Below, one piece after another: positions 1 through 64,000 of a stretch of 64,000 nt of DNA. Under the pieces are notes generated by a model. The model was given only the letters and a program-made list of their open reading frames with translations. It was not told the origin of the DNA and ran no database searches. Both the position numbers and the translations under genes were made by a program. The first letter of the stretch is position 1, and every line of letters begins with the position of its first letter. Source of the DNA: Abditibacterium sp. (GTDB lineage Bacteria > Armatimonadota > Abditibacteriia > Abditibacteriales > Abditibacteriaceae); contig CBDASK010000003.1 in NCBI GenBank assembly GCA_965199495.1, forward strand, positions 3,264,001 through 3,328,000, in the 5' to 3' direction.

Positions 1-355
1 GCACGGCGCGTTCGTAACTGCGCACCGCCGCCGCACTGCGCGCAAAGGTGATGCACAAATCGCCCAATCCGACATAAGCATCGGTCAATTCTTCCTCGTC
101 GGCTTCGGTGTTTTCGCGGGCTTCGAGCGCGCGCTGGTAAAGCTGAAAGGCCTTGTGATGCAGATCGTTGGCGGCGTAACCTTCGGCTAAACGCGTTAAT
201 CTTTCGGGCGATTCAGGGTTGAGACGGGCGGCTTTTTTATAGTTTTCGAGGGCGCCCGCGAAGTCGCCATCGTCGCCGCGCAGGTCTCCGGCGACGGAGT
301 GCAAGCGGGCTTTTTCGTCAAGGGTTAATGGTTTTTCTTCGGAAGTGTTCGACAT
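1..355 (-). CDS. TPR-repeat protein (runs off window start)
   Basis: Manual translation from ATG at 355: MSNTSEEKPLTLDEKARLHSVAGDLRGDDGDFAGALENYKKAARLNPESPERLTRLAEGYAANDLHHKAFQLYQRALE, a TPR-like helical pattern. Confidence 0.75.
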   Translation of the reverse strand, partial: MSNTSEEKPLTLDEKARLHSVAGDLRGDDGDFAGALENYKKAARLNPESPERLTRLAEGYAANDLHHKAFQLYQRALEARENTEADEEELTDAYVGLGDLCITFARSAAAVRSYERAV

Positions 356-444
356 AACGGCAGCTTCATTCATGGCGCGAAAAGACGCACCAACACGCGT
401 TTCGTGCCGCAGCGATTCCAGTCGAGCGCACCAAAACAGCGTTA

Positions 445-882
445 CTAAAATTCCAATGTGAGCGTAAATGGCCCATCGTTTTCGACTTGGACGCGCATCT
501 CGGCGCCAAAGCGTCCGGTCTGCACGGGCACATTTTGCTCGCGTAAAAGTGTAGCAAGCAACTCAAACAGCCGGTTCGCTTCGTCGGGCCGCGCCGCACT
601 GGTAAACGCCGGGCGCGCGCCCTTTTTCAATTCGCCGCACAACGTGAAATTCGAGACCAGTAATACTGAGCCGCCGACCTGTTCCAGATTCCAGTTGAAT
701 TTGCCATCTTCATCGTCGAACACGCGCAGCGCCGCGATTTTGCTGGCGCATTTGCGGGCATTGTCGTCGGTATCGGTTTGGGTAACGCCGACGAAAACAA
801 CCAAACCGCGCTCGATGTGCGCGATGGTTTGGTTTTCGACGACGACAGACGCGGCGTGGCTGCGTTGGATGACGAGTTTCAT
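445..882 (-). CDS. dtd: D-aminoacyl-tRNA deacylase
   Basis: MKLVIQR start, VSNFTL (SQFTL-like), GRFGAEMRV, NDGPFT motifs. Confidence 0.95.
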   Translation of the reverse strand: MKLVIQRSHAASVVVENQTIAHIERGLVVFVGVTQTDTDDNARKCASKIAALRVFDDEDGKFNWNLEQVGGSVLLVSNFTLCGELKKGARPAFTSAARPDEANRLFELLATLLREQNVPVQTGRFGAEMRVQVENDGPFTLTLEF

Positions 883-890
883 ATTTCTTT

Positions 891-1057
891 AAATTCAGTT
901 GACCACAAAAACACAGAACTCACAAAAGGCACAAAAAAATTCAAAAAAATTCAAGAGGTTTTGAAGAGAAATTATTCAGTAAAGAAAGCTCGAACAGGTA
1001 TTTTTGAATTTTTTTGTGCCTTTTGTGAGTTCTGTGTTTTTGTGGTCAATTGAATTT
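891..1057. repeat. Long palindromic element, family A (TTGACCACAAAAAC...GTTTTTGTGGTCAA)
   Basis: About 55-bp inverted arms; related copy in opposite orientation at 41354-41502. Confidence 0.85.
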
Positions 1058-3437
1058 AATCGGTATCAATCGCTTTCTCTTTCGCCATCGCCAGCACACC
1101 AGCCACGGCGAGATAAATCACCGCGCCGATGCTCAAAACCGCGCCGAATCCGATGACTTTGGCCGCGACCGCCGCCACAATCGAGCCGACGACCGAAGCC
1201 GTGCCGTTGAGCGCCCACACGAGCGGCACGAAACCTTCGCCCTTGTGCGCGCTCCACAAACGCAGCCCCGATGGAAATGGCGTCCCCAGCAAAAATCCCA
1301 GTGGCAACAGCACAATCGCCACCAAAACGCAGCGCGCCACCAGTGGCAAAGGCAACAGCAAACTGGAAAATGGGCCGGACAGAATCCCGAAAATCGCCGC
1401 AAAAATCGCCACGCCCAGCGTACACGCTTGCGCGTGGCTGCGCAAAGCGTCGCCCGCGAACTTCTGCGAAAACGCCGCGCCCGCGCCGCCGCCCAATAAT
1501 ATCGAACCTAAAATTATCGTCAGCGATAATGTCGGATAGCCCAATGGTAATATCAATTTTTCAATGAGCGGAATTTCGATGAGCATGAATCCTACGCCCA
1601 GCGCCAGAAAATAGCCGACCTGCGCGGCGGCATTTCCAAGCGCGCGCTTTTCGCGCCGCGCGCCGAGGCCGACGAGCGTCGCGGCGAATAACAATGTCGC
1701 GCCGACGCTGAGACCCAATAAAATCGTCAGGCTGGGCGACGATTGGAAAATTGCCCACGGCGACATGGATAAATCTAAGACGAACGGGCGATTATCGGGC
1801 GCGGGCGATAAATCGAGCGGCGGCGCGCCCGGCACGTTCAGGCCCGAATTGATGAAACCGTCCATCGTCAGCGCGCCGCCGCCCAGCGCGCCAAAGGGGA
1901 ATATTTCGTTGCTCGCCGCCTGACCGGGAATCCATAACGGGAAAATGCCGCGCTTTTGGGCGCTGCTTTTCATGCGCGCGGCTTCATCGGCGGGAATCGG
2001 GTTGGGGCGCACCAACAGCGCCCATTGATATGGCCCCGGCTGATTGTAATAAACCACCGCGATGTGCGCGCCCGCCTGCGCCGTCGTCTGGCCTTGGTCA
2101 ATGAAATGTTGATAAGCCGTCGCGTAAAGTCGCGCCAACAAGGGCGCCGCGTCGCCGACAATGGCGAGTTGCCCTTTAGGTTGCAGCGTCGCCAGATAAT
2201 CGTCGAACGCGTCGGTTGTATAGATAAACGATTCGAGCAAAGCGCCGCCTTGACCCGCCGTGGCTGTCTTGGTCAGAGCCGAAAAAATCAGTTGATATTT
2301 CACGCCCTTTTGCCGCGCCTCGCGCACGAACGCGCGGCCTTCGGCGACCTGAACGTGAACGCGGGGATTGGAATAAATGCCGCCGTTGTATTGTTTATAT
2401 TTCGGCTCGTTCATCAACTCGACAATCGAAGGATTAATCTCGGCGCCATCAAATCTCTCGGCGCCATAACGCAACGCTAACAACGCGTCCAAACCGCCGC
2501 CCGGCCCAATGGACATCATGCGTTGGCCGTCCAAATTCGAGTTGTCAAACGTCCAATCGGAAATCGGAAACTCGCCGACGATGTTGGGCAACTCATAGAT
2601 TTTGCCGTCCCAATTCATCATGTTGGTCGGCACGTTGCCGTTGGTATAAAGCAAAAACGAATCGGGCGATTCGGGGTCTTTGACCACATCGGTGCGCGCG
2701 AACGCGTTCCAGCGCGTGTCCACAATTTTCGAGCCGTAACTTTTGTTGCCCAACTCGGTATAAAGCGGTTGAGTGATGCCACGGTCAGCCAGCGTTGCGC
2801 CGTCTTTGTCGGGCATCGGCGGAATCGGCTGCACGCTCCATAAATCGAAGTGACGGTTGTAGGGAATCAGCGCCAGCAAAATCAGCGCGATGGCGAGCGA
2901 AAATTTCTTGTCTTTGCCCAGTAAAACCGCGACAAACGCGCCCAGTGCGCCAAAGGCCAGACACGCGTTGGCCGCGCCCAAACCCTGCATAATGACCACG
3001 CTGCCAACAGCAGCCACGGCGGCCCCAGCCAAATCGAAGGCGTATAATCTGCCGCCCCATTGGGAGTAGCGCTCGAACGCCAACGCCAGAAACGCGCCTG
3101 CCGCGATGAACGGCCACAAAACAATCAAAGCCGCGACCCAATAATGTTGCGGGATAAACGCGAACACGCCGCGCAAGATGAGCGCGAGCGAAATCGCGCT
3201 TAAAACGCCCCACCACAACGCCAATTTATCGAGCGATAAATGACGAAATCGGTTGGCCAAAAGCCCGCCCAAACCCAATCCGCACAGCGCGAGCGAAACG
3301 ATGAGGAACGCGAATTGGTAGCGTAGCAAAACCGCGAACACGCGCGAAAGGGCGACTTCGTAGCCCAAAACCGCCGCCGATAACAAGGCGATGGCGAGAA
3401 ATAATGCGGGAGCGGGACGTTCTTCTTGTGGGGACAC
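1056..3437 (-). CDS. Membrane protein with spermidine-synthase-like SAM-binding domain
   Basis: N- and C-terminal TM bundles around IGPGGGLD...GAEINP...EGRAFV; likely GTG start at 3437 (ORF track extends to 3494 into a repeat). Confidence 0.8.
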   Translation of the reverse strand: MSPQEERPAPALFLAIALLSAAVLGYEVALSRVFAVLLRYQFAFLIVSLALCGLGLGGLLANRFRHLSLDKLALWWGVLSAISLALILRGVFAFIPQHYWVAALIVLWPFIAAGAFLALAFERYSQWGGRLYAFDLAGAAVAAVGSVVIMQGLGAANACLAFGALGAFVAVLLGKDKKFSLAIALILLALIPYNRHFDLWSVQPIPPMPDKDGATLADRGITQPLYTELGNKSYGSKIVDTRWNAFARTDVVKDPESPDSFLLYTNGNVPTNMMNWDGKIYELPNIVGEFPISDWTFDNSNLDGQRMMSIGPGGGLDALLALRYGAERFDGAEINPSIVELMNEPKYKQYNGGIYSNPRVHVQVAEGRAFVREARQKGVKYQLIFSALTKTATAGQGGALLESFIYTTDAFDDYLATLQPKGQLAIVGDAAPLLARLYATAYQHFIDQGQTTAQAGAHIAVVYYNQPGPYQWALLVRPNPIPADEAARMKSSAQKRGIFPLWIPGQAASNEIFPFGALGGGALTMDGFINSGLNVPGAPPLDLSPAPDNRPFVLDLSMSPWAIFQSSPSLTILLGLSVGATLLFAATLVGLGARREKRALGNAAAQVGYFLALGVGFMLIEIPLIEKLILPLGYPTLSLTIILGSILLGGGAGAAFSQKFAGDALRSHAQACTLGVAIFAAIFGILSGPFSSLLLPLPLVARCVLVAIVLLPLGFLLGTPFPSGLRLWSAHKGEGFVPLVWALNGTASVVGSIVAAVAAKVIGFGAVLSIGAVIYLAVAGVLAMAKEKAIDTD

Positions 3438-3483
3438 GCAAGCAATTTTAGCGCAACTGCCTTGCTCGAAAACGTCGCGCTTC

Positions 3484-3581
3484 CGTAGAGACACCGATTT
3501 ATCGTGTCTAAAATCGTAAGAGTTGCCCCAATTTCAAAGCAACTCTTACGATTTTAGACACGATAAATCGGTGTCTCTACG
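3484..3581. repeat. GTAG-type REP doublet, family B (GTAGAGACACCGATTTATCGTGTCT)
   Basis: Inverted pair with perfect arms; second copy at 49936-50052. Confidence 0.9.
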
Positions 3582-3616
3582 AAAGCTGTTCGCGCCAATA
3601 CGTTTAACTTTACCGC

Positions 3617-4705
3617 ATGACAATGAATTTGATCGGACAAAATACCGCGCAACTCGAAAACACATTATCTTCCATCGGCGAGAAACCGTTTCGCGGGCGC
3701 CAACTGGCGCAGTGGATTTATGGCAAAGGCGCCGCGACGTTCGGCGAAATGTCGAATTTGGGCGCGCCTTTAAAAGCCAAACTCGAAGCGCAGACCGCGC
3801 TCGAATTTCCCCTCGTCGTGACGCGCTACGAATCGCCCGATGGCACCACCAAACTTCTGCTGCAAATGGACGATGGCGAGCGCGTCGAAACCGTGCGTAT
3901 TCCCTACGCGCAGCGTTTGAGCGCGTGCGTTTCCAGTCAGGCCGGTTGCGCGATGGCGTGCCAGTTTTGCGCGACCGGTTTGGGCGGCTTTCGACGCAAT
4001 TTGACGACGGCGGAAATTATCGGCCAATTGTTGCTCGTTAAACGCGAAGGCGGTTCAATCCGTGAGCCGGGTCAGACACCCAGCCACGTCGTGTTTATGG
4101 GCATGGGCGAGCCGCTTCTCAATACCAAAAACGTGTTCCCGGCGCTTCACTTGATGCACGAAGAAATGGGCATTCCGATGCGGCAAATTACGGTTTCGAC
4201 TGTCGGCATTTTGCCCGGCATCGCGGCTTTGGCCGAGCAACGGTTGCAACTGACGCTGGCGATTTCGCTTCATGCGCCGACCGACGAGTTGCGCCATCGC
4301 CTGATTCCGACTTCGACAAAAACGCACGTCCGCGAAATCATCGCCGCCGCGCGCGATTATGTCGAGCAAACCGGGCGGCGCGTGACGTTTGAATACGTCG
4401 TGTTGGGCGGCGTCAACGACAGCCCGCAGATGGCCAAAGAGCTGGCGAAATTGTGCAAAGGCTGGGCGTGCCACGTCAATTTGATTCCGTGGAACGATGT
4501 GCCCGACGCCAAGCTCGAAGGCGCGGCTTTCGGCGCGCCGCACCCGGCGGATTTGGCGAATTTTCGTGTAACCTTGGAAAGCTCGAACATTTCGGTGACG
4601 CAGCGCGTGCAGCGCGGCGCCGACGTGGCTGCTGCGTGCGGACAACTGCGCGCCTTCGATTCCGATAAACAACGCGAAGGCGTGATTCCGCTCGCGGTTG
4701 TCTGA
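3617..4705 (+). CDS. rlmN: 23S rRNA/tRNA m2A methyltransferase RlmN
   Basis: CVSSQAGCAMACQFC radical SAM motif, FMGMGEP, ISLHA, RGADVAAACGQL. Confidence 0.95.
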   Translation: MTMNLIGQNTAQLENTLSSIGEKPFRGRQLAQWIYGKGAATFGEMSNLGAPLKAKLEAQTALEFPLVVTRYESPDGTTKLLLQMDDGERVETVRIPYAQRLSACVSSQAGCAMACQFCATGLGGFRRNLTTAEIIGQLLLVKREGGSIREPGQTPSHVVFMGMGEPLLNTKNVFPALHLMHEEMGIPMRQITVSTVGILPGIAALAEQRLQLTLAISLHAPTDELRHRLIPTSTKTHVREIIAAARDYVEQTGRRVTFEYVVLGGVNDSPQMAKELAKLCKGWACHVNLIPWNDVPDAKLEGAAFGAPHPADLANFRVTLESSNISVTQRVQRGADVAAACGQLRAFDSDKQREGVIPLAVV

Positions 4706-4708
4706 TTT

Positions 4709-5455
4709 TTAGCGTGGGCGGCGCGCGAAATCTTTTTCGTAGTGCGGCGCCAGCGTGCCGAACAGTCGATCCCAAATCAAGGTGTAAAAGCCGAAATTAT
4801 GGTTTTCGTCCTGATGATGGCCCGCATGAAAACTGCTGGTTGAAATGTATTTGAGAACGCGATGGGTTTTCCAACGATCTGGAAACGGCTCAACTCCAAC
4901 GTGACCGATCAGGCCAAACAGCACGTTGAACATCAGATAAGTCGTCATGCCCAGCCACGTCGCCTGATAAACGCACAAAAGCGCGAGCCACATCACGCCG
5001 AAGCTGAGACATTCCAACGGATTCAGCACAAAAAGCGTCAGAGGGCGCGGGTTTTCGTAGCGGTGATGCGTGCGATGAACGATTTTGAAAATCCACGGAA
5101 TATGGGCGATGCGGTGCGCGACATACATCGCACCGTCCATCGCTAACACCAAAATCAGGAAATCTAATACGGCGGATAAAGAAAATTCGGAGCGCAAGCA
5201 GATAAATCCCCAGCGCCACAAATAAAGTCCGGCCAAAGTGACCAGCGAGTTCAACAAAATTGTGGTCGAAGCCAGCAATATTTCTTCGCCAGAAACTGGA
5301 GCCGCCGCTTCAGCGACTGCGCGATTGGCATAAAGGCGCGCGATCCACGCTCCCACAACTAACGCGCCGCCAAAGATAAATAAATTTTCCAGCAGGAACG
5401 CCAGCGCCATAATCCACACGGGCGTTGTGTGCAAAATGTGAATGAGAGCTTCCAT
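4709..5455 (-). CDS. Sterol desaturase / fatty acid hydroxylase family protein
   Basis: His boxes HRIAH, HRTHH, HAGHH; NFGFYTLIWDRLFGT. Confidence 0.9.
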   Translation of the reverse strand: MEALIHILHTTPVWIMALAFLLENLFIFGGALVVGAWIARLYANRAVAEAAAPVSGEEILLASTTILLNSLVTLAGLYLWRWGFICLRSEFSLSAVLDFLILVLAMDGAMYVAHRIAHIPWIFKIVHRTHHRYENPRPLTLFVLNPLECLSFGVMWLALLCVYQATWLGMTTYLMFNVLFGLIGHVGVEPFPDRWKTHRVLKYISTSSFHAGHHQDENHNFGFYTLIWDRLFGTLAPHYEKDFARRPR

Positions 5456-5470
5456 AAAGAGAGCTTACAA

Positions 5471-6046
5471 CTAACGCAGAAAATTGGTTCGCTCAATGAT
5501 TATAAACGGTCTTTTTATTTTCTGGCCCGAACTTTCTTGAGGAGTTGAACCGCGATTCAACGGCGCGCGGCGTAACAGCGCGAGCAGCACGCAAACCGTA
5601 GCCACGGCGAGTGGGAAGCAGATCGAAGCGTAGGCGGCGGCTTGAATCGTATCGGTGGGCGCGCCGTAATGGTAGAGGCGATTGCCGCTGTTTAAATCGG
5701 TTTGCAAGCTCCAATAGCACCAGAGCAGCAACGAAAATCCCAGACCAACGTAGGCCAGACGCGCGCGCCAGATGAGTTTGCTCAGCCAAAAACCTTCGAT
5801 GGCGCACAACGCGCCCGCGACGAGCGGCCAAACGCAAGTGATGAGCGGCAGCAAATAAACCGTCAAAACGTCTTTCTGGGCGCCGTAATAATCGCCGTCG
5901 GCGGGCAGGGCGAAAGTTTCCCGCAGCAAACGATGGAAAGCGATGGTCGTTATCAGCCACGCTATGCCCAGCGAAATCGCCGCGAGCAAAGCGATTTCGC
6001 CGCGAATCCCGCCTTCGTCCGCCGTGCGCCAGTGAATCACGGACAT
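5471..6046 (-). CDS. Hypothetical membrane protein
   Basis: 191 aa ORF with about 4 hydrophobic segments, co-oriented with the desaturase. Confidence 0.6.
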   Translation of the reverse strand: MSVIHWRTADEGGIRGEIALLAAISLGIAWLITTIAFHRLLRETFALPADGDYYGAQKDVLTVYLLPLITCVWPLVAGALCAIEGFWLSKLIWRARLAYVGLGFSLLLWCYWSLQTDLNSGNRLYHYGAPTDTIQAAAYASICFPLAVATVCVLLALLRRAPLNRGSTPQESSGQKIKRPFIIIERTNFLR

Positions 6047-6146
6047 CTTAACGCCTGACGCTTGCCACGCGCGCCACCGATGAACTTAAAACTCATTTCA
6101 CTTTTGCCCTTTATTCCTTAACCTTCATCCTTTATCCTTTCTCCCG

Positions 6147-7985
6147 ATGGCCGTCGCTTCTTCCCCCGAAAACCCGCTCGCCAATGCGCCCAATCCCAAA
6201 CGTCGCCCCAGTTTTTCGTGGCGTTCGATTTCGACTTCGGTGATTACGTGGGCCATCGCGCTCGCCGTGTTCGGGCCGTTCTTGATTTATCCGGTCACTC
6301 GCGTTTTGCTGGGCGCCATTTCCGAATCCGATTTCGCGGCGGGCACGCGCACGCTGCATTTCAATTATCTGTTGTTGCCCCTACAAAACGAAACGCTCAA
6401 AGTCAGCGTCGTCAATTCGTTTTTGCTGGCGATAGCCTCGACGTTTTTGTCGTCCATTATCGCGGTTCCGCTCGCTTATTCGTCGGCGCGGCTACGGTTC
6501 GCGGGCAAAAGTTTGCTCACGGGATTGTTGCTGGTGCCGCTACTTTTGCCGCCGCTCGTGGGCGCGATTGGATTAAAGCAGATGTTGGCACTCGAAGGCT
6601 TTGTCAACAGCTTACGTTTTGAATTTCAGTTGTGGGAATTTAGTCATGAGGAACAGCTCTCCCGTATCGGAGTTGCGGTCTCCGATCCGAGAATCCAAAG
6701 AAATCCTATCGATTTTCTGGGCAGCACGTTTCTGGGCGGTTGGGGGCCGCTGTTTTTAGTTGTTTTAGTCACGTCGCTGCATCTGTTCCCCCTGATTTAT
6801 CTCAACGTTTCGGCGGCGTGGGCGAACGTGGATTCGAGCTTGGAAGAAGCCGCCGAAAATCAAGGCGCATCAGCGTGGCGCGTGTTTTTTACCGTGACTT
6901 TGCCCTTATTATTTCCGGCGTTTATGTCGGGCGCTTTGATCGTTTTTATCTTCGCGTTCACCGATTTGGGCACGCCTTTAGTTTTCGGGTTTCGCGAAGT
7001 CGCGGCGGTTAAAATTTTCGACGCCAAATCGGGCAACGATCCGGCGGCGTATGTTTTGGCGTTTTATCTGGTGATTATGGCGGGCGCGATTTTCTGGATT
7101 TCGCGGCGCTTTCTCGACGGCGGACGCATCGCGACTTTGGCGCGCGGCACGCGACGCGCGCGCGAAAGTTCGCCGGGCGTGTTGCTAAGTGCGCTCAATT
7201 ACTTCTACTTTTTTCTGGTGATTGGCCTCGCGCTGTTGCCGCACGTTGGCGTGGTTTTGGCGTCGTTCGCCTCGGATTGGACGAGCAGTTTGTTCCCGAC
7301 ATGGACAACCGAAAACTATACGCAATTGTGGACGAACCCGGCGAATGAGGCGGCGGGCGCGATCAAATTATCGCTCTTTTGCGCGGCGCTTTCGATGGGT
7401 TTGGATGTCATCGGCGGCGCGGCGCTGGCTTATGCCCTCGTGCGTGGCCGCGTGTGGGCGCGCGGCTTGTTGGATACGCTCGCGATGCTGCCGCTTGCCC
7501 TCCCCGGTTTAATTTTGGCGTTTGGGCTTTTGATTACTTATCGCAACACGCCGCTCGACCCAATCTTGCGTAGCCCGATTCCTTTATTGGTCGTCTCCTA
7601 CGCGATTCGGCGTTTGCCTTATGCGCTCCGCAGCGTGTCGGCGGGCTTGCAACAGATGAGCGTGACGCTCGAAGAAGCCAGCCTCAATATGGGCGCTTCA
7701 CCACTCCAAACCGTCTGGCAAATCACGCGACCTTTGGTGACGGCGAACTTAATCGCGGCGGGACTTTTGACTTTCGCCTTCGCGGTTCTGGAAGTTTCCG
7801 ATTCGTTGATTTTGGCATCGGGCCAGCAAATTCCCATCGCGCAGGCGATTTATCAACTCAACTTGGCGGGCAAACTCTACGCGGCGTGCGCATTAGGCGT
7901 CGTCGGCATGATTATTTTGACCGCGACATTTTTGTTGGTCAATCGGTTGTTGGGCAAGCAGTTGGGCGCGCTGTTCCGCGCGTAA
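6147..7985 (+). CDS. Fe3+/thiamine-type ABC transporter permease (FbpB-like, two TM domains)
   Basis: Two EAA loops (LEEAAENQGAS, LEEASLNMGAS), FTDLGTP. Confidence 0.88.
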   Translation: MAVASSPENPLANAPNPKRRPSFSWRSISTSVITWAIALAVFGPFLIYPVTRVLLGAISESDFAAGTRTLHFNYLLLPLQNETLKVSVVNSFLLAIASTFLSSIIAVPLAYSSARLRFAGKSLLTGLLLVPLLLPPLVGAIGLKQMLALEGFVNSLRFEFQLWEFSHEEQLSRIGVAVSDPRIQRNPIDFLGSTFLGGWGPLFLVVLVTSLHLFPLIYLNVSAAWANVDSSLEEAAENQGASAWRVFFTVTLPLLFPAFMSGALIVFIFAFTDLGTPLVFGFREVAAVKIFDAKSGNDPAAYVLAFYLVIMAGAIFWISRRFLDGGRIATLARGTRRARESSPGVLLSALNYFYFFLVIGLALLPHVGVVLASFASDWTSSLFPTWTTENYTQLWTNPANEAAGAIKLSLFCAALSMGLDVIGGAALAYALVRGRVWARGLLDTLAMLPLALPGLILAFGLLITYRNTPLDPILRSPIPLLVVSYAIRRLPYALRSVSAGLQQMSVTLEEASLNMGASPLQTVWQITRPLVTANLIAAGLLTFAFAVLEVSDSLILASGQQIPIAQAIYQLNLAGKLYAACALGVVGMIILTATFLLVNRLLGKQLGALFRA

Positions 7986-8135
7986 CTGTTGGAGTTGACA
8001 CTTGGCATTCTTTTCTGTTGTTAAAAATCCGGCAATAAAGGTCAAAATCAAGCATAATTATAGTTAAGGTTGGCAAACGTGAAGGATAAGAATTAAGGTT
8101 AGATTCGCAATTGTGACCGCACAAGGAGATTCCGC

Positions 8136-9224
8136 GTGACCGACGAATTTGTTGATTTTTACGAGATTTTAGAGTTGCCCCTAGAAGCCGAGCGTTCCGA
8201 AGTTCGCAAGCGCATTAGCGAACTTTATGTCGAGGCGCAGAAAAATCTGGATCACCGCAATTTTAATACGCGCGTGCATTATCAGCAGTTATTTGAGATC
8301 ATATTGCCTCAGGCGCGCTATATTCTGTTGGACGAGGGACGGCGCGACGATTATGATCGTTTGGTGCGGGCTTCGCGCGGCCCCGATACGAGCAGTGCAG
8401 CCACGGGGGGCGAGAAGCCTGCGCAATCCACGGAGATGGGGCAGGGCAGTGACCGTTTTAAAACGGCTTCGAGCGGTGTTGCTGGCGCCGCGCCGCGCAT
8501 TGACGCGTTGCCCGACCAAGTTGACCCGCAGCAGTTGGAGCGCGAGCGCGAAGAACTCTGGAACAAATGGAAGGCCGGTTTGCAAGGCACGATGGAGCGC
8601 GAGGCGGCCAGAGAAAAAGGGCGCGAAGAGAAAACTCCTAACGCCGCCACAACGCCGCTCGCCGACCGCATCGAAGCCGCTCAAAGCGGAGCGCCCCAGC
8701 CGCAAGTTGGTCTGGGCGAACCTGCCGCGCCCGGCCCGTCTTCGCGTCCCGCGTCGCGGCCTCAACGGCCTAAAGTGAAATTCGATTTCGGTGGCGAAGA
8801 AAATAACGCCCCGCAAACCCACGAAAACGCGCCCGTCGCTGCCGCGGGAGAGTCCACGACTCCGGTCGCTGATGGCCTCACGGATCAACAAATCGAGGAA
8901 CGTCGTCTGAATCAACAGCGCGAGGTGATTCGCTCCGAATTGGAAAATACCGGCCTCAAAGGTGTGATGATTGGCGCCACCGCCGTTTTGTTGCCGGGCG
9001 TGGTTGCCATGACGATTTTCATGAGCCATTATTATCCGGTCAACAAAGTTCCGACGTTGCCGATCAAAAACGCGGGCGTGGCGTGGCTGCTGTGGTTGCT
9101 GGTTCTGGGCGCCTTGGCGTTTTTGTGCGCTCATCTGCTTTCCAAGTCCATGCGCCGCAAACAGGCCTTGGAACTTCAGCTCATGAGCTACGAAGATTTG
9201 ATGCGCCGCCGCAACAACGCGTAA
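8136..9224 (+). CDS. J-domain-like protein lacking HPD, with C-terminal TM helices
   Basis: DFYEILEL...ARYILLDEGRRDDYD J-like helices; RBS AAGGAG before GTG; two C-terminal hydrophobic segments. Confidence 0.75.
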   Translation: MTDEFVDFYEILELPLEAERSEVRKRISELYVEAQKNLDHRNFNTRVHYQQLFEIILPQARYILLDEGRRDDYDRLVRASRGPDTSSAATGGEKPAQSTEMGQGSDRFKTASSGVAGAAPRIDALPDQVDPQQLEREREELWNKWKAGLQGTMEREAAREKGREEKTPNAATTPLADRIEAAQSGAPQPQVGLGEPAAPGPSSRPASRPQRPKVKFDFGGEENNAPQTHENAPVAAAGESTTPVADGLTDQQIEERRLNQQREVIRSELENTGLKGVMIGATAVLLPGVVAMTIFMSHYYPVNKVPTLPIKNAGVAWLLWLLVLGALAFLCAHLLSKSMRRKQALELQLMSYEDLMRRRNNA

Positions 9225-9245
9225 TTTCGATTGGAAAAATGGCAC

Positions 9246-9274
9246 TTGCCGTGCGCGTTGGATTCGGGTAAAAT
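9246..9274 (+). promoter_or_regulatory. Sigma70-type promoter of tRNA-Gln
   Basis: TTGCCG-17 bp-TAAAAT, 12 bp upstream of the tRNA. Confidence 0.65.
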
Positions 9275-9286
9275 GTTTCCGGTCTT

Positions 9287-9358
9287 TGGGTCGTAGCCAA
9301 GTGGTAAGGCACCGGTCTTTGGATCCGGCATTCGAAGGTTCGATCCCTTCCGACCCAG
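9287..9358 (+). tRNA. tRNA-Gln(TTG)
   Basis: Acceptor stem TGGGTCG/CGACCCA, D-arm AGCCAAGTGGTAAGGC, anticodon loop CTTTGGA, T-loop GGTTCGATCC; CCA not encoded. Confidence 0.95.
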
Positions 9359-9372
9359 CTCAAAGCACAAAT

Positions 9373-9419
9373 AAAAAGCGCGCGTTGCCCTTACAAAGCA
9401 ACGCGCGCTTTTTTATTTT
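9373..9419 (+). terminator. Intrinsic terminator after tRNA
   Basis: AAAAAGCGCGCGTTGC...GCAACGCGCGCTTTTTT. Confidence 0.8.
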
Positions 9420-9515
9420 ACGGAGATTTTGCTCGTGGCATCCGGGTTGCATCTGCCATCGAAAGGAAAGTCCCCATTTCAGAAACCTTTAAACTCACGG
9501 GACTCAAATATCAAC

Positions 9516-10127
9516 ATGACAAGACTCGATGGCGAAAAGAAATCGCCCTTGCCCTGGATTATCGGGCTGATCGTTTTGGCGCTCCTCGCGGCGGCCATTT
9601 ACTATCTCACGGCTAACAAAACGAATAATACCGCCGTTGACGTGAATAGCCCGGCTATGCCAAGCAATTCGCCCAGCGCGATGGGCGATGCCAATACGGC
9701 TAATGCCAACGCCACCGATGCCAATGCGTTAGATTTCAACGCGACCGACACCAATATGGCCGATTCCAACGCGATGGCCGATAACAGCGCGATGAGCGAT
9801 TCCAATGCGATGGATTCCAATAGCGCGATGATGGACAATGCAGCCACGTCGGATTCCAACAGCGCGATGTCGGACAACTCGGCCATGTCGGACACCAACA
9901 GTGCGATGTCGGACAACTCGGCGGCCAACATGGCGATGCCGGGCGTGACGCCGGTGGCTGGTAATGCGAAGCCAGATGGCAACGGCGTTGTTGCTACGCG
10001 TTCCAAAACCATCGAAACCAAAAATGCGATTGTGACTTATAAGAAGTCGGTCAAAGAAGACGGTTCTTTGATGCACGATAAAACCATCGTTTCCAAACCG
10101 GTCGAGCAAGCCAAGAAAATGCAATAG
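9516..10127 (+). CDS. Membrane-anchored low-complexity protein with DSNAM/DNSAM repeats
   Basis: MTRLDGEKKSPLPWIIG TM anchor then about 10 Asp-Ser-Asn-Ala-Met repeats; followed by a terminator. Confidence 0.8.
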   Translation: MTRLDGEKKSPLPWIIGLIVLALLAAAIYYLTANKTNNTAVDVNSPAMPSNSPSAMGDANTANANATDANALDFNATDTNMADSNAMADNSAMSDSNAMDSNSAMMDNAATSDSNSAMSDNSAMSDTNSAMSDNSAANMAMPGVTPVAGNAKPDGNGVVATRSKTIETKNAIVTYKKSVKEDGSLMHDKTIVSKPVEQAKKMQ

Positions 10128-10140
10128 TTGCACATATCCA

Positions 10141-10175
10141 GAAAGCGCGCGGATTGTCCGCGCGCTTTCTGTTTG
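10141..10175 (+). terminator. Intrinsic terminator
   Basis: GAAAGCGCGCGGA-TTG-TCCGCGCGCTTTC. Confidence 0.7.
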
Positions 10176-10246
10176 AAATTTTCGGCACCAAACCCGCAAA
10201 CCTAATTTAAAACGTAAAACCCAAAATTAAAAACCCACCAAACATC

Positions 10247-11824
10247 ATGCGTAAAGGCCACACAATTACTGGACTTCAAGTTTTAGCACTCGATAACGCC
10301 GCCGATTTGGGGCATGTGCTCGATCTTGTTTTTGATCACGATGCCGATGAATGTTTAGGCATTCTGCTGCGCGAACACAGTATGTTTCACGCCGCCCAAG
10401 TCGTGCCGTGGAGCGAAATTCGTTCGATTGGCAAAGATGCCGTTATGATCGAAAGCGAACATTCGGTCATGGCGCCGGGCGACGATGCGCGCTTGAGCGC
10501 GGTCATGGAGCGCGACACCCATCTTTCCGGCACCAAAATCCTCACCGAAACCGGCGACCAAATCGGCTCATTTTCCGATATTTATCTGGACGAAAACACC
10601 GGGCGCGTCATCGGCTACGAAACTTCGGGCGGTCTGGTTTCGGACACGATGAGCGGCAAGCGTTTCATTCCCGCCGAAAAAACTGGCGATTTGCGCGTCG
10701 GCAACGATGTGTTGATGGCCGATCCGCAAATCGCCAGCGACTTCGAGCGTCAGGCTCAAGAAGAGCCGGGCGGCATCAAAGGCGCATTACAAAGTGCGAC
10801 GGATAAAGTCAGCGATACCTATCACAACGTCGCTGACGCTTCGGTTGATAAACAGAAAGAGTTCGTCGTCGGCAAACAGGCCGGGCGCGATGTTTATTTG
10901 CCCGCGCCGACGGGCGAAGCGATGTCCACTATCAACGAAGATCAGGCGATGGTCAAAGTTGGCGATGCCAATCTCGATCACGGGCCGTTGTTGGTGGCCA
11001 AAGGCGAGACAATTACCGCCGATCAGGCCGATACCGCGACCAACGCGGGCGTTTTGGGCACGCTTGTCACCGCCGCCGGTGGCGGCGTCGCGGGCAATTT
11101 GCTGGGCAGCGCGCAGGATAAATTGGGCGGCGCCAGAGACAGCGCGCAAGACAAGCTCGGCCAAGCGCAGGGAAGCGCCGCCGCACGCGGCAGTGATACG
11201 CAAGAGAATTTGCTGCAAAAAGTGGTTGGCCAACCCGCCGGAACCGATGTCGATTTGAAAGATGGCTCCACTTTGGTCGCGGCAGGCATGACGATTACGC
11301 AGGAAATTGTGAATCGCTCGAAAACCGTGGGTAAAGAAAAAGAGGTCATCGCTTCGGCGGGTTTGGGCACGGCTTCGGTCAAGGCGCAGGACACCTACGA
11401 TGCCGCCGCCGCCAAAGCGGGCGACGCGTGGGATTCTGTCAAGGGCACAACCGCCGATTTGACCGACAGCGCCAAGCAGAAGAAAAGCGAATTGGACGAC
11501 GCCGCGCAAAAGCGTAAAATCAATCACGCGCTGGGCCGCCCCATCACGCGCATTGTGTTGGCGCAGGATGACACCGTGATTCTCAATACGGGCGACATCA
11601 TCACGCACAAAGCGATTCGCATGGGCCGCGACAACGGCGTGATGGATGTGATTCTCGATTCGGTTTACGACCAAGAACCCGACATCACGCCCGAAATGGC
11701 GCGCGCGACGCAACCCGGCGCGGCGGCGCTGCCATCGCAAGCGCAACCGACGGGACATCCTATAACCGCCACCGTTTCGCCCGACCAGCCCTCGCAAGAT
11801 CAGCCGTCGCAGGGCGAGCGTTAA
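10247..11824 (+). CDS. PRC-barrel domain protein with hydrophilic helical repeats
   Basis: Two PRC-like units (IRSIGKDAVMI; GTKILTETGDQIGSFSDIYLDENTGRVIGYE), Ala/Asp/Lys/Gln-rich tail. Confidence 0.85.
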   Translation: MRKGHTITGLQVLALDNAADLGHVLDLVFDHDADECLGILLREHSMFHAAQVVPWSEIRSIGKDAVMIESEHSVMAPGDDARLSAVMERDTHLSGTKILTETGDQIGSFSDIYLDENTGRVIGYETSGGLVSDTMSGKRFIPAEKTGDLRVGNDVLMADPQIASDFERQAQEEPGGIKGALQSATDKVSDTYHNVADASVDKQKEFVVGKQAGRDVYLPAPTGEAMSTINEDQAMVKVGDANLDHGPLLVAKGETITADQADTATNAGVLGTLVTAAGGGVAGNLLGSAQDKLGGARDSAQDKLGQAQGSAAARGSDTQENLLQKVVGQPAGTDVDLKDGSTLVAAGMTITQEIVNRSKTVGKEKEVIASAGLGTASVKAQDTYDAAAAKAGDAWDSVKGTTADLTDSAKQKKSELDDAAQKRKINHALGRPITRIVLAQDDTVILNTGDIITHKAIRMGRDNGVMDVILDSVYDQEPDITPEMARATQPGAAALPSQAQPTGHPITATVSPDQPSQDQPSQGER

Positions 11825-11838
11825 GAGGAAATTGTTGG

Positions 11839-11880
11839 AAACAAATCGCCGCGCGTGCAAACGCGCGGCGATTTGTTTTT
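11839..11880 (+). terminator. Intrinsic terminator
   Basis: AAACAAATCGCCGCGCGT...ACGCGCGGCGATTTGTTTTT. Confidence 0.75.
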
Positions 11881-11909
11881 ACGCGCCGGTATATAACCCC
11901 TGATGACGC

Positions 11910-12010
11910 AGAGTCTACACTGGCGGGGCTGACGCCTCTTTCCAATCAGCGATCTTTCTTCGCTCTTACGCTGATTGGAAGAAGGCGTCAGCCCCGCCAG
12001 TGTAGACTCT
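11910..12010. repeat. Palindromic element, family C (GGCGGGGCTGACGCCTCTTTCCAATC)
   Basis: Inverted arms; related copies at 20016-20103 and 47101-47175. Confidence 0.85.
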
Positions 12011-12064
12011 CCCTGAGAAGGTCTCTTATGCGTCCGTCGCCCAATTCGGTTACTATTTAAATCC

Positions 12065-13081
12065 GTGATTTTAAATTATTGTAACCCGGTCTGCCCGGAG
12101 TATTTCGCCGATCCATTCGCCCTGAAGCACGACGATTGGTATTATGCCTATGGAACTTCGGGAGCCGAGAGCGACAACAGCGCGTTTCCCGTGACGCGTT
12201 CGCGCGATTTGACGAGTTGGGAGCCGTTGGGCACTGCGCTGCAAGTCGAAGCGCAGTTTTGTGGCGGCGCGCATTGGGCGCCCGAAGTCGCGTTTCGCGA
12301 GGGCGTTTTCTGGATGTATTATTCGGCGGCACCAGCCACGGCGAACCGCGACAACGATGCCGACGATGCCAATCATCGTTTGCGCGTGGCGCGCGCGGAC
12401 AATCCCGTCGGCCCGTTTCGCGATTGCGGCGTTTATGTGGCGCCTGATGAAAAATTCTCGATTGACGCCCATCCGTTTCGCGACCCGCAAACCGGCGACT
12501 GGTATCTGTTTTTCGCCAAAGATTTCTTCGACGAACGCGTCGGCACCGCTATCGTTGTGGCGCGCCTGGGCGACGATATGACGAGTCTGGCGAGCGAAGT
12601 TCAGACCGCCGTGCGTCCGTCGGGCGACTGGCAAATCTACGAGCGCGACCGTTTTATTTATGGCAAAACCTGGGACGCGTGGCACACGGTCGAAGGGCCG
12701 TTCGTGGTTTTTCGCGAGGGACTTTATTACTGTTTTTATTCGGGCGGCGCGTGGCACGGCGACGATTATGGCGTGAGCTACGCCGTGGCTGCTCATCCGC
12801 TGGGGCCGTGGGAAAACGCGCCGCAAGATGACCCGGTTGTGCTGCGCGGCGTGCCCGGCAAAGTGATCGGGCCGGGCCACAATTCGGTCGTTGTCGGGCC
12901 GGACGATCAAACGTTATTTTGCGTTTATCACGCTTGGGACGCGGCTAAAACCGCGCGCCGTTTGTGCATTGATCCATTGGTGTGGGAGCAAAACGAAGGC
13001 GCCGTCGGGCCGCACGTTTTGGGGCCGACTTTTACGGAGCAAACGTTGGAATTGCCGATTCAATTGCCTCTTGCGATATAA
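12065..13081 (+). CDS. Glycoside hydrolase family 43
   Basis: FADPF, WAPEV, IDAHPF, VEGPF, GPGHNS motifs. Confidence 0.92.
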   Translation: MILNYCNPVCPEYFADPFALKHDDWYYAYGTSGAESDNSAFPVTRSRDLTSWEPLGTALQVEAQFCGGAHWAPEVAFREGVFWMYYSAAPATANRDNDADDANHRLRVARADNPVGPFRDCGVYVAPDEKFSIDAHPFRDPQTGDWYLFFAKDFFDERVGTAIVVARLGDDMTSLASEVQTAVRPSGDWQIYERDRFIYGKTWDAWHTVEGPFVVFREGLYYCFYSGGAWHGDDYGVSYAVAAHPLGPWENAPQDDPVVLRGVPGKVIGPGHNSVVVGPDDQTLFCVYHAWDAAKTARRLCIDPLVWEQNEGAVGPHVLGPTFTEQTLELPIQLPLAI

Positions 13082-13178
13082 AATCGCAGCCAAGAAAGTG
13101 GTCGGCTTTCGCCGACAGGTAGAACTTGCTTATGTCGGCGAAGGCCGACCACTTTCTTGGCTGCGATTTTATATCGCA
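13072..13178. repeat. Long palindromic element, family D
   Basis: TGCGATATAAAATCGCAGCCAAGAAAGTGGTCGGC... near-perfect 45-bp arms overlapping the GH43 stop codon. Confidence 0.85.
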
Positions 13179-13229
13179 TCTCATCTTTGCGTTCTCGTTT
13201 GGCGCGTCGCTTGCGAATAAATTTCCCTA

Positions 13230-14246
13230 ATGAATTTAACTCCCGATTCCGCGCTTTCTCACGCGCCCGATGACGCGTCCAAAGGCAACGCTCGCACCCT
13301 CGCGAATCCGGCCAAATGGAAAAGTATTGGCGCTTTCGATTCCGACGAGGGCGAAGTCGTCTGGGGCGAAATTACCGGTTCGGGCGGCGGCGTTTATCAC
13401 ACGCGCGTCGAAATTGACGAACCGGCGTTTCGCTGCACCTGCCCCTCGCGCAAATTGCCCTGCAAACATGGGCTTGGGCTTTTGCTGTTGCGCGCCCAAG
13501 ACCCCGGCGCCTTCAAGGCGCCGCCGCCCGAATGGGCGTTGGACGAAGTCGCCGAAGTTGACGTTCAAGGTCTCGAATTGCCCGCCGCGTGGCAAAATGT
13601 TTTGGGCGGCGAAACCCAGAAATTTTACTTCAAAGAATTGGAAAAATTCGTTTCGCAGGAGCGCCACAAACACACGGTTTACCCGCCCATCGGCCAGGAG
13701 TTCGCCGCCCTCGATGCGGTCGCGCCCAAAAACGTGAAAGTTTTCATTCTGGGCCAAGACCCTTATCACGGGCCGGGGCAGGCGCACGGCATGGCGTTTT
13801 CGGTGCGGCCCGGCGTGGCTCCTCCTCCGTCGCTGGGCAATATCTTCCGCGAACTGCGCGACGATTTGGCGATTCCCCTGCCGCACAACGGCTATCTGAT
13901 GGGCTGGGCGCGGCAGGGCGTTTTGCTGCTCAACGCGGTTTTGACCGTCAGGCGCAGCGAGGCCAATTCGCACAAAAGCCAGGGTTGGGAAAAGTTCACC
14001 GACGCCGTTATTAAAGCGGTCAGCGACGGCGATGATCCGGTTGTTTTCGTGTTGTGGGGCAACTACGCGCAGAAGAAAGAAAAGCTGATTGACGCCGACA
14101 AACACACGATCATCAAATCGGCGCATCCCTCGCCGCTATCGGCGCATAACGGATTTTTCGGCTCCAAACCATTTTCCAAAATTAACGATGCGTTGGAAAA
14201 AGAAGGCCGCAAACCGATTGATTGGTCGAATTTCGAGGAAGAATAA
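13230..14246 (+). CDS. ung: Uracil-DNA glycosylase (family 1) with N-terminal SWIM zinc-finger domain
   Basis: GQDPYH, PPSLGNIF, VLLLN, HPSPLS; N-terminal CTCPSRKLPCKH. Confidence 0.92.
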   Translation: MNLTPDSALSHAPDDASKGNARTLANPAKWKSIGAFDSDEGEVVWGEITGSGGGVYHTRVEIDEPAFRCTCPSRKLPCKHGLGLLLLRAQDPGAFKAPPPEWALDEVAEVDVQGLELPAAWQNVLGGETQKFYFKELEKFVSQERHKHTVYPPIGQEFAALDAVAPKNVKVFILGQDPYHGPGQAHGMAFSVRPGVAPPPSLGNIFRELRDDLAIPLPHNGYLMGWARQGVLLLNAVLTVRRSEANSHKSQGWEKFTDAVIKAVSDGDDPVVFVLWGNYAQKKEKLIDADKHTIIKSAHPSPLSAHNGFFGSKPFSKINDALEKEGRKPIDWSNFEEE

Positions 14247-14287
14247 GTAGTGGCTTTCTTCAAAGTGGTTTGGAGTAAGCACGTAAT

Positions 14288-15354
14288 TGTCAAGTCCCAT
14301 GAGGTTGTAAACGGTAAGCGAGCAATTCGGTTGGGTCTTTGCGAAAGAGTTCGGGCTGTTTTTGGTGCCAGTTGCAGACGGCCTGATAAGGCGTGATGCG
14401 TCCGATCTGGCGGTGGCTGCGGCTGAAGTTGTAGAAGACAAACCAACGATGAAGATCGTCCTTCATCTCCTGTGCGTTGTCGTAGATCTGGCGTTTGGTC
14501 GTGCCTTCTTTGATTAGACCGTTGGCCCGTTCCACCATTCCATTGGTTTTGGGCGTGTAAGGCCGTGTTTGGCGGTGTTCGATTGCGTTGTCATGGCAGA
14601 TCTGGGTGAAGAGCGAGAGCTTTTTGGCGCGGTCGTAGCGATTGCGGAAAGTATTGAGGGTGAACTCGCGCCCGTTGTCGGTGAGTATCTTCTCGATTGT
14701 AAACGGGAAGAACTGCAGACAGCGCCGCAGAAAGTGCGTGGCTGCGTCGCCGTTGCGGGTGGGGTAAACCGCCAGATAGAGCAGACGAGTGGCGCGGTCG
14801 ATGGCCACATAGCAATAATACTTCTGTCCGCCCAGTTTGGGCAAGTAGAAGCAGTCGATGTGCAAAAAGCCGGGGCCGTATTCTTTGAATGTGCCCCGGT
14901 GTCCCGTGGGCTGTTGCTCCTTTTTGGGTAAGCGGCTGCAGCCGTTGCGGCGCAGCAGACGGTGCAAACTCGAACGGCGCAGATGCGGCATGAGCGGCGC
15001 CATGGCGTCGAAGAGGTCATCGAGCGAGAGTTCGCCCGTTTGCCGCAGCCACAGCAGTAGAGATTCTTCCTCTTCTTGCAGAGCGTAATGAATGTTGTCC
15101 GGGCGGCACGAGCGGTCAAAGCGATCTTCTCGATGCGTCCACTTGTGAACGGTGGCGAGGGAGACGCCCAGATTGTGGGCTAATGTGCGCATCGTTTGTG
15201 TGCTATTGCGGATAAGTTGGCGTTGCCGGGGGCAAGTCGCTGCGTTAGAATGAAGTTGCATTCGGTGGGGTTCCTTTGCTTGGTCGCTAAGAAAGCCTAC
15301 CGGATGTCACTCGCTTTTACCTCCTTTCTGTTCAGTTTGTGGTGGGACTCGACA
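14288..15354 (-). mobile_element. IS481-family insertion sequence (1067 bp)
   Basis: Termini TGTCAAGTCCCA / TGGGACTCGACA (TGT...ACA), flanking 6-mers CGTAAT / CGTAAG, one transposase ORF. Confidence 0.9.
14290..15261 (-). CDS. IS481-family DDE transposase
   Basis: MQLHSNAAT HTH N-terminus; LHID, LTDNGREF, TRPYTPKTNGMVER integrase core. Confidence 0.93.
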   Translation of the reverse strand: MQLHSNAATCPRQRQLIRNSTQTMRTLAHNLGVSLATVHKWTHREDRFDRSCRPDNIHYALQEEEESLLLWLRQTGELSLDDLFDAMAPLMPHLRRSSLHRLLRRNGCSRLPKKEQQPTGHRGTFKEYGPGFLHIDCFYLPKLGGQKYYCYVAIDRATRLLYLAVYPTRNGDAATHFLRRCLQFFPFTIEKILTDNGREFTLNTFRNRYDRAKKLSLFTQICHDNAIEHRQTRPYTPKTNGMVERANGLIKEGTTKRQIYDNAQEMKDDLHRWFVFYNFSRSHRQIGRITPYQAVCNWHQKQPELFRKDPTELLAYRLQPHGT

Positions 15355-15546
15355 CGTAAGTGCCTCCAAGCATCAGTTTTCATTTACAATTCAGCAAGAT
15401 CATCCGTTGGAGGCACTTACGTGCCCACTCCAAACCACTTTGAAGAAAGCCACTACCGAAGAATAGAGCATTGTTTGACGTTGGCTTTACAGCATTTCGC
15501 GAATTTCGGTCACACACGCGCGCTCAACTCGGCAAAACTGAGGGCA

Positions 15547-16338
15547 ATGAACCTTCAACCTTATCTCGATTTTACCGTTGAACTGGCGCAGGCCAGCGCC
15601 GAGGTGATCGTGCCGCTGTTTGGCCAACGCGAGTGCGGCCTCGAAATCAAAGCCGACGATTCGCCCGTCACCATCGCCGACCGCGAATCGGAGCGCGTGA
15701 TGCGCGCGATGATTAACGCGAAATTTCCCAATCACGGCATTATCGGCGAAGAGTTCGGATCCCAAAACGTCGAATCCGAATGGGTCTGGGTGCTCGATCC
15801 CGTGGATGGCACGCGCTCGTTTGTCGCGGGCATTCCGCTTTTTGGCACTTTGATTGGCTTGCTGCACAACGGCAAACCAGTCGTCGGTTGCGTCAATCAA
15901 CCGATTTTACGGCAGTTGCTCATCGGCGATAACCATACGGCCACGCTCAACGGCGAAACGGTGCGCGCCAGCTCGAACGATGATTTGAGTTGCGCGCTGT
16001 TGCTGACGACTGACCCGCTTCGTCCGGCGAATTGTCACTGCGGCGAGCGCTGGGGCCAATTGGCGTGCGAAGTCGGCACGGTGCGCACCTGGGGCGATTG
16101 CTATGGGTTTCTCATGGTCGCCACGGGCCGCGCCGACATGATGATTGACACGCGCATGGCAGCGTGGGATATTTTGCCGATTGTGCCGTGTTTGCGCGGC
16201 GCTGGCGCGCAAATCTCGTCTTGGGACGGCTCGCCGATGCTCGACTTTGAACCGTCGCATTTGGAGGGCAAACCCTATTCGTGCGTGGCGACGGCGCCCG
16301 CGCTGCACGCGCGGGTCTTGGAACTGTTGAACAGCTAA
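15547..16338 (+). CDS. hisN: Inositol monophosphatase family, probable histidinol-phosphatase
   Basis: KADDSPVTIADRESE, GEE, WVLDPVDGT, WGDCYG, WD; ATG at 15547. Confidence 0.8.
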   Translation: MNLQPYLDFTVELAQASAEVIVPLFGQRECGLEIKADDSPVTIADRESERVMRAMINAKFPNHGIIGEEFGSQNVESEWVWVLDPVDGTRSFVAGIPLFGTLIGLLHNGKPVVGCVNQPILRQLLIGDNHTATLNGETVRASSNDDLSCALLLTTDPLRPANCHCGERWGQLACEVGTVRTWGDCYGFLMVATGRADMMIDTRMAAWDILPIVPCLRGAGAQISSWDGSPMLDFEPSHLEGKPYSCVATAPALHARVLELLNS

Positions 16339-16429
16339 ATAAACGCGCCAAAAGTTGCCTCAAGGCGCCGCGCGTGATAACTTATTCATGCTCCGGCGCG
16401 GCTTGAAAAGCGCGCATAGAACATCTCTT

Positions 16430-16912
16430 ATGGCGGAACCCCAAGAAATTGACTGGCCCGCGCAGGTCGCGTATTTGCGCGAATTGGCGCGCATCGTTCA
16501 CGACGAAAAACTCTCGCGGCTCGACATCGAAAGCGACGGCATGACGTGGACGCTCAAAGCTGCGCCGACGGCCATCGCGCAAGTCGTTGCGGTTGAAGCG
16601 GGCGCGCCCGTGGCTGCCATGGCTAACAGCGTTGCTCCGGTCAGTGCGGCAGCGACTCCAGCAGCCACGCTGGAGTTGACGCCGTTGCCGTCGCCGATGG
16701 TGGGCGTATTTTATCACGCGCCTTCGCCCGGCGAACCCAACTTTGTCGAAATCGGTGATCGCGTGGAACGCGGCCAAACTATCGGCATGATTGAGGCGAT
16801 GAAAGTTTTTAACGAAATCACCGCCGAAGCGAGCGGAACTCTGGTGGAAATTCCGGTGGGCAACGGCCAACTCGTCGAAACCGGCATGCCGTTGATGCTA
16901 CTGAAAGGCTAA
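16430..16912 (+). CDS. accB: Acetyl-CoA carboxylase biotin carboxyl carrier protein
   Basis: SPMVGVFY, IEAMKVFNEI biotinylation motif, Ala/Pro linker. Confidence 0.93.
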   Translation: MAEPQEIDWPAQVAYLRELARIVHDEKLSRLDIESDGMTWTLKAAPTAIAQVVAVEAGAPVAAMANSVAPVSAAATPAATLELTPLPSPMVGVFYHAPSPGEPNFVEIGDRVERGQTIGMIEAMKVFNEITAEASGTLVEIPVGNGQLVETGMPLMLLKG

Positions 16913-16916
16913 TTCA

Positions 16917-17016
16917 GGAGACGAGGGAAACAGGAGACAAGGGAAACAGGAGTTGCGGGACGCGTTGAGTTTGCAGGTGTCCCATCTTCTGTCTCCCTCG
17001 TCTCCCTCGTCTCCTT
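16917..17016. repeat. Purine/pyrimidine short-unit inverted repeat (GGAGACGAGGGAAAC / TCTCCCTCG units)
   Basis: Tandem short units mirrored across a spacer between accB and hom. Confidence 0.7.
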
Positions 17017-17023
17017 CCCCATT

Positions 17024-18322
17024 ATGTCCCCAATTAACGTCGGAATTATCGGCCTTGGAACTGTTGGCGGCGGCGCCTTCCAAATCCTCGAACGCAACGC
17101 CGCGCGCATTCAGGCGCGCGTGGGCGCGCCCATTCGCCTGAAGCGCGTCGCCACGCGCACGCCGCAACGCGCCCTGGACGCGGGCATTGACGCCGCCATC
17201 GTGTCCGACGATGTCGAAGCGCTCCTCAACGACGATTCGATTGACATCGTCGCCGAACTTATCGGCGGCATCGAACCGGCGCGCAGCTATATTTTGCGCG
17301 CGCTTGAGAGCGGCAAATCGGTCGTCACGGCCAACAAAGAACTCATCGCCAAACACGGGACGGAAATCCGCGCCGCCGCCGAACGCGCGGGCGTTGACGT
17401 GTTATTTGAAGGCTCGGTCGGTGCGGGCATTCCCTTGATTAAATCGCTGCGCGAAAGTTTGGCGGGCAACGAGATTAGCGAAGTTTTGGGCATTTTGAAC
17501 GGCACGACCAATTTCATCCTGACCAAAATGACGCAGGAAGGCGCCGATTTCGGCGAAGTTTTGGCCGAAGCCCAGAAGTTGGGCTACGCCGAAGCCGACT
17601 CGACGGCGGATGTGGACGGTTTCGATACGATGTATAAGCTGGCGATTTTAGCGGGCATCTGTTTCGATACGCCCGTTGACATCGGCGATATTTATCGCGA
17701 GGGCATTCGCGGCGTCAGCGCACGCGATATTGATTACGCGACCGAATTGGGCTACGTTATCAAGTTAATCGCGCTGGGCCGCCGCGATCCCGACGGGCGT
17801 TTGGAACTGCGCGTGCATCCGACGTTGTTGCCACACTCGCACCCGCTCGCGAGCGTCAACGACAGTTTCAACGCGGTCTGGGTGCGCGGCGATGCCGTGG
17901 GCGACGTGATGTTTTACGGACGCGGCGCGGGCGATTTGCCCACCGGCAGCGCCGTCGTGGCTGATATTATCGAGGCCGCGCGCAACCGCGCCCGCAACAT
18001 TCGCACGCCCGATCATTCGCCCGAAGAAAAAGCGTGTATTCAACCGTTCGAGAACGCCTACACGCGCTTTTGTGTGCGGATGCAGGTCGGCGATTTGCCC
18101 GGCACCATCGCCCAGATCGCCGGAGTTTTCGGCGCGGCGGGCGTTTCTATCGAAAGCATCGTGCAGCGCCATCGCGACCGCGACAGCGCGGGCGGTTTCG
18201 CCGAAATTTTCTGGATGATGCACCACTCCACGCAAAGCGCGATGAACGATTCGCTCGAAGAACTGAAAAAGTTGGATGTCGTGCGCGAAGTCTCCAGCGT
18301 TTTGCGCGTCGAAGGCGAGTAA
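17024..18322 (+). CDS. hom: Homoserine dehydrogenase with ACT domain
   Basis: GLGTVGGG, VVTANK, ILNGTTNFIL, GRGAG; C-terminal ACT. Confidence 0.95.
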   Translation: MSPINVGIIGLGTVGGGAFQILERNAARIQARVGAPIRLKRVATRTPQRALDAGIDAAIVSDDVEALLNDDSIDIVAELIGGIEPARSYILRALESGKSVVTANKELIAKHGTEIRAAAERAGVDVLFEGSVGAGIPLIKSLRESLAGNEISEVLGILNGTTNFILTKMTQEGADFGEVLAEAQKLGYAEADSTADVDGFDTMYKLAILAGICFDTPVDIGDIYREGIRGVSARDIDYATELGYVIKLIALGRRDPDGRLELRVHPTLLPHSHPLASVNDSFNAVWVRGDAVGDVMFYGRGAGDLPTGSAVVADIIEAARNRARNIRTPDHSPEEKACIQPFENAYTRFCVRMQVGDLPGTIAQIAGVFGAAGVSIESIVQRHRDRDSAGGFAEIFWMMHHSTQSAMNDSLEELKKLDVVREVSSVLRVEGE

Positions 18323-18361
18323 TTGCGCCCAACGCGCGTTCGTGGCATCCTGTGAAGCGAA

Positions 18362-19009
18362 ATGAAAATTCGACTTTTGCTCACTGCTTTGTGTTTGATT
18401 GCAGCGCCCGCATCGCACGTTTGGGCGCAAACTGCGGCGCCCGAAACCGCAGCACCCGAAACCGTGCGCCCGACAATTACGACTACTGGTCAGGTCAACA
18501 AACCGGGCAAATTTCCGTTTGTTGAGGGCGAAAAATTGTCTGCGCTTCTGGAACGAGCTGGCGGTGCGACCGCCATAGCCTCAACTAAAGAACTCTACGT
18601 TTTGCGCGACGGCGTGGTTATTCGGATCGATTTATCGGGATCGCAGACGGGGAAATTCGTTTTGCGCGAAGGGGATACTTTGGTCGTGCCCCAAGACTTG
18701 CGCCAGATATTTGTGATGGGAAATGTTGTCCGGCCCGGATACTATCCCATGAAAGAGAAAAAACCAACGTTCGTTTGGGAGGCGTTGATGTTAGCGGGCG
18801 GCCCCTCGGCTAATTCCGCCAACATTTATGTTGGCATCATCCGCAGAGAGCCGAAACTTTCCGATGACTGGTATGATTGGCCCACCGATATAAACGCGCC
18901 ATTGTTTCAGATTCCCTTGCAAGAGGGTGACGGGATTTACGTAACAAATCATAAACCAGTAAGCGGCCTTCAACTGCTCCACGACTTCATCACAACTGAC
19001 AAAATATGA
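18362..19009 (+). CDS. Secreted SLBB-domain protein
   Basis: Signal peptide; two SLBB units (GQVNKPG...AGG; GNVVRPG...AGG). Confidence 0.8.
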   Translation: MKIRLLLTALCLIAAPASHVWAQTAAPETAAPETVRPTITTTGQVNKPGKFPFVEGEKLSALLERAGGATAIASTKELYVLRDGVVIRIDLSGSQTGKFVLREGDTLVVPQDLRQIFVMGNVVRPGYYPMKEKKPTFVWEALMLAGGPSANSANIYVGIIRREPKLSDDWYDWPTDINAPLFQIPLQEGDGIYVTNHKPVSGLQLLHDFITTDKI

Positions 19010-19962
19010 AAATAATTTCCTACGGTGAACTTTTAATTGACATGGTTTCGTCCGCGCCCGACGCGGCGATTGGCGCGGCGCTCGACTGGGTCAAAGCGCC
19101 CGGCGGCGCGCCCGCTAATGTCGCGGTCGGCGTGCAACGTCTGGGCGCGCAAGCCGAGTTTTGGGGCGCGGTCGGCGACGATCCGTTTGGCGAATTTCTG
19201 CGCGAAGTCGTGGGCGCCGAAGGCGTGAATGTCGCGCGTTTGCAATTGCGCCCGGAGCGCACGACGATCGCGTTTGTGGCGACTTTGGCGAGCGGCAATA
19301 AAGAGATTTGCTTTTATCGCCATCCCGGCGCCGACGTGCATTTCGACATTTCGCAAATCGGAGCCGACGCGTTCGAGGGCGCCGATATTTTCCATTGTGG
19401 CAGCGTCAGTTTGAGTTTGGAGCCGAGCCGCAGCGCGCAATTTGAATTGGCGAAACGCGCGCGCGCGGCGGGCACATTGGTTTCTTTCGATCCGAATTGG
19501 CGCCCATCTTTGTGGAACGATTTCGACGCAGCGCGCGAATTGATCTGGCAAATGATTCCACTGTCGGACATCGTCAAAGTCGCCGACGAAGAATGGGAAT
19601 TCGTCACCGGCACGCCCGATTTCGCCGAGGGCGCGCGCAAAATTCGCGAACTTGGCCCGCGCCTCGTCGTGATGACGCGCGGCGCGCAGGGCGCCAGTTG
19701 GAATTGCGCGGCGGGGCAAGGCGAAGTTGGCGGCTTTTCGGCCAAAGCGATTGACACGTTGGGCGCGGGCGATTCGTTCGTGGCGGGCATGCTCTATCAA
19801 GTCGGCGTGGCTGCATCGCTCGACGAAGTGTTAAACGCCGATTCGCTGAATGAAATTTTGCGATTTGCCAACGCGTGCGGCGCCATCGCCACGCAAAAAG
19901 CGGGCGCGATTCCAGCGTTGCCGACGCGCGATGAGGTTGAGGCGTTTATGGCAAACGCGTGA
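19006..19962 (+). CDS. PfkB-family carbohydrate kinase (fructokinase-like)
   Basis: GGAPANVA, FDPNWR, DTLGAGDSF. Confidence 0.92.
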   Translation: MKIISYGELLIDMVSSAPDAAIGAALDWVKAPGGAPANVAVGVQRLGAQAEFWGAVGDDPFGEFLREVVGAEGVNVARLQLRPERTTIAFVATLASGNKEICFYRHPGADVHFDISQIGADAFEGADIFHCGSVSLSLEPSRSAQFELAKRARAAGTLVSFDPNWRPSLWNDFDAARELIWQMIPLSDIVKVADEEWEFVTGTPDFAEGARKIRELGPRLVVMTRGAQGASWNCAAGQGEVGGFSAKAIDTLGAGDSFVAGMLYQVGVAASLDEVLNADSLNEILRFANACGAIATQKAGAIPALPTRDEVEAFMANA

Positions 19963-20015
19963 GTTTTTCTCTCTACAGAGGCGCTCTGTAAGAAAAAATT
20001 TTAGATAACCCTTAC

Positions 20016-20103
20016 ATGCTCGGCGGGGCTGACGCTCTCTTCCAATCGGCGTGCTTTGGACGAACTCCACAGATTGGAAGAGGGCGTCAGCCCCGCCGAG
20101 CAT
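20016..20103. repeat. Palindromic element, family C
   Basis: ATGCTCGGCGGGGCTGACGCTCTCTTCCAATC...GATTGGAAGAGGGCGTCAGCCCCGCCGAGCAT. Confidence 0.85.
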
Positions 20104-20131
20104 TTGCTGTAGAACGGGTTTTATCAACCAA

Positions 20132-20167
20132 AAAACGGCGCCCTCACTTTCGTGAGAGCGCCGTTTC
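20132..20167. terminator. Intrinsic terminator between convergent genes
   Basis: AAAACGGCGCCCTCAC...GTGAGAGCGCCGTTTC. Confidence 0.65.
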
Positions 20168-20182
20168 ATTTTCTCCAAACTT

Positions 20183-21160
20183 CTACCGATCTCGCCCGCC
20201 CGCCCGCGAAAAGCCGACTTCGCGGTCACTGTTATCGGGCGCGTTGTCGGCCTCTTCCTGCATCTCTTTGAGCTGACCAATCAAATCGCTCGCTTCGTGT
20301 TTGGTCAACTGGTCAACCGGCTTGCCGATCATCCGATCCAAATCGGTATCGCGCGAGTGGCGGCCAAATACTTTGCCCGCAATCGCCATAATCGCGCGAT
20401 GCTGCGGCTCGGTCATCGGGTTGCCGCCAACAGGAGCCACGGCGCCATCGTCGAAGGCATCGTCGTCGCGCTGCGCATTGCGGTTATTGCCGCGCGGCGC
20501 TTCGCGGTCTTCGCTTCGATTGTTCGAGCGCGGCGAATAATTGCCTTTGTCCGAATCGAACTCGATGTCTTCCAAATCCTGCGTGAACATACCCGAAGCG
20601 CGCGTGGCTGACAAAGTCGCGTCCACTAAAGCGCGTTTTTTCGCCATCTTCAAAACCGTGTTGGCAATGCCAGCTGCATCCTGATTCTTGTAACGCCGTT
20701 CGCGCGAGTTGCACGAACCGATGCCTTCGGCTTCGACGCCGCCGGTGCGCTTGTTGAGCAGCGTCACCTTCATCTCGTAGGCGACAAAGCCGTTATCCCA
20801 ATCCTCGACGCGATTGCTCACTTCGACCATCGGCGACAGGCCAAAAACCGCGTTGAGCTTTTCGGCGCCCGGCTTGAACAGCGTCGGTTTGTTGCCGCCG
20901 GGAATTACGCCGTAATCTTCGCCCACGGTCATGTGGTTTTTCACGTAATCGCGTAACATCTCGGTGCGGCGCGTCACTTCTTCGGGGCTGGCCGCGAAGT
21001 CGGGGAACACATCGGCGGCTTCAGGCGCCATTTCGGGTTCGGGCATAGTCGCCTCGGCTTGCGTTTTTGGTGCCGCTTTCGCGGTCACAGTCTCTTGCGT
21101 CGTCTCGGTCGTTTCGACCGGCTTGGTGGACGCTTTACGTCCTTTTAATTCTCCGCTCAT
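20183..21160 (-). CDS. Hypothetical protein resembling phage single-strand-annealing/recombination proteins
   Basis: DYGVIPGGNKPTLFKPGAEKL, GIGSCNSRE, NTVLKMAKKRALVDA, FTQDLED; RBS GGAG. The gene is clear, the function is inferred. Confidence 0.7.
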   Translation of the reverse strand: MSGELKGRKASTKPVETTETTQETVTAKAAPKTQAEATMPEPEMAPEAADVFPDFAASPEEVTRRTEMLRDYVKNHMTVGEDYGVIPGGNKPTLFKPGAEKLNAVFGLSPMVEVSNRVEDWDNGFVAYEMKVTLLNKRTGGVEAEGIGSCNSRERRYKNQDAAGIANTVLKMAKKRALVDATLSATRASGMFTQDLEDIEFDSDKGNYSPRSNNRSEDREAPRGNNRNAQRDDDAFDDGAVAPVGGNPMTEPQHRAIMAIAGKVFGRHSRDTDLDRMIGKPVDQLTKHEASDLIGQLKEMQEEADNAPDNSDREVGFSRAGGRDR

Positions 21161-21255
21161 TGTTGTTTATCTCCTGTTTCATCTCTAATTGGACGGATTG
21201 CGGGCATCGCTTCCTTTATTTCACTGAATTCCATGAAAATGCGAAAGCACTCTAA

Positions 21256-21284
21256 ATTTTACCCTGAATCTGTGGCAAAGTCAA
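21256..21284 (-). promoter_or_regulatory. Near-consensus sigma70 promoter for 20183-21160
   Basis: Minus strand TTGACT-17 bp-TAAAAT. Confidence 0.7.
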
Positions 21285-21617
21285 GCGAAAACAGCGCGTT
21301 TTTCGAGAAAATTTTCGGTCATTAAGAGGCGTCCAAAAATTCTCTCTTTGCCTTTGTTATTGATACGAAAATCGTTTTTGAGATTGGAATTAAATGCGAG
21401 CGTTAAAATTAATTTTATTATCAGTCCGAAATTTATCTGTTAAGAGAGTTATATTTATCTCTTTAAATTTCGCCCTCTTGGCAAATAATAACATCTTTAC
21501 TCAATTATATCCGCGATGATTTGGCACTTGTGTCAATTTTCTTGCATACTTTGCCCCTGAAAATCTTATGAACTTTTTAGTCAATTTATTGTCTATGAAG
21601 TTTCAAGGAGAAGCACA

Positions 21618-21854
21618 ATGCCTCAAGTAGATACAGAATTCCATTCACCCGACGACGAACAAATCTATCATATCGGTTACTCTGAATCCGATTTCGTAGA
21701 TTTGGAGCAGGTCGATCAATTTCAACCCGAAGTCAAGCCCCGCAGCACGACGAGCGCCTCAACCGATCTCTATACATCGTCACAACTCGAATCGCGCCGT
21801 TATCGCGACCAAGGCGATCCCGGCGAATACGACGCGCGCTTTGAAGATCAGTAA
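21618..21854 (+). CDS. Small acidic hypothetical protein (78 aa)
   Basis: RBS AAGGAG, own terminator AGAAAGCTATCAC...GTGGTAGCTTTCT. Confidence 0.75.
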   Translation: MPQVDTEFHSPDDEQIYHIGYSESDFVDLEQVDQFQPEVKPRSTTSASTDLYTSSQLESRRYRDQGDPGEYDARFEDQ

Positions 21855-21974
21855 ATTCGTCATTTTCCCTCAGAAAGCTATCACATTTGTGGTAGCTTTC
21901 TTGCGTTTTGCGCGCGTTAATTTCGCTTTATAGGCAGAAAAATGACCCTTGATACGCGACAACGCGTCAAACAA

Positions 21975-22397
21975 ATGATGAACAAATTATTTCTTCCCGC
22001 TGTTTTGACTTGTTGTCTGCTGCCGATAGTAGCCACTGCCACTCCCAAAGCCGCTAACACTTCGGCCCGTCATGCCCAATCGTTGCACTTTAGGCGCGGC
22101 GCCACCAATCTCAGCGTGCGCGGCTCGCTGGGCGAAAACGTCAATCGTTTTTATACGCTGAAAATGAACGCGGGCCAGCACCTGAAAATCAGCGCGATTT
22201 CCGATGCGAAAACGCATTCGCAGGTCGTGCCGCTCCTTTTCGTGACGCCGCCGTGCGGCCAATTCAACGGCGACAAAACCAACTCCTACGCCGAAGATTC
22301 CAGTCGCGCCGGGATTTACAAAATCGAAGTCAAAACAAATTTAATGGCCTCCAATGCGCGCAACGGAAATTTCGTTTTGAAAGTCTCGGCTTATTAA
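21975..22397 (+). CDS. Small secreted beta-rich protein (PPC-like)
   Basis: Signal peptide; FRRGATNLSVRG...YTLKMNAGQHL...GIYKIEV pattern. Confidence 0.7.
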   Translation: MMNKLFLPAVLTCCLLPIVATATPKAANTSARHAQSLHFRRGATNLSVRGSLGENVNRFYTLKMNAGQHLKISAISDAKTHSQVVPLLFVTPPCGQFNGDKTNSYAEDSSRAGIYKIEVKTNLMASNARNGNFVLKVSAY

Positions 22398-22583
22398 TTT
22401 TAGCGGCGGCTCCCGCCGTGGCTGTTGTTGGGCCATGCGAACGAGCGAAAATTTCGCGGCAGAGTTGCGAGGGTTTGCGGTTTACTTAGGCGGTCACCCA
22501 TTTTTAGAGCGCTTGTAATCGTGCGAGTTTTATTTTGACAGAAAATCGCGCCTCAACAATAGTTTGTTCCACATTTTAATACG

Positions 22584-22823
22584 ATGAAATTCAGCCTCAT
22601 CGGAATTTTTACTGCTCTGTTTTGGGCTATTATTTGGTTTGCTTTGTCAGGAGCGGTCATTTTTACTTCGCTAAAAATAATCCAATTCTTTCAGATGAAA
22701 TCCGATATATTGACATTCGCAATTCTGCTTCTCTCTTTTCCTATCTCCGGGTTCTTTATAGCCCCACTAATGGGGAGAGGTTTGAAAAGAAACAAAGAAG
22801 GAGACGCTTCGCCGAAGGATTAA
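22584..22823 (+). CDS. Small membrane protein
   Basis: 79 aa with two TM segments, low GC. Confidence 0.5.
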   Translation: MKFSLIGIFTALFWAIIWFALSGAVIFTSLKIIQFFQMKSDILTFAILLLSFPISGFFIAPLMGRGLKRNKEGDASPKD

Positions 22824-22876
22824 ATAACGAGGCGCGCGCGAATAATTTTAGAAGCGAGCGAACGATTCCCCGTCTT

Positions 22877-23707
22877 ATGCGTTTTTCGTCTTTGTCCGCC
22901 GTTACACGCACCGTCGCACTCGTGCTATTGTCGCTACTGTTTTTGGTGCCGTTTTACCTGATCGCGCGCAATTCTCTGCTGACCGACAAGCAAATCACTT
23001 CGTTCGATTGGATTTGGTGGCCCAAACATCCGCGTTTCGACAACTTCAGCGAACTGTTTTCCAGTCCCGACATTCCGATGGCGAGCGGCGTGGCCAACTC
23101 GTTTTTCATCGCGATGGTCACGCTGATTTTTCAGATGTTGTTCTCGTCAATGGCCGGTTACGCTCTCGCGCGCATTCCGGCGCGCGGGCGCGACTTGGTT
23201 TTCTACGCTGTCGTTGCCACTTTGATGATTCCCGGCGCCGTTACTTTCGTTCCTTCCTACGCTGTTATGGCGTGGCTGGGCGGCGTCAACACGCGTTGGG
23301 GCATCATCGCTCCCGGACTATTTTCGGCGTTCTCGATATTTTTATTTCGCCAGTTTTACCTGCGCTTTCCCTCGGAAATCGAGGAAGCCGGACGCCTGGA
23401 CGGCTTGGGTTATTTCGGCGTCTATTGGCGTTTATTAGTGCCCAACTCGACCGGCATTTTGATGGCGTTGGGAGTTCTCACTTTCATCGGAAGTTGGAAC
23501 GCGTTTTTGTGGCCTTTGGTCATCGGTCAAGACCCTTCGACGTGGACGGTGCAGGTCGTTTTGTCCACATTTTTAACTTCGCAAACCGTTAATTACGCCC
23601 TACTATTCGCGGCGGCGGCGGTCGGCGTGGCTCCTCTTGTTCTGGTGTTTTTGTTTATGCAACGCTACATCGTCGAAGGCGCCAAATTTTCCAGCGGCAA
23701 AGAATAG
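22877..23707 (+). CDS. Carbohydrate ABC transporter permease (MalG-like)
   Basis: EEAGRLDG EAA loop, WNAFLWPL; ATG at 22877. Confidence 0.92.
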   Translation: MRFSSLSAVTRTVALVLLSLLFLVPFYLIARNSLLTDKQITSFDWIWWPKHPRFDNFSELFSSPDIPMASGVANSFFIAMVTLIFQMLFSSMAGYALARIPARGRDLVFYAVVATLMIPGAVTFVPSYAVMAWLGGVNTRWGIIAPGLFSAFSIFLFRQFYLRFPSEIEEAGRLDGLGYFGVYWRLLVPNSTGILMALGVLTFIGSWNAFLWPLVIGQDPSTWTVQVVLSTFLTSQTVNYALLFAAAAVGVAPLVLVFLFMQRYIVEGAKFSSGKE

Positions 23708-23748
23708 ATTTTATGCACTTTTCTAACTCTCGCGAGGTGACGCGCTAA

Positions 23749-24918
23749 ATGGCCAGCGTTACTCTGACTAAATTGCGCAAAGCCTTTCCCGATGCGCAAT
23801 CGGGGAAGGAAGTCGTGGCGGTCAATGATCTCAATCTCGAAGTGCGCGATGGCGAATTTCTGGTTCTGGTCGGTCCATCGGGTTGCGGCAAATCCACGGC
23901 GTTGCGCATGCTCGCTGGCCTCGAAACCATTAGCGGCGGCGAAGTGCGCATCGGCGAGCGCGTCGTCAATAACGTCGCGCCGGGCGGGCGCAATATCGCG
24001 ATGGTTTTCCAGAATTACGCGCTTTATCCGCACCTGAGCGTTTACGACAACATGGCGTTTAGCCTCAAGCTCAACCGTTTGCCGGGCTTTCCCAGATCGC
24101 TGTTCGCCGGGCCGGACGTGGTGCAGGAGCGCAAAAACATCGACATCGAAGTGCGCAACGCGGCGGAACTGTTGGGCATCACGCATTTGCTGGATCGCAA
24201 ACCGGCGAAGCTGTCGGGTGGCCAGCGCCAGCGCGTGGCGTTGGGGCGCGCCATCGTGCGCCATCCCGAAGTGTTTTTGATGGACGAACCTCTGTCCAAT
24301 CTCGACGCCAAACTGCGCGTGCAGACGCGTGCCGAATTGATCAAATTGCACCGACGTTTAGGCGTCACCACGATTTACGTGACGCACGATCAGGTCGAAG
24401 CGATGACGATGGGCCAGCGCATCGCCGTGATGCGCGACGGCGTTTTGCAACAGTGCGACACGCCGCTCGCGTTATATCACCAGCCGCGCAACGTTTTCGT
24501 CGCCGGTTTCATCGGCACGCCCGCGATGAATTTTATGCTCGCCAAAGTGCAACTCGGCGCGACACCGATGTTGGACGCGGGCACGATAAAACTTCCGATT
24601 CCCGCCGAGCGCGCGCAATCGTTGCAAAATTACAACGGCAAATCGGTCATCGTCGGGATTCGGCCCGAAAACATCTTCGACCGCGAATTTCCGCCGTCGG
24701 TAGGCCGCGAAACGCTGCTCAGCGAAGCCGTGCAATTGCCAGTTGATTTAGTCGAACCGACCGGATCGAAATCGTTGGTAACATTGCGCGCGGGCGAAAA
24801 CGTGTTAGTCGCCGAAATGGAAGCCGCCACCAAAGCGCGCGAATCTGGCAACGTTTCGGTCGTTTTCGACGGCGGCGCGGCGCACGTTTTCGACGCCCAA
24901 AGCGAGTTGGCGCTATGA
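23749..24918 (+). CDS. Sugar ABC transporter ATP-binding protein (MalK/UgpC-like)
   Basis: GPSGCGKST, LSGGQRQR, MDEPLSNLD, YVTHDQ. Confidence 0.95.
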   Translation: MASVTLTKLRKAFPDAQSGKEVVAVNDLNLEVRDGEFLVLVGPSGCGKSTALRMLAGLETISGGEVRIGERVVNNVAPGGRNIAMVFQNYALYPHLSVYDNMAFSLKLNRLPGFPRSLFAGPDVVQERKNIDIEVRNAAELLGITHLLDRKPAKLSGGQRQRVALGRAIVRHPEVFLMDEPLSNLDAKLRVQTRAELIKLHRRLGVTTIYVTHDQVEAMTMGQRIAVMRDGVLQQCDTPLALYHQPRNVFVAGFIGTPAMNFMLAKVQLGATPMLDAGTIKLPIPAERAQSLQNYNGKSVIVGIRPENIFDREFPPSVGRETLLSEAVQLPVDLVEPTGSKSLVTLRAGENVLVAEMEAATKARESGNVSVVFDGGAAHVFDAQSELAL

Positions 24919-26216
24919 GCGCGCAACAAAACGGCATCAATCGCCGCGAATTTATCAAGACCGCGTTCGTCACGGCGGGCACAGTGACCATAGGAGCCAC
25001 GGCGCTTGGGTCATTGGGCGGTTGTCGGCGCGGCGCCTCGAAAAACGGGCGCGTCACTTTGACGCAGTGGTATCACCAATACGGCGAGACGGGCACCAAA
25101 GACGCGGTTTACCGTTACGCGGCGGATTATACCAAAGCCAATCCCAAAATTAATATCGAGATCGTGTGGGTGCCGGGCGACTACGCCACCAAGCTCAACA
25201 CGGCGCTTTTGGTGGCGGGCGGGCCGGACGTTTTCGAGCGTGGCGGCCTGACGATTCCGATGGTCAGCGCCGGACAAGTCGCGCCTTTGGACGATCTGTT
25301 TCCGCCCGACATTCGCGCCGATTTCGATCCCGGCGATTTGGAATCGTTTGGTGTGGATGGGAAAATTTACGCCGTCAAAATGGTGACGGACACGCAAGTT
25401 TTGTATTATCGTCCGTCGTTGCTCAAAAAAGCGGGCCTCGCGCCGCCGCAGACTTTGGACGAGTTGATCGCGGCCAGTAAAGCGTTGGTGGCGCCGCGCC
25501 GCAAAGGCATTTTCTTGGGCAACGACGGTGGCATCGGCACTCTGTTGAATATCGCGCTTTGGTCGGCGGGCGAGGAATTGTTGCGCGATGATAAAGTCGC
25601 GTTCAACACGCCACGCACCGCGTTGGCCTACGAAAAATTGCGCGTCTTGACCGAGTCGGATGCCAACCTCATCGGCGCGCCAACCGATTGGTGGGATCCG
25701 TCGGCGTTCAATCAGGAACTAACGGCGATGCAGTGGGGCGGTTTGTGGTCGTATCCCGAAATTAAAAAAACGTGGAGCGAAGATGTCGGCGCCTTGCCGT
25801 GGCCCGCGTTAGACGAGCAGGGCGCGCCCGCGATGCCTGCGGGTGGTTGGGCGCAGATGGTCAATGCGCGCAGTCCGCAGGTGGACGAGGCGAAAAAATA
25901 CGTCAATTATCTGTGGATCGAAAACCAGAAAATTCAGCTCGATTGGAATTTGAGTTACGGTTTTCACGTTCCGCCGCGCAAAAGCGTGGTAAAATTGGCC
26001 GACGCGCTCAAGGCACCCGTGCCCAGCAAAATCGTGGCGGATTTGGGCCAATACGGCCACATCATTCCGCCCGCGTGGAGTAGCGGCATGGGCACCGCGC
26101 TGAGCGATGCCGCCGTCAATATCGTGAAATTAAACTCGCCCGCCGCGCAGCAGATCGCCGTGGCTGCGAGCAAGTGCGAGCGCGAATTGGAACGCCAATT
26201 CCGTTATCGTAAGTGA
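24915..26216 (+). CDS. Sugar ABC transporter substrate-binding protein (Tat-type signal, lipobox)
   Basis: NRREFIK twin-arginine motif, LGGC, family 1 SBP features. Confidence 0.9.
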   Translation: MSAQQNGINRREFIKTAFVTAGTVTIGATALGSLGGCRRGASKNGRVTLTQWYHQYGETGTKDAVYRYAADYTKANPKINIEIVWVPGDYATKLNTALLVAGGPDVFERGGLTIPMVSAGQVAPLDDLFPPDIRADFDPGDLESFGVDGKIYAVKMVTDTQVLYYRPSLLKKAGLAPPQTLDELIAASKALVAPRRKGIFLGNDGGIGTLLNIALWSAGEELLRDDKVAFNTPRTALAYEKLRVLTESDANLIGAPTDWWDPSAFNQELTAMQWGGLWSYPEIKKTWSEDVGALPWPALDEQGAPAMPAGGWAQMVNARSPQVDEAKKYVNYLWIENQKIQLDWNLSYGFHVPPRKSVVKLADALKAPVPSKIVADLGQYGHIIPPAWSSGMGTALSDAAVNIVKLNSPAAQQIAVAASKCERELERQFRYRK

Positions 26217-26296
26217 AAATTTTGGATGTAGATTTTGCGCGTAAAGAACGACGAACGAGAACATTTTATGTAGGAGTTAAGGCGTTGCGCTCGCTC

Positions 26297-26430
26297 TGTC
26301 ATTTCGAGCGAAGCCGAGAAATCTTTCGGCCCCGCGCCAGCGGAGAAAATGCGAGAGCCTGAACGTGAAGACCTCTTCAACTTGCGCTGCCGCGCGGGCA
26401 CAAGATTTCTCGGCTTCGCTCGAAATGACA
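26297..26430. repeat. TGTCATT-type palindrome, family G
   Basis: TGTCATTTCGAGCGAAGCCGAGAAATCT...AGATTTCTCGGCTTCGCTCGAAATGACA. Confidence 0.88.
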
Positions 26431-26485
26431 ATCGCGACCAGCTGCGTAATTCCTACTATCAATCACAAATTTGAAAAATCACACC

Positions 26486-27496
26486 ATGAAATCCCCCAGT
26501 TCCGCGCCCGATGCGGGCGGCGCGCCGCTCGCGCAAGACGTTTTATTCGCCGATAAAAAACGCCGCAGTTTGGTGCCCAAAATTTTCACGTCGGGCGGCG
26601 AGGGCACCGACCGCAACGCGACCATCGCGTTCTGGTTGTTCGTCGCACCCGCTTTGATTGGCCTACTGATTTTCGTGTTTTTGCCGATTTTGTGGGGCTT
26701 CGTTTTGTCGCTTTCCTACGCGCAAAACACCATCACGCCGATTCGTTTCGTCGGCTTCGCCAACTACATTGACCTGCTGACCGACGAAGCATTTTTGCGT
26801 TCGATGAGCAGCATTTTGGTGTTCGCGCTTTTCATCGTGCCGCTCACTTTCGCAGTTTCGCTGTGGCTGGCGCTTTTAGTCCATAACGCCGGATTCGGGC
26901 GCGCGTTTTTCCGCACCGCGTTCTTCATTCCGACGGCGGTTTCCTATGTTGTCGCCTCGCTGATCTGGAAAATTAGCCTGTTCAACTCGCTGCAATCGGG
27001 CGTGGCCAACCAACTTTTGGGTTTGGCGGGCGCTTCTCCAATTACGTGGATTGGCACGATTTCGCCGCCGTGGTTTTGGGTCGTTTTGGTCAGCGTGCGC
27101 CTGTGGCTGCAAGTCGGCTTTTACATGATCATTTTTCTGGCGGCATTGCAGGAAATTCCGCCCTCGATTTACGAAGCCGCCGCCGTGGATAACGTGCGTC
27201 CCGGTTGGCAGACTTTTCGCCATATCACGTTGCCACAACTGCGCGCGACGACGGTTTCGGTTTTGATTCTCAATCTCATCGCGGCGTTTCAGGCGTTCGA
27301 CGAGTTTTATAATATTCTCGGCACGGCGGGCGCCAACATCGCTCTGGCGCGCACGCCGTTGATTTATTTATATTCGCTGGCTTTGACCGACCAAGATTTC
27401 GGGCGCGGCACGGCGGGCGCCTTTATTTTGACGTTCGTAATTTTCGCGATTACGATTATCCAAGGCCGCATCATCGGCTTCGGCGATCGCGACTAA
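26486..27496 (+). CDS. Carbohydrate ABC transporter permease (MalF-like)
   Basis: FVGFANY, YEAAAVD EAA loop, FQAFDEF. Confidence 0.92.
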   Translation: MKSPSSAPDAGGAPLAQDVLFADKKRRSLVPKIFTSGGEGTDRNATIAFWLFVAPALIGLLIFVFLPILWGFVLSLSYAQNTITPIRFVGFANYIDLLTDEAFLRSMSSILVFALFIVPLTFAVSLWLALLVHNAGFGRAFFRTAFFIPTAVSYVVASLIWKISLFNSLQSGVANQLLGLAGASPITWIGTISPPWFWVVLVSVRLWLQVGFYMIIFLAALQEIPPSIYEAAAVDNVRPGWQTFRHITLPQLRATTVSVLILNLIAAFQAFDEFYNILGTAGANIALARTPLIYLYSLALTDQDFGRGTAGAFILTFVIFAITIIQGRIIGFGDRD

Positions 27497-28152
27497 AGTT
27501 CGACCATGCGCGTTTCGCCCAATTCGTTGGCTTGCCACACGCGATTCGTCGTCACATCGAGCGCCGACAGCCAGCCACCGCCGTGGCAAAACGTATCAAT
27601 GCAGACGGCGTGGCTGATGTCGAGCGGCAGACCATTTTTCTGCGAAGTGTGCCCACAAATCACGCGTTTGCCCGAAAAATGCGGCGCCTGATTATCCACG
27701 CGCTCCCACAGCAAAACCTGTTGGTGCTGATCGGACAGTTCTAACTCGGCATCAACGGCGCCATGAACGAAAATTTCGTTTTCCGTTTCATAATACTCGG
27801 CCAAGTTATCGAGAAATTCCCAGTGCGCGGCGGGAACTTGAGTCAGGTCGCCATAAGAATGAATCGTCTCCAAACCGCCGACGTTTCCGTGGAACCACGA
27901 GATAAACCAGTTGCGATCTTCGCGCGCGTTTTCCATCCATAAATCGTGATTGCCACGCAGAAATATCGTGTTCGGGCGCGCCGATAGTTCGATTAATCGT
28001 TCCAAAACGCCGCGCGAATTGGGGCCGCGATCAACGTAATCGCCCAGAAAAATCAGCGTGTCGGCGGGCTGCAAATCCACGAATTCGAGTAGGGTATCAA
28101 GTGCGGTCAGGCAACCGTGAATGTCGCCGATGGCGAGAGTGCGAGGCGTCAT
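27493..28152 (-). CDS. Ser/Thr protein phosphatase (metallophosphoesterase)
   Basis: GDIHG, GDYVDRG, LRGNHD, GHT. Confidence 0.92.
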   Translation of the reverse strand: MTPRTLAIGDIHGCLTALDTLLEFVDLQPADTLIFLGDYVDRGPNSRGVLERLIELSARPNTIFLRGNHDLWMENAREDRNWFISWFHGNVGGLETIHSYGDLTQVPAAHWEFLDNLAEYYETENEIFVHGAVDAELELSDQHQQVLLWERVDNQAPHFSGKRVICGHTSQKNGLPLDISHAVCIDTFCHGGGWLSALDVTTNRVWQANELGETRMVEL

Positions 28153-29120
28153 TGTTTGCTCCAGATGCGCGTATTCAAATCGAGTTCTGCGATGATGCCC
28201 GTCGCCGCTTGCAATTGGTGGAGCGTCGTTTCGACGCCCTCGAAAGTCAGCGGCGTATTTAGGCCGGGCGGCTCAAACCAGTTCTCTTTTTTAGCAATCA
28301 TCAAATACAATGAACCGCCGATAAAAGCGGCACTTACGTTACCATTAAAATGTTGTTTTAATTTTAATAAACGACGCATGAGCACCGAAGATAAAATGTA
28401 GCGCGCTTCGGTTTGGTCGTTGGAATAAGTCACGAAAGCGCGCTCGAATTCGGGGTCTTCGAGTTGAACTAAAGCGCCGCGCCCGCCCAGTTTTCCACCC
28501 AACGACTGAATGCCACGACCAAAACTTCCCAGACTTCCAGAAATACCTTCGGGCACGACGTAAGTGAAACCAGTGAAGTTTTTATTGAAATCGGCGATGA
28601 GAAATAACCCGTAAAAAATCGTGACGTAATCGGTCGTGGTGCGGCCCTCCGAATCGGTGCGATCTTGCCTGTCTTCGGCGTGAACTTCGCTCATGCGCAC
28701 GCGCGTGGCTCCAATTTGGCCCGCGATTAAATCTTCGCAATTGTATCGGTCGGGCCGCTGAAAAAGATTGGCGGTGTTAAATTCGGCCTCGCTCAAACCC
28801 GATTGTGCGGAGTAACTTAAATCGCCGAATAATGTGACGAGTCGCGGCATCACCATTATTTTAAAACCAACGCCATAACTCTTTTTAGCGTTGCTCGCGA
28901 TAAACGCGTAAATAGCACCGGCGATAAGTGGCGGCCCAATCATAAAAATTTTGAGAATTCCGCCCATGCTGTAAACGAAAACCAAACCGGTAAGCCCCAA
29001 AATCACACATATAATTGCGGTCGTCGCACAGGTGCGCGCCTGTTGCGTGCGCTCGGCTTCGAGCGCACTTAAAGTCGGCGCGAGTTGGGCGCGCAATTCG
29101 TTTAAATCGGAAGAGTTCAT
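28149..29120 (-). CDS. DUF3137-like membrane protein
   Basis: Two TMs; F.GLF..ADFNKNF.G.T, LEDPEFERAF..YSNDQTEARYILS; adjacent to lemA. Confidence 0.8.
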   Translation of the reverse strand: MNSSDLNELRAQLAPTLSALEAERTQQARTCATTAIICVILGLTGLVFVYSMGGILKIFMIGPPLIAGAIYAFIASNAKKSYGVGFKIMVMPRLVTLFGDLSYSAQSGLSEAEFNTANLFQRPDRYNCEDLIAGQIGATRVRMSEVHAEDRQDRTDSEGRTTTDYVTIFYGLFLIADFNKNFTGFTYVVPEGISGSLGSFGRGIQSLGGKLGGRGALVQLEDPEFERAFVTYSNDQTEARYILSSVLMRRLLKLKQHFNGNVSAAFIGGSLYLMIAKKENWFEPPGLNTPLTFEGVETTLHQLQAATGIIAELDLNTRIWSKQ

Positions 29121-29148
29121 AATTTTAATTTAACCGCAAATTTGTGCA

Positions 29149-29679
29149 TTACAATTTTATCTGTGGCGCCTCACGCGCCCCATTTTCGGCTTCGTAAAAG
29201 TCGCGGCGCACGAAGCCAAACGACGCCGCCAGCAGACTGGCGGGAAACGTTTCGACGGCATTGTTGTAATCGGCGACGGTCGCGTTAAAGGCGCGGCGCG
29301 AAGCCGAAATTTGTTCTTCGATTTCGGTGAGAGAGCGCTGCAAATGCAGAAAATTCGCCGAGGCTTTCAAATCGGGATAGGCCTCGGCGCGCGCCATGAT
29401 TTGCCCGATGAGTTGCGCGCTGGCGCCCTCGTTTTGAGCGCGATTGCCTTGCTCACGCAACTGCGTCAGTGCTTCCAATGTGTCGCGTTCGTGCGTCATA
29501 TAACCTTTGACAGTCGCGACTAAATTGGGAATTAAGTCAAAACGTTTTTGCAGATTGGCATCGAGCGAGGCGAACGCATTTTGCGCGGCGTTGCGACGCG
29601 TTATCAAGCCGTTATAAAGGCTGACGACGATGATCAATAATAGAACGATCAGGCCGCAAAAAACGGAAAGGGGCGACAT
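29149..29679 (-). CDS. lemA: LemA family protein
   Basis: LQKRFDLIPNLV, EAYPDLKAS, SRRAFN...YN...FP. Confidence 0.92.
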   Translation of the reverse strand: MSPLSVFCGLIVLLLIIVVSLYNGLITRRNAAQNAFASLDANLQKRFDLIPNLVATVKGYMTHERDTLEALTQLREQGNRAQNEGASAQLIGQIMARAEAYPDLKASANFLHLQRSLTEIEEQISASRRAFNATVADYNNAVETFPASLLAASFGFVRRDFYEAENGAREAPQIKL

Positions 29680-29724
29680 AATGAAAGCGTGCAACTGGGC
29701 TTCATAAGTTTAGTTCAAGAGCGA

Positions 29725-30708
29725 CTATGGCTCGACGCGCACGCGGCGTCCGCTTTGATGAGATGCAATGGCGGCGTGCGCCAGTTGCAACGCGCGCCAT
29801 CCGGCGCTGGCATGAACCGGTGGCTCTTGGCCCGCGCGAAATGCCGTCAACACTTCGTCCATGTGCGCATCGAAAGTTTGCTCGAACGAACGATGAATAT
29901 CGTCGAAATATCCGGCTTGCCAGACGCGCGCGGTTTCGTCGCTCGCACGCTGAAACTGAAATTCGCGCACGGTATCGTTGACGAGGACGCGGCCCAACGT
30001 GCCGTTAATTTCGAGGCGATGCGTATCGCGATAGGCGTAAGACGAATCGTAGGAGCCGAGCAGATTACCGACGGCCCCGTTCTCGAATTCGAGCGCCAGC
30101 GCCATCGTCGAAAAACCGTGGCCGGTGCGGTCGCTCATCTGCGCCATAATCGAGACAATTGGGCCGCACAACCATTCGAGTTGATCGAAGCCGTGACACT
30201 GCGTTTCGATGAGATTGGCGTGCGGATGGTCTTGATGGCCTTCGCCGCCAAAGCGCCAACTGGCGAAAGTTAAATCGCCCAACTCGCCCGCTTCGATGGC
30301 GCTTTTCGCCATCTGCAGCGGGCGCGCGTAGCGATGATTGAAGTTAATCGCGAAAAACAAATCGCGTTCGCGCGCCGCTTCGAGCAATTGGCGCGCTTGC
30401 TCCAACTCGAAAACCAAAGGCTTCTCGACAAAGAGAGCCACGTCGGCTTCGATGAGTTGCAAAGTCGCCTCGAAATGATGTTGGTTGGGCAAACACACGC
30501 ACACCAAATCGGGATTTTCGGCGTTCAACATCGCTTCGATGGACAGATAAGGCCGCGTTCCAAACTCCGCCGCGCGGGCGTTGGTTCGCTCGGCGTTGCG
30601 TCCGACGATGCCACAAAATTCGACATCTTTGCGACCGGCCAAAATGCGTGCGTGTTGGCGCGCCCAGCCGCCCGTTCCGACGAGCGCGATTTTTAGTTTT
30701 TCATTCAT
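29725..30708 (-). CDS. Gfo/Idh/MocA oxidoreductase
   Basis: VGTGGWA Rossmann start, VEKP, FNHRY. Confidence 0.9.
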   Translation of the reverse strand: MNEKLKIALVGTGGWARQHARILAGRKDVEFCGIVGRNAERTNARAAEFGTRPYLSIEAMLNAENPDLVCVCLPNQHHFEATLQLIEADVALFVEKPLVFELEQARQLLEAARERDLFFAINFNHRYARPLQMAKSAIEAGELGDLTFASWRFGGEGHQDHPHANLIETQCHGFDQLEWLCGPIVSIMAQMSDRTGHGFSTMALALEFENGAVGNLLGSYDSSYAYRDTHRLEINGTLGRVLVNDTVREFQFQRASDETARVWQAGYFDDIHRSFEQTFDAHMDEVLTAFRAGQEPPVHASAGWRALQLAHAAIASHQSGRRVRVEP

Positions 30709-31046
30709 CGTGTTCCAGTTTGACGCGCCAAGGTTAACTTGACCGCGCTGACCCAAGCGGAGGCAAAACTTTGAAACCCAGGAGTTGTGCGCTCATCAAA
30801 ACGTGAACATTCAAATGAGGTCGTGACTTAATTGGCCCGCGACCCCAAATTAAGAGTTCCCATATTTGAGCAGATATTATGAGGTCATGGGTTTTGTATT
30901 TGCGTCTGATTTAATCATCGGTTAAAGAATTCATATCGCATAGAGAACCAGAACAACCGCAACAATTATAAATGCGTAATTTCGGTAGGGTTCTTTAAAG
31001 ACGCGAATCACGCGTTTAAAACAATTCTCACCGTGGAAAAACCATC

Positions 31047-31838
31047 ATGCAACAACATCCATTGGGGATTTTGCCCAAAAAACCTCGTTCCGCCTTCACT
31101 TTAATTGAGTTGCTCGTTGTCATCGCGATTATCGCGATTCTGGCCGCGATTCTGTTTCCCGTTTTCGCGCGCGCTCGCGAAAACGCGCGCCGCTCGTCGT
31201 GTTCCAGCAACATGAAGCAAATCGCTCTGGGCATCATCCAATATACGCAGGATTACGACGAGAAAATGCCGCCACGCAGCAATGGACTTACTGGCTGGCG
31301 CGTATTAACGCAACCTTACCTAAAAAGCACGCAACTCTTCTCTTGTCCTTCAAATCCCAATAACAGCAGACTGGGGGCCGAAGGCGGGCCAACGGGGCCA
31401 TATAGTGAGGCCGTTTTGGGCATCCACGATTCTTACGGAGCGCCGCAGTTGCGCCCCAACAATAACGCTGCTCTTCCTGCTGGCGTCACCAGCGATTCGG
31501 CATGGCGCGTTGACGATGGCGTTTCTATCGCGTCTTTTGATAGTCCGTCGCAACTTCTAATGGTAGGCGAAACCACCGCTGATTTTTCCGATATTCCGAT
31601 TCTCAACACCGACTGGGCTGGCAATCCCAACTACGTTTTTTCCGGGCATCTCGGAACCGGTAACTGGGCTTACGCCGACGGTCACGTTAAATCGTTGATA
31701 CCGACGCGCACGACGAATGAAACGCCAGTCAATCCTGTAACTGTCAACCAGTGGACAGCCGATAATTCACCGTTCACGGGCGCCGCTTTCACTCAAGTTC
31801 AGACTAACCTGACGGCTTCGATCAACAAATACAAATAA
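31047..31838 (+). CDS. DUF1559 prepilin-type N-methylation / H-X9-DG protein
   Basis: [52 protein letters not shown]. Confidence 0.92.
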
Positions 31839-31859
31839 ATAGTTGACGCTCCATCTGCC

Positions 31860-31891
31860 AAAGCTCCCGATTTCTCGAAGTCGGGAGCTTT
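31860..31891 (+). terminator. Intrinsic terminator
   Basis: AAAGCTCCCGA...TCGGGAGCTTT. Confidence 0.7.
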
Positions 31892-32015
31892 GTATTTTGC
31901 GGTTTACTTTTGTCAAACGCCGATTCATTCGTGCGCGCCAACTCTCCATCGCGCAATCGGCGCGAACCCGGCGCGGCGTCGCGCTTCTATTTTAAGTTCT
32001 AAAGGAATTATTCAC

Positions 32016-32954
32016 ATGAGTCAAAACGGACATTCTTCAAACGGGCACAGCGCCAACGGCCACTCCAACAACGGCCAAACTTCTTCTTTCGCCACCAAAG
32101 TCGGCTTAGCCGAAATGCTCAAAGGCGGCGTCATTATGGACGTGGCCAACGTCGAACAAGCGCGCATCGCTGAGGCTGCGGGCGCCGTGGCTGTTATGGC
32201 GCTCGAACGCGTGCCTTCGGATATTCGCAAATTCGGCGGCGTCGCCCGCATGAGCGATCCGAAAATGATTCGCGAAGTTCAAGCCGCCGTGACGATTCCC
32301 GTGATGGCGAAATGCCGCATCGGCCACATCGCCGAGGCGCGCATTCTGGAAGCGTTGGGCGTGGATTTCATTGACGAATCGGAAGTTTTGACGCCCGCCG
32401 ACGAAGAGTTTCACATCGATAAACACGATTTCAAAATCCCGTTCGTGTGCGGTTGCCGCAACTTGGGCGAGGCGCTCCGCCGCATCGGCGAAGGCGCCGC
32501 GATGATTCGCACCAAAGGCGAGCCGGGAACCGGCAACGTCGTCGAAGCCGTGCGCCATCTGCGCGCCGTCAACAGCGAAATCGCCCGCTTGAGCGCGATT
32601 CCGCGCGAAGAACTGATGACCGCCGCGCGCGATTTGGGTGCGCCTTATGAATTGGTTTTGCAAGTCGCCCAGACTGGAAAAATGCCGGTTCCCAACTTCA
32701 GCGCGGGCGGCGTAGCCACGCCCGCCGACGCGGCGCTGATGATGCAATTGGGCGCGCAAACTGTGTTTGTCGGGAGCGGCATCTTCAAAAGCGGCGACCC
32801 AGAAAATCGCGCCCGCGCCATCGTGGACGCGGTGACTTTTTACGATAACCCGGCGAAATTGGCCGAAATCTCCGAAGGTTTAGGCGAAGCGATGGATTCG
32901 CTCGACGTGCGCACGATGGCCGAAGCCGACAAAATGGCGACGCGCGGTTGGTAG
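32016..32954 (+). CDS. pdxS: Pyridoxal 5'-phosphate synthase lyase subunit
   Basis: [44 protein letters not shown] end. Confidence 0.96.
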
Positions 32955-32959
32955 TCAAT

Positions 32960-33063
32960 TTTTAGCCACGAAAAAGCACAAAAGAAACAAAAGGTTTGAC
33001 AGCATTCGCGCAAAGCAATGACTTCCCAACTTTTTGTTTCTTTTGTGCTTTTTCGTGGCTAAA
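32960..33063. repeat. Palindromic element related to family A
   Basis: TTTAGCCACGAAAAAGCACAAAAGAAACAAAA...TTTTGTTTCTTTTGTGCTTTTTCGTGGCTAAA. Confidence 0.85.
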
Positions 33064-33077
33064 CAAAGGAACCAAGA

Positions 33078-33434
33078 ATGGACAAAATTTTACTTTCCGG
33101 CCTCCAATTTTTCGGCAAACACGGCTGTCATCCCGCCGAAAACGAGTTGGGCCAAATGTTCGTCGTGGACATCGAAGTTGACGCCGATTTGCAACGCGCC
33201 GCCGACTCGGACGATTTGAACGATACCATCAATTACGTCGAAATTTACAATTACGTCCGCGAAGTTATTCAAGGTCCAAGCGCGGCGCTATTGGAACATC
33301 TCGCGGGCAAAATCGGCGATTTCGCCCTACGCGACGAGCGCGTAATTGCGGCGCGCGTGCGCATCAAAAAACCGCACGTCGCGGTCGGCGGCGTGTTGGA
33401 TTATTTAGGCGTCGAGATTGAGCGACGGCGATAA
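33078..33434 (+). CDS. folB: Dihydroneopterin aldolase
   Basis: FFGKHGC...E...GQ.F.VD, SDDLNDTINY, LLE, KP. Confidence 0.93.
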   Translation: MDKILLSGLQFFGKHGCHPAENELGQMFVVDIEVDADLQRAADSDDLNDTINYVEIYNYVREVIQGPSAALLEHLAGKIGDFALRDERVIAARVRIKKPHVAVGGVLDYLGVEIERRR

Positions 33435-33585
33435 TGGAAATTGGTAGAAGGCATTCGTTTGGATGGCTCTGTCCTTCTCTTTCCAGACAGCATCGGCACG
33501 GTAGAGCTTCCGTATCGCCAAGTGTCAGGCGCCGATAAGTTTATCTATATTACAGTTTCTCTAAAAGCTAACTCTGCCAAAATCA

Positions 33586-34029
33586 ATGACAATCGCCTAT
33601 CTCGCGCTCGGCTCTAACCTCGGCGACCGCCACGCCAATTTGCGCCAAGCCGTCGCACAACTCGAACGCGTTGGCGTGCGCGTTGTCGCTCAATCGAAAA
33701 TTTATAGCTCGGTTTCCGTTGGTAGCGGCGGCGTTGGCCGATTTCTCAATGCCGTCGTGCGCATCGAAACCGGATTGAGCGCGCCCGAATTGTTGGGAAT
33801 GTGCCAGCGCGTTGAAGCGAGTTTGGGGCGCCGCCTACCAGCCACGCCGGGCGACAAGCGCGTTGGGCCGCGCGCGATTGATATTGATATTTTATTGTTT
33901 GGCGACGAAACTTACGATTCGCCAACTTTACAAATTCCGCATCCGCGCGCGCTGGGCCGCGATTTCGTTTTGCGCCCACTACTGGACGTGTTGCAAAGCG
34001 CCGATGCGCGCGAATGGGGAGAGTTTTAG
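33586..34029 (+). CDS. folK: 6-hydroxymethyl-7,8-dihydropterin pyrophosphokinase
   Basis: YLALGSNLGD, FLN, GPRAIDIDIL, IPHPR, FVLRPL. Confidence 0.93.
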   Translation: MTIAYLALGSNLGDRHANLRQAVAQLERVGVRVVAQSKIYSSVSVGSGGVGRFLNAVVRIETGLSAPELLGMCQRVEASLGRRLPATPGDKRVGPRAIDIDILLFGDETYDSPTLQIPHPRALGRDFVLRPLLDVLQSADAREWGEF

Positions 34030-34030
34030 G

Positions 34031-34101
34031 CAAGGCTGAAGGATAAAAAGTGACTGAGCGAATTTCCACCTTTATCCTTCAGCCTTAATCCTTTATCCTT
34101 T
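34031..34101. repeat. Heptamer-unit palindrome (AAGGCTG/AAGGATA)
   Basis: AAGGCTGAAGGATAAA...TTTATCCTTCAGCCTT; similar CCTTCAT/CCTTTAT units at about 6100-6140 and 39200-39280. Confidence 0.7.
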
Positions 34102-34105
34102 CCCC

Positions 34106-34501
34106 GTGCTTCGGACAATGATTAAGGCCAAGATTCATCGCGCGACGGTGACGCAGGCCGATTTGAATTATGTGGGATCGCTGACCATTGACAAAGAATT
34201 GATGGAAATGTGCGATATTTTGCCCAATGAACAGGTTCACGTTCTCAACGTGACCAACGGCCAGCGCATGGTGACTTATGCCATCGAAGGCGAGCGTGGT
34301 TCGGGCGTGATGTGTCTCAATGGCGCCGCCGCGCGGCACGGTCAAAAGGGCGACGTTGTGATTGTTATTACCTACGCGCATTACACCGACGAAGAGGCGC
34401 GTGGGTTGCAGCCACGCGTTGTGGTTGTTGACGAAAATAACGCGCCAATACCCATGCTTCTCACTGAAAAAGCGGGGGCGATTGCCGTTACCACGCGTTA
34501 A
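34106..34501 (+). CDS. panD: Aspartate 1-decarboxylase
   Basis: [26 protein letters not shown]. Confidence 0.95.
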
Positions 34502-34521
34502 TTTTTAGAGGTTTATTCGTT

Positions 34522-35214
34522 ATGTCGTTTGAAATGCCACTTTTCCCGCTCAGCGTGGTGCTGTTTCCCGGAATGCCACTGCCGCTGCATATTTTCGAGC
34601 CGCGCTATCGTCTGATGATCGAGCGTTGCCTCGATAACGATAGCACTTTCGGCGTCGCGCAGATCATTGAGGGACAAGAAGGCTACGCCGACACGCGCCC
34701 GGCGCCCATCGGTTGCGCGGCGGAAATCATCGAAGTTTCGCCCTATGCCGACGGGCGTTTGAATGTGCAAACGTTGGGCACGCGGCGCTTCGAGATTTTG
34801 TCGTATCGCGAGCAGGACGATTATCTGGTCGGCACCTGCCAGTGGCTTGAAGATGACAACGACGAAGACGGTTTAGTGCGCGCCTCAATGCGCATTCGCG
34901 GATTGTTGTCGCGCTATTTCGATTCTTTGTCGCTTTCGACGGCTTTGCCCGCCGAACTCGGCGATTTGGACGTGCCGCAGGAACCTTACGCGCTTTCGAT
35001 GTTCATCGCCGCGATTATGACGTTGCCCAACAATCAAAAGCAAACTCTACTGGAAATGACTTCGACCAAGGCCAGATTAGAAGTCGAGGAGTTTTTGCTC
35101 GAACGCGCCGAAATCGTGCATCGCGCCTACGCCGCGCGCGCCGCGCAGGGCGGCGTCGAACCGCCGATTGATAGTAGTCTGGGCCATTACGCGCATTTCG
35201 TTTCGTTGAATTAG
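34522..35214 (+). CDS. LON substrate-binding domain protein
   Basis: MPLFPLSVVLFPGMPLPLHIFEPRYR. Confidence 0.92.
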   Translation: MSFEMPLFPLSVVLFPGMPLPLHIFEPRYRLMIERCLDNDSTFGVAQIIEGQEGYADTRPAPIGCAAEIIEVSPYADGRLNVQTLGTRRFEILSYREQDDYLVGTCQWLEDDNDEDGLVRASMRIRGLLSRYFDSLSLSTALPAELGDLDVPQEPYALSMFIAAIMTLPNNQKQTLLEMTSTKARLEVEEFLLERAEIVHRAYAARAAQGGVEPPIDSSLGHYAHFVSLN

Positions 35215-35229
35215 GTCGCGCGAATTGCA

Positions 35230-35269
35230 GAAAGGCCGCAATTGCATTTGTGCAATCGCGGCCTTTTTC
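35230..35269. terminator. Intrinsic terminator
   Basis: GAAAGGCCGC...GCGGCCTTTTTC between convergent genes. Confidence 0.6.
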
Positions 35270-35293
35270 GCTGAGATTTATGCAAATGCAAAT

Positions 35294-35391
35294 GTAGGGT
35301 CAAAACATGTTTTGACCGCGTCGCCAAAGTCCGCGTTTATGTTTTAAAATTGCCGACATTATTGCGCGGTCAAAACATGTTTTGACCCTAC
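35294..35391. repeat. GTAG-type REP doublet, family H (GTAGGGTCAAAACATGTTTTGACC)
   Basis: Inverted pair of internally palindromic units. Confidence 0.88.
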
Positions 35392-35411
35392 GGGGATAAC
35401 TGTGTAATGCT

Positions 35412-37823
35412 TTACTTGTTCGCCTTAAAACGCACGACCGTCACCGAATAAGCCGGAAACGTGTGGCTAAAATTCGGCCCAACGTTATTCAAAATCGTTG
35501 TGACCGGCGCGATTTTGGTTGGGTTCTCGACGGAGTTCTGATCGCTCGGCAAACCGCTCAATACCTGCGCTGTGGCTGTATCGGCCAGCCCGCGCACGCC
35601 TGTCATATTGACGTTCATCGTTTGCGGCGCATCGGAGAAATTGACGGCTTTAAGGAAAATTTCGCCGGTTTGGGTGTTGCGACTGGCGACCGAATAAAAT
35701 GATGAAGGCGCCGCGTCGGTCGCCTCGTTGATGAGTTTGCCGTCGGCGTAGGCGCGAATTTTGTCGCCGCGCACTTCGATTTTGAGGTCATACCAATGAT
35801 TGGATTCGACCGTGAACGGAGAATTGCTGCCGATTTCGCTGGAACTGCCAGCCACGATGCGTTGAATCCGACTGCGCACGTTGCTCCAACCGCCGACGTT
35901 CCACCACAAATAATTATCGGCGTTGCGCACGCGAAACGGAATTAAAAACCCTTCGGCGCCGCCGGTTTTGCGCGCGCGCAGCGTCAAATCGTAGTCCGTC
36001 CAGTTGACATCGCCCACGAACGATTGCGCCGGTTGTTCGCCACTGGTCTGCGCATAAACGCCATTGGCGGTTTTCCAATCGCCTTTATTCGTCTCGAAAC
36101 TGGGCGCGCCGTTCCCAAAATCCTGCGCATATAAAACGCGACCGTCGGGCGCGGTCACTTTGAGGTCGTCGAATTGCGCCTGCGTGTTCCATGTGCCCAC
36201 GCCAACGCGCCCGCCGCTCATGTTTTGCGCAGTTGGCGCGGACGTGATGTTCACCGGCAAAATCGTGTCACCGGTATTTTGAGCGAACATCGTCTGCACA
36301 TAATACGAAGGCGAACCAAACGAATGCAGCGCGTCGTAACCGATGAGATTGGTGCCCCACTGCCAGCTTTTGGGGTTGACGTTGGTAAATAAGGGCGCGT
36401 AAGCCTCCATCATCACATGATCGGAGTTGCGCAGCAAACCGGTCAGCCACGCCGCGTCGCCCAGCGCGGCTTGCATCGTCGGCGTCGGTTCGCCTTCCAT
36501 CGAAGCCCATTCGCCCACGAAAGTTTTCGGGCCTTTGCGGTCGGTTGCGTCGTAATGCGTGGAATCGGCGGCCATCGCGCGTCCGCTCCGATAATAGTGA
36601 TCGTCAACGATATCGGGCGTGCGCCCTTTCACGTCGCCGCGCGTGGCGATAATTTGAATGTCGGGATGTTTGGCTTTAATCGCGTCATAAAAGCGTGCGA
36701 AGCGCGCGTCATAAACGCCCACTTTGTCAAAGAAATCTTCGTTGCCGATTTCGACAAAACGCACTTTGAACGGCGCCGCATGACCATGTTTGGCGCGCAA
36801 TGCGCCCCATTTGGTGTCCGTGCCGCCCGCAAGATATTCGATTTCGTCCAAAGCGTCCTGCACGAGTGGCCCGACATCGGCGTCATCGGGCAGCCACGGG
36901 CGCCCATCGGACACGCCCAAAACCGATTCCATGCCTAAATCTTCGCACCACTGCGCGAATTCCAAAAGCCCCAATCCGTTGCTCGATTTGTAACCCCACG
37001 CGCCCGGCCCAACTTCGCGCTGTTCCAGCGGGCCGATAGTTTTCTTCCACTCGTAATGCCCCGGATCGAGATAGTTGCCGCCCGGATAACGCAAAAACGT
37101 CGGCTTCATCGCGGCCATTTTCTCCATCAAATCCACGCGATTACCGTTGGCCCGGTTTTTATAAGTCGGCGGAAACAGCGAAACCAGCGTCACCCAGACC
37201 GTGCCCGGCGCGCTCGCCCGAATTGCCAAACTGTTCGATTGCGAAGGCGCGATATTCCCCGTTTTCAGCGTGCCCGAATACTTTTTCCACGTCGTCGTCA
37301 ACGCACCCGTGCGCGTCTGAGCGAAGGTGATTTTGCTGACGTTGCTTTCGATGCCCGCGCGTAATTCGCCGTTGAAACCGGGCGCGGCCTTGGCCCAGAA
37401 CGAAACTTGATACGTCGTGTTCGGCTTAACCGGCACGCCCCAAAAACCGTCGTTTTTCACGCCCGCGCCCGCCTGTTGCGCGTCCAAACGCAAACTGTGC
37501 GTCAATGTCGTATCGGGCACGGGCTGCGATTCGTCCAGCGCCATCGTGCCCGCCATGATGTCGGTGAGCGACCAATGGATCGGCGTGGCTGCGTCTTGCA
37601 ATGAGCGATTACACACCAGTTCCGCGTAAAGCCCACCATCAAACGCGTGATTAATTTCTTCAGTCATCATGCCGTAGAAAACCGGGCTGATTACAACGCC
37701 GGGTTTATCGGCGCTAATCGTCAGTTGGCCAGAGTTCGCGCCCTGAGCGTAGATCAACGGAGCGGCGCTTAAAAGCAGCGTCGCCGCCAGTGCAGAAGCG
37801 GAAGCGAAGTGACGTTTAGTCAT
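35412..37823 (-). CDS. Secreted alpha-L-arabinofuranosidase (GH51) with extra beta-sandwich domain
   Basis: Signal peptide; EEINHAFDGGLYAE, LRYPGGN, EIGNED, FVGEW, YAPL. Confidence 0.9.
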   Translation of the reverse strand: MTKRHFASASALAATLLLSAAPLIYAQGANSGQLTISADKPGVVISPVFYGMMTEEINHAFDGGLYAELVCNRSLQDAATPIHWSLTDIMAGTMALDESQPVPDTTLTHSLRLDAQQAGAGVKNDGFWGVPVKPNTTYQVSFWAKAAPGFNGELRAGIESNVSKITFAQTRTGALTTTWKKYSGTLKTGNIAPSQSNSLAIRASAPGTVWVTLVSLFPPTYKNRANGNRVDLMEKMAAMKPTFLRYPGGNYLDPGHYEWKKTIGPLEQREVGPGAWGYKSSNGLGLLEFAQWCEDLGMESVLGVSDGRPWLPDDADVGPLVQDALDEIEYLAGGTDTKWGALRAKHGHAAPFKVRFVEIGNEDFFDKVGVYDARFARFYDAIKAKHPDIQIIATRGDVKGRTPDIVDDHYYRSGRAMAADSTHYDATDRKGPKTFVGEWASMEGEPTPTMQAALGDAAWLTGLLRNSDHVMMEAYAPLFTNVNPKSWQWGTNLIGYDALHSFGSPSYYVQTMFAQNTGDTILPVNITSAPTAQNMSGGRVGVGTWNTQAQFDDLKVTAPDGRVLYAQDFGNGAPSFETNKGDWKTANGVYAQTSGEQPAQSFVGDVNWTDYDLTLRARKTGGAEGFLIPFRVRNADNYLWWNVGGWSNVRSRIQRIVAGSSSEIGSNSPFTVESNHWYDLKIEVRGDKIRAYADGKLINEATDAAPSSFYSVASRNTQTGEIFLKAVNFSDAPQTMNVNMTGVRGLADTATAQVLSGLPSDQNSVENPTKIAPVTTILNNVGPNFSHTFPAYSVTVVRFKANK

Positions 37824-37902
37824 GAAATTAGTGTGGAGAAGGCATTTATAGTCTATGCTGCCAACCGCATATTTCGGTCTTATTTACCGGCGTGGCTGCT
37901 TT

Positions 37903-39192
37903 TCAGCGCGTCGGCAACTCGACGCGAAACGCGGTGCCGTGGCCTTCTTCCGATTCGACTTCGACGTGCCCACCGTGATTCTCAACGATATGTTTGACAA
38001 TCGCCAGCCCCAAACCCGTTCCACCTTCGCTGCGTGAGCGCGCTTTGTCCACGCGATAAAATCGCTCGAAAACGCGCGGCAAATCGTCGGCGGGGATGCC
38101 GATGCCGGTATCGCTGACTTCTAAAATCGCCGTCGTGCCGTCGTTATTTTCGCTCAGTTTCAGCGCGACTTGCCCGCCTTTGGGCGTATACGAAAGCGCG
38201 TTGTCCAACAAATTGAACGCGACTTGTTCCAAAGCTGCGGCGTCTCCACTCACGATGACGGGCGTGAATTCGCCATTTTGTTCGTCCGGTTGCCAACCGA
38301 TTGCGACGCTGTTGCGCCCGGCTTTGTCGCGCAGACTGTCCACCACGTTACGCACCAATTGATTCAGTTCGACCGGCGCGCGCACCGATTTTTCAGCCGC
38401 TTCGGCGCGCGCCAAATCGAGCAAATCCGAAACGAGGCGCGATAAGCGTTCGGCCTCGGAAACGAGCGGCGGCAGAAAACGCGCGATGAGTTGAGTGTCG
38501 CCCGGCGCGTGCAGCATCGTTTCGGCGGTCGCGCGAATGTTGGCGATGGGCGTGCGCAATTCGTGCGAAGCGTTGGCGACAAAATCGCGGCGCACGCGTT
38601 CGAGGCGGCGCAATTCGGTCATGTCCTGCACGATAGCCACGGCGCCGACTTCGGCGCCCGCGCCCGAATAAACCGGTGCGACGCGCAGAAAAACTTCGCG
38701 GATTTTGGGCGCGTAAAGATGCAATTCCTGCGCGCTCGATTGTCCGTTTTGAAGTGCCGCGCGCATCGCCGCGTCAATGCCAAACGAGGGCAGCGCCTCG
38801 ATTAAACTGGCGCCCAAAACGTCTTCGATGCGCAACGCGAACAACTGCAACGCCGCGTGATTGACGAATCGCAAACGCGCCTGCGAATCCACCACTAAAA
38901 CCGCGTCTTGCAGCGAAGCCAACACATCTTCCAAATCGCGGCGCGCGCGCGCTTGCTCGGTTTGCGATTCTTCCAGAGCCGCGCGTTGCGTAGTCAGGCG
39001 GCGCCACAACGTTTGTTGGTCGGTGGGCAAATTTGCCGTCAGCTCGTTGATTAAGCCATCGTTGCGCGAGGCGTAGGCGGTCAAAATATCGCGTCTCTCC
39101 GCTTCGCGAGCATTGCTGCGTCGCAGAGTTAGCAGCCACGCCGCGCCCAAACCCAACGCCAATGTCCCAAATAATGCGGCCTCAATGTTCAT
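37903..39192 (-). CDS. PAS sensor histidine kinase (PhoR-like)
   Basis: RRDFVANASHELRTP, NLLDNA, DTGIGI, FERFYRVDKARSR, GTGLGL. Confidence 0.9.
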   Translation of the reverse strand: MNIEAALFGTLALGLGAAWLLTLRRSNAREAERRDILTAYASRNDGLINELTANLPTDQQTLWRRLTTQRAALEESQTEQARARRDLEDVLASLQDAVLVVDSQARLRFVNHAALQLFALRIEDVLGASLIEALPSFGIDAAMRAALQNGQSSAQELHLYAPKIREVFLRVAPVYSGAGAEVGAVAIVQDMTELRRLERVRRDFVANASHELRTPIANIRATAETMLHAPGDTQLIARFLPPLVSEAERLSRLVSDLLDLARAEAAEKSVRAPVELNQLVRNVVDSLRDKAGRNSVAIGWQPDEQNGEFTPVIVSGDAAALEQVAFNLLDNALSYTPKGGQVALKLSENNDGTTAILEVSDTGIGIPADDLPRVFERFYRVDKARSRSEGGTGLGLAIVKHIVENHGGHVEVESEEGHGTAFRVELPTR

Positions 39193-39281
39193 AGTAAGAA
39201 AGGATAAGACATAAAGCACGCCACAACACAAATCGCCAAAACGCTCTTTATCCTTCCGCCTTCATCTCATATCCTTCATTT

Positions 39282-39755
39282 ATGGTTCGCATTTTATTCG
39301 TTTGTCTGGGCAATATTTGCCGCTCGCCGATGGCCGAAGCGATTCTGGTTCATCGCGTCAAAGACGCGGGTTTGTCAAGTCAAATCGAGATAGATTCGGC
39401 GGGCACCGGCGACTGGCACATCGGCGATTCGCCGCACGAAGGCACGCTCCAAATATTGAAAACAAATGGCATCGAACATCCGATGCGTGCGCGTCAAATC
39501 GTCGCGTCAGATTTGGACGAGTTCGATTATTTGATCGTGATGGACGACAAAAACGAACGCGACGTGCGCGCCGTGGCTGCTGCCGGGGACAGGGCACATA
39601 TCGCGCGTTTGTTGGATTATCTGCCTGAAGCCACAGACAAAAATGTGCCCGATCCTTATTTTACCGGCGACTTCGACGCGGTTTACCGGATGGTCAGCGC
39701 GGCGTGCGACAATCTGCTGGAAGCGGTCAAACGAGAACATCAACTGTCAATTTAA
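39282..39755 (+). CDS. Low-molecular-weight protein-tyrosine phosphatase
   Basis: VCLGNICRSPMAE, DSAGT, VPDPYF. Confidence 0.95.
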   Translation: MVRILFVCLGNICRSPMAEAILVHRVKDAGLSSQIEIDSAGTGDWHIGDSPHEGTLQILKTNGIEHPMRARQIVASDLDEFDYLIVMDDKNERDVRAVAAAGDRAHIARLLDYLPEATDKNVPDPYFTGDFDAVYRMVSAACDNLLEAVKREHQLSI

Positions 39756-39853
39756 TTGAAAATTTCCTTCGCACGAACTCGCGCCATCAGCCAAACTGAG
39801 AGGTGTCAATTGCCCGGCAACTGACGTCTTAATTCATCAGATTTTCAAACCCC

Positions 39854-40432
39854 ATGAGACTCCCCGCCGTTCCCTCGGATAATCGGTTCCGAATTTTAGT
39901 TGTCGAAGATGACGCGATGATCGCCAAGTTGTTGGTCATTCATCTGGAAAAAGCCAAATTTCAGGTCGTTCATGCGAGCGATGGTCTGGCAGGTTGGAGC
40001 CAGTTCAGTCGGTATGACCCGCATTTAATTATCACCGACATCAATATGCCCGGTCTATCGGGACACGATTTGGTCGAGAAGATTCGCGGGACTTCGAGCG
40101 TGCCGATTTTGATGATGACCGCCGCCGACAGCGAAGATTATCAACTGAGGGGCTTTAAATCCGGTGCCGACGATTATATTCCCAAGCCCTTCAACCCCAA
40201 ACTGCTCATCGCACGCGTCGTGGCCAACCTGCGCCGCGTCTATCGCTACGACGCCGAAATCACGAGCGCCCAAACTAAATCCGAAGTCCATTCGGGCGCG
40301 GACTGGCCCCGATGCGAAAATTGCGATTATATCGGCCCCGCCAGCCGCTTTCAGTTCGTCACAGCCACCGGCCAAACGGTCGCCCAGTGCCCCAACTGTA
40401 AAGCCCGCAACGTCTCGTTTAAGCTGGGGTAG
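39854..40432 (+). CDS. Response regulator receiver with C-terminal zinc ribbon
   Basis: VVEDD, DINMP, KPF; C-terminal CENC...CPNC. Confidence 0.85.
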   Translation: MRLPAVPSDNRFRILVVEDDAMIAKLLVIHLEKAKFQVVHASDGLAGWSQFSRYDPHLIITDINMPGLSGHDLVEKIRGTSSVPILMMTAADSEDYQLRGFKSGADDYIPKPFNPKLLIARVVANLRRVYRYDAEITSAQTKSEVHSGADWPRCENCDYIGPASRFQFVTATGQTVAQCPNCKARNVSFKLG

Positions 40433-40471
40433 TTGCGGATTTCGGAAATCTGGTAAACCAAAAGACTCACT

Positions 40472-41332
40472 ATGAATTGGACACTTTCCGCATTTTCCGA
40501 CGAAGCGGGCTCTTCTGCCGAAGAGCAAATCAACGCGCTGTTGCGCGCTGGCCTGCGTTTCATTGACATCCGTGGCATTGACGGCCACGGCATCACCTCG
40601 CTGCCAATTGAGCAGGCGAAAATCGTCAAAGCCAAACTCGATGATCACGGCATCGTCACGCAGATGTTCGGCTCGCCCATCGGCAAAATCGAAGTGGACG
40701 ACGAACTTTTGCTCGACATAGACAAGCTCAATCATCTGGGCGAAATGGCGCCGATTTTCGGTTGTAGCGCGGTTCGGATGTTCTCGTATTACAACAAAAA
40801 CGAGCAGACGCACGGCGATTGGCAAAAGCAGGTTTTGGAGCGCATGGAAACGCTGCGTGACCGCGCCGAAAAGATGGGTTTGGTTTTGTATCACGAAAAC
40901 GAGCGCCACATCTTCGGCGATTTAATCGCCGATGTCGAAACCTTGGCCGATTTGCGCAACGCCAATTTTAAGCTGATTTTCGATTTCGATAATTACCAGC
41001 AGAGCGGCGAGGACGTGTGGAACGGTTGGGAGCGACTGCGCGACCGCACCGACGCGATTCATTTGAAAGATTCGACATCGGATAACAGGCACGTTCCGGT
41101 CGGGCAGGGCAACGGCCAAGTCGAGAAGATTTTGGCCGATGCCGTTGCCATCGGTTGGAGCGGCCCGCTGACTTTGGAGCCGCATTTGACGCATTCCAAC
41201 GCGGTGGTTTCGACTGGCCCCAGTGGTCAGCAGAATCAGGCGTATTCCGCGATGGAACCCGCCGAAAGTTTCGAGATTGCTGCGCAGGCGGCCAAAGATT
41301 TGTTGGCAAAAGTCGGCGCAGATTGGTCGTAA
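40472..41332 (+). CDS. Sugar phosphate isomerase/epimerase (xylose isomerase-like TIM barrel)
   Basis: LSAFSDE, HENE, FDFDNY, HLKD, LEPH. Confidence 0.88.
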   Translation: MNWTLSAFSDEAGSSAEEQINALLRAGLRFIDIRGIDGHGITSLPIEQAKIVKAKLDDHGIVTQMFGSPIGKIEVDDELLLDIDKLNHLGEMAPIFGCSAVRMFSYYNKNEQTHGDWQKQVLERMETLRDRAEKMGLVLYHENERHIFGDLIADVETLADLRNANFKLIFDFDNYQQSGEDVWNGWERLRDRTDAIHLKDSTSDNRHVPVGQGNGQVEKILADAVAIGWSGPLTLEPHLTHSNAVVSTGPSGQQNQAYSAMEPAESFEIAAQAAKDLLAKVGADWS

Positions 41333-41353
41333 TTCGTCTTGAAAAGGCCCGTG

Positions 41354-41502
41354 TTTGTTAATTTTGACCACAAAAACATAGAAACCACAAAGGGCACAAA
41401 AAATTCAAATAGACTTGGTCGAGCTTTCTTTCCTGAATAATTTCCCTGCCAAACCTTTGAATATTTTGTGATTTTTGTGGTTTTGTGGTCAAAATTAACA
41501 AA
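41354..41502. repeat. Long palindromic element, family A (second copy, inverted)
   Basis: TTTGTTAATTTTGACCACAAAA...TTTTGTGGTCAAAATTAACAAA; internal spacer homologous to the 891-1057 copy. Confidence 0.85.
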
Positions 41503-41522
41503 CGTACTTTCTTCCAAAAAAT

Positions 41523-42077
41523 TTAGCGAGCGAATTGGCTTTGGGCATCTTTGCGCTGCAAATCGCTGCGCAGGTCGGTGGCATCGCTGTGGCGTCCTTG
41601 GTCGTCCAGCTTTTGCGCGGCGCGCTGGCACAGATTAACGAAGGTTCGACGCTGCACCGGAGTTAGAGGAATTAAATCGCGGCCTTCCATTTCGAGTAAA
41701 ACCGCCTCGGACAAGCCGAGGCGGTCGGCGAATTCGCGCGGGTTAATTCCCAAACTCCAACGCACGCGCCCCATCAAACTGGTGGGTTCGCCGTGGTTGC
41801 GATGCTGCACCGCTTGATAGGGCGTTGGCGCGTTATCTACCGCGCAAAGACGCAGGTTGCAATCATAATTTGCGCGTTTTTCCGGGTTGCCCAGAATGCT
41901 ATACGCCTCAATGATCCGTTTGATGGCGACTTCGGCGGCTTCGCGCCGCCCCGGATTGGCGTCGGGATGGTGTAACCGCACCAAGTGGCGATAGGACGCC
42001 TTAATCTGTTCATCGCTGGCGACGGGCGGCACCTCCAAAATGGCGTAAAAATCGGTCGCTCCACTGTTTCGAGACAT
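41523..42077 (-). CDS. J-domain protein with C-terminal HTH-like region
   Basis: DFYAILEV...HHPDAN...AYSILG...RANYD; then VRWSLGINPREFADRLGLSEAVLLEME. Confidence 0.8.
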   Translation of the reverse strand: MSRNSGATDFYAILEVPPVASDEQIKASYRHLVRLHHPDANPGRREAAEVAIKRIIEAYSILGNPEKRANYDCNLRLCAVDNAPTPYQAVQHRNHGEPTSLMGRVRWSLGINPREFADRLGLSEAVLLEMEGRDLIPLTPVQRRTFVNLCQRAAQKLDDQGRHSDATDLRSDLQRKDAQSQFAR

Positions 42078-42151
42078 AAGAGAAACGTATAGATGCAAAG
42101 AAATCGCCGCTTAACACCTCTGTTTTTGAAACAGCGCGAATTTTAAACCAA

Positions 42152-43561
42152 TTACTCCAACGATTCACTCAATTCGCGTGCGGCTTTGTCCAACTCTTTG
42201 AGCCGTTTTTTGCTGCTCGCTTCCATGTAAACGCGCACCAAAGGTTCCGTCCCCGATGGGCGCATCAGCAACCACGAGCCGTCTTCGAGGCTGAGTTTGG
42301 CGCCGTCTTCGGTCTGCACTTTGACGACTTTGCTGCCCGCGACAGTTGCCGGTGGCTGCTCTTTGATGCCGTCCATCAATTTCGTTTTGGTGGCGTCATC
42401 CAAATGCAAATCAATGCGGTTGGAGTAAAACGTACCGAACCGTTTGGTGATGTCCGTGTAAATCTCCGATAGCGGTTTTTTGTGCGTCGCCCAGATTTCG
42501 GCGATGAGTAAGTCGGCCAAAACGCCGTCTTTTCCGCCGTAATGTCCACGAATCGAAAGCCCGCTCGATTCCTCGCCGCCCACCAAAGCGCCCTTTTCTA
42601 CGATGGCTTCGCCGACCCACTTAAAGCCGACGGGCGTTTCGATGACTTGCTGATCGTAATGCTTGGCGATGGCGTCCAGCAATTCGGTCGTCGGGAGCGA
42701 ACGAGCCACCGGCCCGCGCTCGCCGCGCGCTTCGAGCAAATGAACGTAAACCAGCGCCAGAACCTGATTGGCGGTGATGTAGGCGCCGGTCGAATCCACG
42801 CAACCGAAACGGTCGGCGTCGGGATCGTTGGCCAAACCCAAATCGGCTTTGTTTTCCAACACGGTCTGTTGCAAAGTTTTATGACTTTCGGGATTGGCCG
42901 GATCGGGCGAAAAACCGCCGAACATCGGATCGGGATTCTCATGAATCGAGGTCACGTTCCAACCGCAATCGCGCAGAATCGAGTCCACATAACCGCGCCC
43001 GGTGCCGTGAACCGCATCGTAAACGACGGTGCCCGGATTCTGCTGGAGAATATCGAAGTTAATCACGGTTTTCAGTTGCTCGACTAAACCGGGTTTGGGA
43101 TCGAAAATCGTGACATCGGCGGGCGCGACTTTCGATTTGAATTTCTGGCCCAGAACGTGTTCGAGCGCATTCGTCATATCTTTATCGGCGGGGCCGCCGA
43201 GCGGATTGAAGAATTTATAACCGTTATATTTGGGCGGATTGTGCGACGCGGTAATCATAATTCCGGTCGCCAGTTGGCGGCTTTTGGTCGCCCACGCAAT
43301 CGCGGGCGTGGGCGCATCACGGTCGGACAGCAAAACTGGAATGCCGTGGCTGGCCAAAGTATCGGCGGCGGCGCGGGCGAATTCGGCGCTCAGAAAGCGC
43401 GTGTCGTAGCCAATGGCAACGCCATTTTTCACCAAATCTTTCTGATGTTTGAAAAGATACGCAGCCAGCGCGCTCGAAAGCAAACGGACGTTTTCAAAAG
43501 TGTAATCTTCGGCGATGACAGCGCGCCAGCCGTCGGTTCCAAAACGAATATCGGTGGACAT
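42152..43561 (-). CDS. Phosphoglucomutase/phosphomannomutase
   Basis: IRFGTDGWR, TASHNP, DPDADR, GEESSG, RPSGTEP; ATG at 43561. Confidence 0.95.
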   Translation of the reverse strand: MSTDIRFGTDGWRAVIAEDYTFENVRLLSSALAAYLFKHQKDLVKNGVAIGYDTRFLSAEFARAAADTLASHGIPVLLSDRDAPTPAIAWATKSRQLATGIMITASHNPPKYNGYKFFNPLGGPADKDMTNALEHVLGQKFKSKVAPADVTIFDPKPGLVEQLKTVINFDILQQNPGTVVYDAVHGTGRGYVDSILRDCGWNVTSIHENPDPMFGGFSPDPANPESHKTLQQTVLENKADLGLANDPDADRFGCVDSTGAYITANQVLALVYVHLLEARGERGPVARSLPTTELLDAIAKHYDQQVIETPVGFKWVGEAIVEKGALVGGEESSGLSIRGHYGGKDGVLADLLIAEIWATHKKPLSEIYTDITKRFGTFYSNRIDLHLDDATKTKLMDGIKEQPPATVAGSKVVKVQTEDGAKLSLEDGSWLLMRPSGTEPLVRVYMEASSKKRLKELDKAARELSESLE

Positions 43562-43595
43562 AGAATTGTGACATTGGGCGAGAATCGGGCCGAAT

Positions 43596-45173
43596 TTATC
43601 CAGCAATTCCACGCGTATAAAGACGAGTTTCGGGCGAATTATAAAGATAGTCGTGTGGCACGAAATCGCGGCCCGGCAGCGCGAGCGGATGCGCCTTACC
43701 GTAAAACCAATGCTTCCCGTAGAAAACAGTGGGCAACTTTTTGAGAAATATCGCGGCCTCGCCATTGGGATGAAGCCGCAACTGTTCGCGATACTCGAAC
43801 TCGGAAATCGCGAATAACGCTGTTTTTGACGCGCGCATTTTCTGGACATCAAATCCGGTGACGACCGTGCCCGCAACGGGAACATTCGAGCCGACCGGTT
43901 GAAACGGCGGCGTGTAGAACCACGGATTGTTGACCAGCCCCAGAGTTTCTTTGCCTCGCCACGAGCGAGAGGCATTGCCGATTCGGTCGCGCGAATCCAC
44001 AGATACGAACGGCCACAAAATTCCCGGCACCGAAACCGTAATAATCCAAATTAATGCCGCGCCCCAAATCTGCGGTTTCGGCAAACGCGACGCCGCCCAA
44101 ACTGCTGTCACGCACAACAATGGCGCGATGGGAAACAGATAGCGCATGAAGCGCACCTGCGAAAATCCGAGCGACAAAAAGAACAATCCGACGAACAATA
44201 AAACCGGCCAGAATGGTCTTTCGCGCGCCGCCAAAATAACGCCGACAACAGCAGCCACGGCGAGCGGCGCTGTCATCACGAAAGGCAGATTAAACGTGAG
44301 ATGATACCACCAACCGTTGCCTGTGCCCTGAAAAATATCGCCCGAACCTAAGCGCGGATGCGTAAGCAGTTCAAACGAGATTCCGGTTTGGACTTGTTCG
44401 CTCGGATTGCCCCAGAACTCGGCGGGCGCAAGCAACGCGTAGGGCGTCGAAATTAGAAAACCCAATAGCGCCACAATCGGCGCCAGAACAATTAAGCCCC
44501 AGCGATTTTTCAATTCGGGCAACAACCCCGCGCACGCCATCGGTACGACGACGACGAGGCCCGCGTTGTATTTGGTGCCCGCCGCCAAGCCCGCGACCAA
44601 AGCCGCGATAACTAACGCTTTGGCGGTTTGCGCGCGCAGCGAAAGCCAAACGCAGAGCGCCACGAAAAACGTCGCCGGAATATCCACCGTCGCATAATGC
44701 GAATGTTGGACTAAACCCGGCAACAGCGCCACCAAAACTCCGGCGACAATCGCGCCACGTCGCAAGCCCAATTGGCGCGCGATGCCCCACGTTAAAGCCG
44801 CCGTGGCTGCTCCCGTCGCGACCGAGAATAATCGTCCTGCGAAAATAATATCGCGAATTATCGGCCACGGATACGACGCGTCGGCCACGTTCGTTGTTAA
44901 TCCGAAAACGGCGAGAAACTGATAAATAATCCAAGTCGCGTAAATCGAGAGCGACGGATAATTGAAAAAATGCGGATTGAAATCGCCCTGCAACAGATGC
45001 ACGACGGCGCCGACGATTTGATTCACCGATTCGTCGGGATGATACGAATAATAACGCTCGGCATTGGGCAAACCCCACGTCAAACCGATGGCACGCACAA
45101 CTAAGGCCAGCGCGAAAATGAGCGCGGGCGCGAGTAAGCGGCGTGATTTGTCGGGCGAAGTGAGAGTTGCCAT
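43596..45173 (-). CDS. GT-C (PMT/ArnT-like) membrane glycosyltransferase
   Basis: YHPDE, FFNYPSL, SHYATVD, GTKYN, RY; multiple TMs. Confidence 0.85.
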   Translation of the reverse strand: MATLTSPDKSRRLLAPALIFALALVVRAIGLTWGLPNAERYYSYHPDESVNQIVGAVVHLLQGDFNPHFFNYPSLSIYATWIIYQFLAVFGLTTNVADASYPWPIIRDIIFAGRLFSVATGAATAALTWGIARQLGLRRGAIVAGVLVALLPGLVQHSHYATVDIPATFFVALCVWLSLRAQTAKALVIAALVAGLAAGTKYNAGLVVVVPMACAGLLPELKNRWGLIVLAPIVALLGFLISTPYALLAPAEFWGNPSEQVQTGISFELLTHPRLGSGDIFQGTGNGWWYHLTFNLPFVMTAPLAVAAVVGVILAARERPFWPVLLFVGLFFLSLGFSQVRFMRYLFPIAPLLCVTAVWAASRLPKPQIWGAALIWIITVSVPGILWPFVSVDSRDRIGNASRSWRGKETLGLVNNPWFYTPPFQPVGSNVPVAGTVVTGFDVQKMRASKTALFAISEFEYREQLRLHPNGEAAIFLKKLPTVFYGKHWFYGKAHPLALPGRDFVPHDYLYNSPETRLYTRGIAG

Positions 45174-45189
45174 CGGACGAAGTTTAATT

Positions 45190-46977
45190 TTAGCGCGTGA
45201 CCAATAGCGCGTTCGCCACGCGGCGTTCGATGCCGTCGCTGGGACGATTGATGATTTTGCCTTTCACGGCGAGGGCCGTCGAGCCGCCGCCGTCGAAGTT
45301 GAGCGCGTCAACCGCGCCCAATTTTTGCATCGTCGCCGCCAACTCTTGCAGCGTTAATCCGGTCGAATAATAGCCCTGACGGCCATCGGCGACCAGAATG
45401 ATGTAGCGGCCCTGTTTGTCAATGCCAAACGCGGTGCGCGGGCCGGTTCCGCTTGTAACGTCGGAGCGAAAGCCTTCGTTGGTCACGTAAATTTGGCCGT
45501 CTTTGACCAATCTTGGCCCGCCGCCCAGCGCCGTGGTTATCGCGGGCCAACCGATGGGCGCGATGCTGAGGCGCGCCCGCGTGCCGCGCGCCACGCGTTC
45601 GAGCGGCGGACGTGCGCCGCCGCTCGCGACCAGAACAAAACCGTTGGCCGGAACATTGGCGCCGCCGCCGCCCGGCTTGGACGTGACGACGCCATTTTCG
45701 ACGACGAGCGCCATTTCGCCGGGGCTTAATTTGTAATACGAAGCGAAATCGCGCGTAATCGCCGTCACGCGTCCGGCGTCGGGCCAGCCGTTCAAATCGC
45801 GAATCGGCACCGATGTGCCATCGCCAAAAACTGCGCGCGCGTCGGTGCGCATCGAGCCGATGCGAGCGCGGCCATTTTTATCGAAACCGACCGTGGTGCG
45901 CCCGTTCCACGGCAGACGGCGCCACTGGCCGTTGACCAAAACGGTGCCAACTGCCGCGCCATCGTAAGCGAAAAATCCGCCATTGACCGCCAAAACGGCT
46001 TTCTTGCGCGCGGCCAAACTCGAAATCCGCGCGCGATCCAGCACGCCGCCGCCCGGCTCGACGCGCACGCGCCAACCGTCGCGCGGATCGAATTTCGCCG
46101 CCCACATCTGAACCGGGCCGTGTCCCGTGCCCTTGCGAATTTTGGTCAGCGATAATCCGCCCGTCGAATTAGAGGTTTGTTCCTCGAACAAACGCTGTGC
46201 ATCAATCACGATGCGCGTCGGATTGCCCAGCGTGAACCAACTCAGTGGCGCCGCATAATTCAGTTTCAGGGCGAATTTCGCCTGCCAGTTGCCCGACGTA
46301 AGCGTGGTGCCAGTCACCATATAATCTTTGACGGCGTTAGTACCATTGACGCCCGGTTCTTGGCGTCCGGCGAACTCGAAATTCGCGCGGTCTTTGCCGA
46401 GATAGGCCGCCACGCGCGTCGGGTTCGAGAGTTGGATAACGGTGCGCACGCGCTCATTCTGCACTTCGGTGCGCACGTCTTGAATCGTCGTCGCCGGATA
46501 TTGAATCAGAAAAGTGGTTTTGTCGGTTCCTCGCCGCGCCACGCTCCACTTCAGGCCAAGCCAATCGCAAAATGCGCGCATCGAAACATATAAATCTTTG
46601 CCGTAAACGCGCGCAGGTGTCGGCATTTGATCTGGCGTTCCGTCCACCAGAACGCCGCTTTGGTTGGTATAAAAATCAATCTGTTCGCCGAAATAAAGCA
46701 AGCGCCATTGATCTTTGGCGATTGGCCCGACGCTGGCGCCAATCGCATCGGCGAAAAACGTCGCGGGCACCATCGTGTGGCCGTCCTGAATCGGCGCGGC
46801 GCCGGGAGTCGAAAGATAAACCTGCGCTGTCGGCACCGGGGGCGGCGCGACGGTAGTCGGCAGTTCGAGCGGCAATTGGGCAATCGGCGGCGTTTGGGCG
46901 CGCGCCGGAGGGGCCGCAAAGTAGGGCAATAAAAAAGCGGCCAACAGAAATGTTGCCGCGAAACGAAACGCATTCAT
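45190..46977 (-). CDS. Secreted phosphodiester glycosidase (NAGPA-like) protein
   Basis: AVNGGFF, GGGPRLV, PRTAFG, ADGRQ, NFDGGGST; signal peptide from ATG 46977. Confidence 0.88.
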   Translation of the reverse strand: MNAFRFAATFLLAAFLLPYFAAPPARAQTPPIAQLPLELPTTVAPPPVPTAQVYLSTPGAAPIQDGHTMVPATFFADAIGASVGPIAKDQWRLLYFGEQIDFYTNQSGVLVDGTPDQMPTPARVYGKDLYVSMRAFCDWLGLKWSVARRGTDKTTFLIQYPATTIQDVRTEVQNERVRTVIQLSNPTRVAAYLGKDRANFEFAGRQEPGVNGTNAVKDYMVTGTTLTSGNWQAKFALKLNYAAPLSWFTLGNPTRIVIDAQRLFEEQTSNSTGGLSLTKIRKGTGHGPVQMWAAKFDPRDGWRVRVEPGGGVLDRARISSLAARKKAVLAVNGGFFAYDGAAVGTVLVNGQWRRLPWNGRTTVGFDKNGRARIGSMRTDARAVFGDGTSVPIRDLNGWPDAGRVTAITRDFASYYKLSPGEMALVVENGVVTSKPGGGGANVPANGFVLVASGGARPPLERVARGTRARLSIAPIGWPAITTALGGGPRLVKDGQIYVTNEGFRSDVTSGTGPRTAFGIDKQGRYIILVADGRQGYYSTGLTLQELAATMQKLGAVDALNFDGGGSTALAVKGKIINRPSDGIERRVANALLVTR

Positions 46978-47060
46978 TGGAAAAGAAAAGCAGTCTATGT
47001 CAAAGTGGCTTCTTCCCTTCCGCTTTTGGTAATTTTGGTCAATTGAGGCATGAATTGATG

Positions 47061-47209
47061 TGCTATAGCCCTTCCTAAACAGAAAGTTACATTTCCGAGA
47101 GCGGGTCTGACGCACCCTTCCAATCGGTAGAAGGGCGAGGAAAGTCCGCCGATTGGAAGGAGGCGTCAGCCCCGCCGTTGGAGCCTTTCCACTATGAAGG
47201 GCTATAACA
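47061..47209. repeat. Family C palindrome inside an outer inverted repeat (TATAGCCCTTC/GAAGGGCTATA)
   Basis: Inner CTGACGC..CTTCCAATCGG...CCGATTGGAAG..GCGTCAG at 47101-47175. Confidence 0.75.
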
Positions 47210-47214
47210 AATTT

Positions 47215-47351
47215 CTTTGTCATTCCGAGAGGAGTGAGGCACGAACGGAACCGAGGAATCTTACGGCCCCACGCCAGTGGAACTTTCGCTGACGCGAGGG
47301 CAACAGATTCCTCGGTTCCGTTCGTGCCTCACTCCTCTCGGAATGACAAAG
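47215..47351. repeat. TGTCATT-type palindrome, family G variant
   Basis: CTTTGTCATTCCGAGAGGAGTGAGGCACGAACGGAACCGAGGAATCT and its exact reverse complement. Confidence 0.88.
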
Positions 47352-47433
47352 AGGCTTCTCACTTTTGGTTAACACGCCATAGCCCCACACCTTTCATAAT
47401 TTTACGAACAATATCGCTATCTCCTAAACACTA

Positions 47434-49899
47434 TCAACTCAAACCCACCGTTACATCCTGTTCGACTGGCGTCGTAACAGCCACGGCGCCTTCGACTTCG
47501 GGCGTGTCGGCGGGCAACAACACCAAATCAATCGCATCTTTCACGTCGGCGACGAAATGAAACTGCAAATCGGCTTTGGCTTCGGCGGGAATTTCCTGTA
47601 AATCGGCCTGATTTCGCTGCGGCAAAACAATCGTTTTAATGCCCGCCTGACGCGCGGCCAGAACTTTCTCTTTAACGCCTCCAACCGGCAACACGCGCCC
47701 GGTCAGCGTGACTTCGCCCGTCAGCGAAATATCGTGGCGCATCGGGCGATTCGACAGCAAACTCGCCAGAGCGCACGTCATCGCCACGCCCGCGCTGGGG
47801 CCGTCCTTGGGAATCGCGCCCGCCGGAACGTGAACGTGAATCGCGCCGCGTTCTTCGTTGTCGCCGCCGCCGACTTTGATGCCGGTTACGTCTTCGTGCG
47901 ACTTGAGATAATCGTAGGCGATTTGCGCCGATTCCTTCATCACGTCGCCCAATTGGCCGGTCATAGTCAAGCCTTTGCCGGGCATTTTGACGGTTTCGAT
48001 GAACAGAATTTCGCCGCCCATCGGCGTCCAAGCCATGCCAGTGGCGACTCCGATTTGCGCCTGACGACTGCCCATCTCCGGCTCGAACCGAATCGGGCCG
48101 AGATACTCGCTCAAATCGCCAACCGAAACCGTGATGCCCGCCGGTTGGCGTTTGCGGGTGCGGGCTTTTTCGGGATTCTTACTTTTGCGCTCGCGCTCGG
48201 CGACTTTACGCGAAACGTTAAACGCGACTTTGCGACACACGCGACCAATGGTGCGCTCCAAACTGCGCACGCCCGCCTCGCGGGTATAACCGCGCACAAT
48301 CGCGCTCAAAACCTCGTCGCCAATCGTCACGTCGTCGGGCAAAAGTCCGTTTTCTTCTTTTTGGCGCGGCAACAAATAACGCCGCGCAATCGCGACTTTC
48401 TCGGCTTCGGTGTAGCCGGGAATCGAGATGATTTCCATGCGGTCGCGTAATGGGCCGGGAATCGTGTCCAACACGTTGGCGGTCGTGATGAACATCACTT
48501 TGCTCAAATCCACCGGCACTTCGAGATAATGATCGCGAAAAGAATCGTTTTGCTGCGGGTCCAAAACTTCCAACAACGCGCTCGTTGGGTCGCCGCGATA
48601 ATCGCTGCCCAACTTATCTATTTCGTCCAGAATCATGACGGGATTATTGGTGCCCGCGTCGCGAAGTCCCTGAATAATGCGGCCCGGCATCGCGCCGATA
48701 TAGGTGCGGCGATGCCCGCGAATTTCGGCTTCGTCGCGCACGCCGCCCAGCGCCATGCGCACCCATTTGCGGCCCAGCGCGTGCGCGATAGAATGCGCCA
48801 GACTGGTTTTGCCCACGCCCGGCGGCCCAACGAAACACAAAATCGGGCCTTTGTTGTCGGGCTTCAAACGGCGCACCGCCAGATATTCCAAAACGCGCTC
48901 TTTCACGTCTTCGAGACCGTAATGCTCGGCTTCGAGAATCTCTTCGGCATGAGCCACGTCGAGGTTGTCGGGCGTTGAAACGCTCCACGGCACGCCCAAA
49001 AGCGCGTCCAAATAATTGCGCGTCGTGGCATATTCGGGCGAGGCCGAGGGAATGCGCGCCAACCGTTCCAGTTCGCGGTTGGCGGTTTTGAGCGCGACTT
49101 CGGGCATATTCGCCGCCTCGATTTGCGCGCGCAACTCCTCGATTTCTTGTTCCGAATCTTCGTCTTCGCCCAACTGTTTGCGAATCTCCTGCAACTGCTG
49201 GCGCAAAATATAATCGCGCTGTCCCTTATCCAATTCGCGGCGCGTTTCCGATTGGATTTGGTTGGTCAGTTCCAAAACCGAAATCTCTTTGGCCGTGAGT
49301 TCCGCCACACGCTTGAGGCGCGCTTCCACGTCCAGCGTTTCGAGCAGTTCCTGGCGCACGGGCAAATCAATGTTGAGCGCCGCCGCCACGAAATCGGCGA
49401 GCTTGCCGGGTTCTTCCTGCTCGCGCGCCGCGTGCATCGCTTCGTCGGGTAAAACCGGCGACAATTCAACGATCTGCTCGAAATCGCGCAACAGCGATTG
49501 CATCAACGCCTCGATTTGCGGCGTACGCTCGGTTGAGTCCACCAAAACTTCGACATCGGCGCGGGTGACATTATTTTCGACGGTGTAATTGGATGGCCGC
49601 ACGCGCGCCAAACCCTGCACGATGACCTGCGCCGTGCCATCAGGCATGCGCATCATGCGCACGAACGTCGCGGCGCATCCGATTTCGTGCAACTGTTGCG
49701 GCGCTGGCACTTCGGTTTCGGGTTCGCGCTGCAAAACCAACGTCGCCAAACGGTCGTCGGCCAGCGCCGCATCGAGCGCGCGTAGCGAGGCTTCGCGCCC
49801 GACCGATAGCGGCGCCATCATAAAAGGAAATAAGACGAGATTCGTCGTCGCCAACAGCGGCAGGCGCGACGGAATTTGGGGGATTTCTTGATCGGGCAT
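47434..49899 (-). CDS. lon: ATP-dependent protease Lon
   Basis: [32 protein letters not shown] at 49899. Confidence 0.96.
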
Positions 49900-49935
49900 T
49901 GTGGAATAAAAGGTTGTGGTTTTGGTTGAATCATC

Positions 49936-50052
49936 TTCTGCGCCTCGTAGAGACACCGATTTATCGTGTCTAAAACGTGAATGAATCCACGAATTTTGTA
50001 GGAGCTTTGACGTTTTAGACACGATAAATCGGTGTCTCTACGAGGCGCAGAA
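49936..50052. repeat. GTAG-type REP doublet, family B (second copy)
   Basis: Same GTAGAGACACCGATTTATCGTGTCTAAAA arms as 3484-3581, different spacer. Confidence 0.9.
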
Positions 50053-50079
50053 AAATTGAATTGAGAAGAATAAATGTCT

Positions 50080-50490
50080 TTAAGCCACATCAATTTTCAA
50101 GCGTTTGGGCGCCGGACGCGCCATACGCGGAATGTAAATCTGCAAAACGCCCGCGTCGTAAGTCGCCTTGATTTTGTCGCCGTCAACATCGGCGGGTAAA
50201 CGCAGAATGCGGCGGAAGCGACCATAAATCATTTCGACCAACTCGACGCGCGTGTGTGAAGGCAACGGCGGACGAACGCGATTGCCTTCGACGATCAAAT
50301 TATTGCCGTCGAGCGACAAATTCAAATCGTCCAATTGCAGGCCGGGCGCCTCGACTTGAACGAGCAGAGCGTCGGACATTTCGTAGATGTCCACTCTGGG
50401 TTGCCAGGTCGGCGCATCAAAAGAAAGCACCGCGTCGGACATCGCGGGGAGCGAGCCGAAGATTAAATGAGTGCGGATTCGTGAGGACAT
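50080..50490 (-). CDS. Hsp20/alpha-crystallin small heat-shock protein
   Basis: WQPRVDIYE, EMIYGRFRR, ATYDAGVLQIYIP. Confidence 0.9.
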   Translation of the reverse strand: MSSRIRTHLIFGSLPAMSDAVLSFDAPTWQPRVDIYEMSDALLVQVEAPGLQLDDLNLSLDGNNLIVEGNRVRPPLPSHTRVELVEMIYGRFRRILRLPADVDGDKIKATYDAGVLQIYIPRMARPAPKRLKIDVA

Positions 50491-50495
50491 AAAAT

Positions 50496-51056
50496 TTATC
50501 CCGCGTAGCGGAACTGGGAATCGTCGGAGTAGGCGCGGGCGATGCGACGGGCGATGTCGGGAATCGTGTCTTTGTCGGTCTGCACGACCAAACTGGCGCA
50601 ATTCAGATAAATCTCTTCGCGATCCGCCAACAGTTCCTCGACGCGCTTTTGCGTGGCTTCGAGCGAGAGTTCGCCGTCGCCATCAATGAGCGGGCGCTTG
50701 CCCGGCGAGCGGCGAATGCGCGCGGCCAAAACCGGCGCCGAGGTTTGCAAATAAACGACCATCGCGCCTTGGTCAATGGCGTTATCCAGCACTTCGCGAT
50801 TCTGCTCGCGCATCGGCACGCCGCCGCCCAACGATATGGCGCCGCGCCGACTGGCGACCTGCGCCAGATGCTGCGTTTCGAGTTCGCGAAACTTGTCTTC
50901 GCCGTATTGCGCGAAATAATTGGCGATGGAGCAGCCGATTTGCCGCTCGATGCGCGCGTCCAAATCCACGAACGGCACGCCCAACTGGCGCGCCAACGAG
51001 CGAGCCACGGCGCTCTTGCCGCAACCCATAAAGCCCATCAGGAAAATTGGTTTCAT
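50496..51056 (-). CDS. aroK: Shikimate kinase
   Basis: GFMGCGKS, DLD, GE..FR..E, LGGG, RPL. Confidence 0.93.
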   Translation of the reverse strand: MKPIFLMGFMGCGKSAVARSLARQLGVPFVDLDARIERQIGCSIANYFAQYGEDKFRELETQHLAQVASRRGAISLGGGVPMREQNREVLDNAIDQGAMVVYLQTSAPVLAARIRRSPGKRPLIDGDGELSLEATQKRVEELLADREEIYLNCASLVVQTDKDTIPDIARRIARAYSDDSQFRYAG

Positions 51057-51063
51057 GTTTTTA

Positions 51064-51174
51064 AGGGACAAGGTTCAAGGGACAGGGAACAAGGTAAAAC
51101 AAGTTTAAAACGAAGAATTTTCCTCATCATCATGAAATTTCTTACTTGTCCCCTGTTCCTTGAACCTTGTCCCC
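51064..51174. repeat. Heptamer-unit palindrome (GGGACAA/GGTTCAA)
   Basis: GGGACAAGGTTCAAGGGACAGGG...CCCTGTTCCTTGAACCTTGTCCC. Confidence 0.8.
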
Positions 51175-51176
51175 CT

Positions 51177-52436
51177 TCAGCGCACTTGTCCATTGCCCCG
51201 CACCAGATATTTCGTCGTCGTCAACGATTCCAAACCCATCGGCCCGCGCGCGTGCAACTTTTGCGTCGAAATCCCGACTTCGGCGCCCAACCCGAACTCG
51301 TAGCCGTCGGTGAAGCGCGTCGAGGCGTTGACGTAAACCGCCGCCGCGTCCACTTCGTTCAAGAACCGTTCCGCGTTGGCGTAATCGCGCGTAATTATTG
51401 CCTCAGAGTGCGCGGTGCCGTGGGTCGCGATATGTTCCATCGCTTCGTCTAAATCGGCGACGATCTTAATCGCCAACGTCAAATCGAGATATTCGGCGCC
51501 CCAGTCATCCGCCGTGGCTGATTGGATCGAAGGCATAATTGCACGCGCACTTTCATCACCGCGCAATTCAACATTCGCTGCGAAAAACTGCGCGGACATC
51601 GCGGGCAAAAACTGCGCGGCGACGCTTTGATGAACCAGCAGCGTTTCGACCGCATTGCACGCCGACGGGCCGTTAGTTTTGGCATTAAACACGACCTCGC
51701 GCGCCATTTCCAAATCGGCGAATTGGTCAACGTAAACGTGACAAACGCCGCCCGCCGCGAAAATCACCGGGACGGTCGCGACTTCCATCAACGTCTTTTT
51801 CAAGCCTTCGCCGCCGCGCGGAATAATCAAATCAACCAAACCTTTTTGCGTGGCGAGCAGACTCGAAGCCGCGCGGTCTGTGGTTTGGACAAAGCCAATC
51901 GCGCCATCGGGAAAACCGGCGTCTTGCGCGGCGCGGTCTATGATTTCGCTCAACACGCGATTAGTTTCGATGGCTTCGCTGCCACCGCGCAGAATGACGG
52001 CGTTGCCCGCTTTAAGCGCCAAAATCGCCGCGTCAACTGTGACGTTGGGCCGCGATTCGTAAATCACCGCGACAACGCCCAATGGCACGCGCACGCGTTC
52101 GATTTTCAAACCGTTGGGCCGGTTTTCGCCGTCCAACACGCGGCCAATTGGGTCGGGCAGAGCAGCCACGTCGCGGCAACCCTGCGCCATCGCGGCGATT
52201 TTGGCGTCGGTCAACGTCAGCCGATTGAGCAAAGCCGTGCCGATACCTTTGCGCGCGCCGTTTTCGACATCTATTTGGTTGGCAGCGAAAATCGCGTCGC
52301 GGTTGTCGCAAATCGCCGTCGCCATCGCTTCGAGCGCAGCGTTTTTAGCGGCGCTCGATAAGTTCGCGAGGGCGCGTGAGGCCAATTTCGCGGCGCGCGC
52401 GAGTTGTTCTGTTTCGTGGGCGGTTTCTTGTTCCAT
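51177..52436 (-). CDS. proA: Gamma-glutamyl phosphate reductase
   Basis: VPLGVVAVIYESRPNVT, SACNAVET, NASTRFTDG, GISTQKLHARGPMGL. Confidence 0.96.
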   Translation of the reverse strand: MEQETAHETEQLARAAKLASRALANLSSAAKNAALEAMATAICDNRDAIFAANQIDVENGARKGIGTALLNRLTLTDAKIAAMAQGCRDVAALPDPIGRVLDGENRPNGLKIERVRVPLGVVAVIYESRPNVTVDAAILALKAGNAVILRGGSEAIETNRVLSEIIDRAAQDAGFPDGAIGFVQTTDRAASSLLATQKGLVDLIIPRGGEGLKKTLMEVATVPVIFAAGGVCHVYVDQFADLEMAREVVFNAKTNGPSACNAVETLLVHQSVAAQFLPAMSAQFFAANVELRGDESARAIMPSIQSATADDWGAEYLDLTLAIKIVADLDEAMEHIATHGTAHSEAIITRDYANAERFLNEVDAAAVYVNASTRFTDGYEFGLGAEVGISTQKLHARGPMGLESLTTTKYLVRGNGQVR

Positions 52437-52482
52437 ATAAGGGAGTATAAAAGGTGGAACTTTTATGCTTCGTGTTTCGCAC

Positions 52483-52784
52483 TTTTGGCGGGGCTGGCTC
52501 CGATGGCATTACATTAAGGTTTCGGTTATTATAACTCACACCCCCTCTGCCTTCGCACTGCCCTGGCTCCGCCGGGCGCCCACCCCCTCCGAGAGGGGAA
52601 GAATGCCTCAGTGACTTTTGTCGCTTCGCATTTACAAAGTCAGTTCCGAAACGTGATGAGGCATTCTTCCCCTCTCGGAGGGGGTGGGCGCCCGGCGGAG
52701 CCAGGGCAGTGCGAAGGCAGAGGGGGTGTGAGTTATAATAACCGAAACCTTAATGTAATGCCATCGGAGCCAGCCCCGCCAAAA
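52483..52784. repeat. Perfect 128-bp inverted repeat with 46-bp spacer
   Basis: 52483-52610 reads as the exact reverse complement of 52657-52784. Confidence 0.9.
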
Positions 52785-52786
52785 AC

Positions 52787-52819
52787 AAAAAAGGCGACCC
52801 CATTTGGGTCGCCTTTTTT
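52787..52819 (-). terminator. Intrinsic terminator after LysR gene
   Basis: AAAAAAGGCGACCC...GGGTCGCCTTTTTT. Confidence 0.8.
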
Positions 52820-52835
52820 ACGCGTCAAATCCAAA

Positions 52836-53732
52836 TTATTCGCTATCTTTGTCTTTGTCGGGCGTGAGAATGTTGACAAAGGCGCGCATCGCTTTGAAAC
52901 GCGGCGCGTTTTTGAGCAACAAAATTCCCAACGGACGCTCGATTTTGGTGTCTTTGAGGTCAATCATGCGCAGACCTTTTTCGTGGTCTTCCGCCGACAG
53001 CGAGTTGCGTGGCAACAGCGCGATGCCGTAGCCGATTTCGATCATCTGTTTCAAAACTTCGATGTTATCGCATTCGGTTCGCACGTTGACGGTGATGCCC
53101 TGTTCGGCCAAAACCGCGTCAGTTGCGCTGCGCGTTGGAGTTTCTTCGGTGAATTGCACGAAATTTTGTCCATCTAACTCGGACAGCGCCACGCTTTTTT
53201 GGCTGGCAAACGCATGATCCTTCATACAGACAATCGCCAAGTCGTCCGTCGCGAAATCGCGCGTTTCGATGCGCGACATTTCGGTCGGATAAGCGACAAT
53301 TCCGACATCAATATCGCCCGCCAAAAGTTCGCGGTAAATGTCATCGGAAGTGCGATATTCGATGCGCAGGTTGACACCGGGATATTTGGTCAAAAAGGCT
53401 TTGACGTAGGGCGGCAATTCGTAAAGCCCAACCGAGTGAACCGAAGCCACGCGTACCAGACCAGAAACTTCCTGTCTGGTCTCGCGCACGGCCTCTTTGG
53501 CTTCTTCGGCGCTTTTGAGCATGTCCTGCGCGTAAGGCAGCAGTTTTTGACCGGCTTCGAGTAGCGTCACCGCGCGCGTGGTGCGGTGAAAAAGCGGCAC
53601 GCCCAATTCGCTTTCCAGCTTGCGAATTTGCAGTGTGACGGCGGCCTGAGTCACGTAGTTCTCGTTGGCGACCTGCGTGAAATTCTTGCGCTCGGCCAAG
53701 TCTACGAAGAGTTTGAGTTGATATAGTTCCAT
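52836..53732 (-). CDS. LysR-family transcriptional regulator
   Basis: NFTQVA...TQAAVT.QIRKLE.ELG..LF.R HTH; substrate-binding domain. Confidence 0.93.
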   Translation of the reverse strand: MELYQLKLFVDLAERKNFTQVANENYVTQAAVTLQIRKLESELGVPLFHRTTRAVTLLEAGQKLLPYAQDMLKSAEEAKEAVRETRQEVSGLVRVASVHSVGLYELPPYVKAFLTKYPGVNLRIEYRTSDDIYRELLAGDIDVGIVAYPTEMSRIETRDFATDDLAIVCMKDHAFASQKSVALSELDGQNFVQFTEETPTRSATDAVLAEQGITVNVRTECDNIEVLKQMIEIGYGIALLPRNSLSAEDHEKGLRMIDLKDTKIERPLGILLLKNAPRFKAMRAFVNILTPDKDKDSE

Positions 53733-53963
53733 ATTGGCGCCTGAGGCAATGGTTTTGGCACTCTCCCATTACAGAGTTTGTAATTACTGCCAAAAGATTT
53801 GCCCGTTACTTTATTTTAACCCATTGCGAAAAAATTGCGTCTTCTTCGCGTCCGACTGGATTCAAGCGCCCACAGTTGTGCATTTTCGGGGCCGCTTTTG
53901 CCCAGAGAAAAAAGCCGGATTGTAAAATCGAGAACGGCTTTGGTTTTGCCAAAGTTTGGCGCC

Positions 53964-54464
53964 GTGAAACCTTCTCAACTTTCGCGCGAACTGCGCACCG
54001 GCCAATCCGCCGAACTCAACAATCGCCGCCTGATCGTCGGCCTTTCGTTAATTGGCGTGGGCATGGCGCAAATCGTCTCGCTTTATCAGGTCGGCATCAT
54101 CAAACATTTGCCCGACCCTCCGCTCGATGTTTTCGATTCCGACAAAGTGGATGCTTCGGATTACGCCTACAAACGCTTTGGGACACCCGACGGTTTTTTG
54201 ATGCTGATGAGTTATGCAGCCACGGCGACTCTGGCGGGCGCGGGCGGCGAAAAACGAAGCCAGACGCATCCGTTAGTATCGCTCGCGATGGGCGCCAAAA
54301 TCGCGCTCGATTTGTTGTCGGCGGCAGAGTTGGCGCGCGAAGAGTGGCAAGACAACAAAAAATTGTGCGCTTACTGCCAAACCGCGACTCTGGCTTCGAT
54401 TGGCTCGTTGTGGTTGGCGTGGCCCGAAATCAAAAGCGCATGGGAAAACTGGCGCGGCGGCTGA
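53964..54464 (+). CDS. VKOR-family membrane protein
   Basis: LYQ.GII.HLPDPP...FDSDKV, LCAYC motif; likely GTG start at 53964. Confidence 0.82.
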   Translation: MKPSQLSRELRTGQSAELNNRRLIVGLSLIGVGMAQIVSLYQVGIIKHLPDPPLDVFDSDKVDASDYAYKRFGTPDGFLMLMSYAATATLAGAGGEKRSQTHPLVSLAMGAKIALDLLSAAELAREEWQDNKKLCAYCQTATLASIGSLWLAWPEIKSAWENWRGG

Positions 54465-54471
54465 GCGAACT

Positions 54472-55236
54472 TTAAATTCGCCGCGCCACCCAAAACCAAC
54501 GCTCCGATTTCTCGTGCGGCGGATTAATCGTATAAGCATCGTAAATTTTCAAGGTTTCCCAGCCGGTGGCTGCTAACATCGCCTCGACTTCTTCTAACCC
54601 ATAAGCGCGCTCGCGATGCGTTTCGCTGAACTTGCGGGCGACGCCGTTTTCGTCGGTGCGCACGAAACTCATGGCGACTTCGGTAATTTTCGTCGCCGCA
54701 TTATAAGTCGCACGCCAATCGTATTGCAGCGGTTTGCGCGGGTCGAACGAACGTTGCGTGAACAAATTCGCCGTCAAAGCGAGCGGCGTGTTCATATCGA
54801 AAACCAAAACGCCGCCCTTTTCGACGTGTCTGGCAAAACTGGCGAACGCCGCCTCTAATTTTGCCGGATCGAGAATATAATTGAGCGAATCGTAAAGGCA
54901 AGTCGCGCAATCGAATGTTTCGTTTAAGTCGAAATCGGTCAAATCGGCTTCGATGAACCGAATCGGACGCGGAAATTCGAGAGCTTTAATTTTGGCGATT
55001 TCGATCATCGCGGGCGCGATGTCAACGCCGGTGACGGAAATATCGCTTTTGGCGAGTTCAAACGACAAGTTGCCGGTTCCACACGCGCCGTCCAACAATT
55101 TAATCGGATCGTGTTCGGCGATTTGAAAGAGTAAAAGCACGTAATCTGCCCACGCGTCGTAGGGCACGATTTGCATCAGTTCGTCGTAGTGCGGCGCCAG
55201 AGCCGTAAATTGCGTGGGAGATTGGCCGTTGTTCAT
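54472..55236 (-). CDS. Class I SAM-dependent methyltransferase
   Basis: LDGACGTG, GVDI, DSLNY, GGVLVFD, HRERAY. Confidence 0.9.
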   Translation of the reverse strand: MNNGQSPTQFTALAPHYDELMQIVPYDAWADYVLLLFQIAEHDPIKLLDGACGTGNLSFELAKSDISVTGVDIAPAMIEIAKIKALEFPRPIRFIEADLTDFDLNETFDCATCLYDSLNYILDPAKLEAAFASFARHVEKGGVLVFDMNTPLALTANLFTQRSFDPRKPLQYDWRATYNAATKITEVAMSFVRTDENGVARKFSETHRERAYGLEEVEAMLAATGWETLKIYDAYTINPPHEKSERWFWVARRI

Positions 55237-55308
55237 CGAAAGGTGTGCGTTAGTTTACGAACTGGCTCTCGTATGTGGGCCAGCGACTTGCTTTAAACTG
55301 CGCTTCAC

Positions 55309-56832
55309 ATGACAACACTTTCGGCGCCCATCGCGGGCGCGGCGCACCCGCAGTTGCAGGAATTGCGCGAAATTCTCACGCAGGCCAACGATTTAAACGG
55401 CGCCGCTTCGCTGCTCCATTGGGATCAGGCGACGTATATGCCGCCGGGCGGTGCGGCGGCGCGCGGGCGACAACTTGCCACTCTTTCGCGTTTGGCGCAC
55501 GAAACATTTATTCAACCGCGCGTCGGCGAACTTTTGGAAGCGTTGCGGGCTTTGGAAAACGAATCCGATCCCGATGGCTTTGATGCGGCGCTAATTCGCG
55601 TATCGCGGCGCGATTACGAAAAAGCCGCACGCATCCCGACCGAGTTCGAGGCGCGCTTTTCGGAGCATTGCGCCCTCGCCTACGAGACTTGGACGCGCGC
55701 GCGGCCCGCGAACGATTGGAATTTGATTCGTCCGGTTTTGGAGCAAACGCTCGATTTGTCGCGCGAACTAACGAGTTTTACGCCGCACGAACATCCCGCC
55801 GACCCGCTCATTGACGACAGCGATCCGGGCTTTACCGCCGCGCAAATCAGCGCTTTATTTGGTCAGTTGCGCGACGAACTCGTGCCTTTGGTGTCCGACG
55901 TGGCTGCACGCGGCGCCGCCGATGACGCGGTTTTGCGCGGAAATTTTAGCATCCAATCGCAGCGCCAATTCGCGCGCGATGTCGTCGGCGATTTGGGCTA
56001 CTCGTTCGAGCGCGGGCGCATGGACGCGACGCACCATCCGTTTATGACCAAGTTTTCGCTGGGCGATGTGCGCATCACCATTCGCGAGGACGAAAGCGAA
56101 GTTTCGAGCCTATTTCTGGGCGCGATTCACGAGGCGGGACATGCGATGTATGAACAGGGGATTTCTCCAATTTATGAAGCCACGCCACTCGCCAACGGCG
56201 CTTCGAGCGGTTTGCACGAAAGCCAATCGCGCCTGTGGGAAAACTTCGTCGGGCGCTCGCCGCAGTTTTGGGAGTTCTATTATCCCAAGTTTCAGGCGCT
56301 GTTTCCGCAATTAGAAAGCGTGAAATTGGATGAGTTTTTGCGCGCGCTTAACCGCAGCGAGCAAACCTTGATTCGCACCGAAGCCGACGAGTTGACTTAC
56401 AATTTGCACGTTATGATTCGGTTCGATTTGGAATTGCAGATGTTAGATGGGCGTCTCGACATCAAAGATTTGCCCGATGCCTGGAACGCGCGTTACCAAT
56501 CGGATTTGGGCGTGACGGTGCCCGATTACAATCACGGATGTTTGCAGGATGTGCATTGGTTTAGCGGCCCGATTGGCGGCGCGTTTCAATGCTACACGCT
56601 GGGCAACATTTTGTCAGCGCAGTTCTTCGAGGCAGCCACGCGCGCTCAACCTTCGATTCCCGATGATATGACGCGCGGCGAATTTGGCGCTTTGCGCGAT
56701 TGGTTGACCGGCAATTTATATCGTTTTGGCCGCGCGCGCGAGCCGCAACAACTCATCGAAAGCGCGGTTGGCGGGCCGCTCGATATTGCGCCCTATATGA
56801 ATTATTTGCGCGATAAATATGATTGTCAGTAA
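55309..56832 (+). CDS. Carboxypeptidase M32 (Taq-like)
   Basis: WDQ.TYMP, HPF, HEAGH, HESQS, IRTEADE, QDVHW. Confidence 0.95.
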   Translation: MTTLSAPIAGAAHPQLQELREILTQANDLNGAASLLHWDQATYMPPGGAAARGRQLATLSRLAHETFIQPRVGELLEALRALENESDPDGFDAALIRVSRRDYEKAARIPTEFEARFSEHCALAYETWTRARPANDWNLIRPVLEQTLDLSRELTSFTPHEHPADPLIDDSDPGFTAAQISALFGQLRDELVPLVSDVAARGAADDAVLRGNFSIQSQRQFARDVVGDLGYSFERGRMDATHHPFMTKFSLGDVRITIREDESEVSSLFLGAIHEAGHAMYEQGISPIYEATPLANGASSGLHESQSRLWENFVGRSPQFWEFYYPKFQALFPQLESVKLDEFLRALNRSEQTLIRTEADELTYNLHVMIRFDLELQMLDGRLDIKDLPDAWNARYQSDLGVTVPDYNHGCLQDVHWFSGPIGGAFQCYTLGNILSAQFFEAATRAQPSIPDDMTRGEFGALRDWLTGNLYRFGRAREPQQLIESAVGGPLDIAPYMNYLRDKYDCQ

Positions 56833-56939
56833 GTCATTTTTCTGTCAAGTCGGAGCGCAACTGATTGGGCAGAAATGGCTCCAACTGTTAAGATATTGGG
56901 CGTGATTTGCGAAGTCGAAAGGGAAAGAAAAGTTTGTCT

Positions 56940-58187
56940 ATGCCGAAAGTTGCCATTGTCCACGATTTTTTGATGCAGATGGGCGGCGCCGAAAAGGTCG
57001 TCGAAGTTTTGCACGAAATGTATCCTGACGCGCCCATCTACACGTCGGCGTTCGACCGCGACGCGATGCCCGCGCACTATCGCGATTGGGATGTTCACAC
57101 CACGTTTTTGCAGCGTTTGCCGCTCAAACGGCGCACGCACCGCGCGGCGCTTTTGCTTTATCCGGCAGCTTTTGAATCGTTCGATTTATCGCGCTTCGAT
57201 TTGGTCATTTCGTCGTCGTCGTGGTTCGCTAAAGGCGTGATTACGCAGCCGCATACCACGCACATTTGCTATACGCACACGCCGATGCGCCTCGCGTGGA
57301 TGCCTAACTCCTACATGAAAGAGGAGCGCATTTCGATGATGATGCGCACCCTGATGGCGCCCGGCCTGAATTATCTGCGCACCTGGGACGTGCAGGCTTC
57401 GATGCGCGTGGATCATTATGTCGCCAACTCGCGCATTGTGGCCGACCGCATCCAGAAATTTTACCGCCGCGAAAGCTCCGTTATCGCGCCGCCCGTTGAT
57501 ACCAATCGCTTTTACATTTCGCCCGAAACCGACGATTATTACATTATGGTCACGCGGCTGGCGCCCTACAAGCGTTTGGATTTGGCCGTGCAAGCGTTGA
57601 CGCAATTGGGTCGTCCGCTCAAGATTGTCGGGACGGGGCGTTATATGGATCAATTGAAGAAAATCGCCGGGCCAAAAGTCGAGTTTCTGGGCCGCGTCTC
57701 CGATGCCGAACTGCCGACTTTGTTGGCGCGCGCCAAAGCCTACATCATGCCGGGCATGGAAGATTTTGGCATCGCGCCCGTCGAAGCCAACGCCGCCGGG
57801 CGCCCGGTCATCGCGCTGGGCGTGGGCGGCGCCTTGGATTCGCAAATTGATGGCGTGACCGGCGTTTTGTTTCCCGAACCGACGGTGGAATCGTTGATAG
57901 AAGCCATCCATCGCGCCGACCAAATCGCGTTCGATCCGGCGCAAATTCGCGCGCACGCACAGAGTTTCGACCGCGAAACTTTCAAGGCGCGCATGAGCGA
58001 TTTCATCGCGCGCGTCGGCTCGTCGGGCGCCAGTTCACATTTCGCCGACGACGAAATGGATTCGAGCCGAACCCGCGAACGCAGTGGTTTGATCCATCTT
58101 TTGCCGCGTCGTGCGCCGTCTTCTGCGCCGCCCGCGTCCAAATCGCAGACGCCGCCCGCCAATGGGACTTCGGGACGCGGAGAGTGA
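56940..58187 (+). CDS. Glycosyltransferase family 4
   Basis: VAIVHD...GGAE, CYTHTPMR, RL.PYKR, EDFGIAPVEA. Confidence 0.92.
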   Translation: MPKVAIVHDFLMQMGGAEKVVEVLHEMYPDAPIYTSAFDRDAMPAHYRDWDVHTTFLQRLPLKRRTHRAALLLYPAAFESFDLSRFDLVISSSSWFAKGVITQPHTTHICYTHTPMRLAWMPNSYMKEERISMMMRTLMAPGLNYLRTWDVQASMRVDHYVANSRIVADRIQKFYRRESSVIAPPVDTNRFYISPETDDYYIMVTRLAPYKRLDLAVQALTQLGRPLKIVGTGRYMDQLKKIAGPKVEFLGRVSDAELPTLLARAKAYIMPGMEDFGIAPVEANAAGRPVIALGVGGALDSQIDGVTGVLFPEPTVESLIEAIHRADQIAFDPAQIRAHAQSFDRETFKARMSDFIARVGSSGASSHFADDEMDSSRTRERSGLIHLLPRRAPSSAPPASKSQTPPANGTSGRGE

Positions 58188-58194
58188 GATAGTT

Positions 58195-58250
58195 TTGAGG
58201 GCAAGCGAGAAGGTTAGGGAGAGGGAATAAACCTCTCGCTTGCCCTCAAA
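58195..58250. repeat. Intergenic hairpin within the EPS locus
   Basis: TTTGAGGGCAAGCGAGA...TCTCGCTTGCCCTCAAA. Confidence 0.7.
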
Positions 58251-58282
58251 CATAAGCCGCAAACCCAAACCGCCCGCTCGCA

Positions 58283-59884
58283 ATGCCTTCCGTTCCACCG
58301 CCCGCGCCGCTCGATGCGTCATTGCCACAACCCGTCGAAACAACAGCCACGCCGCCTGTGCCGATACGCCAGAGCGGCGCGTCCATCGTGCGCAACACGT
58401 TGGTGGCGAATTTGGCGACGCTGTTTTCGATATTTACCGGCTTTTTTCTGACGCCGATTTTGTTGCGCGCGCTGGGCGCCGATACTTTTGGCGTGTGGTC
58501 GCTGGCGCTGGGCATTATCGGCCAACTGGCGATCATCCAACTGGGGCTGAATACGGCGATTCCTCAGCAGGTCGCCGCCAAACTGGCGCTGGGCGACCGC
58601 GACGGCCTCGACAAAATCTTCTCGACGGCTTTTGCCGCTTATCTGGCGTGCGCCGCGTTGAGTCTGCTCGCGACGGGCGTTTTTATTTTCATCGCGCCCC
58701 ACTTTTTCAAAGTTGCGCCGTCGCAGTTGGGCACGATTCGCTGGACTTTATTGGTTTTGGGCGTTAATCAAGCGTTGGCTTTTGGCGTGGCTCTGCGCGA
58801 CGCCTTGGTGTTCGGTTCGGGTCGCATGTTCCTGACTTCGAGCATCAACATGGTGGTCAATCTGGGCATCACGTTGGGCTTTATCGCGATGGCACTGGCC
58901 GGGCGCGGCACCGTCGGCATGGCGGGCGTGATGCTGTGCGCCACCATCGTCAACCTCGCGCTTTATCAGCGTTTATTGTCCGATGAGTTTTCCGGTCTCA
59001 AACCCAGCCGCCGCCAATTCAGCCGCGAAACACTACAACGTTTGCTGCGCGTCGGGCGCGATCAATTCGCGATTTCTTTATCGGGCGTAGTTTCGTTTGG
59101 CGCCAACAGTTTGATTTTGGGCGTTTTACTAACGCCCAACGCGCTCGCGCTTTACGCGCTGTCGGTGCGGCTGATGAATTTCATCGAGCAGATTTCGACC
59201 AAGTTTTCGTCGGTCTCGCTACCGGTTTACGCGCAGGCCCACGCGGCGGGCGATAAAGCGCAGATGCGACGCATTTTTACCGAAAGCATTACGGTCAGCA
59301 TGGGCATCGCTGTGCCGTTTTTTCTCGTCTCGCTGGTGCTGGGCAAACGATTAATGCTGGCGTGGGTTGGCCCGCATCACGACGAGGCCGCGACGTTATG
59401 GGCGTTGGGTATGGCGATGTTTATCTGTCGTTTGCCGGGCCAAATCGCCATCACAATTCTCAACGGCGCCGAGAAAACCGGCTTAATCATCAAAGTGTTT
59501 TTGGCCGCGTCGGTCGTTGATCTGGCGCTCTCGTATGGGCTGACGCGCCAATTGGGCGCGGGCGGCGTTTATATCGGCTCGATCATCGTCGGCGCGGCGA
59601 TTGATTTCGGTTGGTTGCCGTGGTTCGTGTGCCGCGAATTCGGCTTTTCGCCGCGCGCGTTTTGGGCCGACGGCCTGTTGCCGCTATTGCCATCGGTCAT
59701 TGTCGGCGGCGCCGTGGCTGTTGCACTCGCGCGCGCGCCGTTGCCATCGGGCACGCTCACAACGTTAGCCGCGACCCTCGTTCTGCTGGGCTGTTCGTGG
59801 ATAACGTGGTTTTTCGTCGGTCTGCCAGCCAGCCGCCGCGAACGTTTCATGCGCGCACTGGGACGCGCAATGCGGCGCGGTTGA
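58283..59884 (+). CDS. Wzx-type polysaccharide flippase
   Basis: N..ANL...GFFLTPILLRALG...FGVW; 12-14 TMs. Confidence 0.85.
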   Translation: MPSVPPPAPLDASLPQPVETTATPPVPIRQSGASIVRNTLVANLATLFSIFTGFFLTPILLRALGADTFGVWSLALGIIGQLAIIQLGLNTAIPQQVAAKLALGDRDGLDKIFSTAFAAYLACAALSLLATGVFIFIAPHFFKVAPSQLGTIRWTLLVLGVNQALAFGVALRDALVFGSGRMFLTSSINMVVNLGITLGFIAMALAGRGTVGMAGVMLCATIVNLALYQRLLSDEFSGLKPSRRQFSRETLQRLLRVGRDQFAISLSGVVSFGANSLILGVLLTPNALALYALSVRLMNFIEQISTKFSSVSLPVYAQAHAAGDKAQMRRIFTESITVSMGIAVPFFLVSLVLGKRLMLAWVGPHHDEAATLWALGMAMFICRLPGQIAITILNGAEKTGLIIKVFLAASVVDLALSYGLTRQLGAGGVYIGSIIVGAAIDFGWLPWFVCREFGFSPRAFWADGLLPLLPSVIVGGAVAVALARAPLPSGTLTTLAATLVLLGCSWITWFFVGLPASRRERFMRALGRAMRRG

Positions 59885-59930
59885 TGCGAGCGCATCGGCT
59901 AAACTGGCGCATTTGTTGTTTGAATGCCGT

Positions 59931-61082
59931 ATGAAGATCGCTTTATTTCCCAGCGCGTTTCATCCCAATCTGGGTGGCGTCGAAGAATTGACCCGCCAAC
60001 TGGCGCACGCGCTGCAACGACGCGAGCATCAAATACTTATCGTAACGCAGCGCTGGCCGCGCGATTTGCCCGCCACCGAAGAATTTGAAGGCTTGCCGCT
60101 TTATCGCGTGGCGTTTGCGGGCGCGCCACAAGGCTGGAACGCGGGCGCGCTCAAGGCGCGCGCGCAATGGAACAATCGTCGCCGCATCGCCGAACGCGAA
60201 ACCGCGCGCATTTTGCACGAAACGGGCGCCGATTTGGTTCACATCCAATGCGCGGGGCCAAACGCTTATTATGCGCACCATGCCGCGCGCGAATTGAAGT
60301 TGCCGCTTGTTCTCAGTGCGCAGGGCGAATTGACGATGGACGCGACGGGACTTTATCAGAAATCGGGCTGGATGCGCGGCGTCTTGCGCGAAATCCTGCG
60401 CGACGCCGCGCAAATTACGGCCTGTTCGCGCAATTCGCTGAACGACCTCGAAAACTTCGCGCGCCCGCTTGCAATTGCCGAAAAATCGCGCGTGATTTAC
60501 AACGGCATCTCGCGCGCCGATTTCGCCGCCGCGCCCGATGCAGCCACGGCGCCGCGCCCCTATGTTTTCGCGATGGGGCGATTCGTCAAACAGAAGGGAT
60601 TCGATGTTTTAATCGACGCATTTATCCGCGCCGAAATAAACGAGTTCGATTTAATAATCGCGGGCGCTGGCCCCGAACAATCCACGCTCGAATCGTTGGC
60701 GCAAAACGCGCCCAACGTGAGTTTCTGGGGACGCGCCGAGCGCGCCGATGTCGTGCGCTTGTTGCGTGGTTGCGCGTGGTTTGTATTGCCTTCGCGCGTC
60801 GAGCCGCAGGGCATCGTTAATCTCGAAGCGATGGCCGCCGGGCGCGCGGTTGTCGCCTCGCGAACCGGCGGCGTGCCCGAAATCGTGTTGGACGGCCAAA
60901 CTGGGGTTTTAGTCGAACCGGATAACGTCGAATCGTTGGCAAACGCGCTGCGCGAAATGGCGACGCAACCCGCGCGCCGCGACGCGTTGGGCGCGGCGGG
61001 ATTTCAGCGCGCGCAAAGTTTCGATTGGGACGCGATAGCGGCGCAATACGAAACGGTTTATCGAGCGGCGTTAGAGAAATAA
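59931..61082 (+). CDS. Glycosyltransferase family 4
   Basis: P.LGGVE, GRFVKQKG, PSRVEPQGIVNLEAMA. Confidence 0.92.
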   Translation: MKIALFPSAFHPNLGGVEELTRQLAHALQRREHQILIVTQRWPRDLPATEEFEGLPLYRVAFAGAPQGWNAGALKARAQWNNRRRIAERETARILHETGADLVHIQCAGPNAYYAHHAARELKLPLVLSAQGELTMDATGLYQKSGWMRGVLREILRDAAQITACSRNSLNDLENFARPLAIAEKSRVIYNGISRADFAAAPDAATAPRPYVFAMGRFVKQKGFDVLIDAFIRAEINEFDLIIAGAGPEQSTLESLAQNAPNVSFWGRAERADVVRLLRGCAWFVLPSRVEPQGIVNLEAMAAGRAVVASRTGGVPEIVLDGQTGVLVEPDNVESLANALREMATQPARRDALGAAGFQRAQSFDWDAIAAQYETVYRAALEK

Positions 61083-61088
61083 TCAACT

Positions 61089-62306
61089 ATGCAATCGCCC
61101 GAACCCTTCGATTTAATCTACATCGCGCTCGAACCGTGGGACGAAGTGTGGCGCCGTAACCAACCGCTCTGCGCCGAATTGGCGCGCAGTGGCGCGTCAA
61201 GGCGCATTGTTTATGTCGAGCCGCCGCGCGTCGTGCCTTATTGGCTGGTGCGTCCGCAAATGCGGCGCACCGACCTCAAACGGCGCGGATTGCGACCGGT
61301 CAAAGGGCGCGGCGGGCATAACATCGCCGGTATTCAAGCGTTCGCGCCGTTGCAAATTTTGCCCAACACTTTCGCGCCGTTGCGCGCGTTCAACCAGTGG
61401 CACGAACGCCAACAATTGCGCGCGATTTCGCGGCGCGCGGGTTTGAACCATCCCACGCTTTACACCAATTCGCACTGGGCCGCACCGCTCGCCGGAACGC
61501 TAAATGAGCGCGGTCTGGTCTACGATATCGGCGACGATTGGCTCGCCGTCCCCGACAAACGTTTGGATCGCATCCGCGCGGACGACGAATTGTTGTGTCG
61601 CGAAGCGGGCGCGACAATTGTAGTTTCGGGGCGGTTGCGCGAACTCAAAACGCCGCTTTCCAATCGCGTCGAACTCGTGCCCAACGGCGTAGATGTCGAA
61701 CATTACCAAGGCGCCGTGGCTGCTAAGAGCGAGGCGCATCCTATCGCGAAAAATTGGCGCAAACCGGTGCTGGGATATTTGGGTTCGATTCACGCCGAAC
61801 GCGTGGATTTGCCATTAATTGAAGCGCTTTCTCAGGCGTTACCCGACGCGACGATTGCTCTGGTTGGGCCAATTTTGCTCGATGAAAAAGACAAAACGCG
61901 TTTGGCGAAATTGCCCAATGTCGCATTAACCGGTTCGGTGGCGTTCGAGGAATCGCCCGCCGTTTTGCGGGCGTTTGATGTTTTTTTGGTGCCGCACGTC
62001 GAAAGCGATTTTACGCGCAGCCTGAACCCACTTAAACTGGGCGAGTATCTTTCGATTGGCAAACCCATCGTCTCGACGCGCGTCGCCGGATTCGCCGAGT
62101 TGGAAGGCCAAACCGCCGCCGACGGCACGCCGCTCTGCCGCTTAGCCACCGGCGCCAAAGATTTTATCGAACAATGCCGGTTGGCCCTGGGCGAATCGGA
62201 CGCCGTCGCGCCGAACGAGCGACGCGAAATCGCGCAAAGTATGAGTTGGCGCGAGCGTGTCTCGCGTATCGCGGAAATCGTGCGCGAGGTGCGCGCGGCA
62301 GTTTGA
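61089..62306 (+). CDS. Glycosyltransferase (GT-B, TuaH-like)
   Basis: VYDIGDD, VPNGVD, GYLG, P.KL.EYL..GKPIVS. Confidence 0.85.
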   Translation: MQSPEPFDLIYIALEPWDEVWRRNQPLCAELARSGASRRIVYVEPPRVVPYWLVRPQMRRTDLKRRGLRPVKGRGGHNIAGIQAFAPLQILPNTFAPLRAFNQWHERQQLRAISRRAGLNHPTLYTNSHWAAPLAGTLNERGLVYDIGDDWLAVPDKRLDRIRADDELLCREAGATIVVSGRLRELKTPLSNRVELVPNGVDVEHYQGAVAAKSEAHPIAKNWRKPVLGYLGSIHAERVDLPLIEALSQALPDATIALVGPILLDEKDKTRLAKLPNVALTGSVAFEESPAVLRAFDVFLVPHVESDFTRSLNPLKLGEYLSIGKPIVSTRVAGFAELEGQTAADGTPLCRLATGAKDFIEQCRLALGESDAVAPNERREIAQSMSWRERVSRIAEIVREVRAAV

Positions 62307-62322
62307 GTTCTCACTAAAATCC

Positions 62323-63276
62323 ATGCAATCGCCACTTGTCAGCGTCATTTTCGTTTCGTTCAATACGCGCGATTTAACTTTGCGCGCGCTCGAAGCCGTT
62401 GAACGCGCCGCGCGCGATTTGAGCGTCGAAATCTGGGTCATGGATAACGCGTCGCGAGACGACAGCGTCGCGTGTATTCGCGCGCGTTTTCCCGCTGTCG
62501 AAATCATCGAATCAAAAGTAAATCTCGGTTTTGGCGCCGCCAATAATTTGGCGATGAAACGCGCGCGCGGCGAATATTTTTTATTGGTTAACACCGACGC
62601 GTTTCTCGAATCCGACGCGTTGCGCGAACTCTTAAGCGCCGCCAATCGTCATCCGCGAGCGGCGGTTGTGGCGCCGCGCGTATTGAACGCAGACGGTTCG
62701 CGCCAGAAAAGCGTGTGGCCATTTCCTACGCCCGCTCAGTCGTGGGGCGAAAATTTGGGTTTGAATTGGTTCGCGCGGCGCTTCAATGAGCGCCTGAGAA
62801 AAAGTCATTCGCCCGACGACGAAGGCGAAATTCCGTGGGCGATTGGCGCGTGTTTAATGGTGCGGCGCGCGGCCTACCAACAAATCGGCGGATTCGACGC
62901 GCGCTTTTGGATGTATGCCGAAGAAACCGACTGGCAAAAAACCATGCGCGAAAACGGTTGGCAAATCGTGTTCGCGCCCGCCGCGTACGTCACTCATTTG
63001 GGCGGCGCCAGTGGCGCCGGCAGCGCGCGCGTTTCGCGCGAATTTTACGCTTCGATGGAAAATTACACGCTCAAGCATCACGGGCGCGCCGGTTTGTATT
63101 CGGCGCGCACGGCGCTTTTGTTGGGACAATTCGCGCGTTTACCGTTCTTTGGGCTTTACGTCTTGCTGCGGCCACGCGATGCGCGCGGGCGCGCCAAACT
63201 CAAGTTGGCCCGTTGGCTAGTGCAGCGCGGCGTACGCGCCAGTTTGCCCTTCGCGCTCAAAAAATTGAAACCATGA
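62323..63276 (+). CDS. Glycosyltransferase family 2
   Basis: VS.N, DNAS.D, NLGFGAANN, NTD, GGFD..F.MY.EE.D. Confidence 0.92.
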   Translation: MQSPLVSVIFVSFNTRDLTLRALEAVERAARDLSVEIWVMDNASRDDSVACIRARFPAVEIIESKVNLGFGAANNLAMKRARGEYFLLVNTDAFLESDALRELLSAANRHPRAAVVAPRVLNADGSRQKSVWPFPTPAQSWGENLGLNWFARRFNERLRKSHSPDDEGEIPWAIGACLMVRRAAYQQIGGFDARFWMYAEETDWQKTMRENGWQIVFAPAAYVTHLGGASGAGSARVSREFYASMENYTLKHHGRAGLYSARTALLLGQFARLPFFGLYVLLRPRDARGRAKLKLARWLVQRGVRASLPFALKKLKP

Positions 63277-64000
63277 CACTTCTGCTGGGATTGGCTTATG
63301 CTCTCGTTTTCGTCGCGGTCTGCGCGCGCCGTCCGCAGTGGGCGCTCATCGCCATCTTCGCGACTTCGCCGCTCCAATTTGATCTGGGCAGTGGCGCGCT
63401 CAAATATTCCATCACCGAAATCAACTTGCTATTGACGCTCCCGTTGTTAGCACTCCGTCTACGCGAGTCGCGTCATGGCGCCTCGCTGGGGCCGCTGACG
63501 TTGCCAATTTGCGCCTATCTGCTCGTGTGCGCGTTGTCCACGTTCATCAACTGGCAGGGCAGCGAAGCCGTCGTTTCGTGGGTGCAGATGTTCCTTTACA
63601 TCGTGGTGACGGTCTTGGTTTTCGCCTATCTCTGCCCGCCCGAACAGGTGCGTAAAGTGCCGTATTATTTGGTTGGCGTTTGCGTTTTGTGGGCGCTTTT
63701 TGGCATGAAAGTCCATTTCGACTTCATGTTTCTGCGCAAAAACGCGTTCGGCTCCAGTCTGGCGATGGGTTTTTTGTGCGCCTACGATGGATGGATCGCC
63801 CGTGGCTACCTCAAACGCCCGCTCTGGCAGGATAAAGCGCGTCTGGCTTTGACGGGTGCGATGCTCATTATTTTTACCGGTCTGCTGATGACGCTTTCGC
63901 GCGGCGCGTGGCTGGGCGCCGTCGGCGGAATTATCGTCATTGGAATCTTGCGCGGCTCGGTCAAGCCACTGCTGAAAATTAGCGCCGTTTTAGTGCCGAT
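63273..64000 (+). CDS. O-antigen ligase/Wzy-like membrane protein (runs off window end)
   Basis: Manual translation MTLLLGLAYALVFVAVCARRPQWAL...KNAFG...TLSRGAWLG; overlaps the GT2 stop. Confidence 0.8.
   Translation, partial: MTLLLGLAYALVFVAVCARRPQWALIAIFATSPLQFDLGSGALKYSITEINLLLTLPLLALRLRESRHGASLGPLTLPICAYLLVCALSTFINWQGSEAVVSWVQMFLYIVVTVLVFAYLCPPEQVRKVPYYLVGVCVLWALFGMKVHFDFMFLRKNAFGSSLAMGFLCAYDGWIARGYLKRPLWQDKARLALTGAMLIIFTGLLMTLSRGAWLGAVGGIIVIGILRGSVKPLLKISAVLVP

What the first reader, a model, noticed from the sequence alone, without database searches (positions are those of the whole stretch)
855..61723. Iterated non-palindromic motif GCAGCCACG(NCG) on both strands: candidate DNA-uptake-like or chromosome-organising signal
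Seen: at least 27 exact 9-mers. As GCAGCCACG at 3010, 8397, 9840, 16661, 34408, 36890, 39132, 44251, 52162, 54216, 56632, 60540. As CGTGGCTGC at 855, 1433, 4624, 9082, 12784, 14737, 16609, 19806, 26159, 37584, 37891, 39572, 44802, 55899, 61715. About as many more sites share only the AGCCACG core. A rough zero-order estimate at about 58% GC gives around 1 expected. 18 of the 27 continue with NCG. The strand split is 12:15. Sites fall almost all inside genes, in different frames (AAT, VAA, RSH, WL, QPR), often using GCA/GCT codons that look uncommon here, and some lie in permissive linkers (two in the AccB linker, one in the DSNAM repeats). Known: Neisseriaceae DUS and Pasteurellaceae USS are 9-12 bp, non-palindromic, present on both strands and embedded in coding DNA, whereas Chi and KOPS are replichore-skewed. 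Inference: selection or drive at the DNA level. Candidates are an uptake sequence in a lineage where I know of none, a nucleoid-protein site, or a methyltransferase-linked motif like cyanobacterial HIP1.
Basis: partly seen in the sequence, partly recalled or inferred. Interest (0 to 1): 0.85.

Follow-up and report, generated by a model that had tools for sequence, protein, structure and literature searches.

The report
One-per-strand DNA word in Abditibacterium
A small group of Abditibacterium bacteria has written one short DNA word about 2,900 times into its chromosome. Each of the two strands keeps its own copies about 1–2 kb apart, which points to an unknown machine that reads the word on single strands, most likely as a 'self' tag when DNA is taken up and recombined.

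Summary
Observation confirmed: 27 of 27 sites (0.97 expected). Genome-wide the word is (GC)AGCCACG[CGT]C(G): 2,913 copies of AGCCACGNCG, 21-fold over synonymous-codon shuffles, with an all-or-none core and no replichore skew (50.3% leading, while KOPS is skewed). It is rare in islands and small contigs, arises by point mutation, and is enriched in 3 of 13 genomes of the genus.

New feature: copies on the same strand avoid each other (142 gaps under 600 bp against 493 expected; reach about 0.6 kb, flat beyond 2 kb), while opposite-strand copies are independent. Samples of DUS, USS and E. coli Chi do not show this. In a relative, a REP-like hairpin carries the core and displaces the other copies, at the same total density.

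Best reading: a polar self-tag read on single strands in transformation or recombination, spread by molecular drive (0.45). AddAB is missing in the three motif-rich genomes, but a Dna2-like candidate and resident methyltransferases failed co-occurrence tests. Earlier notes of this scan report similar hyper-abundant words in other phyla.

The parts
855..863 (-). GCAGCCACG site followed by NCG (SHA frame, sense)
1433..1441 (-). GCAGCCACG site (SHA frame)
3010..3018 (+). GCAGCCACG site with NCG (antisense, AVAA)
4624..4632 (-). GCAGCCACG site with NCG, in rlmN (DVAA)
8397..8405 (+). GCAGCCACG site (AAT)
9082..9090 (-). GCAGCCACG site (AWL)
9840..9848 (+). GCAGCCACG site with NCG (AAT)
12784..12792 (-). 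GCAGCCACG site with NCG (AVAA)
14737..14745 (-). GCAGCCACG site inside an IS481-family transposase gene
16609..16617 (-). GCAGCCACG site in accB; inverted pair with 16661
16661..16669 (+). GCAGCCACG site in accB
19806..19814 (-). GCAGCCACG site with NCG (GVAA)
26159..26167 (-). GCAGCCACG site with NCG (AVAA)
34408..34416 (+). GCAGCCACG site in panD (QPR)
36890..36898 (+). GCAGCCACG site (PWL)
37584..37592 (-). GCAGCCACG site with NCG (AATP)
37891..37899 (-). GCAGCCACG site with NCG; the only one of the 27 outside a called gene
39132..39140 (+). GCAGCCACG site with NCG (AWL)
39572..39580 (-). GCAGCCACG site with NCG (AVAA)
44251..44259 (+). GCAGCCACG site with NCG (AVAA)
44802..44810 (-). GCAGCCACG site with NCG (AATA)
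52162..52170 (+). GCAGCCACG site with NCG, in proA (DVAA)
54216..54224 (+). GCAGCCACG site with NCG (AATA)
55899..55907 (-). GCAGCCACG site with NCG (DVAA)
56632..56640 (+). GCAGCCACG site (AAT)
60540..60548 (+). GCAGCCACG site with NCG (AATA)
61715..61723 (-). GCAGCCACG site with NCG (AVAA)
1101..1110 (+). further AGCCACGNCG site, not among the 27
2256..2265 (-). further AGCCACGNCG site
4082..4091 (+). further AGCCACGNCG site
4953..4962 (+). further AGCCACGNCG site
5600..5609 (+). further AGCCACGNCG site
12334..12343 (+). further AGCCACGNCG site
13811..13820 (-). further AGCCACGNCG site (in ung)
17953..17962 (-). further AGCCACGNCG site
20435..20444 (+). further AGCCACGNCG site
22414..22423 (-). 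further AGCCACGNCG site
23623..23632 (-). further AGCCACGNCG site
24995..25004 (+). further AGCCACGNCG site
27606..27615 (-). further AGCCACGNCG site
30436..30445 (+). further AGCCACGNCG site
32183..32192 (-). further AGCCACGNCG site
33840..33849 (+). further AGCCACGNCG site
36445..36454 (+). further AGCCACGNCG site
38635..38644 (+). further AGCCACGNCG site
47479..47488 (+). further AGCCACGNCG site (in lon)
48952..48961 (+). further AGCCACGNCG site (in lon)
51003..51012 (+). further AGCCACGNCG site
51510..51519 (-). further AGCCACGNCG site
58345..58354 (+). further AGCCACGNCG site
59710..59719 (-). further AGCCACGNCG site

Best explanation
The word (GC)AGCCACG[CGT]C(G) is a polar self-tag read on one DNA strand at a time by a factor with a reach of about 0.6 kb. 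SHOWN (by sequence statistics): each strand behaves as if it fills its own quota of one copy per 1-2 kb. A second copy nearby on the same strand is disfavoured, a copy on the other strand is independent, and replication and transcription direction do not matter. INFERRED: the step is the single-stranded phase of natural transformation and homologous recombination, when one strand of an incoming fragment is imported, protected or loaded for strand exchange. A strand bearing the word succeeds more often, so alleles that create the word convert alleles that lack it (molecular drive) until each strand is covered at the scale of a recombined tract. The reader protein was NOT identified, and competence of this organism is inferred from genes only.
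For: Enrichment: 2,643 against 126 in codon-shuffled CDS; CAGCCACG[CGT]CG 2,112 against 18 expected, with single changes in AGCCAC at O/E 0.2-3.8. Spacing: same-strand pair correlation is 0.00-0.26 below 300 bp and returns to about 1 by 1.3-2 kb, opposite-strand about 1; 7 control words show no such pattern. The exclusion holds across oppositely oriented genes (5 observed, 25.2 expected), so it belongs to the DNA strand, not the transcript. Hazard of the next same-strand site rises from 0.05 to 0.46 per kb by 2 kb and stays flat to 8 kb; exponential reach 589 bp, NLL 25,370 against 25,707 for Poisson. Repeated in G011: 9 same-strand against 26 opposite-strand pairs at 50-600 bp in a 445-kb sample. 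No skew: 1,464 of 2,913 on the leading strand, against 294 of 380 for GGGNAGGG. Quota: in G004 a REP-like hairpin supplies 113 of 208 AGCCACGNC sites; other sites are depleted 100-1,000 bp from it (17 against 31.9; 0 of 2,000 within-locus draws as low; rho -0.67 over 17 loci); CAGCCACGNC density is 0.53 per kb against 0.535 in G000. DUS/USS-like traits: mostly point differences between orthologues; 68 of 93 sites kept in G011 against 35% for random positions; 1 and 2 sites on the small contigs against 15 and 40 expected; none in the 16S gene; 15 of 15 intergenic -/+ pairs are perfect stems, mostly just after a stop codon. comEC has an 862-aa open frame, and comEA, dprA and a type II/IV secretion ATPase match Pfam.
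Against: No reader gene was found. comEC is in 5 of 5 and comEA in 13 of 13 genomes tested, motif-poor ones included, so competence genes do not explain the distribution. Any strand-specific process with an exponential reach of about 0.6 kb gives the same spacing law, so the statistics cannot separate transformation from intracellular repair or a hemimethylation mark. There is no composition asymmetry 5' versus 3' of sites beyond 100-300 bp. The three motif-rich genomes are one clade on a long branch (median amino-acid identity to G000 90% and 81%, others 57-62%), so they count as one event. In G004 strand-specific exclusion is not visible (60 strong sites in 340 kb). The DUS/USS controls are proviral loci, not chromosomes.
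Confidence: 0.45

Rival explanations
1. A Chi-like site for repair inside the cell. A translocating nuclease or helicase with about 0.6-1 kb processivity stops, or hands over to RecA, at the word. Both orientations are needed equally because breaks are two-ended, and selection on repair, not drive, keeps the sites.
For: Chi is read on single-stranded DNA (title of ref. 69 in PMC1939737). An AddA orthologue is found in 10 of 10 motif-poor and 0 of 3 motif-rich genus genomes, and tblastn finds no RecBCD or AddAB in G000. G000 and G004 encode a 1,421-aa iron-staple nuclease plus SF1B helicase of Dna2-like layout. The bacterial Dna2-like enzyme Bad unwinds an exponential mean of 900 bp (PMC7430649 passages), close to the fitted reach.
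Against: The Dna2-like gene fails in both directions. In motif-rich G011 it lacks residues 1-679 and carries a stop and a frameshift. A clade member with an 82%-identical, full-length orthologue (L162) has 0 sites in 24 kb and keeps 0 of 17 orthologous sites. G016 and G017 have the family and only one UvrD-type helicase, yet show no comparable dispersed word in 160- and 180-kb samples. The AddA query also finds no full-length orthologue in any of 14 genomes of the other genera, which lack the motif. E. coli Chi shows no same-strand exclusion (9 of 99 gaps under 600 bp, 10.5 expected).
Confidence: 0.17
2. A hemimethylated mark. A Type IIG/IIL-like enzyme methylates one strand of AGCCAC(G), and the mark labels self DNA or the old strand for a strand-specific check (mismatch repair, defence, or methylation-dependent transformation as for HIP1).
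For: A mark on one strand would make the two orientations independent (inference). The strict core has a penultimate A, as in MmeI- and DrdV-type sites (recalled, not from a call). G000 holds several resident Type IIG-like enzymes. HIP1 raises transformation in a methylation-dependent way (PMC13756078 passages).
Against: None of 4 Type IIG-like proteins tested, nor the mutS-linked methyltransferase, has a close full-length orthologue in both G011 and G004; the best, P0122, is 72-95% identical in G011 but only 32-35% in G004. Two further HsdM-like and several N6/N4 enzymes were not traced. Graded flanks over 12-13 bp are unlike a restriction site. Fourfold-site divergence from G011 is flat, 0.255-0.266, from 30 to 2,000 bp off a site, and the far bin goes up in G011 but down in G004: no support for a mismatch-repair signal.
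Confidence: 0.15
3. A classical uptake sequence: a pilin-type receptor binds the duplex word at the cell surface, as ComP does for DUS.
For: Density (0.62 per kb), both strands, point-mutation origin, depletion in acquired DNA, terminator-like inverted pairs and about 1.25- to 1.65-fold inflation of motif tripeptides over orthologues in 5 of 6 motif-poor genomes (0.94 in the sixth) all parallel PMC2817400. At least 11 prepilin-type genes are present.
Against: Duplex binding should saturate regardless of orientation; oppositely oriented USS pairs gave no extra uptake (PMC7811141 passages). Same-strand share of pairs at 50-600 bp: DUS 40 of 94 (0.47 expected), USS 29 of 54 (0.51), this word 133 of 616 (0.48). 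Intergenic density is below coding density, 0.29 against 0.69 per kb, the reverse of DUS/USS.
Confidence: 0.1
4. A chromosome-organising or replication signal (nucleoid-protein site, primase or primosome site, KOPS-like motif).
For: Even coverage of all 24 bins of 200 kb. A 1-2 kb per-strand spacing recalls Okazaki fragment length (recalled).
Against: A priming or translocase signal should be skewed, and skew is detectable here (GGGCAGGG 201:24) but absent for the word. A duplex-binding nucleoid protein should not treat the orientations independently. The word is absent from 10 of 13 genomes of the genus.
Confidence: 0.08

Closest known systems
DNA uptake sequences: DUS of Neisseriaceae (receptor ComP) and USS of Pasteurellaceae
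   Same: Thousands of 9-12 bp non-palindromic copies at 0.6-0.9 per kb, equal on both strands, arising by point mutation, scarce in acquired DNA and rRNA, reshaping tripeptides, and reused as inverted terminator-like pairs (PMC2817400, PMC3630211, PMC7811141).
   Different: Here copies exclude each other only on the same strand, which the DUS and USS samples do not show. Coding DNA is richer than intergenic DNA. The phylum is different, no receptor is identified, and no alternative dialect was found in 80-180 kb samples of 7 motif-poor relatives.
Chi sites of RecBCD and AddAB
   Same: Short, polar, G-rich on one strand (CGNCGTGGCTGC contains GTGG), plausibly read on single-stranded DNA.
   Different: No replichore skew; far stronger enrichment than the E. 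coli octamer shows over its reversed control (1,008 against 240); same-strand exclusion absent for E. coli Chi; RecBCD and AddAB not found in G000.
HIP1 of cyanobacteria
   Same: Highly iterated short word inside genes, conserved between relatives, with non-random spacing (PMC5861425, PMC13756078).
   Different: HIP1 is a palindrome tied to known methyltransferases. This word is non-palindromic and strand-resolved, and no linked methyltransferase was found.
KOPS / AIMS
   Same: Non-palindromic oligomer spread over the chromosome.
   Different: KOPS is present separately and skewed 201:24 in this genome; the word is not skewed.

Membership tests
DUS/USS uptake sequences | Hundreds to thousands of non-palindromic 9-12 bp copies, far above chance, equal on both strands | tested here: met
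DUS/USS uptake sequences | Arise by point mutation; scarce in newly acquired DNA and rRNA | tested here: met
DUS/USS uptake sequences | Inverted pairs as terminator-like hairpins | tested here: met
   15 of 15 intergenic -/+ pairs are perfect stems, mostly within 55 bp of a stop codon; termination itself not tested
DUS/USS uptake sequences | Under-represented in coding relative to intergenic DNA | tested here: not met
   0.69 per kb coding against 0.29 intergenic; spacers under 600 bp 0.32-0.38; not corrected for the lower intergenic GC (48%)
DUS/USS uptake sequences | Orientation-blind action on duplex DNA | tested here: not met
   Strand-specific exclusion here but not in proviral DUS (33 loci, 337 sites) or USS (26 loci, 241 sites) samples; indirect test
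DUS/USS uptake sequences | Competence machinery present | tested here: met
   comEC, comEA, dprA and a type II/IV ATPase by profile; comM and radA by recalled motif only
DUS/USS uptake sequences | Sequence-specific surface receptor and measured uptake preference | not testable with these tools
   needs an uptake assay; pilin candidates were not traced across genomes
Chi | Skewed with the direction of replication | tested here: not met
   1,464 of 2,913 leading; positive control GGGNAGGG 294 of 380
Chi | Cognate RecBCD or AddAB | tested here: not met
   G000 is 95% complete
KOPS/AIMS | Polarised from origin to terminus | tested here: not met
HIP1-type iterated palindrome | Palindromic | tested here: not met
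   sequence itself
HIP1-type iterated palindrome | Co-occurring methyltransferase that modifies the word | tested here: inconclusive
   5 candidates traced, none closely conserved in all three motif-rich genomes; others untraced; methylation not observable here
REP / inserted repeat | Long conserved flanks, intergenic, spread by insertion | tested here: not met
   In G000 flanks are diverse and 2,643 of 2,913 sites are in CDS; only the G004 hairpin family is REP-like

The most novel reading that the evidence does not exclude
A so far undescribed class of genome-wide signal: a 'one per strand per 1-2 kb' licence read on single-stranded DNA by an unknown factor, in a lineage that lacks AddAB and RecBCD. 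It would gate which strands enter recombination (self versus foreign) after or during import rather than at the cell surface, and be strong enough to rewrite codons, change proteins and recruit a REP family as carrier.
Probability: 0.35. Interest if true: 0.92.

Novelty: new variant of a known kind. Interest (0 to 1): 0.8.

Why it matters
Sequence-specific self tags of this abundance are established only for Neisseriaceae and Pasteurellaceae (PMC2817400) and argued for HIP1. This case adds another phylum and, more importantly, a measurable property that tells where the tag is read: on one strand, within about 0.6 kb. That turns an open question (why some genomes fill with one short word, and what reads it) into direct tests: strand-resolved transformation, methylation calling, and a gene-content contrast among close relatives that have, lack or outsource the word. 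The same strand-resolved pair statistic can be run on every other hyper-abundant word to sort them into duplex-read and single-strand-read classes.

Tried and rejected
Codon or amino-acid artefact: rejected. Chi/KOPS/primase skew: rejected. Transcript-level signal: rejected, since exclusion crosses oppositely oriented genes. Known RNA family: only one tRNA in the window.

Dna2-like helicase-nuclease P0001 as reader: attractive, then weakened. It is present without the motif (L162, G016, G017; and none of 42 further loci of at least 8 kb with distant homologues had more than 4 sites), broken in motif-rich G011, and has only 2 residues specific to the G000/G004 subclade. mutS-linked methyltransferase-SNase: found in 16 of 27 family genomes, not motif-specific. 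Four Type IIG-like enzymes: not shared. recJ is in 13 of 13, NurA in 0 of 5, and the T4SS coupling protein is not specific.

Mismatch-repair gradient: not seen. Dialects in motif-poor relatives: none found in samples of 80-180 kb; GCCGTCG in L162 is only about twofold above G000 and clusters on the same strand. Phage mimicry: 119 viral loci with a 14-mer match hold at most 3 copies. 'G004 is simply decaying': weakened by the hairpin quota, though not excluded. The single-sequence fold failed (pLDDT 35); the alignment-based fold worked (pLDDT 89.5). The first metagenome scan found nothing. The tree is the quick version only. Whole-chromosome DUS/USS controls could not be obtained.
Full report
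1. OBSERVATION. Shuffles give 0.97 on average and never more than 5. 18 of 27 continue with NCG, and the AGCCACG core occurs 66 times. 26 of 27 lie in genes called by my own dicodon finder (3,671 genes, 81% coding), and they use GCA and GCT, the two rarest Ala codons.

2. THE WORD. The window is G000:C3:3264001-3328000 of a 4.81-Mb, 3-contig genome. Its closest Lon relatives are Abditibacterium and Abditibacteriota records. Genome-wide, CAGCCACG occurs 3,091 times (order-4 expectation 436) and GCAGCCACG 1,783 times (130). AGCCACGNCG has 2,913 copies on the chromosome, 1,469 and 1,444 by strand. Shuffling synonymous codons within genes leaves 126 of 2,643, and 21.6 of 1,213 for GCAGCCACGNCG. 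Against a Markov model trained with the sites masked, CAGCCACG[CGT]CG is 115-fold enriched. Single changes in AGCCAC fall to 0.2-3.8, changes at the next G to 4-6, and the flanks are graded. The consensus is (A/T)GC-AGCCACG-[GCT]-CG: an all-or-none core with graded edges, as expected of a protein-binding site.

3. WHERE IT IS. All 24 bins of 200 kb carry it on both strands. With the origin set at dnaA, 1,464 of 2,913 sites are on the leading strand, while GGGNAGGG is 294 of 380 and GGGCAGGG 201:24. Skew is therefore detectable and the word has none. Density is 0.69 per kb in coding and 0.29 in intergenic DNA; long gaps often have atypical GC. The two small contigs hold 1 and 2 sites against 15 and 40 expected, and the 16S gene holds none. 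All 15 intergenic -/+ pairs within 45 bp are perfect stems (chance match 0.35 each), mostly just after a stop codon; coding pairs match in only 20 of 56.

4. THE NEW FEATURE: ONE QUOTA PER STRAND. Same-strand pairs are depleted to 0.00-0.26 of expectation below 300 bp and recover by 1.3-2 kb. Opposite-strand pairs sit near 1, apart from an excess below 25 bp; seven control words show nothing alike. Same-strand gaps under 600 bp number 142 against 493. The rule crosses oppositely oriented genes (5 against 25.2), so it is a property of the DNA strand. Outside 32 islands (59 of 2,913 gaps or end sites dropped), the chance of the next same-strand site climbs from 0.05 to 0.46 per kb by 2 kb and is flat to 8 kb. 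A saturating model with a 589-bp exponential reach fits far better than Poisson and as well as a linear rise to 1.85 kb. A flat tail means a fixed length scale, such as a tract length or an enzyme's processivity. G011 repeats the pattern: 9 same-strand against 26 opposite-strand pairs at 50-600 bp. Controls do not. The first 100 + strand Chi sites of E. coli give 9 of 99 gaps under 600 bp against 10.5. Proviral loci rich in DUS (33 kept after density and redundancy filters) and USS (26 kept of 77) give same-strand shares of 40 of 94 and 29 of 54, where 0.47 and 0.51 are expected; G000 gives 133 of 616 against 0.48. These controls are small and proviral; USS shows a dip at 600-2,000 bp (50 same-strand, 77 opposite) that deserves a whole-chromosome test.

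5. RELATIVES. Of 61 genomes, only G000 (1,350), G011 (1,047) and G004 (431) are enriched for GCAGCCACGNCG; 10 of 13 genus genomes are at background. The three form a long-branched clade. 68 of 93 aligned sites are kept in G011 against 35% for random positions, and about half of the differences are single substitutions. Sites fall at poorly conserved residues: 48-58% identity to four outgroups against 66-68% elsewhere. In G004 half of the AGCCACG cores belong to an intergenic hairpin family with a GTAG-like end. Other sites avoid it (17 against 31.9 at 100-1,000 bp, 0 of 2,000 within-locus draws; rho -0.67 across 17 loci), and the total CAGCCACGNC density equals that of G000. This is what a quota predicts. 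One clade member, known only from 24 kb (L162; matched genes mostly 75-96% identical), has no site and keeps 0 of 17. Motif-type peptides at the same positions in more basal orthologues (P0014-16, P0018) suggest, indirectly, that the word is older than the G000/G004 split and was lost on the L162 branch.

6. Competence genes are there but not specific: comEC in 5 of 5, comEA in 13 of 13. An AddA orthologue is in 10 of 10 motif-poor and 0 of 3 motif-rich genus genomes, and G000 has no RecBCD or AddAB; but that query finds no full-length orthologue in the 14 genomes of other genera either, which lack the word. A Dna2-like protein (P0001, 1,421 aa; N-terminal fold like AddB, Exo5 and Cas4, C-terminal SF1B helicase) matched exactly the three genomes in the genus. 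It then failed: it is truncated and interrupted in G011, intact in motif-free L162, and present in G016 and G017 without any such word. Five methyltransferases traced across genomes are not closely shared by all three. Fourfold-site divergence does not track distance to a site.

7. MECHANISM. Shown: DNA-level force, strict core, no skew, strand-specific saturation with a fixed reach, quota behaviour. Inferred: the word is read on one strand. In transformation only one strand of a fragment enters the cytoplasm (established knowledge). If a strand bearing the word is imported, protected or loaded more often, the gain from a new copy is proportional to the share of tracts that lack another copy on that strand, and is additive across strands. 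That gives the observed law and a self-reinforcing drive. A repair enzyme of limited processivity, or a hemimethylated mark, gives the same law, so these stay as rivals. Odds: transformation or recombination self-tag 0.45, Chi-like repair site 0.17, hemimethylation mark 0.15, classical duplex uptake sequence 0.10, chromosome or replication signal 0.08.

8. KNOWN SYSTEMS AND LITERATURE. It works most like DUS/USS but fails two of their features, coding under-representation and orientation-blind action. It fails Chi and KOPS on skew, and HIP1 on symmetry. What I saw: PMC2817400, abstract and first of six parts; passages only of PMC3630211, PMC7430649, PMC1939737, PMC7811141 (its supplement listed, not read), PMC13756078, PMC12061091 (notes some strand preference of single-stranded DUS), PMC5861425 and bioRxiv 10.1101/2025.10.24.684340 (supplements closed and could bear on DUES surveys). 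Searches found no report of this word, of uptake sequences in this phylum, or of same-strand exclusion (search listings only; 12 of 4,021 hits for the 7-mer were seen; most subscription journals are not covered). Type IIL site rules, Okazaki lengths and the KOPS consensus are recalled. Unchecked notes of this scan describe similar hyper-abundant words in Gemmatimonadaceae, Verrucomicrobiota and Truepera; none of the summaries I saw mentions a strand-resolved rule.

9. VERDICT. A real, strong, lineage-restricted genome signal with a spacing law not seen in the DUS, USS and Chi samples tested. New variant of the uptake-sequence kind; possibly a class of its own. Interest 0.8.

Noticed in passing
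window 3485-3580 and 49947-50041: Inverted pairs of a GTAG-type REP-like repeat (GTAGAGACACCG, 155 copies on the chromosome); it does not carry the word.
   Followed up: partly
window 11923-11997, 20023-20096, 47163: Second intergenic inverted repeat family (GCGTCAGCCCCGC, 103 copies); its CAGCCCCG differs from the motif core by one base at the strict A.
   Followed up: partly
G000 chromosome: Two more dispersed repeat families of 118-131 copies; the one with TCTCACAAGACC is strongly replichore-skewed (CTTGTGAG 143:10).
   Followed up: no
G000 whole genome: Extreme avoidance of palindromic hexamers (CTCGAG 40 against 4,165; GCCGGC 224 against 5,345; CGATCG 250 against 3,026), with many resident methyltransferase and Type IIG genes.
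   Followed up: partly
G000:C3:4111365-4115630 (L122:8365-12630, -): 1,421-aa Dna2-like iron-staple nuclease plus SF1B helicase; relatives in 19 of 401 sampled genomes of the phylum, split into two frames in four genomes of one genus; in this genus it is complementary to AddA.
   Followed up: yes
L572:2232-4512 (G011:C5): The orthologue of that gene has lost its N-terminal 679 residues and carries a stop and a frameshift, inside an otherwise syntenic contig.
   Followed up: yes
L129:8266-9543 (-), directly after mutS: N6/N4 methyltransferase with a weak C-terminal staphylococcal-nuclease-like match; homologues in 16 of 27 family genomes.
   Followed up: partly
L142-L150 (G017:C14): Very dense intergenic perfect hairpin repeat around GTACGGTCGA, about 160 half-sites in 180 kb.
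   Followed up: partly
G000:C3:1860971-1862487: Protein-coding genes are called about 1.5 kb after the single 16S gene, which suggests 16S and 23S are unlinked.
   Followed up: no
window 14290-15261 (-): IS481-family transposase just below its curated cut-off, containing one GCAGCCACG site.
   Followed up: no
L097, L098, L100, L101 (small contigs of G004) and L107-L111 (G006): Arrays of a repeated word of more than 20 bases (107 and 41 copies in the samples), possibly CRISPR arrays.
   Followed up: no
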